NCBI RefSeq assembly: GCF_004010195.1
Contig: NC_057710.1
Location: forward strand, 74,126,257-74,190,256
Direction of reading: 5' to 3'
DNA: 64,000 nt
DNA from: Chiloscyllium plagiosum
Taxonomy: Eukaryota
Shown: piece by piece, positions 1 to 64,000 of the stretch
How the letters are laid out: every line of letters starts with the position of its first letter
Numbering within the stretch: position 1 is the stretch's first letter
The notes under the pieces: generated by a model
What the model was told of the DNA's origin: nothing
The model's database searches: none
What the model saw: only the letters and a program-made list of their open reading frames with translations
Program-made: the position numbers and the translations under genes

Positions 1-937
1 TACTGTTAACCCTGTATTCCGCATTCTTATTTGTCTTTCCAAAATGGACAACCTCACACTTGTCAGGGTTGAACTCCATCTGCCACTCCTCAGCCCAGCT
101 TTGCATCATATCTAAGTCCCTTTGCAGCCGACAACAGCCCTCCTCACTATCCACAACTCCACCAATCTTCGTATCGTCTGCAAATTTACTGACCCACCCT
201 TCGACTCCCTCTTCCAAGTCATTAATAAAAATTACGAACAGGAGAGGACCCAGAACTGATCCCTACGGAACTCCACTTTTAACTGGGCTCCAGGCTGAAT
301 ATTTACCATCTACCACCACTCTCTGACTTCGACCGGTTAGCCTGTTCTCTATCCAACTGGCCAAATTTCCCACTATCCCATGCCTCCTGACTTTCCGCAT
401 AAGCCTATCATGGGGAACCTTATCAAATGCCTTACTAAAATCCATGTACATTACATTCACTGCTCTACCCTCATCACATGCTTGGTCACCTCCTCAAAGA
501 ATTCAATAAGACTTGTAAGGCAAGACCTACTCCTCACAAATCCGTACTAGCTGTCCCTAATCAAGCAGTGTCTTTCCAGATACTCATAAATCCTATCCCT
601 CAGTACCCTTTCCATTACTTTGCCTACCACCGAAGTAAGACTAACTGGCCTGTAATTCCCGGAATTAACCCTATTCCCTTTTTTGAACAGGGGCACAACA
701 TTCGCCACTCTCCAGTCCCCTGGTACCACCCCCGTTGACAGTGAAGACGAAAAGATCATTGCCAATGGCTCTGCAATTTCCTCTCTTGCTTCCCACATAA
801 TCCTAGGATATATCCCGTCAGGCCCGGGGGACTTGTCTATCCTCAAGTTTTCCAAAATGCCCAACACATCTTCCTTCCTAACAAGTATCTCGTCTAGCTT
901 ACCAGTCCATTTCATACTCTCCTCTTCAACAATACGG
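1..937 (-). mobile_element. CR1-clade LINE ORF2 reverse transcriptase fragment (5'-truncated, frameshifted; continues off the window)
   Basis: Minus ORFs 547..915 (KSPGPDGIYPR..W..ANVVPLFKKG..NYRPVSLTS) and 263..460 (YMDFSKAFDKVPH..SGVP); WQMEFNPDKCEVVHFG near position 1-90. Confidence 0.92.
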
Positions 938-1568
938 TCATTTATCTCAAGAGGGTTGGAATATAAAAACAGCGATGGGCTGCTGAGACTTTATAAAGCT
1001 CTGGTTAGGCCCCATTTGGAGTACTGTGTCCAGTTTTGGGCCCCACACCTCAGGAGGGACATACTGGCACTGGAGCGTGTCCAGCGGAGATTCTCACAGA
1101 TGATCCCTGGAATGGTAGGTCTAACATACGAGGAATAGCTGAGGATCCTGGGATTGTATTCATTGGAGTTTAGAAGGTTGAGGGGAGATCTAATAGAAAC
1201 TTACAAGATAATACATGGCTTGGAAAGGGTGGACACTAGGAAATTATTTCCGTTAGGTGGGGAGACTAGGACCCGTGGGCACAGCCTTAAAATTAGAGGG
1301 GTTCAATTCAGAACAGAAATGCGGAGACATTTCTTCAGCCAGTGAGTGGTGGGCCTGTGAAATTCATTGCCACGGAGTGCAGTGGAGGCCGAGACCTTAA
1401 ATGTCTTCAAGGCAGAGATTGATAAATTCTTGATGTCACAAGGAATTAAGGGTTACGGGGAGATTGCGGGTAAGTGGAGTTGAAATGCCCATCAGCCATG
1501 ATTGAATGGCGGAGTGGACTCGATGGGCCGAATGGTCTTACTTCCACTCCTATGTCTTATGGTCTTAT
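938..1568 (+). mobile_element. CR1 LINE 3' end (ORF2 C-terminus plus 3' UTR)
   Basis: LYKALVRPHLEYCVQFWAP..LERVQRRF and SLEFRRLRGDLIETYKI; ends in a (TCTTATG)-type tail; closely matches 15898-16527. Confidence 0.92.
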
Positions 1569-1569
1569 T

Positions 1570-2620
1570 TCATAGAATGGCTGCTGAGTATTCGTCACAG
1601 GGAGGCCAAACACCCAGAAGTCTTGGTCTATGTTGGTATTAACAACATAGGTAGGAAGGGGGATGTGGGAACTTAGTTAGAAAATTAGCAAGCAGAACCT
1701 CTGAAGTAGTAATCTCTGGATGAATCCCAGTGTCATATGCAAGTGAGTACAGAAACAGGAAAAGAAGACAGCACGGCTGGAAAGATGGTGTAGTAGGGAG
1801 GGCCTTACTTTCCTGGGACATTGAAATTGGCTCTGGAGGAGATGGCACCTGTATACACTGGATGAGTTGCATTGAACAGAACCAGAGTTGAGTGCTGTTG
1901 AAAAGGTCTAAACTAATTCAGCAATTTGTGGGAACCAGAAGAGAACATTAGAAAGAGATACCAGTGCATTCAAAATGGTGCATGAGGCAGATAGTACTGG
2001 CATGGTTAATATGTTAAGTAGTGGAATCGCACTAAGGAAGAAAGTAATCAAGTCTAAATCAGGGTTATATTGAATGTATGTGAATGCATACAGTACTGTC
2101 ATAAGACTGGGGATTTTCAGACACAGATTGTCTTGTGGGATTGTGGTGATAAATAAGACCTCATTCAAGGAAGGACAGATTTGAACGTTGATATTTCTGA
2201 TTACATGGTGTTCAGAAAGATAGGAAAGGCAAAACAAAAGGAGTGGGGTTTTGTTTTAATGCTTAACAAGAGCATTGCAGTATTGGAGAAAGAGGATGTT
2301 TCAAAGGGTTCAAGGACAGAAGCGATTTGGCTACAACTAAGGAATAAGAAAAGTGTAATTACATTGCTCGGTATAATTTATAAGTCAACAGCTAATGGGA
2401 AGGATGCAGGGAAATGAAGAGAGGTGTAAAGATCATCGAGTAGTTATAAACGGGGTAGCTTTTATTACCCATGTATTGACTGGCATAATGGTAGTGCAAG
2501 AGGCAGTGAGGCACAGGTACTCCGAGATTGTGTTCACGGGAATTTCTTACAGCAGTATGTGTCCAGTCTAAGAAAGAGCAATGCTGGACATGGTTCTTAG
2601 GAATGTGATGGGCTCAGTGA
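1570..2620 (+). mobile_element. Old decayed CR1 (ORF1 esterase remnant plus APE endonuclease remnant)
   Basis: VLVYVGINNIG-like and VISG..WC.REG..F.GH-like segments at about 1610-1830; ORF 2181..2417 (YMVFRK..EAIWLQLRNKK..TLLGIIY) resembles CR1 endonuclease. Confidence 0.7.
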
Positions 2621-2659
2621 ATCAAAAAAAGGAAGTGGAAAATGTAGAGAACACTGGAG

Positions 2660-3040
2660 CAAGGGAGGCTGAGGGGTGAGCTCCAGGGGGTTGTAAAATC
2701 AGGAGGGCCATGGATAAGGTAAATAGCAAAGGTCTTTCCCTTAGGGAGGACAGCTCAAAACTAGAGGGCATTATTTTAATGTGAGAAGGGAAAGCTTTAA
2801 AGGGGACACGAGGGGCAATGTTTTCACACAGAGGGTGGTTCATATGTGGAATAACTGCCAGACAAAGTGGTAGATGCAGGAACAGTTCAATATTTAAAAG
2901 ACATTTGGACAGGTACATGAATAGGAAAGGTTTAGAGGGACATGGGCCAAACACAGGCAAGTGGGACTAGTTTAGTTTGGGAAACTTGGTCAGCATGGAT
3001 GAGTTGGACCAAAGGATATGTTTCTGTGCTGTATGAGCCC
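2660..3040 (+). mobile_element. CR1 3' terminal fragment
   Basis: ggaggctgaggggtga..actagagggcat..ttcacacagagggtggt..gttggaccaaagg; homologous to 60270-60660. Confidence 0.8.
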
Positions 3041-3189
3041 ATTGAAGACTTAAAATAACAGTAGAAAATGACATTGGTCAATCCAGAGGAAGAATAATGA
3101 ACTGGTAGGGAGTGCTCTTAAATTGGGCGAGAACAGCTAGGAATCAAGGGTTGGCACAAAAAGCAGTAGCCAAACAATGGGCTTTCTGT

Positions 3190-3900
3190 TCCTTCACCAG
3201 CTCCATTCCACCTTTCATCATTGCTTTACTATTGACATACCTGTAGAGGATTTTGGGATTTTTTTAATGTCAGTTGCCAGTATCTTTTTATTCTTTTTCC
3301 TTGTTTCTCTTATTTGCTTTCACACCACACCTCTGAAAATTCAACATATCGGTGGATTCTCTTCTTTATCATAATTTCCATTTTCTTTGTCATCCAGGGA
3401 GCTGTGATTTTGTTTGCCTCCATTTTCGCTTTAAAAGGAAGTACCTTGACTATGTCTGAATCATCTCTTATTTGATGGTGGTCCACTGTTCAGCTACTGT
3501 TTCTCCCGCCAACCTTTACCTCCAATTTATTCAACCAGGATCAATTCTTAGTCCACTAAAATTGGATTTCATCCAATTAATTATTCTTATTCTGGAATTT
3601 TCATTATCATTGCCATAGTCATCCTAAACCTTACAAAACAGTGATTATTATCATTTACATGTTCTCTTACTGTCACTTGTTCTACTTAGCCTATCTCATT
3701 CCCAAGAATTAGTCCAGAACTCTCTCCTTAATCAATGCACTGATAACATCCTGCTGTAGAAAATTGTCCTGAACATTCTCCAGAAGGTCTTGCTGGTCTC
3801 CACCCATTTGTATTACAAATTATATGAATACAGACCTGTAAAGTTCTTTATTATAAGTAATTCATAACTTTTGCACCCCTCTCTAATTTCCTTATTCTTC
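3190..3900 (-). mobile_element. Decayed CR1 endonuclease/linker fragment
   Basis: Reverse complement gives the RF.M...IINW.K.NF.G-like linker seen in the other CR1 copies; many stops. Confidence 0.5.
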
Positions 3901-3929
3901 TACATCCTTGCCATTAGTTGGTTGTTGCT

Positions 3930-4360
3930 GTGGGATACTCAATGAACACAGTCCACCGATTTCTCAGCAACAAACCCAAACAAGCAGACAAAATGCGTCC
4001 AGAAACCCTAGCCACTCTCCCGTACATCAAAGACACCTCGGAAATGACTGCCAGACTACTCAGACCCCTTGGCATTATGGTCGCCCACAAACTCACCAAC
4101 ACACTAAAACAGCAGCTAACGAACTTGAATGACCCTATACAGATAACAAGCAAAACTAATGTCATTTACAAATACCCGTGCAAGGACTGTAACAAATGCT
4201 ACATTGGACAAACAGGCAGAAAATTAGCGACCAGGATACATGAACATCAACTAGCCACAAAGCGACATGACCCTCTCTCACTAGAATCCTTGCACACAGA
4301 TAAGGAAGGACACCACTTCGACTGGGACAACACATCCATCCCAGGACAATCCAAACAAAT
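3930..4360 (+). mobile_element. Penelope-like element (Poseidon-like) GIY-YIG endonuclease fragment
   Basis: ORF 3918..4523: TLPYIKDTSE..NVIYKYPCKDCNKCYIGQTGRKLATRIHEH..H..HHFDWDNTSI. Confidence 0.88.
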
Positions 4361-4674
4361 CCAAGTGAATCATCCTCAACATCATTCAGAACAGAATACT
4401 GTTTGGAATGAAGATGCATTCAGAGGCTGCCCTTTGTACGGCCTACTGGTTACAAATTTCTTCTCTCCTTGCATATTCTTAAACTGCAGAGCAACCACAT
4501 CTAAAAGCCTGCTATCCACGTAGAAGGGCAGCTGTGCTCATTCATGGACAGGATTGCTGTGCTAGGGGGGATGGGGCCACTATGTTTGAGTGAGGGGCAT
4601 TGCTGTGGACCTGGGACAGGAGCAATATCAGAGCCTGTAATGTCTGTCCCGGCTTGGCAGGAACACTGTGAAAT

Positions 4675-4920
4675 TGCAAAAACAGAAATTGCAACAGAAG
4701 CTCAGCAGGTCTGCCAGCATCTATGGAGTGAAAGCAGGGTTAACGGTTTGAATCCAGTGACGCTCCTTCAGATCTGATAGTCGCTGGAAATAGGTGATAT
4801 TTCTGCGGAATACAGGGAAGGGTGGGTGGGTGGTTGCGGGGGGGGGGGGGGGGGAGGTGGTAAGGAGTGAATGGGCAGGTGGAGATGGAGCCCAGAGAGA
4901 GAGAAAACAACATTTAAGCT
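4675..4920 (-). mobile_element. Penelope-like element 3'/pLTR remnant with degenerate hammerhead
   Basis: Reverse complement: tctgaaggagcgtcactggattcaaaccgtta..agatgctggcagacctgctgagcttctg; similar to 29405-29500. Confidence 0.55.
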
Positions 4921-6329
4921 GATTGGATTGGACTTGTAACTGATGCTGACTGACTCCAGGTCCCTCTTTCAACTTGCTCTGACTGCTTCCGGGTTATCAA
5001 GTGATGAATGAGAAATCAATATCCTTCTGACAAGAGACTGTAGCATCCTTCACTTTTCTTTCATGTGGAGTATCACCTCAAACAATAAATAAAAGCTAAA
5101 AGACCTTTTATCATTGGTGGAAATTCCAGCTGAACAACCTGAAAATGCTCTTAGTAACCTTTGTTGTAAATAATTTAACACTTGCATTTTTACAGCACTT
5201 TACCAAGATCAGAAATTTCCATGCTAAGCACTTTTCATAAAAAAAATTTCTGAAGTAGTTAGGATTTTCTTGTGAATCCCTACGTGAATAATTCTGCAAA
5301 CATAAAGAGTGGTAGCACAAAATGGAAATGACAAGGTCTGCATGCAACAAGGAATAAGTGTTAAGTTGGAAATTTGATACAGGTGGGAATTCGATGCAGG
5401 GGAGAAGGATGTGCTGCTTTTTGCACCTTCCTTAGCCTCCAGTAACTGCAAGGAAATTAACTAAATTAGCAGATAGACGATAGTTCAGTGTCTTTTAAAG
5501 TTTCATCGCTCTAATCAAGAGCAGTAATTTACATGAGTATTTGGGAGATAGAAATATTATTTTAAATTTATTGCTCAACTGGTAAAGGTGCTTAATATAA
5601 CTATAGATATGTAATCCAATATTTCTATACTTGAAATCAAATACTTTAAAAAAAATTAGATGGCTGAGTGGGTGATGTGTTGCAGCTGTAGCATGTAGGT
5701 GCTGATGGACATTAGTACGATCAATAGCAAACACAGCTGTAATAAGTGTCTGCAAGCCGAGGAACATTGTATCAAAGTACAGTTAAGGCTTTGGATACTA
5801 TGAAACATCAGGGAGGGGAAAGTTTACCTTGACATTTTGCTTTAGGAGGCTAGGCTCACACCCTATTTGCTAGGTACTCCTAATTAGATCTCTCATCAAG
5901 GACAGGTTGGTGCGACTGCTAACGAGATAGTTATCGGGTACCAACAATATTGAAATTCTTGTAGATGAAACTAAGTACTGCTACTTGGATGAACAAAGTG
6001 AATAAGGGACAGAGCAGATGAACATAAGAGTGTATGAGCAAAATATTCAGACTGGGAATAAATGACTTCAAACTGATTAAGGTGAAGGATGGTTCATTTG
6101 AAGGGAGGTTTAGGAATCCAAAGATAAAAGTTGAGGGCCAATAGAAAACTATATTGATGTGATTAAAGATAAGCTGTGTGGAATGGTAATAGCGCAAAGT
6201 GTAAGGACTATGTAGGAGCAGTGGTGACAAAATAATACAGAAGTCCCTTTACCTGAATGCAAAAAAAAGCACTGCTATTCAAGAAGGAGGGAAGAAAACA
6301 GAGAGCTGCCAGTCAGATAACCTGACATT

Positions 6330-6520
6330 AGTGATCTGAAAACTGATGGAACCTATTATTGGGAACATCTTAACATGTACTTATAAAAACAGAGAATGGA
6401 TAGAACAAAGAAACATAGTTTTATGAAAGGAAGATCCTGTTTGAAAGTTTTATCAGAACTTTTGGAAGATATAAGTAGTAGGGTTGATTAAGGGAAACTA
6501 TTGGATGAAGTGTACTTGTG
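6330..6520 (+). mobile_element. Decayed CR1 RT fragment
   Basis: FMKGRSCL..ELLEDISSRVD..LDEVYL-like translation. Confidence 0.55.
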
Positions 6521-7549
6521 ACCCTTGCCATCCCCATTCATTTTCTATGTCATCCCAGAACTGGTCACTGTTCAAACCTGATGCTATTAGGACTGCGAAG
6601 CTGTCAGCATGAGTCAATTAAGTGTAAAATGGCTGTAGGACAGTAGCTTTATTGTGGACTTAGTAAACACAGAACCACATACAATCCAGTCCATGAAAAA
6701 GTATCCTGCAATACATCATAAACAATCGCAGAGTACCTCTGCAAGTCTTTCCTTCAAAATTGTCTTTGATTCATCTGTATAAGAGATGTCTTAATCTTTA
6801 TTTCTGTGAATGCACAGATTTTTATGTAGAAACATGGAAACACAGGTGGGAAGATCCACAAATATATATTTTAAAGAAAGGTCTTTGTAAAGCATATATT
6901 TTGTGTGAGTTCAGTTATTCCCGTGCGCTTGATGAGTATCAATTTGTTAGCACATACCACCACCAATTGTAACAATTTTGACATTGATAGATTAGTTAAT
7001 GGGTAATGACAATTAAAGATTGATACAAATACTGAAGACAGAAATTGACAGAAATAAACAGAGACGCAGATAGAATATCAGTTTTGTCACTATAAGAAAA
7101 ATTGCACAAAGACCAAATTGTTGTTCAAGTACACTCTTGTGGATGCTTTCAATTCATCACCTCAAATTGCTTCCATGAATAACACTGACAGATCAGTAAT
7201 CATCATTCTTTCTTTTGTTTACGTATGTTAAAATTGGCTTTCAAAATGACTCAGGTTTAGATGGTAAAAAAATCTGTAAATGTACTGCAAAGCAGTTCAA
7301 GTTGCTGTTTTAGCAATGTAATATGAAGATTTCATGTGACCAGCGTCACTCATTACTGAAATCCTTGTGAAAAAACAACTTTTAGTATGACTGTATAGAA
7401 CTTTCAGCATCATCATTAAATTTACTGATAGCTTTGTTTAATCACTAGAAATACAATTACACTGTCAAAATAATTAAGACACTCTATGGCTGTACAGAAT
7501 ATAAACTTAAAAATTTCAGAGTGCAATTTTACTACATAAAAAAACATGT

Positions 7550-7960
7550 GTACATATATAGCACATTTAATGCAGCAAACTAATACAAAGTGCTTAACAG
7601 CAATAGTAATGGAATAAGTTCAAAATAACCAATACAAAGCTTTGATAATTTTGATACCAAAGTGCAGAAAGAGGTGTCAATACAGATAGCCAAAAATCAT
7701 CAAAGGTTTAAGGAGCATCTTAAAGAAAGGAGCTAAAGAAGTGGAGAGGCATGCAGAGAGAATTCCAGCTGAAAACACAGCCACCAATGATAGACAGGAA
7801 AACTAAATAACTGATATCGAGACGACCAGTATTGGAAGAATGGAGAGTTCTTGAACGTTTGTAGTTAGTCACAGAGCGAAGGAAGGGCAAAGCCATAGAG
7901 AGATTGAAAAATTGAAGTGTTGTTGGACCAGGAACCAGTGGACCAGTGACTAGTGGCAAT
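7550..7960 (-). mobile_element. Old LINE (L2-like) 3' remnant
   Basis: tatatagcacatttaa..aaagtgcttaacag..gataccaaag..aaggtttaaggagcatcttaaag; same pattern at 34715-35270. Confidence 0.35.
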
Positions 7961-8519
7961 CTGAAAATAATAGCCTATATTTTGTTTGATACTTCATAAT
8001 CTCTCAAAGCTGAGTCAGTCAAAATAAAATCAAAAACCTTCGTGATTCAGTTGCAAAGCATGAAAACTTGGACCAAATGTCTGAACTCCATTAAATAAAA
8101 TGTAAATGAACAAAACTTTGACTCATCAGATCCCGCTTATGGTATTTAGTGAATAAGTGATTTCATTTGTTTAAAACGTGGATTAATATGATAAGAATAA
8201 GATCATAGATGCCCATGCAATAGGTTGGATGCCTTTGATTTTCCAACAATCAGTTGAAAGTGCTATTTCACTGAATCAATTATTGTATCCTTTGTTTTAT
8301 ATTATCTGTTCAGTTCTTCCAATCAAGATGCTCCCCTTCATACTGGTCTATATTGAGCATCGTGTACCATCTATCTGCCCACTCTATCTCCATCTAATTG
8401 AAAAACAAACGTGAAATTTAAAATCTTTTCTTGCCCTTTTTATATAATTTCATGCCTTTGATTTCAAACCGTTCCTTGATGACACGGAACCATAATCATC
8501 TCAAGGTTAACTTGGGGAA

Positions 8520-8795
8520 GTTTTTTATTCATTCTTAGGATGAAGGTGTTGCTGGCTAGGCCAGCACTTATTGCCCTTCATTAATTGCTTAGAGGAAAGT
8601 TAAGAGTCAACCACCGAAAGTCGATATTAATAATAAATGAGTGATGCTGGTCATCAGTAGACTCTCATCTCCAGATTTTTATTGAATTCACATCTGCTGA
8701 GGATTGTGTGGGATTCAAACCTGGGTTCCCAGAACATTATGTGGGTCTCTAGATTAATAGTGCAATAATTACACTACTAGGCCATGCCTCCCCTT
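8520..8795 (-). mobile_element. tRNA-headed DeuSINE-like element (internally deleted)
   Basis: Reverse complement starts gggaggcatggcctagtagtgt..ggtttgaatccc (A/B boxes) and ends gggcaataagtgctggcc..gaatgaataaaa; homologous to 33165-33520. Confidence 0.6.
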
Positions 8796-10030
8796 GCAGA
8801 AAAATGTGGTAGCATAGATAGTAGTTCATGGGCCACTCATTAATAAACTTGCTTTCAGCTACTAGCTAAAGTTTTGTACCATTTTTTCTAACATTGAATT
8901 GGATATTAGTCACTCCCTGATCCTCAAATTATATGTCAACGTCATCTGGCCTTTCACCAGCTCTTTTTTGGTCCTTTCAAATTGAGCATCTGCCATTAAT
9001 CATGGAATTCACAGAAGTTATTCAATTTATGGGTTATATGCACATGAAACACTTCAGTCATTATTCTCACCAATGCATATAGATTCCAGACTTTATTCCA
9101 TTTCCTAATGGCAAATAGAACATTTTATTTTCTTAACATGATTTTCATTCTTCTTCAATTCGGAAAGTGGTTTTGCATAATATTAAATAGTTGTCTTGCA
9201 GTTCCTACATTCTTAAATCTTAGAATTGCAATGACCAAGGTGAATGATTCTATTGATGTATTGAACTGCTATCAATCTATTAATGTTTCAGAGTGAACTA
9301 TTTTCTTTACCTTGGCATTTAGTTTTAGTTCTAATGTTCTTACTGCTCACTGATTGTAATATCTGCTAAAATAAAAAAACTTTGCTTACTTTGCAGTTAT
9401 TGTGTCATCAAGATATTGGAAGGATTGGAAGGAAGAAAACAGGAGTAGGCTGAAAAATGCCGACTAGTCTATGTTTTTGAATCAATATTTCCGAATCTAT
9501 CATGTGACGATACTATGACTTTAAGAGGTGTATTTTGTCCTGGCTTTTTTTATAAAGGGCGAGTTAAGACAGAGATACTGAGCAGTCTGTTCCAAGTCAA
9601 CAAAGTAAACAGCTTGTGAGGTCTTGGCTTTCTATATTAAAGGTGGAACAATGGTAGCAGCTTGAATGGGTGGAGTCAGACTCCCACAGAACCAGATTTT
9701 AAGTTAGATGTCAGTTGTTGTGTTTTTTGAAATTGGCTGTGGAAGCAGGTTCACCTCTCTCTGCTACATCAAAGTTCTCTCTGTCTACCAAAATTTTCTC
9801 TTGATATTGCTTCCTCTTGGACTGGAGAAATAATGCATGTAAGATAATCTATTTTACTGTATTTGTCTTTGCCAAAGGTGTGTTTATAGGATACTACTCT
9901 AATGAAACAGTTGCTATTTACTAATTAAGTAATCTATTATTCTCTTAAGTTTTCCAATAGAGTTAAAGTTAGATCAATTCTTCTTTCTTTTGTTTATATT
10001 TTATCTGTAGAGTAAGATTATTTTGCTATT

Positions 10031-10096
10031 GAAGGGCTTATGCCGAAACATCAAATCTCCTGCTCCTTGGATGCTGCCTGACCTGCTGTGCTTTTC
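10031..10096 (+). mobile_element. Truncated Penelope pLTR fragment
   Basis: gaagggcttatgccgaaacatc..ctcctgctccttggatgctgcctgacctgctgtgctttt; lacks the CTGA start. Confidence 0.7.
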
Positions 10097-10227
10097 TAGC
10101 GTCACACTCTTCAACTGCTTTGCTTGAGGCTGAGTAGTGTAACCAATCGAATTACATCTGGAACTCAGCATCTTGCCTTTAAATAAGAAAAAGTTAGGAT
10201 CTAGGTGATCTTCTTCATATAGTTGAA

Positions 10228-10687
10228 GGCCACCCCCTCATTCCTGAAGAAGAGCGTATGCTTGAAACATCAATTCTCCTGCTCCTCCAATGCTGCTTGA
10301 CCAGCTGTGCTTTTCCAGCACCACACTCTTCAACTCTGATCTCCAGCATCTGCAGTCCTCACTTTCTCCCAGTTGATTGTAACCTTAATGTGAAGCGTCT
10401 TCCAAGGATGCCTACCTTGAAGATGGTCTCCTTCCTCTACAAGGATCTCAGTAAGTCTCTCTCTCTCTCTCTCTCTCACTGCACCATTCCCAGCTACCTT
10501 CCCCCCAGCCCCACTCCCCTCCCATTTATCTCTCAGCCTCCATTGGCCACCCCCTCATTCCTGATGAAAATCTTATGCTCGAAATGTCAATTTTCCTGCT
10601 CCTTGGATGCTGCCTGACTGGCCATGCTTTTCCAGCGCCACACTCTTCGACTCTGATCTCCAGCAACTGCAGCGCTCACTTTCTCCC
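10228..10687 (+). mobile_element. Miniature Penelope-derived element with two ~143-bp direct repeats, each with a decayed hammerhead core
   Basis: 10228-10370 resembles 10545-10687; CTGAAGA at 10244 and CTGATGA at 10561; flanks atatagttgaagg / atatttgaagg. Confidence 0.75.
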
Positions 10688-10739
10688 ATATTTGAAGGGA
10701 GTTTGTTCTGGTCCTTAACAACCACTATTTAAATAATAG

Positions 10740-11280
10740 TCTGCCATTCTGTTTTTCCTAACTTCACACTTAGCCATGTTGTACTGCAGCGAAAGTGAGT
10801 TCTGCAGATGCTGGAGATTAGAACCAATTAGAGATTATACTGCATGCCATATATTTCCCATTTGATCACCTTGTCTAAAGTTCCTTGAAGTCTCTTTACA
10901 TTTTCCTTGCCACTCATAATTGTTCCTAGTTTTGTGGCATCAGCACTGTTAAAAATTCTACATTTGGCTCCCTCGTTGATACCTATTCTGAATAGCTGGG
11001 CCCAAGTTGTGATCTTGGTAATAGCACACTAGTCCCTGCCTTCCATTCCAAAAAAAATCTACCCACCAATTCATATTCTTTGTTCCCTCTCTGATAACTA
11101 GTACTCAGCCCGTGCCAGGATATTATCACCATCCCACCTATTTTATTTTGTATACTAACTTCTCAGATAGGACATTATCAAATGTTTTCTGAAAGTCCAA
11201 ATACAACACATCCACTGGCTGTCCCTTATCTACATTACACGTTCCATTCTCAAAAAAATTTCTCAAAGGTTTGTCAATTT
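10740..11280 (-). mobile_element. Decayed CR1 RT fragment
   Basis: Reverse complement contains DVLYLDFQKTFDNV-like and F.DATKLG-like segments. Confidence 0.6.
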
Positions 11281-13289
11281 AAGATGAGTGGGAGCTGAGT
11301 GAGATGGGAATGAGATATAAAGAACTTTGTTGGGAGTGGATGGGCTGCATTCGAATCACAGGGATTTGAACTAAAATGTGTGGCCCCACAGAAATACAGG
11401 TAATTTCAATTGATTCAGGATTCTTGTTCTCTTTATTTCCTTGCTTTTGCTTTCTAAATTAGAACATTTATTTAAACTAAGTGACAGGAAATTGCGTTTT
11501 TTAATTCATCCATTGAACATGGGTATCAGTGGCTGGGTCAACATTCATTACTCATTCCTAATTGCCTTGGAGAAGGCAATACTGAGCTGTTGTTCTTGAA
11601 TTGTTGCAGTGCTTAGAGTGTCGGAACACCTACAATACTGTTAGCAAAAAAAGTATGTGAATTGTTAATTAGAGTATAAACTCAGAACAGCAGTTCAGTT
11701 GACTAGAAACTTCCACAGAATGGAAGATAATTTCACAAGTGTGGGAATTTTGAGAGTTGAAAGCAAAAGGTACCACTTATATATATGAAAGAATGGTAAA
11801 GAAATAGGGTTAAACTAAGATTATGAGCTAAGTTACAGAAAATTACTAAAACAAAGAACAATATCTAATAAATTAAAGAATATTGTTACCAAAATTAAAA
11901 AGAGTAAATGAACAATTGAATGATATTTTAAAATTTAAAACCTAATTTAATATTATAGACATGGCGGGTGATATGTTGCCGCTATAGCAAGTGACGAAAT
12001 AAGTAAGATCCACAGCAACTAAATTTATAGTAATTGACTGCAGCTTGACATACTTTGGCTCAGAGTTGATTTTTCTCATCTCTAATTCCAGGGACAGCAA
12101 AACCACCCAAACTCTTCACTGGCTGAGATTACTTAGATCACACGTAAATTCTGGGATTTTCTGCTTTAGATATTTTGGCATGTTACTTGATGTGGGCCTT
12201 TACTATTTGGCTACAGAGGAGTATTTTTGAATATTTTGAACAAATTATGATTAAACTAAATTTATGACAGATTTGTTATAATAAGTGGGTTATATTCATA
12301 GTAGATGAGTCTCCAGAGATCAGGGTGGCATTGTACCATAGATTTACCAATTTTCATTTTCTCCATCCAATGTGTACCACTGAACTGTGCAAAAGATTTC
12401 GTGGGCTGAATTTTGCCAGAAATTTGCTCAGGGTCAATATTGGTGTGTTTCATGGAAGATTTTTCTCTGTGGCCATTAACGAGATTTCTCATGCAATCTT
12501 GCAAAACTCAGTTTGTTACATTTACACTATCCCCTATGGCACCCTGTTCATTATATCCTCTCTCTCGCCACAAGTGAAATGACTCACCACTGCCTGGATT
12601 TCCTGGCACCGGTGCCATATTTAAACCACAGATGTACATCAGGTGAAGAGCTGTCAGAACACTGAACAGGATCATTGAAAAATTCTGCAGAGCATGGCTT
12701 CCAAGGTGCAATGGAGGTTTAAATAGATACTTGATATCTGTCTTTACCCCAGAATACCTTGTTCCACAACTCTTAATGCAATGTGCAGTTGACTGTAAAA
12801 TTCTAAGTACCAAAGCAGATATGGATATAATGTTGGGAAAAAAAATGTTCAGAACTCCTCAATGTCTGAATAGCATTTATCTAAGCATGATCCAAATCAA
12901 TGAGTGTGTGCTCAGTGAGCCACATGCTCTTATATTTAACATTTGACCAGGTTAAGGTTGTTCCAATGGTCTAAGTACAAGTTAAAGTGTCCGTATTTCA
13001 GAAGGGCAGCAGAGGTCAAAACTTGGGATGGGAATGTGGCTCACAATGTGTCCCACTTGCAGCAAAGAGCTAGAGTACATTAGATGTTTTACCCTTTCCA
13101 TCACAAGCCATCGAACTGTTGACTAACATATCAGCTCTCGCAATGAGTTTGTATTTACTGCAAGTTTTCAAAACGAAGCCAGCCGAGTTTCTGACTTTGG
13201 CTGATAACACAGCACACTAACGGAGTCCCTTAAAAAGGGACTTACCTCGGCACTTAGGCCTCCATTTTTACAGAGTGTCGAGGAGAGAG

Positions 13290-16200
13290 GACAGAGAGAA
13301 ACAAGGGCTACCGGAAAGGGAGAGCGTGAGAACCGTTTTTAAAGGAACAGCTGAGGGAGAAGCCACAGGGCTGACGGCTATGTATTTGGGCAGCAGCTGA
13401 ATCCCGAGATACTAGACGTGTAGTGTCTCCCACCCACCATCTTCCTCTAACAAAAACAAAATGACTATTGTGTGTAGCTAAGGTAAGGCATTTCAGTTGG
13501 TATTTCTTGTGTATCTTGTGATTGATTAAAAGTTGGTTAATTGAATAAGACCATGGAGAAGTACTAGAAATTATTTGACTCATAAATTTGTATAAATTGG
13601 TTAATTAAATTGAGATGGCTGGTCAGGTGATGTGCTGTAGCTGTATGATGTGGGAGCTGGCTGATCCCATTGTGAACGGCAGTGACCAAATCTGCAGCAA
13701 GTGTTGGTTGCTGGAAGAACTCCAGATCAGAGTTGATGATCTGGAATCTGAGCTTCAAACACTGCGGCACATCCGGGAGGGGGAGAGTTACCTGGATGCT
13801 TTGTTTCAGGAGGCAGTCACACCTGGCAGATTAAGTAATTCAAATTCAGTTAGTGATCAGGGACAACAGAGTGTGACTGTAAATGAGGCAGGTAGGAGGC
13901 TTCTGAGTTCAGGAGTGGAGGAGCCTCAGCCCTCGACCTTGTCCGAAAGGTATGAGATTTTTGCTCCCTGTATGGATGAGTTAAAGGGCTGTGGACAGGA
14001 TGACCACAGCACCATGGTGCAGAAGGCTATTCAAGAAGGGGTAGCAAAAATACAAGTAGTTGTTATAGGGGATTCTATAATAAGGGGGACAGATAGTATC
14101 TTTTGTGAGCTGGATCGGGGGTCCCTCATGATGTGTTGCGTGCCCCGTGCCAGGGTGCAGGATATCTCCAACCGGCTTGAAAGGATACTGGAGCAGGAGG
14201 GAGAAGATCCCGTTGTTGTGATCCACGTTGGCACTAACAACATAGGCAAGGCTGGGAAGGAGGATCTGTTTGGGGAGTATCATGCACTAAGAAGGAAATT
14301 GAAGAACAGGTCCTTGAGGGTCATAATTTCTGGATTACTGCCCGAGCCACGTGCTAATTGGTATAGGGATAAGAAAATTACAGGAGTGAACACGTGAATT
14401 GGAGATTGGTGTGGGAAAGAGGGATTCCATTTCATGGGACATTGGCATCAGTTTAGGAACCGGGGGATCTGTACCATTGGGGTGGTCTCCACCTGAACCA
14501 ATCTGGAACCATTGTTCGAGTAAAAAGGATAAATAGAGTTTTAACTAGGACTTTAAACATGTAAGTCGGGGGCAAGGGAAAAGGAAAGCGACAGGGAGTA
14601 TGGAGTCAAGTAGAAAAATAAGCAACAGGTTAGCATGTGTGCAGAGTTTAAGTTCAAGGCAGGGTAGGAATGAAGCAAAAAGGAAGGATAACTTAGGACA
14701 TATTACTAGAGGTGTTAGAAATCATGAGGATAACAAAATTAGTATTAAGTTGCTTTACCTGAATGCTCATAGTATTTGTAACAAAGTAGATGAATTAATG
14801 GCACAAATCATCATGAATGATTATGATGTGGTAGGCAGGGGGTTGAGGACCGGCAATTAAACATTCAAGGATTTACAACTTATCGGAAAGACAGGGAGGT
14901 GGGCAGAGGGGGTGGGTTTGCCTTGTTAGTTAAGAATGAAATTAAATCTATGGCATTAAATTTCCTGGCCCCAATGGGCTACATCCTAGAGTTCTGAGGG
15001 AGGTGGCTGAGAAAATAGTGGAGACATTGGTTGTGATCTTTCAAAAGTCACTGGAGTCAGGGAAAGTCCCATTTGATTGGAAAATTGCTGTTGTATCCCT
15101 CTTGTTCAAGAAAGGATGAAGACAAAAGATGGAAAATTATAGGCTGATGAGCCTAACCTCGGCTGTAGGTAAAATTCTAGAATCTAACGTTAAGGATGAG
15201 ATTTCTAAATTCTTGGAAGTGCAGGGTTGGATTAGAACAAGTCAGCATGGATTTAGTAAGGGGAGGTCATGCCTGACAAACCCGTTAGAACTCTTTGAAG
15301 ATGTAAGAAGTAGGTTAGACCAGGGAAACCCAATGGATGTTATCTACCTAGACTTCCAAAAGCCCTTTGATATGGTGCCTCATGGGAGGTTGCTGAGTAA
15401 GGTGAAGGCCCATGGTGTTCGAGGTGAGATACTGGTATGGATTGAGGATTGGCTGTTTGACAGAATGCAGAGAGTTGCGATAAAAGGTTCTTTTATGGAA
15501 TGGCAGCCGGTGACAAGCGGTGTCCCGCAGGGTTCAGTGTTGGGGCCGCAGCTGTTCACGTTATATATTAATGATCTATATGAAGGGACTGGGGGCATTC
15601 TGGAGAAGTTTGCCGATTATATGAAGTTAGGTGGATAGGCAGGTAGTACGGAGGAGGTGGGGAGGCTGCAGAAAGATTTAGACAGTTTAGGAGAATGGTC
15701 CAGGAAATGGCTGATGTAATTCCATGTGAGCAAATGTGAGGTCTTGCACTTTGGAAAAAAGAATACAAGCATGGTCTATTTACTAAACGATGAGAAAATT
15801 CATAAAGACAAAGGGATCTGGGAGTGCTAATTCAGGATTCTCTAAAGGTTGACTTGCAGGTTGAGTCCGTGATTAAAAAAGCAAATGTAATGTTGTCATT
15901 TATCTCAAGAGGGTTGGAATATAAAAGCAGCGATGTGTTTCTGAGACTTTTTAAAGCTCTGGTTAGGCCCCATTTGGAATACTGTGTCCAGTTTTGGACT
16001 CTGCCCCTCAGGAAGGACATACTGGCACTGGAACATGTCCAGTGGAGATTCACATGGATGATCCCTGGATTGGGAGGCCTAACATACGATGAACGGCTGA
16101 GAATCTTGGGATTGTATTCATTAGAGTTTAGAAGGTTGAGGGGAGATCTAATAGAAACTTACAAGATAATGCATGGCTTGGAAAGGGTGGACACTGAGAA

Positions 16201-16527
16201 ATTGTTTCTGTTCGGTGGGGAACTAGGACCCGTGGGCACAGCCTTAGAATTAGAGAGGGTCAATTTAGAACGGAAATGAGGAGACATTTCTTCAGCCAGA
16301 GAGTGGTGGCCCTGTGGAATTCATTGCCGCAGAGCACAGTGGAGGCTGGTACGTTAAATGTCTTCAAGGCAGAGATTGATAAATTCTTGATCTTGCAAGG
16401 AATTAAAGGCTACGGGGAGAATGCAGGTAAGTGGAGTTGAAATGGCCACCAGTCATGATTAAATGGCAGAGTGGACTCGATGGGCCGAGTGGCCTTACTT
16501 CCACTCTTTTGTCTTTTGGTCTTATGG
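13290..16527 (+). mobile_element. Near full-length CR1 LINE with internal ORF2 deletion
   Basis: 5' UTR, ORF1, start of endonuclease (LYLNAHSICNK..YDVVG), jump at about 14960 to PGP.GLHPRVL, RT (NYR..SLTS, DFQK.FD.VPH, GVPQGSVLGP.LF, FAD), C-terminus and tail; 5' boundary approximate. Confidence 0.92.
13615..14397 (+). pseudogene. CR1 ORF1 (zinc finger, coiled coil, SGNH esterase), prematurely terminated
   Basis: CCSC..CSKC; LEELQIRVDDLESELQTL; VIGDSIIRG; VIHVGTNN; the reading continues past the stop as WCGKEGFHF.GHW and GLHLN. Confidence 0.85.
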
Positions 16528-17054
16528 ATATGTGCTGTAAGTCACTCTGAATTCCTGGACCACATTTAATCTGTATTGGTGGTCAGAGAAACATTTCCCA
16601 GATTTTTTTTCCTTTTGAATTCATAGAGAATTTTTTTTTGCCTTTTGCAGGTCATTACATAGTTTCCAATGGGTAGAGAAATCACTGGAGATAACTGCAC
16701 TCTCCATGTTCATTCTGACTTCATGACTCAGTCTCTATTGACTTTTTGCTCTCTTCTTATTGTCATTTTCATGGACACAGAAGGTAAAGTTCCTGTCTTA
16801 CTGACTTACTTAACTTGTTGAGGAAGTGCCAAGCAAAGTGAACTGAGCGAAGTCTTATCATTTGGTGTACCGAGATTGCTAAAACCCTTTGTATAAACTG
16901 TTCCATGAAAAGCAATGCAACAAACTCAAAGCTGTGGCAATTCAGGGACCAAATAGGAAAATGACTGAAAGGTATATAACAATGTGTACATCTTAGTTGG
17001 AGTTATGTCAAATCCCATGGAGCTCATTTCTGGAATTACCTATTAGTTCAAGGT

Positions 17055-17215
17055 TTGCAACAGGAAGCAGCAGGAACAAAACCAAATAAATTCTAGAAGA
17101 CAGTACAGCAGCCATTCACAAGAGGCACCAAAGCACTGATGATATCACCTAGAAAGGGGATGAAACATCTGCAAATCAACTTCCCAGCTTAGCAACATAC
17201 CCATAACCATGATCA
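17055..17215 (+). mobile_element. Penelope-like 3' end containing a hammerhead-like motif
   Basis: gca-CTGATGA(17136)-t-atcacct-agaa-aggggat-GAAA-CATC-tgc. Confidence 0.6.
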
Positions 17216-17489
17216 CCTCTTGGCTCTTGTTTAAATGAGCGATCTGGATTCATAATTTGCAGATAATATCAAACGTAAACTTCCTGAATGGTATTGAAAT
17301 GGCTAAGGACAAAGAAGAGAGAGATTTGGTTTCTTAATGGAATCATAGTTGAACATGTCCGATGGGTGTAATCAGCTAGCATTGCCAATAGAATGTTGAC
17401 CAAGATGGGAAAGCAGTAGAATTATATTTGAGTATTGTGTGGAATATATAGGTTAAATCAATATATCCTAGAAAATCATGAAACTGCTC

Positions 17490-17647
17490 TCTCATTAGAG
17501 AGTTGATTGGTGGCAGTTTAACCTCAGGGTGACCATGCTTCAGGCAGAGAGCACAGTTGAGAAAGTGGGAACCTCATGATAACCTCATGCTGTTGGCATC
17601 ACTTGCACTGCAAAATACCTGTCCAGCCAACTAAGCTAACCAGTCCC
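17490..17647 (-). mobile_element. tRNA-derived SINE remnant
   Basis: Reverse complement begins gggactggttagcttagttggctgg..tgatgccaacagcatgaggtt; related fragment at about 47590-47680. Confidence 0.5.
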
Positions 17648-20049
17648 TTCAGTATCGAATCAAGCAAAAGTTATTTTGACATTGAAATATAAGGGACATA
17701 GGTAGTTTGTGTTAGTTTCTGTTCCCCAGCAAATATCAATCCCCCCGAAACTCCTCTCACTTTTTGTCAGCCCCCTAACCCTGAATTAGCTCAATTATGT
17801 ACATTAAAATTAGTCTTTGATGATGTTGCAGGTCCAGCTTTTCTGTGTTGAGACAAGACCCAACTGAGATTTGTGAAGGGATGTGAGAGCCAGTGGACAT
17901 GAGCGGATATTGGCTGGCCTAAAGAGTTGTGGGGGCATTTTAATTTCCATTTCGGTTTGGAATATATTTTTTTCTGTGATGTTCTTTTCCATTCTGCCTA
18001 TACCTGACTGAATCTGGGACCGGTGAATGAGTCTGACGCTAATTCCCCTATACATGCCAAAAAAAAGTAACAACAAAAATTAACCCCATGGTCAAAAAGC
18101 GCGTATTCGCGGTACTTTTAATCATTTCAATGTATTTTTATTGAACTCTGCACGTGAATTTCTTCACTTGCAGGCATTCTCAGGAACGGAAGCCTCTTGC
18201 GTAATTCCGCCTCCACAAGCCTCCAAAGTGGAAGTGTCTGAGTTATTGTGTAGAAATTAGGAACCAAGTGCTGCAAAAAGTTAGTTCAAGAGGGTTGGAA
18301 CATTTCACTTGAATCGTAAAATACCAGTTGTCTTTTCACTGCATGAGAAAATACACCACAGAGACTTTCCACCTAATAGTCTGCCAGATAACTGAGAAAA
18401 TTACTGTAATTTATATAGTGCTGAGCTAAATTCACCACCGTATCTAACAGCTTTGTGCAGTAACTATGAGTGATTGAAATTTCAAACAGTAACATTTGTC
18501 CAACTTTCAGTGTCCACAGAAAAAAGAAAGATGAGCCAGCGCAGTCTTCCACTCCCTGGAAGTGGTGGGGAAAGTAGCAGGAATAATCAAATGGGTTAAT
18601 GCCTTTTTACTCCCAAACAAGTTTTAGGTAGCAGGTTTGGAAAGCTCATAGTCAATTTGCCAGATCCGCAATCAGCTGATAATTTGCCCAACCTAGGGCT
18701 GATTGGTGCAAGAAATGGGGGCCTTTGGGATAGAAACAGAAAGCCACTAGCTGCTATTCCTACTGACACCCCTTGCCTTGCTGATGGCTCTTTCCCATGG
18801 GAGATCTCCCATCACTGCAACCTGCCCCCTCCCCATCACCACCAAAAAGCAATTTACCTTCATGCTGTTCCCAGTCTTCAGTGCTGGTCTGCAGCCAGAT
18901 GGAATCTGGGCCTGCAAAGCAGTAGCTGCTCCTCACTGACTGTTAGCTTCCACTTAACCGGCAGTTTCAAGCAGTGTGGGGCATCACTATCCCAGCAAGT
19001 CAATGACCAATAAGCAGTGTCGGGTGGTCACTGAAGTGCCAGCTTAGTGCTTGAACCATTGGGCGTTCTTGTTGATGGTAGTGAGGAAGTCTTAGTCTTA
19101 ATGACACCCACCTCCTCACTTTAATTGAAACAGAGAAAAATCCTGCCTTAGAAAACAGAACCATGAAGGTTTTCCTAATTTCTTGGAAAGCTTTTTGGGG
19201 TAAATTTAATGACTCAACCCCACAGGAGCAGCTGGGAGGTGTGGGCATGCAACATATAAAAGATTGGGAAGCCTTGGTGTGTAAAGACAAAGCCTTCTTA
19301 ACTCTCTGTTTCGAGAAAAGCCTTTGCAGTGGAAGGTTCTTAAATGCAAGGCTCAGGAGTGGGAGAAAAGACACAATGCTAGTCACCATGTCCAATGACT
19401 TCGGTGGGGGCCTGGGTTTGGGCAGCACCACCCTCAGTGACCAATCAGAGCAAAGTTTTCCAATATGTGTGAGAGACGGTATCTGCAAGTAGCTGCTGCT
19501 CCAATCAGAGATTCTGACTCTGTTAAGTTCCTCCAATCACAGATGCTTCTCTCCTACATTCGCCACTGATAGGCTGATCAGTGACTTTGTCAGCATCATA
19601 CACATTCAGCAATATTCTGTGAATGGAGGAACAGCTTGAAAGGTAATCCCTGTGCCAGGGTCTGGGCCACAGGGGTGGCCTCTGGTTTGCTATTGGCTCA
19701 ATCTATTTAATGGTCTCTCAAAACAGAACACAGTCATCTCAGGGATCAATTTAGTGAACTTTAATTGCACTCTCTATTGCTTCCTGGACAGTATGGACTC
19801 TTATTACAAAGATAACTGCAGCATCTCAACAAGCCTTCTTCAACATTATCTCCCAAACAGGTGACCTTATCACCAAGAAGGAATTTAGCACATGAGAATA
19901 CCACAATTGTATGCTACCTTCCATTTTATACAGACTTGGATACATTTTTTTTCCTTTACCATTGCTGGGTCAAATCTGGGAGCTCCTGTGAAAGTTTCTT
20001 CATCTGTAGTGACTGAAGAACACAGCCTAAGATCACCTTTCCAAGAGTA

Positions 20050-20269
20050 AAATATCACACAACACCAGATTATAGTCCAACAGGTTTAATTGGAAGCAAC
20101 TAGCTTTCGGAGCGACACTCCTTCATCAGGTGGTTGTGATGAATCACCTGATAAAGGACCGACACTCCGAAAGCTAGTGTGTTTCCAATTAAACCTGTTG
20201 GACTATAATCTGGTGTTGTGTGATTTTTAACTTTGTACACCCCAGTCCAACACTGGCATCTCCGAATCA
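20050..20269. mobile_element. Palindromic Penelope-derived insertion with two opposed hammerhead cores
   Basis: 42-bp perfect inverted repeat 20054-20095 / 20183-20224; minus core CTGATGA-AGGAG-TGTCG-CTCC-GAAA-GCTA; plus core CTGATAA..GAAAGCTA; flanks tttccaagagta / tttctaaaagta. Confidence 0.85.
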
Positions 20270-20499
20270 TTTCTAAAAGTAGTTAGAGATAGAGAATAAA
20301 TGTTGGCTCACATCACACCAATGAATAAATAGTGTGTCAATAATCAACAGTCAAGTATTTGACAAGTATCCCTTATCCTAGAATCTGGCAAAATGATTTT
20401 AGAAGTGTTTTATGAAATGCAAGTCAATAGAGCTTTCTGTTTGTTAGTTCTTGGAAAATATTCACTTTCCTTTAATCTTTCATGTGATGACCAGCAAGG

Positions 20500-20720
20500 T
20501 CAGAATTTTTTGCCCATCCCTAATTGCTGTTCAATTGAGTAGCATGCGAGGTTATTTCAGTAAGAGTCAGTTTTGTTGACGTAGATGTGGATAGACTCAG
20601 ATATAGGCCAGACTGGGTGAATACGCAGATTTCCTTCTCAAAAGGACATTAAAATCTGGATAATTGATAATAGCTATCATGATCACCACCACTGAAACAA
20701 GTTTTATATTCCAGAATCAA
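20500..20720 (-). mobile_element. DeuSINE-like remnant
   Basis: ttgcccatccctaattg..ataggccagactgggtga..agatttccttc..aaggacatta; matches 33165-33520 inverted. Confidence 0.55.
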
Positions 20721-21460
20721 ATTCAACCCCCTTCCCCCCCATAAGTTTTCTTACAACTCTGTAAGTTCTTTTTCTTCAATTACTTGTTCAATTCCATTTT
20801 AAAATTAGTTATGGAATTAGTTTCCACCACTCTGTAAAAACAATTCCCCTCTGGACCTTTTACCAATGATTTTAGATCTTGAGTTTTTGACGCATTTGTC
20901 AGAAGGAGTAAAGTTTCTCTGTTGACTCTATCAAAAAGCAAAACCTTCTGGCTGTGGATAGTGGGGAGGCAAGTTAATTAATCGGGGTGCCCCATTACCT
21001 TCTCAGCTCCACCAAAAGTAAGTTCTGACAAGGATAGCCTATAGTCAATAATCCTGTGCTGTCACCAATTGAAGGCATGGCCACTCAAAGGGCTTAGGTC
21101 TGTGCTTCAGTTATCACAGCTCCAAGCAGCATGTAAAATATTCAGTTACCTGACTGGTAAACCAGTGCAGGCTGACAGTTCCTGAGTGCGGGATTCTTTG
21201 ATCTTCGCTAAATCATGCACAATTGAGGGCACAGACATAAGGTGCTAAGGTTCACATATTAACCACTCTGTTTCCCTCTGTCTGGAGCAGCCAACATTAG
21301 AAAACACACTTGCCCTTCTTCCTTCTCCATTTAAGCACTTTTCTGAAACCTTGGTTTTTTTGCATTCTGACTGTCGTTCCACTAGCAGCCACACTGTAGC
21401 ACTACCAAATGCAAGAACTGCTGGCCTCTGTTTGGCTGGCACTTACTTTCTTGGTTGTCT

Positions 21461-21550
21461 GGCTTGTTGGTCTAGGGGTATGGTTCTCGGTTTGGGTCTT
21501 CTACTGTGGAGTCTTGCCAGAGATCCTGGGTTCAAATCCCGGACGAGCCA
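21461..21550 (+). tRNA. trnP: tRNA-Pro(UGG)-like gene or pseudogene with an 18-nt intron-position insertion (21497-21514)
   Basis: After removing 21497-21514 it matches the canonical vertebrate tRNA-Pro sequence as I recall it at 65 of 72 positions by eye; acceptor GGCTTGT/ACGAGCC and T-arm CTGGG-TTCAAAT-CCCGG pair; anticodon TGG at 21493-21495; anticodon stem has 2 mismatches. Confidence 0.85.
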
Positions 21551-21574
21551 GCGTTTCTTAACTTTACTTGGGTA

Positions 21575-21675
21575 TTCCTGATGAAGGGCTTTTGCCCGAA
21601 ACGTTGATTTTACTGCTCCTTGGATGCTGCCTGAACTGCTGTGCTTTTCCAGCACCACTAATCCAGAATCTGGTA
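21575..21675 (+). ncRNA. Penelope pLTR fragment with intact minimal hammerhead ribozyme core
   Basis: tc-CTGATGA(21578)-A-GGGC-TTTT-GCCC-GAAA-CGTT-ga. Confidence 0.75.
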
Positions 21676-22267
21676 CTACTTACTGGGCGGGACTAGCCTC
21701 TGGGACCTGATTTAAGAAGAAGGTCTGTTGCTGTATTTTAAACTGCCTGATTGAAAAAGGTACATGTTCTGCAAAATCAGTTTGATTAACTAATAGAGTT
21801 TTTTTGAGGAAGTCTCACCCAGAGTGGAAAAAGGGGAAACAAGTAGATGTATTGTATATGGATTTTCAGAAGGCTTTTGATAAGGGACTTCCCAAAAGCT
21901 TAAGTCATAAGATAAAGAGTCCACAGTGTTGTAGATAATATTGGTATGTAAACAGAACTGACTCATATGCAGGAAACATTGGGTGAGGATGAGGGGTTCT
22001 TTTTCAAATTGGCAACCTGTAACCAGTGGGGTATCACAGGGATCAGTGCTGGGACTGCAACTGTTTACAATATATATTAATGACTTCGCAGTAGAAAGAG
22101 CATGTATTGTGATAACACTAAAATAGGTGGAAATGCAGTTTATGAGAAGGATACAAACAGTTTACAGATATTGATAGGTTCAGGAATTGACTAAAAAGCT
22201 GACAAATGGAGTATAATGTGGAAAAGTGCAATGTTGTTCGTTTTGAAGGGAGAGCAAACGAACAGAA

Positions 22268-23312
22268 GATTCAAGATGGCAGTGGCAGAATAGTAGCAGT
22301 CGGGACACTGAACCCAGAACTTGTCCACTTCAGCTTGCTTTTCTTTTCTTTTTCAATTTCTCTTCTTCTCCTTTTTACTTTTACTTTCTCTTTTCTTTTT
22401 GTTTTATCTTTAAATTCTTTAAAGCCTCAGTTGTAGGAACATCAGTGAGAGTGGGCCGCGCGTGGAATGGCACATGAAGATGGTGGCACAGGCCTGGGGA
22501 GTGGTGAAGCTGAGTGAATGTTGAAGGGGAGGTGTCTGGTGGCAGCAACGCCAGGAGGAGGCAGACACAGCTCCGTCCCAATCTGAGGTCTCCCACTGAG
22601 CAAGGAGCAGGTCCCAGGCTTCATCCGGGGCGAAAGTGAGAACTGTAGATGCTGGAGATCAGAGTCAAGATTAGAGTGGTGCTGGAAAAGCACATCAGGT
22701 CAGGCAGCATCTGAGGAGCAGGAAAATTGACGTTTTGATTTTCCTGCTCCTTGGATGCTGCCTGATCTGCTGTACTTTTCCAGCACCACTCTAATCTTGA
22801 CCCAGGCTTAATCCCCTGGTCCAGACTCACAGAATCATCTGAGGTTCCAGATCCGGGTACCTCAGGGCGGAGGTGGCAATGGCAGCGAGTTTGGCCCCAG
22901 CGCAGAACCCTGGGGCACTGGCGGTGCCTGCATTGGTGAAGTTGGCCTAGTATGAACTCATGGCGGCGGCAGCATTGGTGGAGGCAAGGTGGTGCCAGAG
23001 AGCAGGGAAGTCTTTGCTCTGGCGGCAGTGGTGTGGTGGAGTGTGGTTGCAGCAATGCTGTCGGTTTAGCAGGAGGGAATCGAGACATTGGGGTGGAGGA
23101 GCTGAGCTAGAAGCGGGACTTGTTCTAGAGACCATCTAACTTTCTTAAGGTAAGACTATAAGATGAACTTCATTGTTTTGTTTTTCTGGCTTTACATTCC
23201 ATGGTTTGGTTTATTTTCTGTGTTTTAAGATGGCGACAGAGTGGTGAAACAAAACCAAACATTTCACTCAACTTTTAATAAATACACATGACAATAACTG
23301 AATTAAATCAAA
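22268..23312 (+). mobile_element. Unclassified GC-rich non-autonomous insertion
   Basis: Interrupts the CR1; begins near tcaagatggc; ends ttttaataaatacacatgacaataactgaattaaatcaa (retroposon-like tail). Confidence 0.5.
22627..22800. mobile_element. Palindromic Penelope-derived insertion lacking the hammerhead cores
   Basis: Arms tcaagattagagtggtgctggaaaag.. / ..cttttccagcaccactctaatcttga; flanking duplication cccaggcttcatcc (22613-22626) / cccaggcttaatcc (22801-22814). Confidence 0.85.
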
Positions 23313-23379
23313 ATATTATTGAAATGGAGAAAAACTGCAGAAAGCTGCAACATTTTTGGCAAGACTGGGGGTTTCTGAC

Positions 23380-23700
23380 CATTCCTAATTGCCTTTGAAC
23401 TGAATGGCTTGCTCAGTCACATCAGTGGTTAGTGATTCAACCACATTACTCAGTTTTCAGAGCTGCACGATGGTCAGACCAGGTAAACTAAGCAGATTTC
23501 CTTTGCTAAAGGTAATTAATGAATCAGATGAGTTTTTATGACAATCAATGATAATTTCATGATCACCTGTACTGAGGCTAGCTTTCAATTTGAGGAGATT
23601 ATTAACTTGAATCCAAGTTCCACCAGGTGCCATGGTGGAGTTTGAATATGTGTCCCCATGCCATCAGCCCAGGCTTGTGACATTGCGTGTGTGTCATTGC
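23380..23700 (-). mobile_element. DeuSINE-like element
   Basis: cctaattgcc..tggcttgct..caaccacatt..gtcagaccaggtaa..gcagatttcc..tgccatggtggagtttgaa; inverse of 33165-33520. Confidence 0.6.
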
Positions 23701-23789
23701 CTCGCTAAATCTCTTTTCATGATCTCTTTGTTTTTATATTCTATTCTTCTATTATAAAACTCAGTAGCTGATATGCCTTATTACTCACA

Positions 23790-24540
23790 TTATTAACTTG
23801 CCTTACCCCTCACCCCCTTTTTAAAGATCTGTATACATGGACACAAACGTCTTTGCTTACTCACACTTTGTAAATTTGTGCCATTTACAGAATAATTTCT
23901 TTCCATATGGAACCTCCTAAACTGTATGGTCTCCTCATTGAATTCTGCCTGCCAATGTTTCTGCCCATTTTCCCATCCCATCTCCGTTATCCTGAAGCCT
24001 AAAACTACCATCATCCCAATTATTGGTTTTTCAAGATTTATATCTCCTGATATAAATTCTACTTTGAAATTCTACATCCTACACCCAAGTGCAGGCTATT
24101 TAAAACAAAAATTCCGACAAGTATTGGACCGTATGGAAAAACTAACCCTTATGGAACACTCCTTCAAACTACCTCTTTATCGGAAAGACCGTCATCCACA
24201 CTATCCTTTGTTTCCTGACAATGAACAAGTTTTTGTATCCATTCTGTCATTTCCCCCCCCCCCCCCCCTTAATTTTGTCTGTATTAATTAGCTTCATGTT
24301 TGTCATTTTGTTGACTATGATCCCTATACAACATGTACTGCACTGCCTTGAATGCCTTTTCAGTTACTTCAGCAGAGAATTCATTCAAACAACCAAACAT
24401 GCTGGGTCTCTTTAATTGACTCATGTCTTGCCAAATGAAGTTTTACTTGGTTCTTCATAATAGTTTCCAATGGATTCCCTATCGATGTTAGCTTGACTTA
24501 CCTGCACTTTCCTGATTTATCCTTCCTCTTTTCCGAATAG
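23790..24540 (-). mobile_element. Decayed CR1 RT fragment
   Basis: WQAEFN..YSVNGT.L.SV..QR.L in ORF 23793..24014; further RT-like pieces upstream on the minus strand. Confidence 0.55.
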
Positions 24541-27390
24541 CAACTTGTATGTTTTTTTCCCCATTTATGTTGGATTTTATTTCATGCCTTTCATCTTAAT
24601 CTGAGGTGACAATTAATGCCTTTAAATCAACTTGCGTGCTGACAAGACTTTCTAGTACACAAATAGAATTTATTTCGCTGTGGCTCAGCATAGTTGCTGA
24701 ATACAGGACAGGACAGGATTGTTTCATAAAGAAACCATTGGCTGATGTGCCTTAGTGCTGCTGCTGGCTGCCCACCTCCAGCGACATTCTAATCAGGAAT
24801 CACTCTTGCGTGGATCCTACCCCTGTGACATTGATAAGATCACTTAGATAATGACATAATGAAGATAATAACGTTGTGATAATTTCACATTCCTCACATG
24901 ATGGAGAAAAATCTGCACTGGAAATATCCTTTCATAACAAAGAATCAAATGTATAACTTTCCTTATTTTTGCTTTATCATTATTCAAGATAAAACTATTT
25001 ACATTTTGCTGAAAGTGGAGGAGAGATGTGGTGGTGCCTGGAGTTGCTGCATTGCTTGCTACTCTCTGCTGAATTTTGTATTGTACAAAATTACTACCTT
25101 TTTAATGGAGCTGCCATGGTCTTCGGTCGAGGCAGATCCTGCATTCAGACCCACAATATACAACAGAAAACAATTGTGGCACAAGTGGTTTTAGATTTCT
25201 GATGGCAACAATAGACTCGGATGCTCTGTTCAAAAATAAAGCCAACCAACTTGCTGAAATATTGTGTCTCGAGTTGTGGTTTTTCTGCTAATAAAAGATT
25301 TTCTTAGAACAAAACGAGAAGAGATTTTCAATGGACATTTGAGATGATGCAAATTTCCTTTGTCTGTAGCATATTGTACTTGTAGATCAGTTAATAATCT
25401 TTTCAGACAAGCCATCCTGCAGTAACTAGGCAACTGACAGAACACTTCAGCTAGACATGGTACAGCTGAGGCTGATGTTAAGTTTTCGAACATGTCAACA
25501 AATTCTTCATTGAGGTCAGTGAATTTAGAGTAATGACATAATCACCAATCTCATTCCCCATCAGTGTTTTAAAAATTGGATCAAAGAAATGAAAGTAAAA
25601 CCCTTCTTCTTCTTAATGGTCTGTGATACGGCATCTAATATTCCATGTGAGAACGAGAGTTCTCAATTAGAAGGAAGATGTGCTGCAGGGATCCTTTTTC
25701 TGCAGTTATTTAAAAATAAATCCTTGACCGTGTTAATGAATATCTCTATTTCAGGAATCTCTTTCAATACAGCCTGAAAGAGGCAAAAAAAAAGGATTCA
25801 TGTCTTTTTATAAAACATTTTGCAGTAACTGATTTATCAGTTTCTATAAGTTCATTATAAAAAGCACCCTTCCCCTTATGTCAGTCAGGGAGATCAAAGT
25901 GATTAACCCTTACATATGAATGTAGTCACATTACGTCCTTGCTCATATACATTTCTTATAGCTTGTGAATGAAAAATGTAAGGATAACACACTCAGAGCC
26001 CGAGGGAAAGATTTAAATATGAAGATTAATCTTGAGAGACAGACAAATCTCTGAACCTTAGAATTGGGTCTGTATAAACATTCATTTACAACAAGCTCAA
26101 ATAAGACAGAATGCTGCATCATGCATTTTGCCAGAATTGGTTTAAAACAATTCATAGTCGGACAGAAGGTGAAAATTTTCTTCTAATGTATGTATTGAAC
26201 AGCTAGAAACTAAGCACACTCCTGATAATCACAAACTTAGGAATCTGGCCGTGCCAATTAGGTTTAACTTCTTACAATCATATACAAGATGTTTCCAGAA
26301 AAAGAAACTAGAAAAAGTAACAAAAAGTGCCAATAGATTTAGTAGAAATGGAATTATAGAATAACATCATTGGAATTGTAGCAATACAGAAAAAAATATT
26401 GGATGTGAACCGAATTATAATTGTAGAGGTATGTGAAAAGATTTGAGGCCCACTAGTGGCTGATCCCCAAATCCTAATTCAGTTACATTATTGGCTTCCA
26501 AAGATTATCTTCAAATCTCTTCCACACCATGTTTTGGGTTTAAGTTCTTCTTGTAAGTTAAAATGCAATTATATAAATATAATATTGTTGCACTATTAAG
26601 TGATACAGAAAAACAATTAAACTGAAGAAATGCTGAAAATACCGAATGGTGAAGCTTTGCTGGACACTGGGTTATATTTCTACTGTGTATGAATTGAGCG
26701 TACACTGAGTAATTTCTGGTTGTACAAGTTACCTTCAAATATGTTCCTGGCAATAACAGAACCGCACTATTTTGGAAAGCTGCAATTTTAAAAAGGTTCA
26801 ACCACAAAACATGGCAGGAAGGAGAATGCCTTTCCCACTGAGAATGCCTGTGGGTTTACATTGGAAATAAGTTAGTCAGCTGTTTCCAAGGTCAGTGTGA
26901 TTGAGCCAGGGGTCTAACTGAGCCAATAGAAAAGAAATTCCTCTGGCGGGGAGGCTTACTGGAGATAGGATTGAGACTCTAGGTTTATTGGCGAGATATG
27001 ATTGGTTGTGCATCTCCTTTAGATCATAACACAGCCGCACATACCTCTTTAACTGTGGATTCAGCTAAATATTTTAACAATGATTTTAATTGCAAGTATT
27101 CAGATGAACTGAAGAGTTCCATTTTATAAAATTCAGCTGAAATGTAAGGATGGAAAGCAGTTTTCTCTTTGTTGGACTTTTCCTATTCTTTATTTTCATT
27201 CATATCCTATCCATTCTGCCATGATTTTAATAATATTTAGCTTTCTCATGTATCTTGAATTCTCTTTGTTCCTTTTGTTTATTATTAGTCTCTGTGTTTG
27301 GCTCATAGCTTTTCATAAATACATATACCGCCCACTCCCACCTCCCCATTAAAAAATCCCCACCTTCTACTTGCATTTTGCTGGCTTTTT

Positions 27391-27504
27391 CTGAAAATGC
27401 CAGTCTATGATCAGCCTTTCCAATCATTTTCACCTTTCATGCATCTACTTACAGGGTTCTTAGTACTCGCTTTGGCACTGCTGATCATAGACTGGCATTT
27501 TCAG
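27391..27504. repeat. 25-bp perfect inverted repeat with 64-nt spacer
   Basis: ctgaaaatgccagtctatgatcagc (27391-27415) / gctgatcatagactggcattttcag (27480-27504). Confidence 0.95.
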
Positions 27505-29404
27505 GTTTCAGGATGAATGCCCATATGAATGAAGTGAACATCCATTTCCCCTCACCCCAAGGGCATTCATGTCAGGGACAGTTTCCTCATTACCATTTAT
27601 TATTGGTCAAACATGGTCTATAGATTAATGTGGATCATCAGCACCAATTGTTCATTGTGATTCATTGCCTGAGGTCCAATCTTCAGACTTGGCAACTGGA
27701 TTCAATGTTTACAGATTTGCAATAAATTTGTTAGCCTGTCTTGTATATAATTCAGTGCTGGAGGACAAGATAAACTCATCTGCGGTATTCTATGAGTAAT
27801 TATATTTTCCCAAGTGCTCTTCATTCTATCACAAATGAAGCTTTTTGTATCAAGAGAGAAAGTAAGGAAGAAAGAAACAGGAAACAAGAGTGAAAGAGAG
27901 AAGGAGAAAAAAGAAAATAAACAAATACATTAGTTTCAACATTCAGAGAAATTAGTCCCTACAGAAAAGGAAGTGGTGCCAAACAAACAAAACAGGAAGT
28001 GAAAAGGTAGCTTTACTCACCAGTTGAATGCTAACCTGATCCTGAATCATTTGAAGGCCCAAGATTCATTACATGCCTCTGTTGAGTAGTTGGCGCCAAA
28101 TTGGAAATGATGTGTTGGTAATGGGAAGGTGGAAAATTGATTGACTCTCTCACTGAGCTGACTGGAAAGCTGGACCTAGGTTTGGGGGCATGGACGATGA
28201 TAGGGTGATCAGGGTTGTTGTTTCAAATGGATAAGTGGTGAATTGGAATAAGTATTGATCCTGACCCCATATACTTCCAGGGAAGTAAATGTCACCCAAC
28301 TAGGAATTTAAAAAATCCAACCTGAATCCTACTTGATTGATGAGCTATTTCAGAACAATTAGTCTCAAGGAAAGCAGCATATGAACTGAGTTATACATTT
28401 GCATTTTAGCAAGAGAATAATATATTGTATGGTATGTATGCTGTAGGGTAGAATTCTTTTCCAGTTATAAAATTGCATTTCATAAATATACTGTGAGTAA
28501 CATGACTGAGTATTATACAACCAAGTAATAATGCAATGCTGTATGTTCCTCTACCCTATATGTAATAATGTCTATTTCTAAAGCTTATCTTAATTCTCTA
28601 CTCACACTGGCTGTTGCATCAATAGCAGTTGAAACAATAACATTTTTGCATGACAGAACTCTGTTCTCTGTCTTTGCACCAAATTTGTCAAATCACACAG
28701 ACTCAGTAATAGCATAATTCTGTCCAAGTAGTGTGCTCTTCTCATTACTAGTAGCCCTAGGCTTTAAATGAGGAATACCTTTTAAACTTCATTTTGGTTT
28801 TACATGTTCTTTATCTTTTTATCATGTCGCAGATTGTTCTCCTCTGACATATGTAATATAGTGTAGTCAAATGCTATGTTTTTGTGAATGAGCCTGTTAT
28901 TGCTTGTGTAAAAGGTGGAGATCACCAAGGTTCCTGAGCCAGATGAATGCTAGAGAGAAAAGCTGCTGAACTATATTCCAGGTTGTAACTGTTGGCTGGA
29001 GGTAAAGCAACAGATTTGGTGCTGCAGTTTCCATATGACCAAGGTCAATGTGATAGAGGTTTTCTCACCTCCTTGTAAGGACCCTATTTAAAAAAATGCA
29101 CGACTGTTGGCATTGAGCTATAGTTCAGGGAGAGCATTGGCCATCTCAGCCAATGTAGAAACATTTGCACAGTCATTTAATGTCCTTAGCTAAATTTAAA
29201 TATGACAACCCTCGTTCCAAAGTAATTATCAACTTCTAAGTCTTTTCTAACATTGTACCATTTGTTTTACTAAATTATATTCAACATATGACAGTTTGAA
29301 GATTAAAAAAATTCTTTCAGTTGTAAATGTAATATTCAGATAGTATTATCTTGATAAAAACTGACTGCTGTTGAATGAACTGTTTTATTAATTTTACTGC
29401 CTTT

Positions 29405-29500
29405 CTCTGAGGAAGGGTGACTCAACCCGAAACATTCTTTGGATTTTTTTCCGCAGATGCTACCAGCCTGCTGAGCTTTTCCAGCAATTTCTATTTTTGC
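29405..29500 (+). mobile_element. Penelope pLTR fragment with hammerhead-like core
   Basis: CTGAGGA(29407)-A-GGGT-gactca-ACCC-GAAA-CATT..agatgctaccagcctgctgagcttttccagc; related pieces at 29586-29700 (-), 54750-54860 (+) and 55533-55630 (+). Confidence 0.65.
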
Positions 29501-30936
29501 CTCCCTCTGATATGTTTATCCATTAAGTATTTACTTTCATAAACAAAATCTGACCTTATCTTGATTTTTGTATTGCTTATGCTTAAATGCAAAATTCTGT
29601 GGATGCTGAAAGTCTGAAATTAAAACAGAAAGTACTGGAGAAACTCAGCAGGTTGGTCAACATCCAGGGAGAGAGAAACAGAGTTAATTTTGACTTTTCC
29701 TCAGGACAGTAAAACCATATTTTACATATTTGGGTTAAACTGTTCTCCTGCGTTATTCTAAAGATGCAATTCATTGAAACCAGTTAGTTCATTCAGTTTC
29801 CAAACAGGAAGAGGCTGAGTTAGCTGCATATTCAGTGACAACAATGAATGAAAAGAATGAATATGTTAAATTGAAACAGATAATGGCTTAGCTGTTGTGA
29901 ATCATAACTACTGGTTAGAAACTATATAGGGCTAATTTTAACCTTGCCTGCCAGACGTCAGTTAGAATGGGCCGTAGAACCTAGCCACATTGATCCAACA
30001 GCTTTCCTGTGGGTTCCAGACTTGGATTGTGCTTTTGAGAAGACAAGAGTTATACCTGCCTGAAGAAACATATTCCTTCTTTAATTTTGCAGATTTGATA
30101 TTTTGTTGATATCACAAAGACTTTACTGCTATTGTAACTGGAGGCTTGTGTGGGAAAGCCGTGAATAGAAAATGGATTAGACATTTGACAACGTGAGAAT
30201 AGATTATTACATGCTGCCACCTACAGTGTAAAACCTGCTTTGTCACTGAGTTAGGGGCCTTTGGTCAATGTTATTTCAAACAAATTATATTAATTCTTAG
30301 AACAACTTTTGAAAATGAACTTATAGCACCTTGGATGCCAATGTAACTTCTTTTGAATCTATACCATGCTATTAAAAAAAAAGCCCCATTCTTCAGCCAA
30401 GAAGCCACGATGGCAATCTATCTCATTCTAGCAAAGGTGTACTTCAGTACACAGCAGCAATCTGTTTGACCATTTTCTTTTTCTTTGGGCTGAATGTGTT
30501 TGGCAATGTGGAGAACTTCACTTTACAGGCTATTAATAAAGGAAGAAAAGGATACTAACATTGACAAAGTGACAGGAAAAAGAAAATCATGGTGAACAGT
30601 TTTTTTTAACTAGAGGAAGGGAGACAGTGAGATTACCCTGGGATCAGTACCTAGACCACTTCTTTTCTGACCCACATTAATAACTGAAACTTGGGTGAAA
30701 ACAGCACCATTTTGAAATTTGCAGAGCACATATTAATTGTAAATTTCGTGAACTGTGAGAAGGATATTGATAGACTTTAAGAGAACACGGACTGATGACA
30801 TGGAACACCAAAATGGGCAACCAATCATGTACTAATGCCTTGACTATAATTGAGGCCTTTTGTGAACTTGGTGAACACATCAGCGAGTACAACAACAAAC
30901 TCAGTCCTGAAACTATGGGGTCAAGAACCATAAAAT

Positions 30937-31026
30937 CATTGCAGGTCCCTGTGGAGTTCTCCTGATGACCAGGGATCCCATTGCAGTTCCCTGTGGAGTT
31001 CTCCTGATGACCAGGGATCCCATTGC
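30937..31026. repeat. 42-bp tandem duplication inside the Gypsy integrase remnant
   Basis: cattgcag[g/t]tccctgtggagttctcctgatgaccagggatcc twice (30937-30978, 30979-31020), 1 mismatch. Confidence 0.95.
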
Positions 31027-31253
31027 TGGAGTGAGATCGCTGCCCTGCCTTGGTCAAAGTTGGCACTTCACAATTTTGACAGTTGAGACAGTAATCTTGG
31101 TCTCTGGTCAGGCAGTCTTCTTTTCTTTGGCTTGATAGCCCACTCGATTATGAACCGTTACCAACACGTAGTTCCTGATATCATCAGGAAGGATGAGTTG
31201 CTTCACCTTTCTCTCCATATCATGCATCAGTTAAAAGGAGATTTAATCTTAGT

Positions 31254-31570
31254 GGCCAGCACGGTGGCACAGTGGTTAGCACTGCTGCCTCACAGCGCCA
31301 GAGACCCGGGTTCAATTCCCGCCTCAGGCGACTGACTGTGTGGAGTTTGCACATTCTCCCTGTGTCTGCGTAGGTTTCCTCCGGGTGCTCTGGTTTCCTC
31401 CCACTGTCCAAAGATGTGCAGGTCAGGTGAATTGGCCATGCTAAATTGCCTGTAGTGTTAGGTAAAAGGGGTAAATGTAGGGGAATGGGTGGGTTGCGCT
31501 TCGGCGGGTCGGTGTGGACTTGTTGGGCCGAAAGGCCTGTTTCCACACTGTAAGTAATCTAATCTAATCT
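31254..31570 (+). mobile_element. HE1-type V-SINE (tRNA head, V domain, CR1-like tail)
   Basis: ggtggcacagtggttagc (A box), gggttcaattccc (B box), tgtgtggagtttgcacattctccc..ggtttcctccc (V domain), ttgggccgaaaggcctgtttcc plus (TAATC)n tail. Confidence 0.9.
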
Positions 31571-32299
31571 TCTTCCCTGATCTACTTTCAATATCTCACC
31601 AGCTTCCATACCTGTTTGGATTCCCTCTTCAGTCCACATTGGTTGGTAGGTCTACTGATGTCCACATCAATCAATTGAACCTGTCAAAAGCCATTTTTTA
31701 AAGCTATATAGCAAAGGTGAAATCACACTTGGTTCCACCTACCTGGTGGAATATGAATGTCATAGGGAAATGGGGTCAGAATGTTTCTGTTGACTTGGTG
31801 CATGAGTGTGCTATCACCATAATAGCCCCCTGTAGCCAGAGAAGGGGGTTCTCTCCCATAATCAGTCTTCCAACTAGGAGCATCAGTAGTTGCAAAACAT
31901 TGATGTGAATCGGACCTGGAATTGCTGATTGGGTGTGTGTTATTCCCAGCTTGATGGCCATTTGAAAGTAGCAGAGTGGGTTGTTGTCTGTGAATACTTC
32001 AGTCTCTGCACTGATCATAATGTGTTTGGATTTCTGGCATTTAGGCCACATTGAAGCTAGCAGTTTGTGTTTCATCCTGGAATAATTCTCTATATTTCTT
32101 CTCATATGACTTGAGACATCAGCCGGCAGAAACAAGAACCATTCCTATCTGCCTTTGAATCTGTGGCTCTAATCCGAGGCCAAGGAAGATGTCATCAGTT
32201 TCCAGTATGAAATGAAGTAGGATAAGTGGCTAGCCAAAGACAGGTGATAGGAAAACCTTCTGCTTGAGGGTGCAAAGCATGGAAGCTAGGAGTAGAACT

Positions 32300-33160
32300 A
32301 GGCCTTTTGAGTCTTGTCCTCCTTCCAACGTGATCATGATTCACCACAATCTCAATGCCGTACTCCTGCTTTCTCCCTATACTACTTAATACATTTAACC
32401 TCAAGAAATCTATTTTTTTCTTACATATATTCATTGACTTGCCCTCCAAAGCCTTCTGTGGTGGAGAATTCCATAAATTCACTGCTCCTCTGACTGAAGA
32501 AATGTTCCTCAAATCAGTCTGAAATAGTGCACTGCATATCCTCTTCTTGTTAAACTCTATTCCTTTATTTAAGTTGTTGCTATATATTACAAATAACTCG
32601 GGTGCAAGCGCTGATCTCCACTATATACCCCACTTCCCACTTCTCATTGCCTTCCATCCAAAATTGATCATTTTATTCTTACTGTCTGTTTTCTGCCTGC
32701 TAACCAATTCTCAATCCATGCCAGTATATCACCACCAATCCTACTTATTTTGATTTTGTGCACTAACTTCTTATGTGGATTTTCATCAAAAGCTTTCCAA
32801 AAATTCAATACACCTCACCTACTGGTTCTCCCTCATCTAGTCTACTAGTTACATCCAGTAGGCTTGCTCATATTAACCTCATTTTCATAAATCTATACTA
32901 TTTCTGTAATATCATTGGTACCTTTAAATATCATGTTATCACTTTCTTTATAATAGACTCTGGCATTTTCCCTACTACGGCTGTTAGGCTAGTTGGTCTG
33001 TAATTCCTAGTTTTCTCTTCCACTCCTTTTTTAATCAGTAGTGTTAAATACTCACACACCAATTTGTCAGAACTGTTCTGAAATCCAAAGGATTTTGGAA
33101 AATGACAACTAACGTAGCCAATATTTCTGTGGCTGCTTCTTTAGTACACTGAATTGTAGA
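32300..33160 (-). mobile_element. Decayed CR1 (3' end plus RT pieces)
   Basis: AVNLWNS.PQKALE in ORF 32195..32512; NYRPTSLT.VVGK-like segment near 33000. Confidence 0.6.
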
Positions 33161-33164
33161 TTTA

Positions 33165-33520
33165 AGGGAGGGGCAATGGCCTGGTGGTATTATTGCTCCA
33201 CTATTAATCTGGAAATTTAGGTAATGTTCTCTGACTGTGTTTCAAATCCCATCATGGCAGGTGGTAGAATTGCAATTCAATATGTACTTGGAATTAAGAA
33301 TCTGCTGATTACCATGAAACCACTGTTGATCATCAGGGAAACGAAAAATCTGGTTCACTGATGTCCTTTAGGGAAATAAATCTGCTATCCTCATCTGGTC
33401 TGGCCTACATATGACTCCAGATCCACAGCAATGTGGTTGACTGTTGACTACCTTCTGAAATGGCCTAGCAAGCCATTCAGTTGTATCAATCGCTATAAAG
33501 TCTCATATGGACTGCAGCTG
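33165..33520 (+). mobile_element. DeuSINE-like element
   Basis: tRNA-like head (tggcctggtgg..ttcaaatccc) followed by ggttcactgatgtcctttaggga..tggtctggcctacatatgactccag..aatgtggttgact..gaaatggcctagcaagcc. Confidence 0.65.
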
Positions 33521-33667
33521 TTCACGATAGAATAATGAGTGCAAGTCTCAATTATACACATGCAAGCATTCTCATTCTAAATATTACTGCCAGTAATTTC
33601 CTCTGGCATTCTTCTGCTCCATCACAATAACTTGTGCTTACATGTGACATTCATGACTACAGAGTGG

Positions 33668-33868
33668 AGAAAGTGAGGACTGCAGATGCTGGAGATCAGA
33701 GCTGAAAATGTATTGCTGGAAAAGCGCAGCAGGTCAGGCAGCATCCAAGGAGCATAAGAATCGACGTTTCGGGCGTAAGCCCTTCTTCAGGAATGTTTCC
33801 TGAAGAAGGGCTCATGCCCGAAACGTCGATACTCCTGCTCCTTGGATGCTGCCTGACCTGCTGTGCCT
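33668..33868. mobile_element. Palindromic Penelope-derived insertion with two intact divergent hammerhead cores and 18-bp TSD
   Basis: Minus core 33763-33790 and plus core 33800-33827, both CTGAAGA-A-GGGC-4 nt-GCCC-GAAA-CGTC; ttcatgactacagagtgg at 33650-33667 and 33869-33886. Confidence 0.9.
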
Positions 33869-34714
33869 TTCATGACTACAGAGTGGGCAAAGTCAAGAAA
33901 ATTCCCAATGTATGTAAAATTATATTCAGATAATTTGGAATTGTTGGAAGCGAAAACAAATTGATGAATGATCTTGTGCATATTCAGTGGAAATATTCTC
34001 ACAGTTTATTCCATAAAAGTGATGAAAGTTCCACAGGAACTGTGTTTAATCATTCTCTGTGATACACACTTACTTGAAAAGGGGAGAGGAAGCTGGAAGG
34101 ACATTACTCTTGAGGTTGCTATTGATCTGACTGCCAGGAATGATTTGGAAATATCCCAAGATTCTCTAGTGTTCCTCCTCCCTCTTGCTCTCTCTCTTTG
34201 AGCATGTGCTGGCCTCAGCTCACAGCTTCCCAGGATAATAGGACAAAGTTCAGGAGCAGTTCGAACAAAATTTATTGTTACGTATTTACTTGAAACATGT
34301 TCCTGTTGCAAGTGTCTAACCCTTCCCTCCAGCCCCCCCCCCTCACTGCCAACTTCATCATAAAAGTGAACTTTCAAACAGCCTCATACTTACTGCAAAC
34401 CAAAATGTATAGACAAGGCAATCAACACAAGCAGTAATTTTTTTTTAATGATGATGATTTTCCAACAAGTCCCAGGAACAGAACGAAACATTAATATTAT
34501 TAAATAATATTAATCTCAACAACTTATGTATTATCTTTTCAGTTATCAAGATTAATAATCACTATGTTTATCTTCTAAGGAATCTATTCTTGTTCATATA
34601 ATCTGATATTATCATCACTAACAACAGGAATTCTTTGAGAAAGTGCACATCACTGGGATAGAATGACAACTTAAAATCTATGTTCCATTGAAGGATCTCA
34701 ATTCAAGCAATAAT

Positions 34715-35270
34715 AACAAGAATAATTTGCGTTTATGCAGCACCTTTAAATTGCAAAATATTTCAAGATGCTTCTCAAGAGCCACCAACAAATGAAATTT
34801 GACACCAAGCCATTTAAAGAGATGCTAGGATAGGTAGGTGATCAAATATTTGATCAAAGAGTTACTTTTTAACATGTAAAAAGGAGAGAGAGGAAGAAGA
34901 GATGGAAAGGTTTTGTGAAGAAATCTAAAGGAGGCAAAGGAATGAAAAAGGGATTCGGCACCAGATGAGTTGAGAAATGGAAAGAAACAGAGCACTGTGG
35001 TGGGGGTGGACGTTAGTGATGGACAGGTTCAGTGGTTGGAAGCTTGGTTTGGTAGGAAGAGGAAAGATTCCTGGGCAGTTGTGACTGGGACATGAGACAA
35101 TGGTTTTAGTCTTCCTGATATTTATTTGGAGAAAATTTCTGCTTATCCATTACTGGATGTTGCGCAGCAGTCTGACAAATCAGTGATAATAGAGGCCTCC
35201 AGAGAGGGAATGTTGTATTAGAGCAGGATGTGGCCAGCATACATGTGGAACCTGATGATGTTGCCAAATT
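34715..35270 (-). mobile_element. Old LINE (L2-like) remnant
   Basis: ttgcgtttatgcagcaccttt..gacaccaagcc..; same family as 7550-7960. Confidence 0.35.
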
Positions 35271-35274
35271 GCTT

Positions 35275-35400
35275 CATTCCTGATGAAGGGCTTTTGTCCG
35301 AAACATAGATTTTCCTGCTCTCGGATGCTGCCTGACTTGCTGTTCTTTTCCAGCACCACTCTAATCTTGACTCTAATCTCCAACATCTGCAGCACCCGCT
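35275..35400 (+). mobile_element. Penelope pLTR monomer with hammerhead core
   Basis: CTGATGA(35280)-A-GGGC-TTTT-GTCC-GAAA-CATA; tgatgttgcca repeated at 35256-35266 and 35406-35416. Confidence 0.75.
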
Positions 35401-35638
35401 TGCGCTGATGTTGCCAGATATTCCATGTAGATAAGAAATAGAAGGGGGTTATGGATAGACAGTACCTACCAAATGAATTTGTTGAATGTCAAGAGTGGAA
35501 TTGGTGAAACAGTTTACTGGCTTCAGTAATGAGAACCTTACTGGCTTGAATTATCCTGATTGGGTGGATGGCCCAATACTGGAAGGAAATTCATTTTGTG
35601 GGCATGCATCCCAAAGAGCTGTCACCTAGCTGTCTCAA

Positions 35639-35791
35639 GAAGGTAAATACAATGACTGCAGATGCTGGAAACCAGATTCTGGATTAGTGGTGCTGGAAGA
35701 GCACAGCAGTTCAGGCAGCATCCAAGGAGCTTCGAAAAGCTCCTTGGATGCTGCCTGAACTGCTGTGCTCTTCCAGCACCACTAATCCAGA
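35639..35791. mobile_element. Palindromic Penelope-derived insertion: 56-bp perfect hairpin, 15-bp TSD
   Basis: 35677-35732 is the exact reverse complement of 35737-35792 (loop CGAA); acctagctgtctcaa at 35624-35638 and 35792-35806. Confidence 0.92.
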
Positions 35792-38700
35792 ACCTAGCTG
35801 TCTCAATCAGAGTGCCAGGAGAGATGGCCACTTCTGTGGGACTCTGCAACCCACAGCTCACAGGGAAGGAAATGGCCCAGATATTCTGATGGTCAGAGAG
35901 TCGTTGCAGCAGGATAGGCTGGAGTTGTACAATGGATCAGTCTTGAATCCCCAACACAGGTATCTCTATAGGAATTGCCTGGGAAATTAAAAATTGAATT
36001 ATCTGATAGGCAATTCTCCTGAGTCTGGGACTTTCCCCATTAAGGTTGGTCCCAATAAGCACACTCACCAGCAACCTTCCCTGCCACTACCATCTCCCCC
36101 CCCCCCCCACCCCACCCACCTGCTCTACCTTCTCGAGCCTACCATTCACATACCTCACCCACCATGAACCCTACCCACTACAAATACCTGGCACCTTGCC
36201 CACCTGGCTCTTAACCTTGAACCCCTCAAACAACTGCTGCCATAACCCCATCACTTTAACTAACATACTTATCCTCTCACAGGAGTTGTCAAAATGTCTG
36301 GCTGTGCTGCTGGAGATTAATGGCACAGAACCTGGTATCAGATTACTGTAAAGCAACATGGTTTCTACAGAAATCATCTTTGCTGCTGGATTCCTGGGCA
36401 GGTTCACAGCGTAAGGCCTGCCATCAGCAATCTGCCAAATAGAAAAAGCAAATTGCACCCAATAGGGCATTTACCTATTTACATTTGAAAGCCATACCTT
36501 GGGGGAGGACAGCCTATTGTATTCTGCTCTCATTATCAGTAATACCCCTGACAGCAAGACGTGGTTGGCAAGATGACTCAATGTGGTTTTCCAGAATTTG
36601 CCCCCTTCCTCCCCATCTGCCAGGGGCTAGTAAAATTCTACGCATTTAGTGTACAAGAAGGCACTTCCTAAAAAAACTGTTTTTCAGCCCTTATTATTTT
36701 ATTACAAGGCTGTGGCATTCTTGTCATATAGTCACAGACTCATACAGCATAGAAACTGGCCCTGTGGTTGAACGTGATACTGATTCTTTCCTTTCTTTTG
36801 TATTGTATCCATTTAACTTGGAGAATAAAATGACATTTGATAAGACAGAACAAGGGAGGACCATAGGAATTTCAGGCACTCGACCCATTCAAAGAATCCA
36901 TCCTTCCAATAATTGGTCAAGTCTTCTGTGTTGTATGCCCAGAATTCCAGAAAGCTGCACATTTCCTCCTTCCACTAAAGAAGTGTGATGGAGTAATAGG
37001 AGTTTCAGGATGAGACATGAAATGTAAATGAGCAAAAGAAAATCATAAACCGCGTTGACATTCACAAAACATGCATTTGCTAAAATTAAAAAAGAGGGGA
37101 TTTTGTAATTACAATTATTTCAGGCTTTGTGTGCCATTTTGAAGGATACAGCAAAGCCAGGGTCTAAGCTGGCAAAAGATTTAAAGAACAGGCTAGGGAA
37201 GTGCAAGAGACCATAGTTTGTTCCAGTCATCTGACAATGGATGAGTTTGTTATTGTGACAACTTTGGAAATGATGAAAAGTTGCTCCCTATAACTTCTCA
37301 GTTCCTTTGGGGAATTCACTGCTGCCTAATCCTCATTAATGTTAAACTCCAGCTGTGCAATATCTTGGTTGTTTGTCTCTCACTTTCATGGCCATGTATC
37401 TGGAAAGCAAAATTATAAAATAGGTAATAAATTACAGTTATTTTAAAGGCATTCTCAAGCCAATTCTATCATTTATTGAAATCATGACCAGTCTGTGAAA
37501 CTCTACATGCCTGCTATACTCTGTTTTCAATTAACAATCCATTGCCATTTTTGGAAAAAGGTTTCAAACTTCCAACATACTTAAGTGTGGATGTGCTGGT
37601 TAATTTCACTCCTGAATGATCTGTTGGCTAGTTACACTGCAATGGTATCCCTGGGCATCTGGTACATTGTTAGAGGATGCAAATAGTACAATCTATCCCG
37701 TTACAGCCTTAACTTTTGCAGTAGCTTTTCCTGCTCTTGGCACAGAAGTATTACAAGCCAGAGTTCTGAAGGTAAGCCAAGGTGATCTTATTCACTGATG
37801 TTGATTTTAAGTTCAGCATTAATTTTAAACTCCTTTTGCCTTTCTGTCACACTCTGCTTATCTTTACACATTGTCTCCTAAATAGTTCCTCAATGTTAAA
37901 TATTTTCAATGATGGAGTATCCATAACCCACTGGGATATAGAATTCCAAAAATTCACAATCCTTAGAATGAAGAATTTCCTTCTCATCTCAGCCCTAAAT
38001 GTTAATCCGATTATCCTAAGTTCCATGTTCTACATTTCCAAGATATGGAAAACAACCATGATACCTACTTTTTATACTCCTTTCAGAATATTGTATGTTT
38101 TAATGAGATTGCCTCTCATTCTTCTAAATTACATGCAGTTTAAGCTCAATTTACTCAGCCAATTGTAATTTTCTTTCTTTACAAACCAGAAGCTAACGTA
38201 CCATCACTTGTCATGTGCAAGAGGCTGAGATCATGGTGCACTGAGAAACTATATACCATACCAAATTGGATTGATGAAAATGCTTTTCTAATGTCCTCTT
38301 GCACCATCTGCTAACGATAGTGCTAAACACTAAGTGGCCATGACTTTGACTTTGGATTAACATCCATGGGCCTTCAAAAGCTAGGAGAACGGATCATAAC
38401 ATGGGTGAATTAAAGCATGAACAGGAGGAATATCAAAGGCTTGGACTTCTGAAGCCACTTTCAAATACCTTGAAGCTCATTGACATTAATAACTTTTAAG
38501 TTAGTTGACACATAGTCTACTTGACAAAGTATTAACAGATATTATGTACTCATGTTATTACAATCTAAAATATGCACTGTTGGCTAATGCCTATGGGACA
38601 GTTACAAAATAATTTGTGTAGGTCATTACTAAAAGCTTGTGCATTTTTACATTTCACCTCATACTGAGCTCTTATATTTGTCACTTTGAATGTAAAATCT

Positions 38701-40675
38701 CTTTATTAAAATGCTGTTTTCCCTGTTTCATAAAATGTTATTGAAAATAATCTGTTTGAATCACTGTTGCCATTTTTGCGTTTGTTCTTTAAACTTTATC
38801 ATTTATTCCAAAGCTCACATATCCTCACACTTTTAAGATGTGATATTTTATTACTGAGTCCTAATTTCAATAATAAAACAAGAAATTATTTATCTGTGTA
38901 AGACTTAAGGAATAGCAATGAAAGGCATTTGATTATGTGGCTGATGATGTACTGTGGAACAGTAGTTCTTACTTCACAGTTCTGGTTACTATACCAGTAT
39001 TTTGTAACCAATTAAATTTAAATAGTGTTTCCTGTTGCCATTGTATGTTGAATGAAAGTATCATTTTAAGCTTATGTCACACTATTTAGGAATGTTTGAA
39101 CAAAAATAAAAGGAGGTCAATTAGAATTCGAAAGGAGATATACTACAGCATCGTTTATAATCAATCTGTTACAGCAAAGTGTTTTCATTTTGCAGAAATA
39201 ATAAAAGTTCAAATGTCATTCTACTGCCAACAATATAACTCAGAAATGGTTGTTATGTATTAGTTTGCAGTTGAAAGAATAATAAGCTTTTCACTAACAT
39301 TCTGCAGTGAAGCTGATGTGAGATCTTTGCCTAATACAGGTACTACTGCTGCACAGAGGTACAAAGCACACAATATATTGTTATATAGTGCAAGAACCAT
39401 GACTTGTTATTTTTGTGTCTTTAAATATTGTAGCTGCTAAAAGAAAGACCTTTTTTTTTAATAACAGGGATTTACCTGGATGGATGATTTATTTCACAGC
39501 AAGGAATTTGATACCTTTTGTGAAATCTGTTTCTTTGTTGCCATGGCTTCCTTCAATGTGCAGACAATCAGGCGATGAGTGTCTGCTTGGTTCTAAGCAG
39601 GTTGGAACTGGAAGCAAGTTATTGAGACACAGGCACAGAGGGAGAGAAAGACACAGAAGGGTGAGTTGTTGTTCTCCCCGGCAGAAGTTACTTGTTCTCA
39701 GTTTAAACTTGAAGAAAAAACAATTATCTTTCCTTCAGCAGTTGCTGTCATCTGTGACTTTTGAATCAATAAATCAGGGAAATTTTCCAAGTTAATCAAC
39801 TGTTATTACAAACTAGTGTCAACGCCCAGAGAAATACAACTGAGCACCAGGGTTGGACCAGCCAAAGTAGGATCATCTCAACATTGAGGGAAAGTTGTTA
39901 TTGTATTTATTGAGAATGGGCATGAATGGTAAGTGATTAGTTCTTTGTTTACTTCAATGTGGTTTGAGAATACACCTTCATTCTTGTTTGCTGACACATC
40001 TATAATGACACATGTTTCCATAAGTCAGTTGAAAAATGAGAGGATTGATAGAGATCCCCTCTAACTTTAATGCACCAAACACTGATTTTCTTGCATTACT
40101 CAAGTTCTTAGTAAGCTAATTTAAGAACATTTTGTTCCAAATTTTAGTATTGAATCATCTGCGTTATAACATCCTTAAGTCTTCCATTTTTATACTTTAA
40201 CATGGGCAAGTCAATGTAGACTGTTAGATTTTTTTCACTATCGTAATAAAGCTATGGGCATATATGTATTCATACTTGTTCATCAGGTCAGTGTATTTCT
40301 GACAGAGTCATACCAGCTGACTAATGCACTTGTAACTTGTGGCAAGAAGTGACCAAATGGAGCCATTTCCTTCCATATGTGTATACAAGGTTCGGTCCCA
40401 CTTGTGCTTCTGGCATGGGGCCGCAGTAGCCAGGAATGTACGTTTGTAAAAATGTCTCTGTTTGCTAATTCATGCAATATATATATGTGAGAAGGTTAGA
40501 AAAATCCAAGGAAGAAATAGAAATCCTCAAATAAAAGGGTGAAAATGGTTACTTTAAGCCCTTTTATGCCATTTAATTGGGAGCTTTGTTAGTATCCAAC
40601 TCGAGTTATGATGGTGGTGTGATAAATAACAAGGAGGAAAGCTTTAGACTACAGGAAAATATAGATGGGCTGGTT

Positions 40676-42157
40676 ATAGAACATAGAACATTACAGCGCA
40701 GTACAGGCCCTTAGGCCCTTGATGTTGCACCGACCTGTCATACCAATCTGAAGCCCATCTAACCTACACTATTCCATGTACGCCCATATGTTTGTCCAAT
40801 GACGACTTAAATGTAATTAAAGTTGGCAAATCCATTACCATTGCAGGCAAAGCATTCCATACCCTTACTACTCTCTGAGTAAAGAAACTACCTCTGACAT
40901 CTGTCCTATATCTATCACCCCTCAATTTAAAGCTGTGCCCCCTCGTGCTCGCCGTCACCATTCTTGAAAAAAGGCTCTCCCTGTCCACCCTATATAACCC
41001 TCTGATTATCTTACACGTCTCTATTAAGTCACCTCTCAGCCTTCTTCTCTCTAACGAAAACAGCCTCANNNNNNNNNNNNNNNNNNNNNNNNNNNNNNNN
41101 NNNNNNNNNNNNNNNNNNNNNNNNNNNNNNNNNNNNNNNNNNNNNNNNNNNNNNNNNNNNNNNNNNNNNNNNNNNNNNNNNNNNNNNNNNNNNNNNNNNN
41201 NNNNNNNNNNNNNNNNNNNNNNNNNNNNNNNNNNNNNNNNNNNNNNNNNNNNNNNNNNNNNNNNNNNNNNNNNNNNNNNNNNNNNNNNNNNNNNNNNNNN
41301 NNNNNNNNNNNNNNNNNNNNNNNNNNNNNNNNNNNNNNNNNNNNNNNNNNNNNNNNNNNNNNNNNNNNNNNNNNNNNNNNNNNNNNNNNNNNNNNNNNNN
41401 NNNNNNNNNNNNNNNNNNNNNNNNNNNNNNNNNNNNNNNNNNNNNNNNNNNNNNNNNNNNNNNNNNNNNNNNNNNNNNNNNNNNNNNNNNNNNNNNNNNN
41501 NNNNNNNNNNNNNNNNGCCTTGCTGAAATCCATATACACCACATCAACCGGTTTACTCTCATCTATCTGTTTGATCCCCTTCTCAAAGAACTCAATAAGG
41601 TTTGTGAGGCACGACCTACCCTTCACAAAACCATGCTGACTATCCCTAATCAATTATTATTTTCTAGATGATTATAAATCCTATCTCTTATAACCTTTTC
41701 CAACACTTTACCAACAACTGAAGTAAGGCTCACTGGTCTATAATTACCAGGATTGTCTCTACTCCCCTTCTTGAATAGGAGAACCACATTTGCTATCCTC
41801 CAGTCTTCTGGCACTATTCCTGTAGACACTGACGATTTAAAGATCAATGCCAAAGGCTCGGCAATCTCCTCCCTGGCTTCCCAGATGATCCTAGGATAAA
41901 TCCCATCCGTCCCAGGGGACTTATCTATTTTCACACTCTGCAGGATTTCTAATACCTCCTCCTTGTGAACCTTAATCACACCTAGTCTAGTAGCCTGTAT
42001 CTCAGTAATCGCCTCGACAACATTGTCATTTTCTAGAGTGAATGCTGTTGAAAAATATTCATTTAGTGCTTCTCCTATCTCCTCTGACTCCACACACAAC
42101 TTCCCACTACTATCCTTGATTGGCCCTAATCTTACTCTTGTCATTCTTTTATTCCTT
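40676..42157 (-). mobile_element. 5'-truncated CR1 LINE spanning an assembly gap
   Basis: ORFs 41650..42144 (KSPGTDGIYPR..NYRPVSLTS), 41066..41653 (QHGFVKGRSCLTNL) and 40764..40988; (TTCTATG)n tail at 40676. Confidence 0.92.
41069..41516. other. Assembly gap (448 N)
   Basis: Run of N. Confidence 1.
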
Positions 42158-42234
42158 GCAATGAGGAATATAAGGGGCAGCCTTTTCCAACCAATCCGGA
42201 ACTTTTTTTCTCAATGCCCTTTCTGATTTAAATA

Positions 42235-42850
42235 AAGACAAATCATCTGCAGATGCTGGAATCCAAAGTAGACAAGCAGGAGGCTGGAAGAGCACAGCAA
42301 ACCAGGCAGTATCAGAGGGTGGAGGCGTCCAACATTTCAGATATAACCCTTCTTCAGAACCTGGGGTTGGGGTAGATGGAATTGCAGATAAAAGGAGGAG
42401 AGCGAGTTATGGGTGGGGAGAGGGGCAGAGTGTTGAGGTGGTGATACGTGAATACATGTGGTAGGTACAACCTGGTAGGTCAATGGGTGGAATGAATCCG
42501 GTTGGTAGCTGGAAGGAGGGGTTGGTCAGAGGGATGGAAGGGTGGAAGCAGGACTGGAAAGGGAGTCAGGGGATGATTATTTGAAATTAAAGAACACAAA
42601 GTTAAGTCCTCTGGACTGTAGGCAGGCCAGGTGAAAGATGAGGTGTTATTCCTCCAATTTGTGGTCTGATTTACTGTGACAATAAATGAGACCAAGGATG
42701 GACATGTCAGAGAGGGAGTGGGAAGGGGAATTGAAATGGGTGGTGACCAGGATTTCAGGCTGGCCCTTATGGGCCTGGCGGAGATGCTCAGCGAAACGTG
42801 CCCTTAGTTTATGTTTGGTCTCACCAATGTAGAGAAGACTATATTGGGAA
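42235..42850 (-). mobile_element. Penelope-like element 3' part (GIY-YIG end plus pLTR with degenerate hammerhead)
   Basis: Inverse homolog of 48680-49245; reverse complement tctgaagaagggttatatctgaaatgttgg. Confidence 0.8.
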
Positions 42851-44340
42851 TCTCTTAGTTTACATTTGATTTCATGAATGTAAAGATGTACTCTGCATTC
42901 TCATATCAATAGAGCAATGAACATAAGCATTGCTATACCATAGCCTCATGAAACAAAATATTACACAGCATTTACATGTATAGAAAGGGCTATTCAGCAC
43001 AACAGATCTATGCCATGTTCTGCACAAGTTTCCTTGCACCATCTTCATTGAGCCCTATAAACATATACTTCTTTTTTTCTCCTTCACGCACTTATCTACT
43101 TTTTATTGCATCTAAAATTTCTTTCATTGCAAAGAATAAACAGTTTACAAGTAAGATGCTTTTTAAGCTTTTACATTGTGTTCGGAATTTTTTAAATGTT
43201 TCTTTATTACAATTCAAAGCCCTCTTTCTAACCTGTCTGATCTCCTTCCTTTCTTCCTCACAGTTTACCGTCATAGCCACTGTGTTGCGGGACATGGAAG
43301 ACATGCATCTGAGCAACTTGTGATAAACCCTGTCACATGAGCAGCAAGGAATTCTTCAAAAGCAATAATGTCAAAATGGGCTACAATTTTGTTTGTGTAA
43401 AATCAGAAATACAGACTTGGGCTGAGTCCATTGTAGAACCTTGAGACTCAGCTGTCTTGGTTTCTGTTAGCTGAGTCATTAAGAAGAAAATTCCAATCTG
43501 CACAATTGCATTAATGATGTTTTGTGATTTCTGCTCGTTAAGTGGCTCATTAGCTTATTAGAAAATGGTTTAGCATAAATTATCACTGGTGCATTCTGAT
43601 TGGCTGAACTGTTGTTATTGACTTCCTAACAAGAATGATTTTCACAAACTTCAAGCTGCTCAAAATAATGTATTTCTGCACCTTTGGTAGCAGATCGTAG
43701 ATAAAAAATAGTGTTCTCTCACTATCCATTGAAAATAGTCCAATTGCAGAAACTATATGCAGAATCTTATTGAGCCCGGGGCCCTGAACATTCCTATGGC
43801 AAGAAACAAAAAATTTATGCTAGGTCTATCTCGACACTGGAAGCTGCTACTTGTATTTCCAACAATCCTCGGTGCTGAGATGAGATTCTCACAAGGCAGT
43901 GGTGAGATGCCTATTAATGGAGGTTATTGTTTATTATCATCCTTACTAACACTAAATCTCACTCACTAATATGCGTCTTCCTATTGTACCACAAGATAGA
44001 AACGAGATGTCAAGAATTCCCAACATGAACATCAGAATAAGTGTCTGGTGATTCCAGCTCACTGCTTGTTCCTGAGGACTGCTACTTTGGAAAGACAGCA
44101 CCAATATTTCAAAGTATACTCCAGGGCACCAACTGCACACACCTCTAATCCACTATTTGCTAGCCTCTCCTTATTATCATTACTCATTTCTTATACACTT
44201 ACAGTGCACTTCTGCACTTGAGAGCACACAGCAACAATAACTGAAAAGCAGCTGCAAAGACATCTTACAAGCAAGGAGAGACATCCAACTTATCAACTGG
44301 ACCCGGTTTGTCTCAGGATGCTTCCTGCTGTCTTAGACAG

Positions 44341-44675
44341 CATAGAATCCCTACAGTGTGGAAACAGGCCCTTTGGCCCAACAAGTCCACACTGACCCTC
44401 TAAAGAGTACCCCACCCAGACCCTTTCTCCTACATGTACCCCTGACCAATGCACCTAATCTACACATCCCTGAACATTATGGGCAATTTAGCGTAGCCAT
44501 TTCACCTGATCTGCACATCTTTGGACTGTGGGAGGAAACTGGAGCATCCAGAGGAAACACGTGCAGACATGAGGAGAATGTACAAACTGGACAGAGATAA
44601 TTGCCCAAGGCTGAAATCAAATTTAGGTCCCTGAAGCTGTGAGGCAGCAGTGCTAACCACTAAGCCACTGTGCCA
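44341..44675 (-). mobile_element. HE1-type V-SINE
   Basis: Inverse homolog of 31254-31570. Confidence 0.88.
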
Positions 44676-46731
44676 CTCATGCACACACATGGCACCTATC
44701 TGGAATCTCGCAGTATCTCTGACCTGCCTTCGCATGTTATGTCTTTTAGTGCAATGGTGCCTTAGCCAGAGCTTAAAGTCTCACAGTGTTTTGATTTGAC
44801 TTGCTTTTTAGCGCAGACTCACAGTCAGGCTTCTTGTCATGTGTGACAGTCATGACCAGTGCAGGAGATGAGCATGTTGCTCAATGGCACATGCTATGTC
44901 AATCTCACACTTATAGCATGTATCAGCTTCCTACGCTTCAATCAAATGACCATGTCTGAAAGTCTGAGAGGAGAGGTGATACTGTCTCTCCAGGAGTCCT
45001 AGTGCAGTATCTGCACAAAGTCCAGGAGTTTGGAATTGTCAGCTGGCAACTTGGAGTGGTCACAGTCAGGTGTTTTACAGTCCATAGACGAGGCCAAAAT
45101 CAACCAGTCAGGGGTCTGGTTAGTTTTGTAACAGAGTTGTCGGGGTATGCAGCAGTCAATCCTGTGGCTCCGCTGATTGAGTTCACTGTCGGGGGTGATG
45201 TGGGGGGAAAAGGGACATTGGAGCAATAGGGAGGTGGGGCTATTCAATGTTGGGAATGGGAGGCAGAGCCCTGTGTTGTGGAGGGGGAAAGGATGGTTAC
45301 AGATGATCAGATGGGAGTTTTGATGATTAAGGAAGGGAGCCAGTATTGAGGGCATGGGATGCTCTGGGATTGGGGTTTTTAAGCAGTCACCATATTGAGG
45401 CCTCTCTGGGAAGGCTGTGAGGCATGATGGTTGGGCAATACCAGACTGTATTGAGGGGGATCGGGGCAAGGCGAGAGCTGGGGCCATCATTCAGCATGTG
45501 GAAGGTGAGTGAAGATGTCCAGCAAAAGCAAGCTATGACTGTAAGGACTTGGGGGAATGTACTTAAAGACCAGCTTGGGTAAGAAAGTCACTGTATTCAG
45601 CGCAAGCTGCATTGCCTTCCTGACCTGCTGATTTGTTAAAAGTGGCACATATGGAGAGTGAAACTGCAGGCTGCAAGCAATGTCAACCAGGTCACTGGTC
45701 CTTGCAACTTGCAGATAGATATCTCTATGTTGCAGAAGTAAGTAAAGCCAATCTGGGAAGAGGCAGCTATAGGCCACAATGAACACTGTTGATAGAAAAC
45801 ATAGACGGATGCTAAAGGGCACAAAAGTGTGTTCCTCACCACCTGAACAATAAGTGTTATGCAAAAATCTCATTGAAATGATGGCTTTTGAGCGTGAAGT
45901 GGGCCTGGGAAAAGAGGGGTCAGCATGCCTGAAGTGTTTACTGCATTGCTATGGACTTGATATAAGACTAGTGGAGCAACTCTTCACGTAAGTCTCAATG
46001 TACCATGATAATTCAATCACAGTCCTCTTTGTCTCATTGTCCAGTGGAATGTGTTTGTAGGGTACATAAGCACTGACTGCTCTCATACCTAAGAACCCGT
46101 TCTGTTCCTTATATTCCCAAAATGAGTTCGCTGCAAAAATCACTGATAAATCCAGCTACAAATATGTACATACATAGAACAAACAAGATTAGGCCACTCA
46201 GCTTTTCGAACCTGCTCCAGGTGACCTGAATGGCAGAGTGATTAACAATGATCAGGATAAGAGAATGGTAGTGTATGTGCGAGGGAATGTTTGTCACTCC
46301 ACCTGTGAACCAAAGCTTGGCTGCATGTATGGCTGTGGTTCCAAACTGGCACGGGTGCTGCAAATATCTGGCCAGTGGCAAATTCTTCTGGTGAGAGGTA
46401 GAAACCAACTGGCATCAGATGAGAGGGTTGTCATTGAGGAAGGATACATAGTTGATGAAGCAAGTTTAAGACAATAGCACGGGAATTGTTAGGCCTCACA
46501 GAGACAAACCCTCCATGGAAGTCAATGGCAATGATATTTAAATAAAGTAAGATTCAACCCTACCTTATTTCATAAAACTTCTCCAGTATAATGATGTTTG
46601 GGGTTAAGATTCAAAGTAAAAATTGTTTGCTTCCCAACATTTCACTACAACATTCTCATCTAATACCAACAAATGATTACAATACACTGATTCAACGTAA
46701 GTATTTAATATCTGGATGTGCCAGCTATTTC

Positions 46732-47049
46732 CATAGAATCCCTACCGTGTTGTAACAGACCATTAAGCCCAATAAGTCCACACTGACCCTCTGAAGAGCT
46801 TGCCAGCCAGACCCAACCCCCCTACCCTATCCCTGTAACCCTGCATTTCCCATGGCTAACGCACCTAACCTACACAACCCTAACCTGCATATCTTTTGAC
46901 TGTAGGAGGAAACTGTAGCACCTGACAGAAACCTGTACAGACACAGGGAGAACATGCAAACTCCACACAGACAGTTGCCCAAAGGTGGAATCAAAGCTGG
47001 GTCCCTGGTGCTGAAGCAGCAGGCTAGCCACTGAGCCACCGTGCTGCCC
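46732..47049 (-). mobile_element. HE1-type V-SINE
   Basis: Inverse homolog of 31254-31570. Confidence 0.85.
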
Positions 47050-47844
47050 TAAGTATTTTAATTACATATTTAAATAGCAGATTAGGAAATTTCTGAGTTT
47101 TTTAAAATGAAGACATTATTGACGGGCAATACTCTATTTCCCATATTTATGCATATGGTGAGGAGCACGTGTTTTGCATTCCATATACAAAATCATAGCC
47201 TGTGGCTTTTATCAAATTGTTATCATATTTTGTTGATGTAGTGTCTTTATTTAAACAGTTATTTTAGTAAAACAACAAATGACAAAATTCTCAATATAAT
47301 TCAGAATTATTGACATTTAACTGTACACAACAACATTTAATACAATTTTATACCTGATAATAAGCTTGCATTTTGCTTTTATCAGAACTTGATTAAAATG
47401 CCCTTGATTCAATCTGATATCTCTGGCACATTATAGTCTCGCAAGTATTGACAAATCAGATGTATATGGAATCTTATATCTTTGTTCTTCTCTAAATGCA
47501 TATTACTACTGTCACATTTTATCTTCTTCAATTTTATTTTTGCCTGAAGGAAGGTTCAACTCACAGTGCCATAGAAAGGAAAAGAAGGAGATCCCAAATC
47601 CTCCACAGCCAGAATGGGAATCAATATCGTGTTGTTGGCACCATTTGATCCAGACTGACCATCCAGTCCTCTGACTGGTCCTCCAAAGTGTTCTAGTCTC
47701 GTGGCAACATTTACACGTATGTTATCGGTACTATGGAGCTATGAATAGTGATGGTAGAGGCTCCAATTTTCTTCATATCAAATGGTTGACCATTATTTTC
47801 TCCCTTATATTCCTCCAATGGTGTTAGTTTGAAGGATTGATAGA

Positions 47845-49245
47845 GGCTACGCCTGCCTCTTTGTGGGCTATGTCAAACAGTCCCCCTTCAGTACCTACAC
47901 AGGCACTGTGCCCCAACTCTTCTGCTGTTACATCAATGGCTGCATCGGTGCAGCACCCTGCACCCAGGCTGAATTGCAGCAATTCATCAACCTCACCCAC
48001 AACTTTCAACCACCCTCATATTCACTTGGTCCATTGTGGACACCTCCCTCCCTTTTCTTGACCTCTCCATTTCCATCTCCAACGACAGTCTCCAGACTGA
48101 CATTTACTACAAACCCACAGACTCCCGTAACTACCTGGACTACACCTCCTCCCACCCAATATCCTGCAAGAATCCCATCCCATGCTCCCAATTCCTCCAC
48201 CTCCTTTGCATCTGCTTGGACAAGGAGACATTCCACTGCCAAGCATCCCAGATTTCGAACAACGTGCTTTTCCCCCCTCTGTCATCCAGACAGCCCTCCA
48301 CTGCACCACCTCCATTCTCCATTCCACTGCTCTAAACCTCCCCCCAATGCAATAAAGATGAGTCTCCCTTGTCCTTACCTACCACCTCACCAGTCTCCAC
48401 ATCCTTAAACACTTCCGCGAACTCCAACTAGACCCCACAACCAAGAACATCTTCCCCTCTCCACCCCTCTCTGCCTTCCACAAGGACTATTCCCTTTGAC
48501 AGACCTTGGTTTGAGCCACTCTCCCCAACAACTGCCACCACCACCTCACCCCCCCAAAAAACCCTGCCAGCACACCAGCCCCCTCACCTCCATCCAGGGC
48601 CCCAAACAATCCTTCCAGGTGAGACAGAGGTTCACCTGCCTCTCTTCCAACCTAGTTTATTGCATCAGGTGCTCCCGATATGGTCTTCTCTACATCAGGG
48701 AGACCAAACATAAACTTAGGGAACAGTTTGCTGAGCATCTCAGCTGGGCCTGCACGGGCCAACTGGACCTCCCAGTCACCGCCCATTTTAATTTTCCTTC
48801 CTGCTCCCTTTCCAACATGACCATCCTTGGCCTCCTCTATTGCCATAACGAACCACACCGCAAATTGGAGGAACAAGACCTCATCTTCTGCCTGGGCAAT
48901 CTACAGCCCGGAGGACCCAACATTGAGTTCTCCAATTTCAAATAACCTCCCTTCCCTTCCCCTGACTCCCTTTCGAGCCCCTTCCCCTCCCTTCCACTCC
49001 TCCCTGCTACCAACCGGATCCATTCCTCCCATTGCTCCCATTGATCATACAGTTTGTACCCTCTACCTTCCTCACCTATCCCCACTTCACCACCCTGCTC
49101 CTGCCTTCCCCTCTATCTGCAGTTCTGCCTACACCCACCCTCCCAGTCCAAAATGTTGACTTCTCTATCTCCTGATGTTGCCTGGCTTGCTGTGTTTATC
49201 CAGCCTCCTGCCTGTCTACTTTGGATTCCAGCATCTGCAGTTTTT
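47845..49245 (+). mobile_element. Penelope-like element (Neptune-like): RT C-terminal half, GIY-YIG, pLTR
   Basis: FCCYINGCIG (decayed RYIDD), LPFLDLSI..TDIYYKPTDS..YLDYTSSHP, FTCLSSNLVYCIRC..LLYIRETK..F.EHL; hammerhead core deleted at about 49150. Confidence 0.88.
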
Positions 49246-49984
49246 TGGACAGTATCTCGACAGATTAATCGATAACCTATTCTGACAAATTATTAATTCA
49301 GCATTTTTTTGGGCCCATAGTTCTGAAGTGGAACTTGAACATGGAGCTTCTGATTCAGAGACAAGGACACTATGCTATTACACAAGACCACCTACACGTT
49401 TAGTCATGACTTTTTGTCATCAATACTTGTTAAACAATAAATGTTGCTGACTGTATCAAGCATTTCAAAAAAATAGCCAATCATTTTTCAAAGGAAGTTA
49501 CCATATTTCGTCAATCTGAAGATGATATCAGATCAGACATATCCTGAAATATGCACTACGGAATCCTTCTGATGTTCCAATCTGAAAACTTCGTAGGAAG
49601 TGCCAGGGAAGTTGAACTTCCTATGGCAATTGACCCACTCCCTGGGACTCACCAAAAAAATCTTTCCAACTCCAAGTTAGAACCAGAAAATTCCACCTTG
49701 CTTACCTTACTCAGAGAATGTCAGATGCACTAAATCTGGTCTAATTCCATGGTAACTATATGAATGACCCATGCAATTACTCACACAAACTTACATGTCA
49801 ACCTCCCTGAAACCAATGACAATAAATTCACCCCTGACCAAACCACCTTCATCTGATCTGACCCAAACACCTCCACCCGACTGTCCTGATCTCCTTGACT
49901 ACTCTGAACCCGACAAGACTGCCCCAAACCCACTTACCCACCTTACGCACCTACTACTCTGCCACCCTTTGTGAGTCAACCCAC

Positions 49985-50105
49985 AGCAGGTGGACTGCAG
50001 AAGGTCAAGAAGGTAACTCATTACCACCTTCTCAAAGGCAACTAGGGATGGTCAATAAATGTTGGCCCAGCAAGTGACACCCACATCACACAAATGAATA
50101 AAAGA
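49985..50105 (+). mobile_element. LINE/DeuSINE-type 3' tail fragment
   Basis: tggactgcag..caagaagg..ccaccttctcaaaggcaactagggatggtcaataaatgttggcc..gaataaaa; also at 11500-11640 (-) and 19900-20330 (+). Confidence 0.55.
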
Positions 50106-53100
50106 AAACCCTTCCCACATTCAAACTTATCTTCTCATGCACCCTATCCCTTACCCACTTACCTTACCCACCCATCCTCTTACCCATCTTACCTTCATAC
50201 ATACCAACCTTCTCTCTATAAAGAAGCATTAAGATATTTACTGCAACTAGTCCCATGAAAAGAAAGGTGGCTTCTACTTGGATTCTCTCCACTGTTTCCT
50301 CCCAGGTTTTCCAAATGAGTTGGTCTGAAGGATCCCTTGTCAGAGAACTACTGTGAAAAATTGGAGAACAATTAAGTTTTTTTTTGTCTGAGCAACTTCT
50401 GAAATAAAGTTTCTTATGCTGATTAGATGACCTGGACCATTATGTCTTCAGCAATGGTCAGATATTCTTGTCCACATTTACAGTCTCGAATTTACTTGTT
50501 TTGATGCGTACAACTGCACTCACCTATTATACATTTACTTCAATTCGGTCTTTCACTGATGTCCCATCACATGCAGAAACATCACTTTTCATGTTTTCAT
50601 CAAGACTCATCGATATTCTTTTCAAGCTCTATTAACAGACTACTTGGCATAAAATAACAATATCACTGTGATTGAATTAATCTCCCTTGTGAGCATACAC
50701 AGTTCTGAATTCCATGTAAAGGTTAATGGCCTGAATCTTCTGAAAAAAAAAGAGGGATGTGATTCATTGCATGTGTCTAGACCCTGAGGAAGTCCTGACA
50801 TGTACAGTCCTTCTGTGAGAAATTTAAATTTTCGAATTGCCAGTTTTACCCTGCTCTGTCTGTCTGCTGTACAATTTCTTTCACAGCATTTGGATTAGTT
50901 GACCAGAAGCATGGAAACCTTGGCCATTCACTTGCCCTTTACTTGTCATAGTTTTTACACCAATTTGTTGAGAGTTTTTCACAGCAAATATAAAACCTGA
51001 TGAGGAACATACCTCAAAGTAAGTCAACCAGAGTATCAAAGGGCAAAGGCAATGTTTAAATCCCCTAGTGGCAATTTTCATTCCCTACTGAAGCTCACCT
51101 GTCTTTTGGCTCAGTTACCCCTCCTCCATCTCACCCCCTGATCATGTTCACCCTGACTCCTATCCAATGAATGTGGAAAGATTCTGGACTGTTAGTGATT
51201 GGGGGTGTGTGGGATGGTGAGCACACTGTGGGGTAATGGGGTTTGAGCATTGTCGATAAGGTTGACAGAAGGCGTGAATGTTGTTGTGGTGTAAGGATTG
51301 TTGGGGAACAAGTATTCCCAAAAGGGTCAGTAAGGAAGGAATGCCCATTGGAGAATAAGGATTTGAAGTTGTGAGTGAGGGGAGGGTGATCATTGGGAAG
51401 GGTTTTGGGGGCAGGGAGTGTGAATCACTGGGAACAATGAGTGAAGAAAGAGTGAGCATTGGGGGGGGCTGAGGATTTTGAGGGGGGTGAGTCAGAAGGA
51501 ATAAATATTGTCAGATAGGTGAGTGAGGATGAGGTGATTGCGCAGGGAGGTGGGGTAAGTATCTTGGAGGTGAGTGAGGAAGAATGAACGTTATTGGAGG
51601 GGTGATGATTGGGAGGAGGATGTGAATTGTCAGGGGAGTGAGAAACGGAAGGGTGAGCATTGTTATGAGAAGGTTAAGCATTTAGAGGCTGCGTGTGAGA
51701 TAAGATGATCATTATTTGGGGGATGAGGGAGTGAGAATTGTGAGGGTGGTGAATGAGGTCTTGATCCTTATTGGAGGTTGTCTACATTTATCACTGGTCA
51801 TCCAGCTCTAATCATTACTGGATTCAAACTGGAGTTGGGCTGGAAGGTGCTAAGATTTGAACATCAAAGAGTAAATGAGCAGATTCAATTGCAGTCAGCA
51901 GCAGATAGGCCATCCCCACTGCTACCAGAAGATCAAGGCCTTCACTTTGTCCCCACTGCCTCCTTGTGTGTTACAGATCACTCAGAGTGTCTGAGTTGCT
52001 GTGGAAACTTGGTTTTTACCTACATACTGTCGATTGGAACTTGTGATGGTTAAGGGACCATCTGTCCTGCCACCACATGCTGACCAGGAATCTCACCCAG
52101 CATTGCTGCATGCTATTAGCAAATGTTGGAAGGATTTCCAATTTGATAAACAGAATATTTGGTTTCATTATGAACACACTTCCTTTGGCCATCAGCTCCT
52201 TGGGTTGGGACTTAAAATCACAGCATCTGACTTAAAGGCTGGGACACTGCCCATTGAATGATAAAATCTCTCAATCAATGACTCTATTATTATTGATACT
52301 CCATTGGACATCCATTATCAAAACTATCATGTTGGTTATATTAAATCTCTGTTCCAAGCATTTATTTTTATACAAAGCGATGTTGTTTATTTTGTTTAAA
52401 AAATCTTGTCAATTTTAGCTTTCAGTCGGTATGGGTGAAGAGTTTAAAACTAATGTTGGTCCATCTCAATGACAGAGCTTTAGTATTCTGTAGCCTTAGG
52501 TCAATCCAAATGAATGCTTGGCATTGCCTTGAGAACTGCATTCATTTTGTTTATTAACAATTATTGCTATGAAAATGATTAATGTCTCTTTATTTGTTGT
52601 TAACAAAATGTGGTTTTAAAAGCTCATCAAGAGGCTATGTTGAAAGTATTAAGAATCTTGATATTTTATTGTATTTAGAAAATAAACATTGAATCAGAAA
52701 TGCTAAATTATTTAGCTGATTCTATATGGAGTACAATTTTTATATCATTAGCATTGTAACCCAACATAAATTTAATTTTCAGTTCTTAAGAGGGACAAGC
52801 ATGCCAATGAATACATGAGTGAAGAACACTGGGAGATGGTCCAAATAATAACAGCATTATATCTGATATCTTATTTGATGTGATGAAGAATCCAGTTTTG
52901 AGATTGCCTAATCTTTTTCTTTCTTTAATGACAATGTAAAGATAAAATCGGTTTTATCAATCTCTGTCTCAATCAGGAGAAAATCAACTGAAAATCAATA
53001 TCTTTAGCTTTGCATGCTACAATGGGAAGACCGTCCCTCAGGGGACACTAAACCATGTGGGTGTTGCAATGAAAATCAAAACATGTTACAGTGAGCACGC

Positions 53101-53194
53101 CAGTATAAATCAGTTGTTGCTTGGAAAAGAGGGGCTTATGTGGCATTAAAACTGTAAAATTCTAACAAAAAGAAAAATAAAGACCGTAGACCAT

Positions 53195-54560
53195 ATGATA
53201 GGAGCAAAAGTAGGCCATTCAGTCCATCGAGTCTGATTCGCCACTCAGTGAGATCATAACTGATCTCATCATCCTCAAAACCACTTTCCTGCCTTTTCCC
53301 ATTACCCTTAATTCCTTCCTGATTACAAATCTGTCTATCTCAGCCTTGAATATAGTTAATGACCCAACCTTGGCAACCCTCTGGGGTAAAAAATTCCTCA
53401 CAATCACTACCATCTGGAAGAAGAAGTTAAGAGTCATAGAGATGTACAGCATTGGAGCCGACCTTTTGATCCAACTTGTCCATACCGACCAGATATTCTT
53501 ATTTAATCTAGTCCCCATCTGTCAGCATTTGGCCCATATCCGCGAAACCTATCCTATTCATGTACCCATCCAGATGCCACTTAAATGTTGTAATTGTACC
53601 AAACTCCACCACTTCCTCAGGTAGCTCATTCTATACACACACTACCCTCTGCATGAAAACGTTGCCCCTTAGGTCCCTTATAAATGTTTCCCCTCTCACT
53701 TTAAACCTATGCCCTCTAGTTTTGGACTCCCGTACCCTCAGGAAAAAAACATTGACTATTCATCCTATCTATGCCCCTCATGATTTTATAATAAGGTCAT
53801 CCCTCAGCATCTGACATGCCAGGGAGAATAGCTCTAACCTATTCAGCCTCTCCTCCAATACTGACAACATTCTTGTAAATCTTTTCTGAACCTTTTCAAG
53901 TTTCACATCATCTTTCCTGTACCAGGGACACCAGAATTGATTGCAGTATTCCAAGAACGGCCTCTGTCCTGTACAGCCACAACAGCCTGACCTCCCAACT
54001 ACTAAACTCAATGCACAGTCCAATAAAGGCAAGCATGCCAAATGCCTTCTTCACTACCCTGCCTACTTGTGACCCCGCTTTCAACTAACTATGACCCTGG
54101 GATCGCAAGGTCTCTTTGTTTGGCAATTGCTCCTCATCTCTGGCTTAAATGTGTGAACCATCATTCTGAGATTATGCTCTCTGTCCTAGAGTGTCTCACA
54201 AGGGGAAGCAACCTCTACACATCTACCCTGTCAAGTCTTCTAAGAATCTTATATGTTTCAATAAAATCACCTCTTATTCTTCTAAATTCTAATGAGTCCA
54301 GACCCAACATATTAAACTTCTCTTTGTAAGACAATCCCTCCATAACAGGTCTCAGCCTAGTGAACCTTTTCTGGTCTGTCTCCAATTCCTTTCTCTTAGC
54401 TAAGGGACCCAAAACTATTCGCAACATTCCAGCTGTGGTCTGTCTAGTGCCTTGTATAGTTCTGCAAAATCTTCCTGCTTTTAAACTCCATTCCCTTTGA
54501 ATTAAAGACTAACATTCTATCTGCCTTCCCTGTTATTCATTGAACTTGTATGCTAGCTTT
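53195..54560 (-). mobile_element. Nested CR1 3' fragments (about 53432-54125 inserted in an older copy)
   Basis: Two separate CR1 3' tails (about 53195 and 53435); LEYCNQFWCP..LEKVQKRFTRML and SLEFRRIRGDFIETYKIL. Confidence 0.8.
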
Positions 54561-54879
54561 TTGAGAAATGAGAAAAGTTCTATTCAGCTACTTAGTTTTA
54601 CTTCTTCCCTGGCTTACTATCAGCAATCCCTTCCTCTGCTTCCCCTTTCTCTCTCTTTCTTTCTCTCTCCGGGCACCTTCTCCTCTACACCCTCAATGCC
54701 CAGCCCCCACCACCAGCAGAAATACCACCTTCTCCCAGCTGCTTTCAGTTCTAACCAAGGATTACGAGACTTGAAACTGCTACTCTCTCCACAGAAGCTA
54801 CCAAACCTGCTGAGTTTCTCCAGCACTTTCTGTTTTTGGTTTATTTCAGGTCTTAGCATCCATGGTTCTTTGTTAATTT

Positions 54880-55324
54880 AGCTCTGCTGAAAAACTTAAC
54901 AGAATAATAGATTATTTAACTGTTAAATGGTAAGTGTCCCAATATGGCAACATCTCATAAACAAACCCTTGGCAAAGGTAAATTCACTAAAATAGATTGT
55001 CTCAAATGCAATTCCAGCAGCAGGAAGAGAACCCCCAGCTATTTGCTGTAACAGAGGGAGGAAAAATAGCTTCCAAATCCAGCATCAAGAACCCAACAGC
55101 AACTACTGCTGACAAACTAAAACTAAAAATCTTGGTTCTGTAGGAGTTTGACCTCACCAATTCAGGCTGCCTCTGTTGTTCCAAGTTCACAAACTCAAGG
55201 TCTCACAAGGTGTTTATTGGCTTTGGAGCAGACTGATTGGTACCTCTTCCTCAATCTTTTTTTAATAAATAAAAAAACAGGTCCTGAAGGCAACTACACC
55301 TTCTGAAGCCAAAGTACTTTTACA
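54880..55324 (-). mobile_element. Partial solo LTR related to 9503-10720
   Basis: Collinear inverse matches (agaataatagatta; ttggcaaag; aaatagatt; ctcacaag..cagactg; tacacc) ending at taca 55324. Confidence 0.55.
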
Positions 55325-56926
55325 ATATGCTCTCATCATGTCAAGACTTGTGGTTCCTGGTGTGAAATTACCGAACAGTTTTGAAATATTAACAATAAAC
55401 CAAACAAAACAATTACAATTTGTATTTATTCTTCATTAAGAAATCAGAGAGCAAAATCTGGGATAGGTGTTCATAAAAATGCAATAGCATAAATGACAAA
55501 ATTCATGTATTCCTGCATTTGTAAAAGCACAGTTCTGAGGAAATGTCACTCAACCCAAAACATTAACTTTGAGTTATCTCCACAGATACTGCCAGACCTG
55601 TTGAGCTTTTCCAGCGATGTCTATTTTTGTATTAGAGCTAACGTGTTAAATTTTAATATAATTACTTTACACACAGATCTTCTTATTCTTTCCTCATGGT
55701 GAACCAAAAGAAATACTGGAGTATAAATTTGTCTTGGGAAGGAGCCCAAATAGGCAAAGGCAGCAAGGGATTCCAGTGAGCCTCACCTTTCCTGTGTCAT
55801 GTCCCTAGTTAAGGCACTGAGTCAACTGAAGGGTCCCCTGGAGATACAAGCAGGCCACAGTTTAACCTGTTGTGAAAAAAATCACATGCTGACTGGCCTG
55901 CTCACCATCACCTCAATGGTGACATAGCACAGATGCCACTGCCTGAAACTAATCACATGGCAGGACATGGATTAATTTAACAAATAATTAATTCATAGGA
56001 TATGAACATAACTGGTCAAAGCAACATTTATTACTGATCCTTAATAGTTTGAGGGAAGATGATAGTAATCCATCTTTTTCAACTACCACAATCTTTGGAT
56101 GAATGGAGAGATTTTCCAACTCATGCTACCCACCTCAGTGCATCTCATCCAGCTCAGAAACTTAAAGGTTCAAATCTCAGTCTTGATCAATGGAGACTGG
56201 AAAGTAGATATTGACTTTTGTGATAGCATACACGCAGCCTTTTTTCTATTTGTGTACAAACGTATTTTTTTGGTGAAAGAATTTTAGGAGCTTCTTGTGA
56301 ATATGTTTAATGACTGACTACCATGGTAACCAACTGCAAAAATTAAAATTTATCAAGCCAGGTTTCAATCTGAGATCTCACTATTCCAGTATTACTATCT
56401 GTTAGGATTATAACAGCCTGCAATTTAAGATAATGCATAACAGACATACAACAGGACCATCTCCAATAAGAGTCAATCTAACCATGCATCTTGATATTCA
56501 ATGATGCTACATTCACTGAATCCCCACGATCAACATCCTGGAGGTTATATTGATCAGAACCCGAAAGAGACTTTCTTTGGCTTCAGCTGTTTCATTAACT
56601 GAATTAGCAAAGGAGTTACCTCTTTTGACAAGAAACTTAAACATTTCTTCTTAGAACCTAAAACTTAAATCAGTGGCGTAACTAAAAAAAAATTCCATAG
56701 GAGGATATCTGTAAAAATGCAAGAAGGATCTTGATTTGCAACAGGACCCACGCCTTGCAATTGAAGATTCTCCACATGGTCCATCTGGCCCAAGACCACT
56801 TTGCTACATTTAAAGAGGGAGCACCTCCAATGTATGCTAAATGTAATGTGAACATGGGACAGACTGCGTGCATACTAGAGTGCAGTGGTAGGCAAAATAG
56901 AGAAGGCCTTGAGAACAGAGGTGGAG

Positions 56927-58432
56927 ATAACAAAGAACAAAGGAAATTTACAGCCCAGGGACAGGCCCTTCAGCCTGCAAGCCTGAGCCAATCCAAATCC
57001 ATTGTCTAAACCTGTCGCCCAATTCCTAAACATCTGTATCCCTCTACTCCCCACCTACTCATGCATCTGTCCGGATGCATCTTAAATGAATCTACCATGC
57101 CTGCCTCTACGACTTCTGCTGGCAATGCGTTCCAGGCAACCGACCACCCTTTGTGTAAAGTACTTGCCACTTGTATCCCCCTTAAACTTTTCACCTCTTA
57201 TCTTGGAAGCGTGACCTCTCGTTATTAAATCCTTCACCCTGGGATAAAGCTTATCTCTGTCTATCCTGTCTATACCCTTCATAATTTTGTAGACCTCAAT
57301 CAGGTCCACCCTCAATCTCCTTTTTTCTAATGAAAACAATCCCAACCTACTCAACCTCTCTTCATAGCTAGCACCTTCCAAACCAGGCAACGTCCTTGTA
57401 AACTTTCTCTGCACTCTCTCCAAAACATCCACATCCTTTTGGTAATGTGGCCACCAGAACTGTACACAGTATTCCAAATGCAGCCGAACCAATGTCTTGT
57501 ACAATTTTAACATGCCTGCTCTTATACTTAATATCTCCTCCGATGAAAGTGAGCATACCATATGCCTTCTTGACCACTCTATCCACCTGTGCAGCAATCT
57601 TCAGGGTACAATGGACCTGAACTCCCAGATCTCTCTGCTCATCAACTTTTCCCAAGGCTCTTCCATTTACTGTATAATTCGCTCTAGAATTAGACTTCCC
57701 AAAATGCACCAACTCACATTTGCCTGGATTGAACTCCATCTGCTACTTCCCTGCCCAACTCTCCAGTCTATCTATTTTTCCCTGTATTCTTTGACAGTCC
57801 CCTATACTTTCTGCTACTCCACCAATCTTGGTATCATCTGCAAACTTGCTGATCATACCAACAGTGAAATCTTCCAGATCATTTGTGTATATCACAAACA
57901 ACAGTGGCTCCAGCACTGATCCCTGTGGAACACCACTGTGATCTTTCTGCATTTCCAGAAACTCCCTTCATCTACTACTCTCTGTCTCCTGTCAACTGGT
58001 TGTTGTTCAACCAGTTCTTTATCCATCTAGCTTGAACACACTGCACACCATAAGGTTTGACTTTCTCCATTAGTTTACCATGGGGAATCTTATCAAACGC
58101 CTTACTACAGTCCATGTATATGACATCTACAGCCCTTCCTTCATCTATCAACTTGGTCACTTCCTTAAAGAACTCTATTAAGTTGGAAAGGCATGATCTC
58201 CCCTGCACAAAATCATGTTGCCTAACACTGATAAGCCCATTCTTTTCGAAATATAAATAGATATTATCCCTCAGTACCTAGCTAGAACACACTGCACACC
58301 ATATGACTTCACTTTCTCCATTAGTTTACCATGGGGAATCTTATCAAACACTTTACTAAAGTCCATGTATATGACATCTACAGTCCTTCCTTCATCTATT
58401 AACTTTGTCACTTCCTTAAAGAACTCTATCAA
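56927..58432 (-). mobile_element. CR1 LINE 3' half with a duplicated ~155-bp RT segment
   Basis: ORFs 57082..57597, 57368..57739, 57743..57952 (GVPQGSVL..FADDTK) and 57975..58208; 58026-58180 repeated at 58278-58432. Confidence 0.92.
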
Positions 58433-60674
58433 TTCAGTATGTGGATGTACCTACTAGAGATGGTGCAAAACTTGACCTACTCTTTGGAAATAAGGCAGAG
58501 CTGGTGACTAAGGAGTCAGTGGGGGAGCACTTTGGGGCCAGTGACCATAATTCTATTCGTTTTAAAATAATGATGGAAAAGGATAGACCAGATCTAAAAG
58601 TTGAAGTTCTAAATTGGAGAAAAGCCAATTTTGACAGTATTAGGCAAGAACTTTCGAAAGCTGATTGGAGGCAGAAGTTCGCAGGTAAAGGGACGGGTGG
58701 AAAATGGGAAGCCTTCAGAAATGAGATAACAAGAATCTCGAGATAGTTTATTCCTGTCAGGGTGAAAGGGAAGGCCAGTAGGTATAGGAATGCTGGATGA
58801 CTAAAGAAATTGAGGGTTTGGTTAAGAAAAAGAAGGAAGCATATGTCAGGTACAGACAGGATAGATCGAGTGAATCCTTAGAAGACTATAAAGAAAGTAG
58901 GAGTATACTTAAGAGGGAAATCAGGAGGGCAAAACAGGTTCATGAGATAGCTTTGGCAAATAGAATTAAGGAGAATCCAAAGGGTTTTTATAAATATATT
59001 AAGGACAAAAGGGTAACTAGGGAGAGAATAAGGCCCCTCAAAGATCAACAAGGCGGCCTTTGTGTGGAGCAACAAAAAATGGGGGAGATACTAAATGAAT
59101 ATTTTACATCAGTATTTACTGTGGAAAAGGATATGAAAGATATAGACTGTAGGGAAATAGATGGTGACATCTTGCAAAATGTCCAGATTACAGAGGAGGA
59201 AGTGCTGGATGTCTAGAAACGGTTAAAGGTGGATAAATCCCCAGGACATGATCAGGTGTACCCGAGAACTCTGTGGGAAGCTAGAGAAGTGATTGCTGGG
59301 CCTCTTGTGTGCAAGTTGTTGGAGGGAATCCTGAAGGACAGGATGTACATGTATTTGGAGAGACAAGGACTGATTCAGAATAGTCAACATGGCTTTGTGC
59401 ATGGGAAATCATGTCTCACAAACCTGATTGAGTTTTTTGAAGAATTAACAAAGAAGATTGATGAGGGCAGAGCAGCAGATGTGATCTATATGGACTTCAG
59501 TAAGGCGTTCGACAAGATTCCCCATGGGAGACTGATTAGCAAGGTTAGATCTCATGAAATTCAAAGAGAGCTAGCCATTTGGATACAGAACTGGCTCAAA
59601 GGTAGAATTTAGAGGGTGATGGTGGAGGGTTGTTTTTCAGACTGGAGGCCTATGCCCAGTGGAGTGCCACAAGGATCGGTGTTGGGTTCTCTATTTTTTG
59701 TCATTTACATAAATGATTTGGATACGAGCATCAGAGGTACAGTTTGCAGATGACACCAAAATTGGAGATATAGTGGACAGCGAAGAGGGTTACCTCAGAT
59801 TACAACAGAATCTGGACCAGATGGGTGAGTGGGCTGAGAACTGGCAGATGGAGTTCAATTCAGATAAATGCGAGGTGCTGCATTTTGGGAAAGCAAATCT
59901 TAGCAGGACTTATACACTTAATGGTAAGGTCCTGGCGAGTGTTGCTGAACAAAGAGACCTTGGAGTGCAGGTTCATAGCTCCTTGAAAGTGGAGTCACAG
60001 GTAGATAGGATAGTGAAGAAGGCGTTTGGTGTGCTTTCCTTTATCGGTCAGAGTATTGAGTACAGGAGTTGGGACATCATGTTGCAACTGTACAGGACAT
60101 TGGTTAGGCCACTGTTGGAATATTGTGTGCAATTCTGGTCTCCTTCCTATCAGAAAGATGTTGTGACACTTAAAAGGATTCAGAAAAGATTTACAAGGAT
60201 GTTGCCAGGGTTGGAGGATTTGAGCTATGGGGAGAGGCTGAACAGGCTGGAGCTGTTTTCCCTGGAGCGTCGGAGGCTGAGGGGTGACCTTATAGAGGTT
60301 TACAAAATTATGAGGGGCATGGATAGGATAAATAGACAAAGTTTTTCCTAGGGGCCGAGGTGTCCAGAACTAGAGGGCATAGGTTTAGCTTGAGAGTGGA
60401 AAGATATAAAAGAGGCCTAAGGGGCAGCTTTTTCACGCAGATGGTGGTACGTGTATGGAATGAGCTGCCATAGGATGTGGTGGAGGCTGGTACAATTGCA
60501 AGATTTAAGAGGCATTTGGATGGATATATGAATAGGAAGGTTTTGGAGGGATATGGGCCGGGTGCTGGCAGGTGTGTGGGACTAGATTGGGTTGGGATAT
60601 CTGGTCAGCATGGACGGGTTGGACCGAAGGGTCTGTTTCTGTGCTGTACATCTCTATGACTCTATGACTCTATG
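58433..60674 (+). mobile_element. CR1 LINE ORF2 (endonuclease end to 3' UTR), disrupted
   Basis: PTR..A.LDL..SDHN; QHGF..KSCLTNL; FADDTK; LEYCVQFWSP; (CTATGACT)n tail. Confidence 0.93.
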
Positions 60675-60970
60675 GTTAGTTGTACAATTTCTCCTGTCAT
60701 CCACGGTTCATGAATCTTGCCTTTCCTATCCCTTGCTTTCAACGGGACATGCCTATCCTGCACTATCTTCAACCTATCTTCGAAAGTCTCCCACATACCA
60801 AATATGGACTTCCCTTCAAATAGCTGTGTCCATTCCACATTTCCCAGCTCCTGCCTAATTTTGATATAATTGGCCTTGGCCCCCCGGTTTAGTACTCTTC
60901 CCTTAGGGCCACTCTCATCTTTGTCTATGAGTATTCTAAAACTTACAGAAATGTGGTCACTATTCCCAAA
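60675..60970 (-). mobile_element. CR1 endonuclease/linker fragment of a different subfamily
   Basis: FGNSDHISVSFRIL..KANY..IRQEL..W..F..HVP..PWMT in ORF 60662..61042. Confidence 0.8.
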
Positions 60971-60971
60971 G

Positions 60972-62930
60972 AAAATAGTGATGGAAAAAGATAGACCAGA
61001 TCTAAAAGATGGGGAAAGGTCAATTTTGATGGTATTAGGCAAGAACTTTCAAAAGCTGATGGGGCGTAGATGTTTGCAGGCAAAGGGACGGCTGAAAGAT
61101 AGGAAGCCTTCAGAACTGAGATAATGAGAATCCAGAGAAAGTATATTCCTGTTAGGGTGAAAGGAAAGGCCGGTAGGTGTAGGGAATGCTGGATGACTAA
61201 AGAAATTGTGGGTTTGGTTAAGAAAAAGAAGGAAGCATATGTCAGGTATAGACATGATGGATCGAGTGAATCCTTAGAAGAGTAGAAAGGCAGTAGCAGT
61301 ATACTTAAGAGGGAAATCAGGAGGGCAAAAAGGGGGCATGAGGTAGCTTTGGCAAATAGAATTAAGGAGAATCCAAAGGGTTTTAACAAATACATTAAGG
61401 ACAAAAGTGTAACTAGGGAGAGAATAAGGCCCCTCAAAGATCAGCAAGGCAGCCTTTATGTGTGGAGCTGCAGGAGATGGGCGAGAAACTAAACGAGTAT
61501 TCTGCATCAGTATTTCCTGTGGAAAGGATATGGAAGATATAGACTGTAGGGAAACAGATGGTGACATCTTGCAAAATGTCCAGATTACAGAGGAGGAAGT
61601 GCTGGATATCTTGAAACGCATAGAGGTGGATCCCCAGGACTGATTCAGAATAGTCAACATGGCTTTGTGCATGGGAAATCATGTCTCACAAACTTGATTG
61701 AGTTTTTTAAAGAAGTAACAAAGAGGATTGATGAGGGCAGAGCGGTAGATGTGATCTATATGGACTTCAGTAAGGCGTTCAACAAGGTTCCCCATGGGAG
61801 ACTGATTAGCAAGGTTAGATCTCACAGAATACAGGGAGAACTAGCCATTTGGATGCAGAACTGGCTCAAAGGTAGAAGACAGAGGGTAGAGGTGGAGAGT
61901 TGTTTTTCAGACTGGAGGCCTATGACCACAAGGATCGGTGCTGGGTCGTTTACTTTTTGTCATTTACGTAAATGATTTGGATGCGAGCAAAAGAAGTACA
62001 GTTCGTAAGTTTGCAGATTACACCAAAATTCAAAGTGCAGTGGACAGTGAAGAAGGTTACCACAGATTAAAACAGGATCTGGACCAGATGGGCCAATGGG
62101 CTGAGAAGTGACAGATGGAGTTCAATTCAGATAAATGCGAGGTGCTGCATTTTGGGAAAGCAAATCTTAGCAGGACTTATACACTTAATGGTAAGGTCCT
62201 CGGGAGTGTTGCTGAACAAAGAGACCTTGGAGTGCAGGTTCATAGCTCCTTGAAAGTGGAGTCACAGGTAGATAGGATAGTGAAGAAGGCGTTTGGTATG
62301 CTTTCATTTTATTTGTCAGAGTATTGAGTACAGGAGTTGGAACATCATGTTGTGGCTATACAGGACATTGGTTCAGCCACTGTTGGAATATTGTGTGCAA
62401 TTCTGGTCTCCTTCCTATCAGAAAGATGTTGTGACACTTAAAAGGATTCAGAAAAGATTTACAAGGATGTTGCCAGGGTTGGAGGATTTGAGCTATGGGG
62501 AGAGACTGAACAGGCTGGGACTGTTTTCCTGGAGCGTTGGAGGCTGAGGGGTGACCTTATAGAGGTTTACAAAATTATGAGGGGCATGGATAGGATAGAT
62601 CGGCAAAGTCTTTTCCCTGGGGTCGGGGAGTCCAGTCCATAGGTTTAGGGTGAGAGGGGAAAGATATAAAAGAGACCCGAGGGACAACTTTTTCACACAG
62701 AGGGTGGTACGTGTATGGAATGTGCTGCCAGAGGAAGTGGTGGAGGCTGGTACAATTGCAAGATTTAAGAGGCATTTGGATGGATATATGACTGGGAAGG
62801 GTTTGGAGGGATATGGGCCGGGTGCTGGCAGGTGGGACTAGACTGAGTTGGGATATCTGGTCGGCATGGACAGGTTGGACCGAAGGGTCTGTTTCCATGG
62901 TGTACAACCCTATGATTCTATGACTCTATA
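60972..62930 (+). mobile_element. Second CR1 copy closely similar to 58564-60674
   Basis: Collinear with the first copy; internal deletion at about 61635; (CTATGA[C/T]T)n tail. Confidence 0.93.
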
Positions 62931-62979
62931 AATCCTCCACTGCAACTTCTACCATCTGGCCTGGCTCATTCCCCAACAC

Positions 62980-63490
62980 AAGGTGGACTCGGTATCTCTT
63001 CTTCTTGGCTTTGTTAATTCACTTGTATTCGATGCACACAAAAAAGGCTTTTCAGTGTCCTCACTTTTTGTGCAAGAAAGAACATTCTATTCAGGTGGGT
63101 GTCAGAAAATCCCCCGATGCTGGTGGGCTGGCGTAAGGTAGTCATGGAGCACATCCCTTTGGACTTTCTTATGACTACGGTGCACCATAAAACTGAGAAT
63201 TTCCATAAGATGTGGTGGCCCTTTTCAGACTGCCTGCGTACAGTTTTGTCCACCATACTAATAAGGGCCTTTATATAGCCATGACAATTCTGTGTAATGA
63301 ATCTTGTGTCCAGAGAGAAGCAGCTACAAACATATGAATATATATAAACTTGTGTGCTTGATGATCTAGAGCTATTACTTTGTTTTGCTGAGCTGTGTTA
63401 TGGTTATTATCATCATTATTATTAAGATTTTCATTTTTTAGCTTTGTTATTAGTTATTATTTATTTATCTCTGTAATTAGTGGGTTTTTT
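62980..63490 (+). mobile_element. L1-clade LINE ORF2 C-terminus and 3' UTR remnant
   Basis: Manual translation: SLLLG..LTFCARKNILFRWVSENPP..GWRKVVMEHIPLDFL..NFHKMWWPF, typical of fish-type L1 ORF2 ends; T-rich 3' UTR. Confidence 0.7.
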
Positions 63491-63492
63491 TA

Positions 63493-63711
63493 AGATTAGA
63501 TTAGATTAGATTACANNNNNNNNNNNNNNNNNNNNNNNNNNNNNNNNNNNNNNNNNNNNNNNNNNNNNNNNNNNNNNNNNNNNNNNNGAGGAAACCCACG
63601 CAGACACGGGGAGAACGTGCAAACTCCACACAGTCAGTCGCCTGAGGTGGGAATTGAACCCGGGTCTCTGGCGGTGTGAGACAGCAGTGCTAACCACTGT
63701 GCCACCATGCC
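63493..63711 (-). mobile_element. HE1-type V-SINE containing a 72-N gap (63516-63587)
   Basis: (GATTA)n tail; inverse of the 31254 SINE head and V domain. Confidence 0.88.
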
Positions 63712-64000
63712 GTGATTTGAAATGTTTGGTTTTGTATTTGTTGTAATATTCAAAAGAAATAAAAACAATTTAAAAACAAATTCCAAAAATATTCACTTTA
63801 AAATCCATGCTAATGTGGAAATATGTCCAGGCAGGCAGGCCACTTCAAGCGAAATTTCAATGTTGCATATCTCTTTGAGTTTATTCTCATGGCAAATGTT
63901 TGACCCTGCACATGTATAGGTGCTGAATCTGTGCACATGCTCAATATTGGAAGCCACTATGTGAAGTGGCGTTGCTCCTTAGAATTATCTGGCGTTTTAT

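Follow-up and report, generated by a model that had tools for sequence, protein, structure and literature searches.

Short Palindromic Insertions of Two Neptune-Type Penelope-Like Elements in Chiloscyllium plagiosum Are Likely Products of Twin-Primed, Run-Off cDNA Synthesis

Insertions of EN+ Penelope-like elements, including Pen2a_Av, contain an inverted terminal repeat (pLTR) lying head-to-head with the direct one and about 35 nt shorter than it (PMC3846280; layout in PMC8557442), along with a one-sided tail of 30 to 40 bp, a target site duplication (TSD), and a junction marked by a palindrome or a brief overlap (PMC3846280). For Poseidon of the anole Anolis carolinensis, an in vitro study (PMC11167929) describes a purified protein with which both strands are cleaved and extended, 2 internal starts bracketing the tail, uncut RNA as the template, and normal insertion of hammerhead (HHR) mutants. 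Metazoan pLTRs carry minimal type I hammerheads composed of CUGANGA, an unpaired base, stem II, GAAA, and NUH, with palindromic positions 15.2 to 16.2, and these occur as many dispersed singles and as close opposite-strand pairs (PMC4209133). Finally, non-LTR retrozymes are tandem, pLTR-derived units with 1 hammerhead per unit and no protein (bioRxiv 10.64898/2026.07.22.740005).

The window, that is, the whole stretch of 64,000 nucleotides of C. plagiosum DNA analyzed here, contains 4 short insertions that a preliminary description had presented as fold-back palindromes from at least 2 unrelated families, and all 4 were located as inverted repeats (Table 1), with arm complementarities of 91%, 92%, 98%, and 84% to 94%. 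Three belong to family A and 1 to the unrelated family B. Positions within the repeat are counted from C3 of CUGANGA, and the predicted hammerhead cut follows +27/+28. The layout of a long arm and a shorter inverted arm was borne out, with long arms ending at +121 to +125 and short arms at +71 to +93. The description as a whole was confirmed, with some refinements. Duplications of 12 to 18 bp had been described for all inserts; 3 have TSDs of 14 to 18 bp, whereas the repeat flanking the family B insert falls below our TSD threshold. The inserts at 33668 (-5/-3) and 20050 (-6/about -10) fold just upstream of the hammerhead core, and those at 22627 (about +20/+27) and 35639 (about +31/+37) at places where the core is mostly or wholly missing. 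Among the related monomers, those at 10031, 21575, and 35275 are indeed family A, whereas that at 29405 belongs to the more distant family C. TSDs were looked for at the first 2 of these single arms, and none was found at the former and none clear at the latter. The sequence at 10235-10688 was rejected as 2 monomers; it is a tandem pair in the order pLTR, approximately 110 nt of post-tail element-internal sequence, a 3'UTR piece, and pLTR.

Table 1. Penelope-related features of the window, with positions in the repeat counted from C3 of CUGANGA.
Feature	Coordinates	Strand	Remarks
Broken GIY-YIG-like remnant, Poseidon-like	3918..4259	+	
Family A single arm, short type	10023..10116	+	-3..+91
Family A tandem pair, internally deleted unit	10235..10688	+	period 317 bp
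Probable decayed 12-bp TSD of the family B insert	20038..20049 (left), 20270-20281 (right)		10/12 match
Family B palindrome	20050..20269	+	20046-20141, inverted short arm (about -10..+83); 20142-20270, tailed long arm (-6..+121); right-arm core (+ strand, near 20148) with G8 changed to A
Predicted minimal hammerhead core, short arm of family B insert	20105..20129	-	motif anatomy
Family A3 single arm, short type	21572..21674	+	-6..+96
Family A palindrome	22627..22800	-	long arm about +20..+125 on - strand, short arm about +27..+87; most of core absent; TSD 14 bp, 1 mismatch, 22613-22626 / 22801-22814
Family C arm with hammerhead-like core	29401..29500	+	more distant relative
Family A palindrome	33668..33868	-	long arm -5..+125 on - strand, short arm -3..+71; core in both arms; TSD exact 18 bp, 33650-33667 / 33869-33886
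Family A single long arm	35271..35405	+	start near -9; 11-bp direct repeat 35256 / 35406
Family A (subfamily A3) palindrome	35639..35791	-	folded at internal palindromic hexamer, about +31..+37; no core; TSD exact 15 bp, 35624-35638 / 35792-35806
Broken endonuclease remnant and type E terminal repeat	42226..42850	-	hammerhead decayed
Broken RT-endonuclease remnant, related Penelope-like family	47845..49260	+	ends in own repeat (type E)

Judged from sequence, families A and B are the pLTRs of ORF-coding Neptune-type Penelope-like elements, in agreement with the Penelope origin proposed earlier. The family B repeat was found downstream of ORFs for RT, a CX2-5CxxC linker, and a GIY-YIG-like putative endonuclease, and lies directly upstream of the ORF's ATG in locus L157; the family A repeat is placed likewise in L164. 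RVT_1 was matched in the family B loci L168 (E 2.7e-9) and L157 (7.5e-8); RT motifs are present in the family A locus L164, the frameshifted piece of which has no Pfam match. GIY-YIG-like motif pairs occur in L160 and L164, and the Pfam GIY-YIG model gave only a hit below the cut-off on the related locus L170 (E 0.0016) and none on the family B pieces. The CX2-5CxxC linker, a class criterion shared with Nematis (PMC8557442), lies between RT and the putative endonuclease in L164 (family A) and L160 (family B). A further characteristic of EN+ Penelope-like elements was found at L157, L160, and L168. We take both families to be Neptune rather than Nematis from the vertebrate distribution of these clades. 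The remnants at 3930, 42235, and 47845, which had been proposed as protein partners of the palindromes, do not suit that role: all are broken and none is family B. Those at 42235 and 47845 end in a different repeat (type E, about 75% to 80% like family A), and the latter shows 66% similarity to the L164 element of family A. The remnant at 3930, with a Pfam GIY-YIG match below the cut-off (E 0.011), is Poseidon-like; no Cys-rich linker was seen before its endonuclease, and no link to family A or B was shown.

The presence of predicted minimal type I hammerheads in the pLTRs, as described earlier, is supported by their motif anatomy, with the core boxes, a stem II, NUH, and palindromic positions in helix III. 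Stem II forms in 8/10 folds, and loop II differs among subfamilies with the stem kept. A scan against Rfam returned no hammerhead family among 11 matches (8 miRNA hairpins, 1 tRNA, and 2 weak snoRNA), and the hammerhead call therefore relies on motif anatomy compared with PMC4209133; the miRNA matches were rejected as hairpins of the palindromes. Folding of 10 sequences revealed no stability excess of the hammerhead regions over shuffles (z -1.8 to +0.7). Inspection by eye revealed no GUH/CUH plus hairpin upstream of CUGA, where the cut of a type III arrangement would lie, and this alternative was rejected; so was a splice acceptor at the 5' edge, for want of an AG conserved among subfamilies.

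We sampled 1.2 Mb of unselected genome (800 kb and a held-out 400 kb), which contained 70 head-to-head pairs, after exclusion of family C and E arms. The 800 kb together with the window yielded 52 pairs, and the held-out set 22, 14 of them with a TSD. A TSD score of at least 9 was obtained for 36/52 pairs, compared with 1/508 flank-swapped controls; the TSDs, present in most copies and with a median of 15 bp, are thus not due to chance. In the same 52 pairs, long arms end at +115 to +126 in 50 and short arms at +81 to +95 in 46, defining 2 preferred 3' ends about 34 nt apart, and the arm asymmetry is 29 to 44 nt in 32 of the 36 TSD-bearing pairs. Pairs occur at approximately 60 per Mb and measure 137 to 928 bp, most of them 140 to 240 bp, and the layout of inverted pLTR, 30 to 40 nt tail, and TSD extends to 5 kb (L160 and L168); if the sample holds for the whole 3.56-Gb assembly, it would contain roughly 2 x 10^5 palindromes. 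The 91 pairs compared display 86 junction geometries. The 5' extent of the short arm exceeds that of the long arm by at least 10 nt in 28 of 64 tailed pairs, in which each arm has sequence absent from the other. Both arms of a pair are usually of 1 subfamily, with an arm-to-arm difference in family A of 0.057 within and 0.122 between pairs; for family B, it is less clear that the 2 arms of a pair match one another most closely (median rank 0.30).

The 5' ends of 257 arms outside the window (35 censored, adjoining N or at the reference start; arms below about 30 nt escape detection, and BLAST-defined ends have an error of a few nt) are concentrated at one edge. The end rate per nucleotide at risk is 0.042 at -14 to +3 (91 ends), 0.0066 at +22 to +34 (19 ends), and 0.0047 at -200 to -15 (37 ends), i.e., the edge exceeds the upstream region 9.0-fold (p 4e-33; 8.7-fold in the held-out set alone) and the predicted cut (+28) 6-fold (p 6e-18). 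Fold-back is thus nonrandom: most palindromes fold just before the hammerhead motif, and ends cluster about 30 to 40 nt upstream of the predicted cut, contrary to the earlier proposal that the insertions are bounded by ribozyme cleavage. Ends at +22 to +34 are 2.7 times as frequent as at +35 to +55 (19 versus 12 ends), and in 2 of the 4 window inserts 1 end lies no more than about 3 nt from the cut; a minor fraction of templates may therefore be cleaved. About a third of arms (51 of the 158 first-sample arms at risk at -15) run past the edge, and other templates or a jump must therefore exist. The edge coincides with an initiator-like motif. All 3 family B references have TATAAA at -40, 30 nt upstream, and 2 of the 3 have the initiator-like motif, its A at -8; in family A, the motif, its A at -4, is present in 7/9 references, and there is a weak TATA-like word only. 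An extra G precedes 10/11 family B ends at -8 compared with 17/56 other B ends, in a set taken partly from top-hit searches and in which most such Gs could also be the complement of a partner-arm C, or filler; in family A the signal is weak (10/21 at -4 versus 27/92 elsewhere). One RNA run (oligo-dT single-cell library) revealed no site where many molecules begin and placed the family B poly(A) at +57, which is 5' of the 2 priming sites.

Collectively, these palindromes are the shortest insertions of the 2 Neptune-type elements, each of them probably generated afresh, on insertion, by 2 run-off cDNAs. The target would be cut with a stagger of about 15 bp and 1 cDNA primed from each end, the 2 cDNAs beginning at 2 internal sites of the element RNA, whose first 100 to 130 nt would be copied onto both sides of the break. 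Both cDNAs likely terminate by run-off at the capped RNA 5' end, a short distance upstream of the hammerhead; the edge would be the point where transcription starts (at the initiator-like A, -8 in B and -4 in A) and the extra G a copy of the cap. The 2 cDNA 3' ends would meet through microhomology, at times after trimming or with filler added, and ends would therefore spread to +20 and beyond. The products would be "strong-stop"-like dead ends, devoid of the upstream TATA region and ORF. A full-length transcript and an internally deleted tandem unit may each have served as source RNA, as the copied part does not discriminate between them, and hammerhead cleavage would be unnecessary. Copy-specific junctions and the mutually unique arms in 28/64 pairs thus support twin priming, in line with the earlier suggestion that both ends of a staggered cut act as primers, and not a ribozyme-bounded non-autonomous family. 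Target and RNA resemble each other over 2 to 5 nt at the long-arm end, unlike the non-homologous site in the in vitro report, which speaks against the run-off reading.

More tentatively, the pLTR might be organized like retroviral U3-R-U5, with the start at -8 and poly(A) at +57, and a target-primed strong-stop cDNA might begin every insertion. The RT start sites (+87 and +121) would then be present only at the mRNA 5' end, because both lie beyond the poly(A) site. A cDNA jump via the -8 to +57 repeat to the mRNA 3' end would regenerate the pLTR and give long copies, and its failure would leave a 200-bp palindrome.

The edge might instead not be the RNA start, if the hammerhead fold, once unwound, causes RT to stall or detach or if palindromic words at -5 to +2 favor the joining of longer cDNAs. 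Recurrent junctions do fall at such words (3 family A pairs at -4/-4 and 3 at -3/-3; 2 family B pairs at -5/-5), the 35639 insert folds at a different palindromic hexamer, and the 5' strand of family A helix I starts where the initiator A is. However, partnerless single arms end at the edge too (9/50 at -12 to +2), the edge position is family-specific, as the initiator is, a G precedes nearly all family B ends at -8, and the region folds no better than shuffles, all of which renders this explanation unlikely.

The preliminary description had favored a separate MITE-like family, in which hammerhead-released short non-autonomous RNAs would be the mobile unit. The abundance and narrow size range of the pairs, the slight end excess near the cut, and a 344-bp tandem derivative, which suggests that family A has non-autonomous masters, are compatible with this view. 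The derivative is separate from the palindromes; 1 junction type is common to 9/20 fetched loci, with TSD-like repeats at 4 of those 9, and 8/9 adjoin N gaps, so that array length and near-identity may reflect assembly. Yet cleaved RNA would begin at +28/+29, whereas most arms hold the entire core upstream of it, the arms derive from ORF-coding elements, junctions are copy-specific, the size series runs to 5 kb, and HHR mutants insert normally in vitro (PMC11167929). Nor are the palindromes uniform copies with symmetric terminal repeats, as MITEs are, given 86/91 geometries, asymmetric arms, and lengths of 137 to 928 bp, or tandem units with a complete hammerhead each, as retrozymes are, being head-to-head and lacking the core in 22627 and 35639. 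For the palindromes, the MITE-like explanation is largely refuted and, in our estimate, very improbable.

We give similarly little credence to fold-back and self-priming of a single cDNA, as proposed in PMC3846280, with copying into a mirror arm. Palindromes at the junction and the subfamily and some private changes shared by arms fit this route, and 36/64 tailed pairs, in which the short arm is not at least 10 nt further 5', are compatible with it, but the other 28 are impossible from a single folded cDNA, and about half of 70 single arms have their end at the short site, so that such arms are common. The idea that short palindromes are longer inverted insertions with a later center deletion, or assembly artifacts, could appeal to the N gaps at the center of many long copies in the assembly and to the instability of long palindromes, but it is scarcely credible: a deletion would not stop at 1 family-specific base, the arms differ by approximately 6% with TSDs intact, and raw reads of an independent run contain opposite-strand joints at -5 to +4 (B) and -4/-2 (A), which library chimeras could mimic.

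The palindromes thus preserve, as fossils, the 2 RT start sites, the cut stagger and, likely, the first base of the RNA; they favor twin priming rather than self-priming and lead to a direct prediction for the in vitro system already established. For annotation, their likeness to MITEs or to hairpins of miRNAs is relevant, as is the use of family B repeats as poly(A) sites by transcripts (one RNA run). The literature searched, with most subscription papers (among them the 2005-2006 PLE reviews) and Repbase/Dfam outside its scope, contained no report of pLTR palindromes devoid of ORFs, of run-off where the RNA begins, or of vertebrate intra-pLTR poly(A).

Retroviral minus-strand strong-stop DNA is primed near the RNA 5' end and runs off to the cap; here, the primer would be target DNA, not tRNA. 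In L1 twin priming, a second primer from the other target end leads to inversion, whereas the 2 arms here overlap in sequence. Compared with Pen2a_Av-type insertions (PMC3846280; PMC8557442), the layout is the same, but most inserts here are ORF-less (137 to 250 bp), the TSD median is 15 rather than 8 to 10 bp, pairs reach about 60 per Mb, and the fold-back place is strongly preferred. The Anolis Poseidon system (PMC11167929) shares cutting and extension of both strands, 2 starts bracketing the tail, an uncut template, and a similar RT start (85 to 92 nt beyond the ribozyme cut, 92 to 98 nt in the present families); it differs from the elements described here in their Neptune-type linker and target/RNA likeness at the long-arm end, and run-off products and fold-back position are not treated in the available part of its account. 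The predicted hammerheads have the anatomy and the dispersed and paired arrangement reported for metazoan pLTRs, for which cleavage and circular templates were proposed (PMC4209133), whereas ends here are mostly upstream of the core. Finally, the family A tandem units of 317 to 344 bp resemble non-LTR retrozymes (bioRxiv 10.64898/2026.07.22.740005), whereas the palindromes have inverted rather than tandem arms and are known here as genomic copies.

Inverted repeats were present at all four places named in the preliminary description, and its claim that at least two unrelated families were involved held up: self-BLAST of the window divided the four insertions between families A and B, which are unrelated Penelope-like terminal repeats (pLTRs). 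Three of the related single copies it had listed (10031, 21575 and 35275) belong to family A, whereas that at 29405 falls into the distant repeat family C. Positions are numbered from C3 of the CUGANGA motif, with cleavage predicted after +27 (A) or +28 (B). Minimal-hammerhead anatomy, as described in PMC4209133, is seen as cores in both arms of the 33668 insertion, which differ from each other at loop II, and in the left arm of the 20050 insertion, and fold-back removed most or all of the core from 22627 and 35639. The Rfam scan of the window returned no match to a hammerhead family.

Features of the window and of two comparison loci
Position	Feature	Observation
20050	Fold-back insertion, B	TSD-like flanks match 10/12
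22627	Fold-back insertion, A	TSD matches 13/14
33668	Fold-back insertion, A	TSD 18 bp, exact
35639	Fold-back insertion, A	TSD 15 bp, exact
10031, 10239, 10556, 21575, 35275	Other family A members	Self-BLAST
10235-10688	Family A tandem pair	Internally deleted
10791-10822 (-)	Lone family A tail fragment	30 bp, a very short insertion
21460-21552 (+)	tRNA-Pro-like (ARAGORN; Rfam 33.3 bits), probably a pseudogene or SINE head	~20 extra bases in anticodon loop; 20 bp upstream of 21575 arm
27391-27504	Unrelated inverted repeat, possible MITE	Two 33-nt arms around a 48-nt spacer; no TSD detected at its borders
29406-29499, 29622-29681, 54788, 55534, 4676	Family C arms	Pair near 29.5 kb tail-to-tail; head-to-head C pairs elsewhere in sample
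58564-62929	Large direct repeats, likely another decayed retroelement	692 bp at 87%, 1318 bp at 90%; more copies at 53430, 57037
L164:3549-6043	Inverted insertion	TSD 15 bp
L145:8118-8121	Family B poly(A) place	+57 to +60

The insertions are real and common. A first sample of 800 kb (35 kb of it N) was drawn as 80 10-kb tiles at preset positions. Together with the window it yielded 181 arms and 52 head-to-head pairs, 4 of them in the window; these counts exclude arms of family C and of the separate related repeat E, and arms were mapped on 12 real copies, several from the first sample itself. TSD scores of at least 9 were obtained for 36 of the 52 pairs versus 1 of 508 flank-swapped controls, with a median TSD of 15 bp. 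The long arm, which carries a 30-40 nt tail, ends at +115 to +126 in 50 pairs, and the short arm, its inverted partner, at +81 to +95 in 46. Held-out sequence (400 kb) gave 96 arms and 22 pairs, 14 with a TSD, and the combined samples contain 70 pairs in 1.15 Mb of called bases.

Arm 5' ends were analyzed as life-table rates for 257 arms outside the window, 35 of them censored. Ends concentrate at the edge, the 5' border of the hammerhead (-14 to +3), with a 9.0-fold excess over upstream sequence (p = 4e-33; edge versus cut, p = 6e-18); the position windows were set after the first sample was seen, and the fair test is the held-out set, which alone gives 8.7-fold. Fold-back points are thus non-random, as had been proposed, but they peak 30-40 nt upstream of the predicted cut rather than at it, so the template would have carried an uncut ribozyme.

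Rates of arm 5' ends, per nucleotide at risk
Position	Rate	Ends
+35 to +55	0.0024	12
+22 to +34	0.0066	19
+4 to +21	0.012	41
-14 to +3	0.042	91
-60 to -15	0.0057	17
-200 to -61	0.0040	20

The edge is also a candidate RNA start. Judged by promoter consensus, TATAAA lies at -40 in family B, and an initiator-like word there places its A at -8. Most of the family A references carry an initiator-like word whose A is at -4, along with only a weak TATA-like word near -36. An untemplated G is a known trace of a copied cap. G directly precedes 10 of the 11 B arms ending exactly at -8 versus 17 of 56 other B ends, in a count where many arms came from top-hit searches and most Gs could also belong to the partner arm; for family A, the figures are 10/21 at -4 versus 27/92 elsewhere. 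PMC2377424 and PMC8557442 agree with transcription start within the pLTR, and a rotifer pLTR with both TATA and initiator words is noted in PMC3846280.

The palindromes are best read as twin-primed run-off products, which we regard as probable. The 91 pairs compared, of which 52 come from the sample and window and 39 from targeted loci, show 86 junction geometries; those used more than once fall on short palindromic words and are found in more than one subfamily. Self-priming, in which a single cDNA folds back as proposed in PMC3846280, is very unlikely. Of the 64 pairs with a tail, 28 have a short arm that extends at least 10 nt further 5' than the long arm, 16 show the reverse and 20 have arms ending within 10 nt of each other. 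One folded cDNA cannot yield the first class, which implies that each end of the target primed synthesis on RNA. The joint alternative of assembly artefact or later deletion of the centre is also very unlikely; against an artefact, reads of the RNA run X20, whose source organism may not be Chiloscyllium plagiosum, contain joints between opposite strands at the edge, in family A as in family B, although library chimeras could mimic them.

The bases past the long arm are similar to those with which the RNA continues (for B, 32-34 of 60 at four positions each; for A, 54 of 74 at the first free position), and priming thus likely uses 2-5 nt of target/RNA pairing. Arms differ less within pairs than between them (A, 0.057 versus 0.122, 51 pairs; B, 0.057 versus 0.088, 32 pairs), which points to a single RNA, to several RNAs from a common source or to subsequent conversion. 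In the L164 insertion, ~170 nt separate the end of the short arm from the tail end downstream of it, which shows that second priming can start elsewhere than at the +90 site.

Searches of the 3.56-Gb assembly with the arms gave 2450 (A) and 2678 (B) first-look candidates, 40 of which were scored for each family. Family B repeats lie downstream of ORFs that encode RT (RVT_1, E = 2.7e-9) together with a CX2-5CxxC linker and a putative GIY-YIG-like domain; at one locus (L157) the ORF's ATG starts where the tail ends, and at L164 a family A repeat comes after an ORF end of this kind. The linker, a mark of Neptune or Nematis in PMC8557442, suggests parents of that kind. The Penelope remnants previously named as partners are all broken, and are relatives rather than sources. 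Because inserts of 3.4 kb (L160) and 5 kb (L168) share the long-arm/short-arm layout, the short inserts form the short end of a size series. At the family A tail end (e.g., L114, L173-L191), the long arm closes with a pyrimidine tract, followed by TAG in some read-on copies, and resembles a 3' splice site; the AG is missing from others. PMC2377424 describes a Penelope intron in this part of the element.

X20 raw reads were mapped to L145, which holds extended copies of B and A (4494 reads, mostly 90-99% alike, from ~2% of the run). Poly-T loose ends in 827 and 119 reads map to +57 and +60 on the B sense strand, between an ATTAAA ~11 nt upstream, presumably a poly(A) signal, and a GU-rich tract downstream; A runs in the DNA there do not exceed four. 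Read depth is strongly one-sided over the 3'UTR upstream. No pile-up of read starts was reported for X20 on L145, and family A showed no comparable poly-T ends. These reads may derive from host transcripts that terminate within B copies, and every sense B copy within a transcript could serve as a poly(A) site. If element mRNA ends there, the two priming sites would be confined to its 5' end, and this would account for the dominance of run-off stubs; making long copies would then require a jump, a circle or a read-through RNA.

A tandem-junction search of the genome found at least 40 spanning places. One junction, defining a 344-bp unit, is common to 9 of 20 retrieved loci, with TSD-like repeats and the usual long and short ends at 4 of the 9, and 8 adjoining N gaps. 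The unit, a true non-autonomous form, retains the promoter region and the sequence following the tail, and could be a source RNA for family A stubs. Internally deleted, retrozyme-like tandem units of 317-344 bp (L179, L182, L184-L190 and the window pair) show several junction types, some common to many loci.

The palindromes reproduce a published Penelope layout in miniature and without genes, and their interest is as a handle on mechanism. The 344-bp unit resembles the retrozymes described in bioRxiv 10.64898/2026.07.22.740005. In PMC11167929, synthesis by the purified protein in vitro proceeds on both strands and begins at two internal sites; this two-strand extension fits RNA priming of both target ends here.
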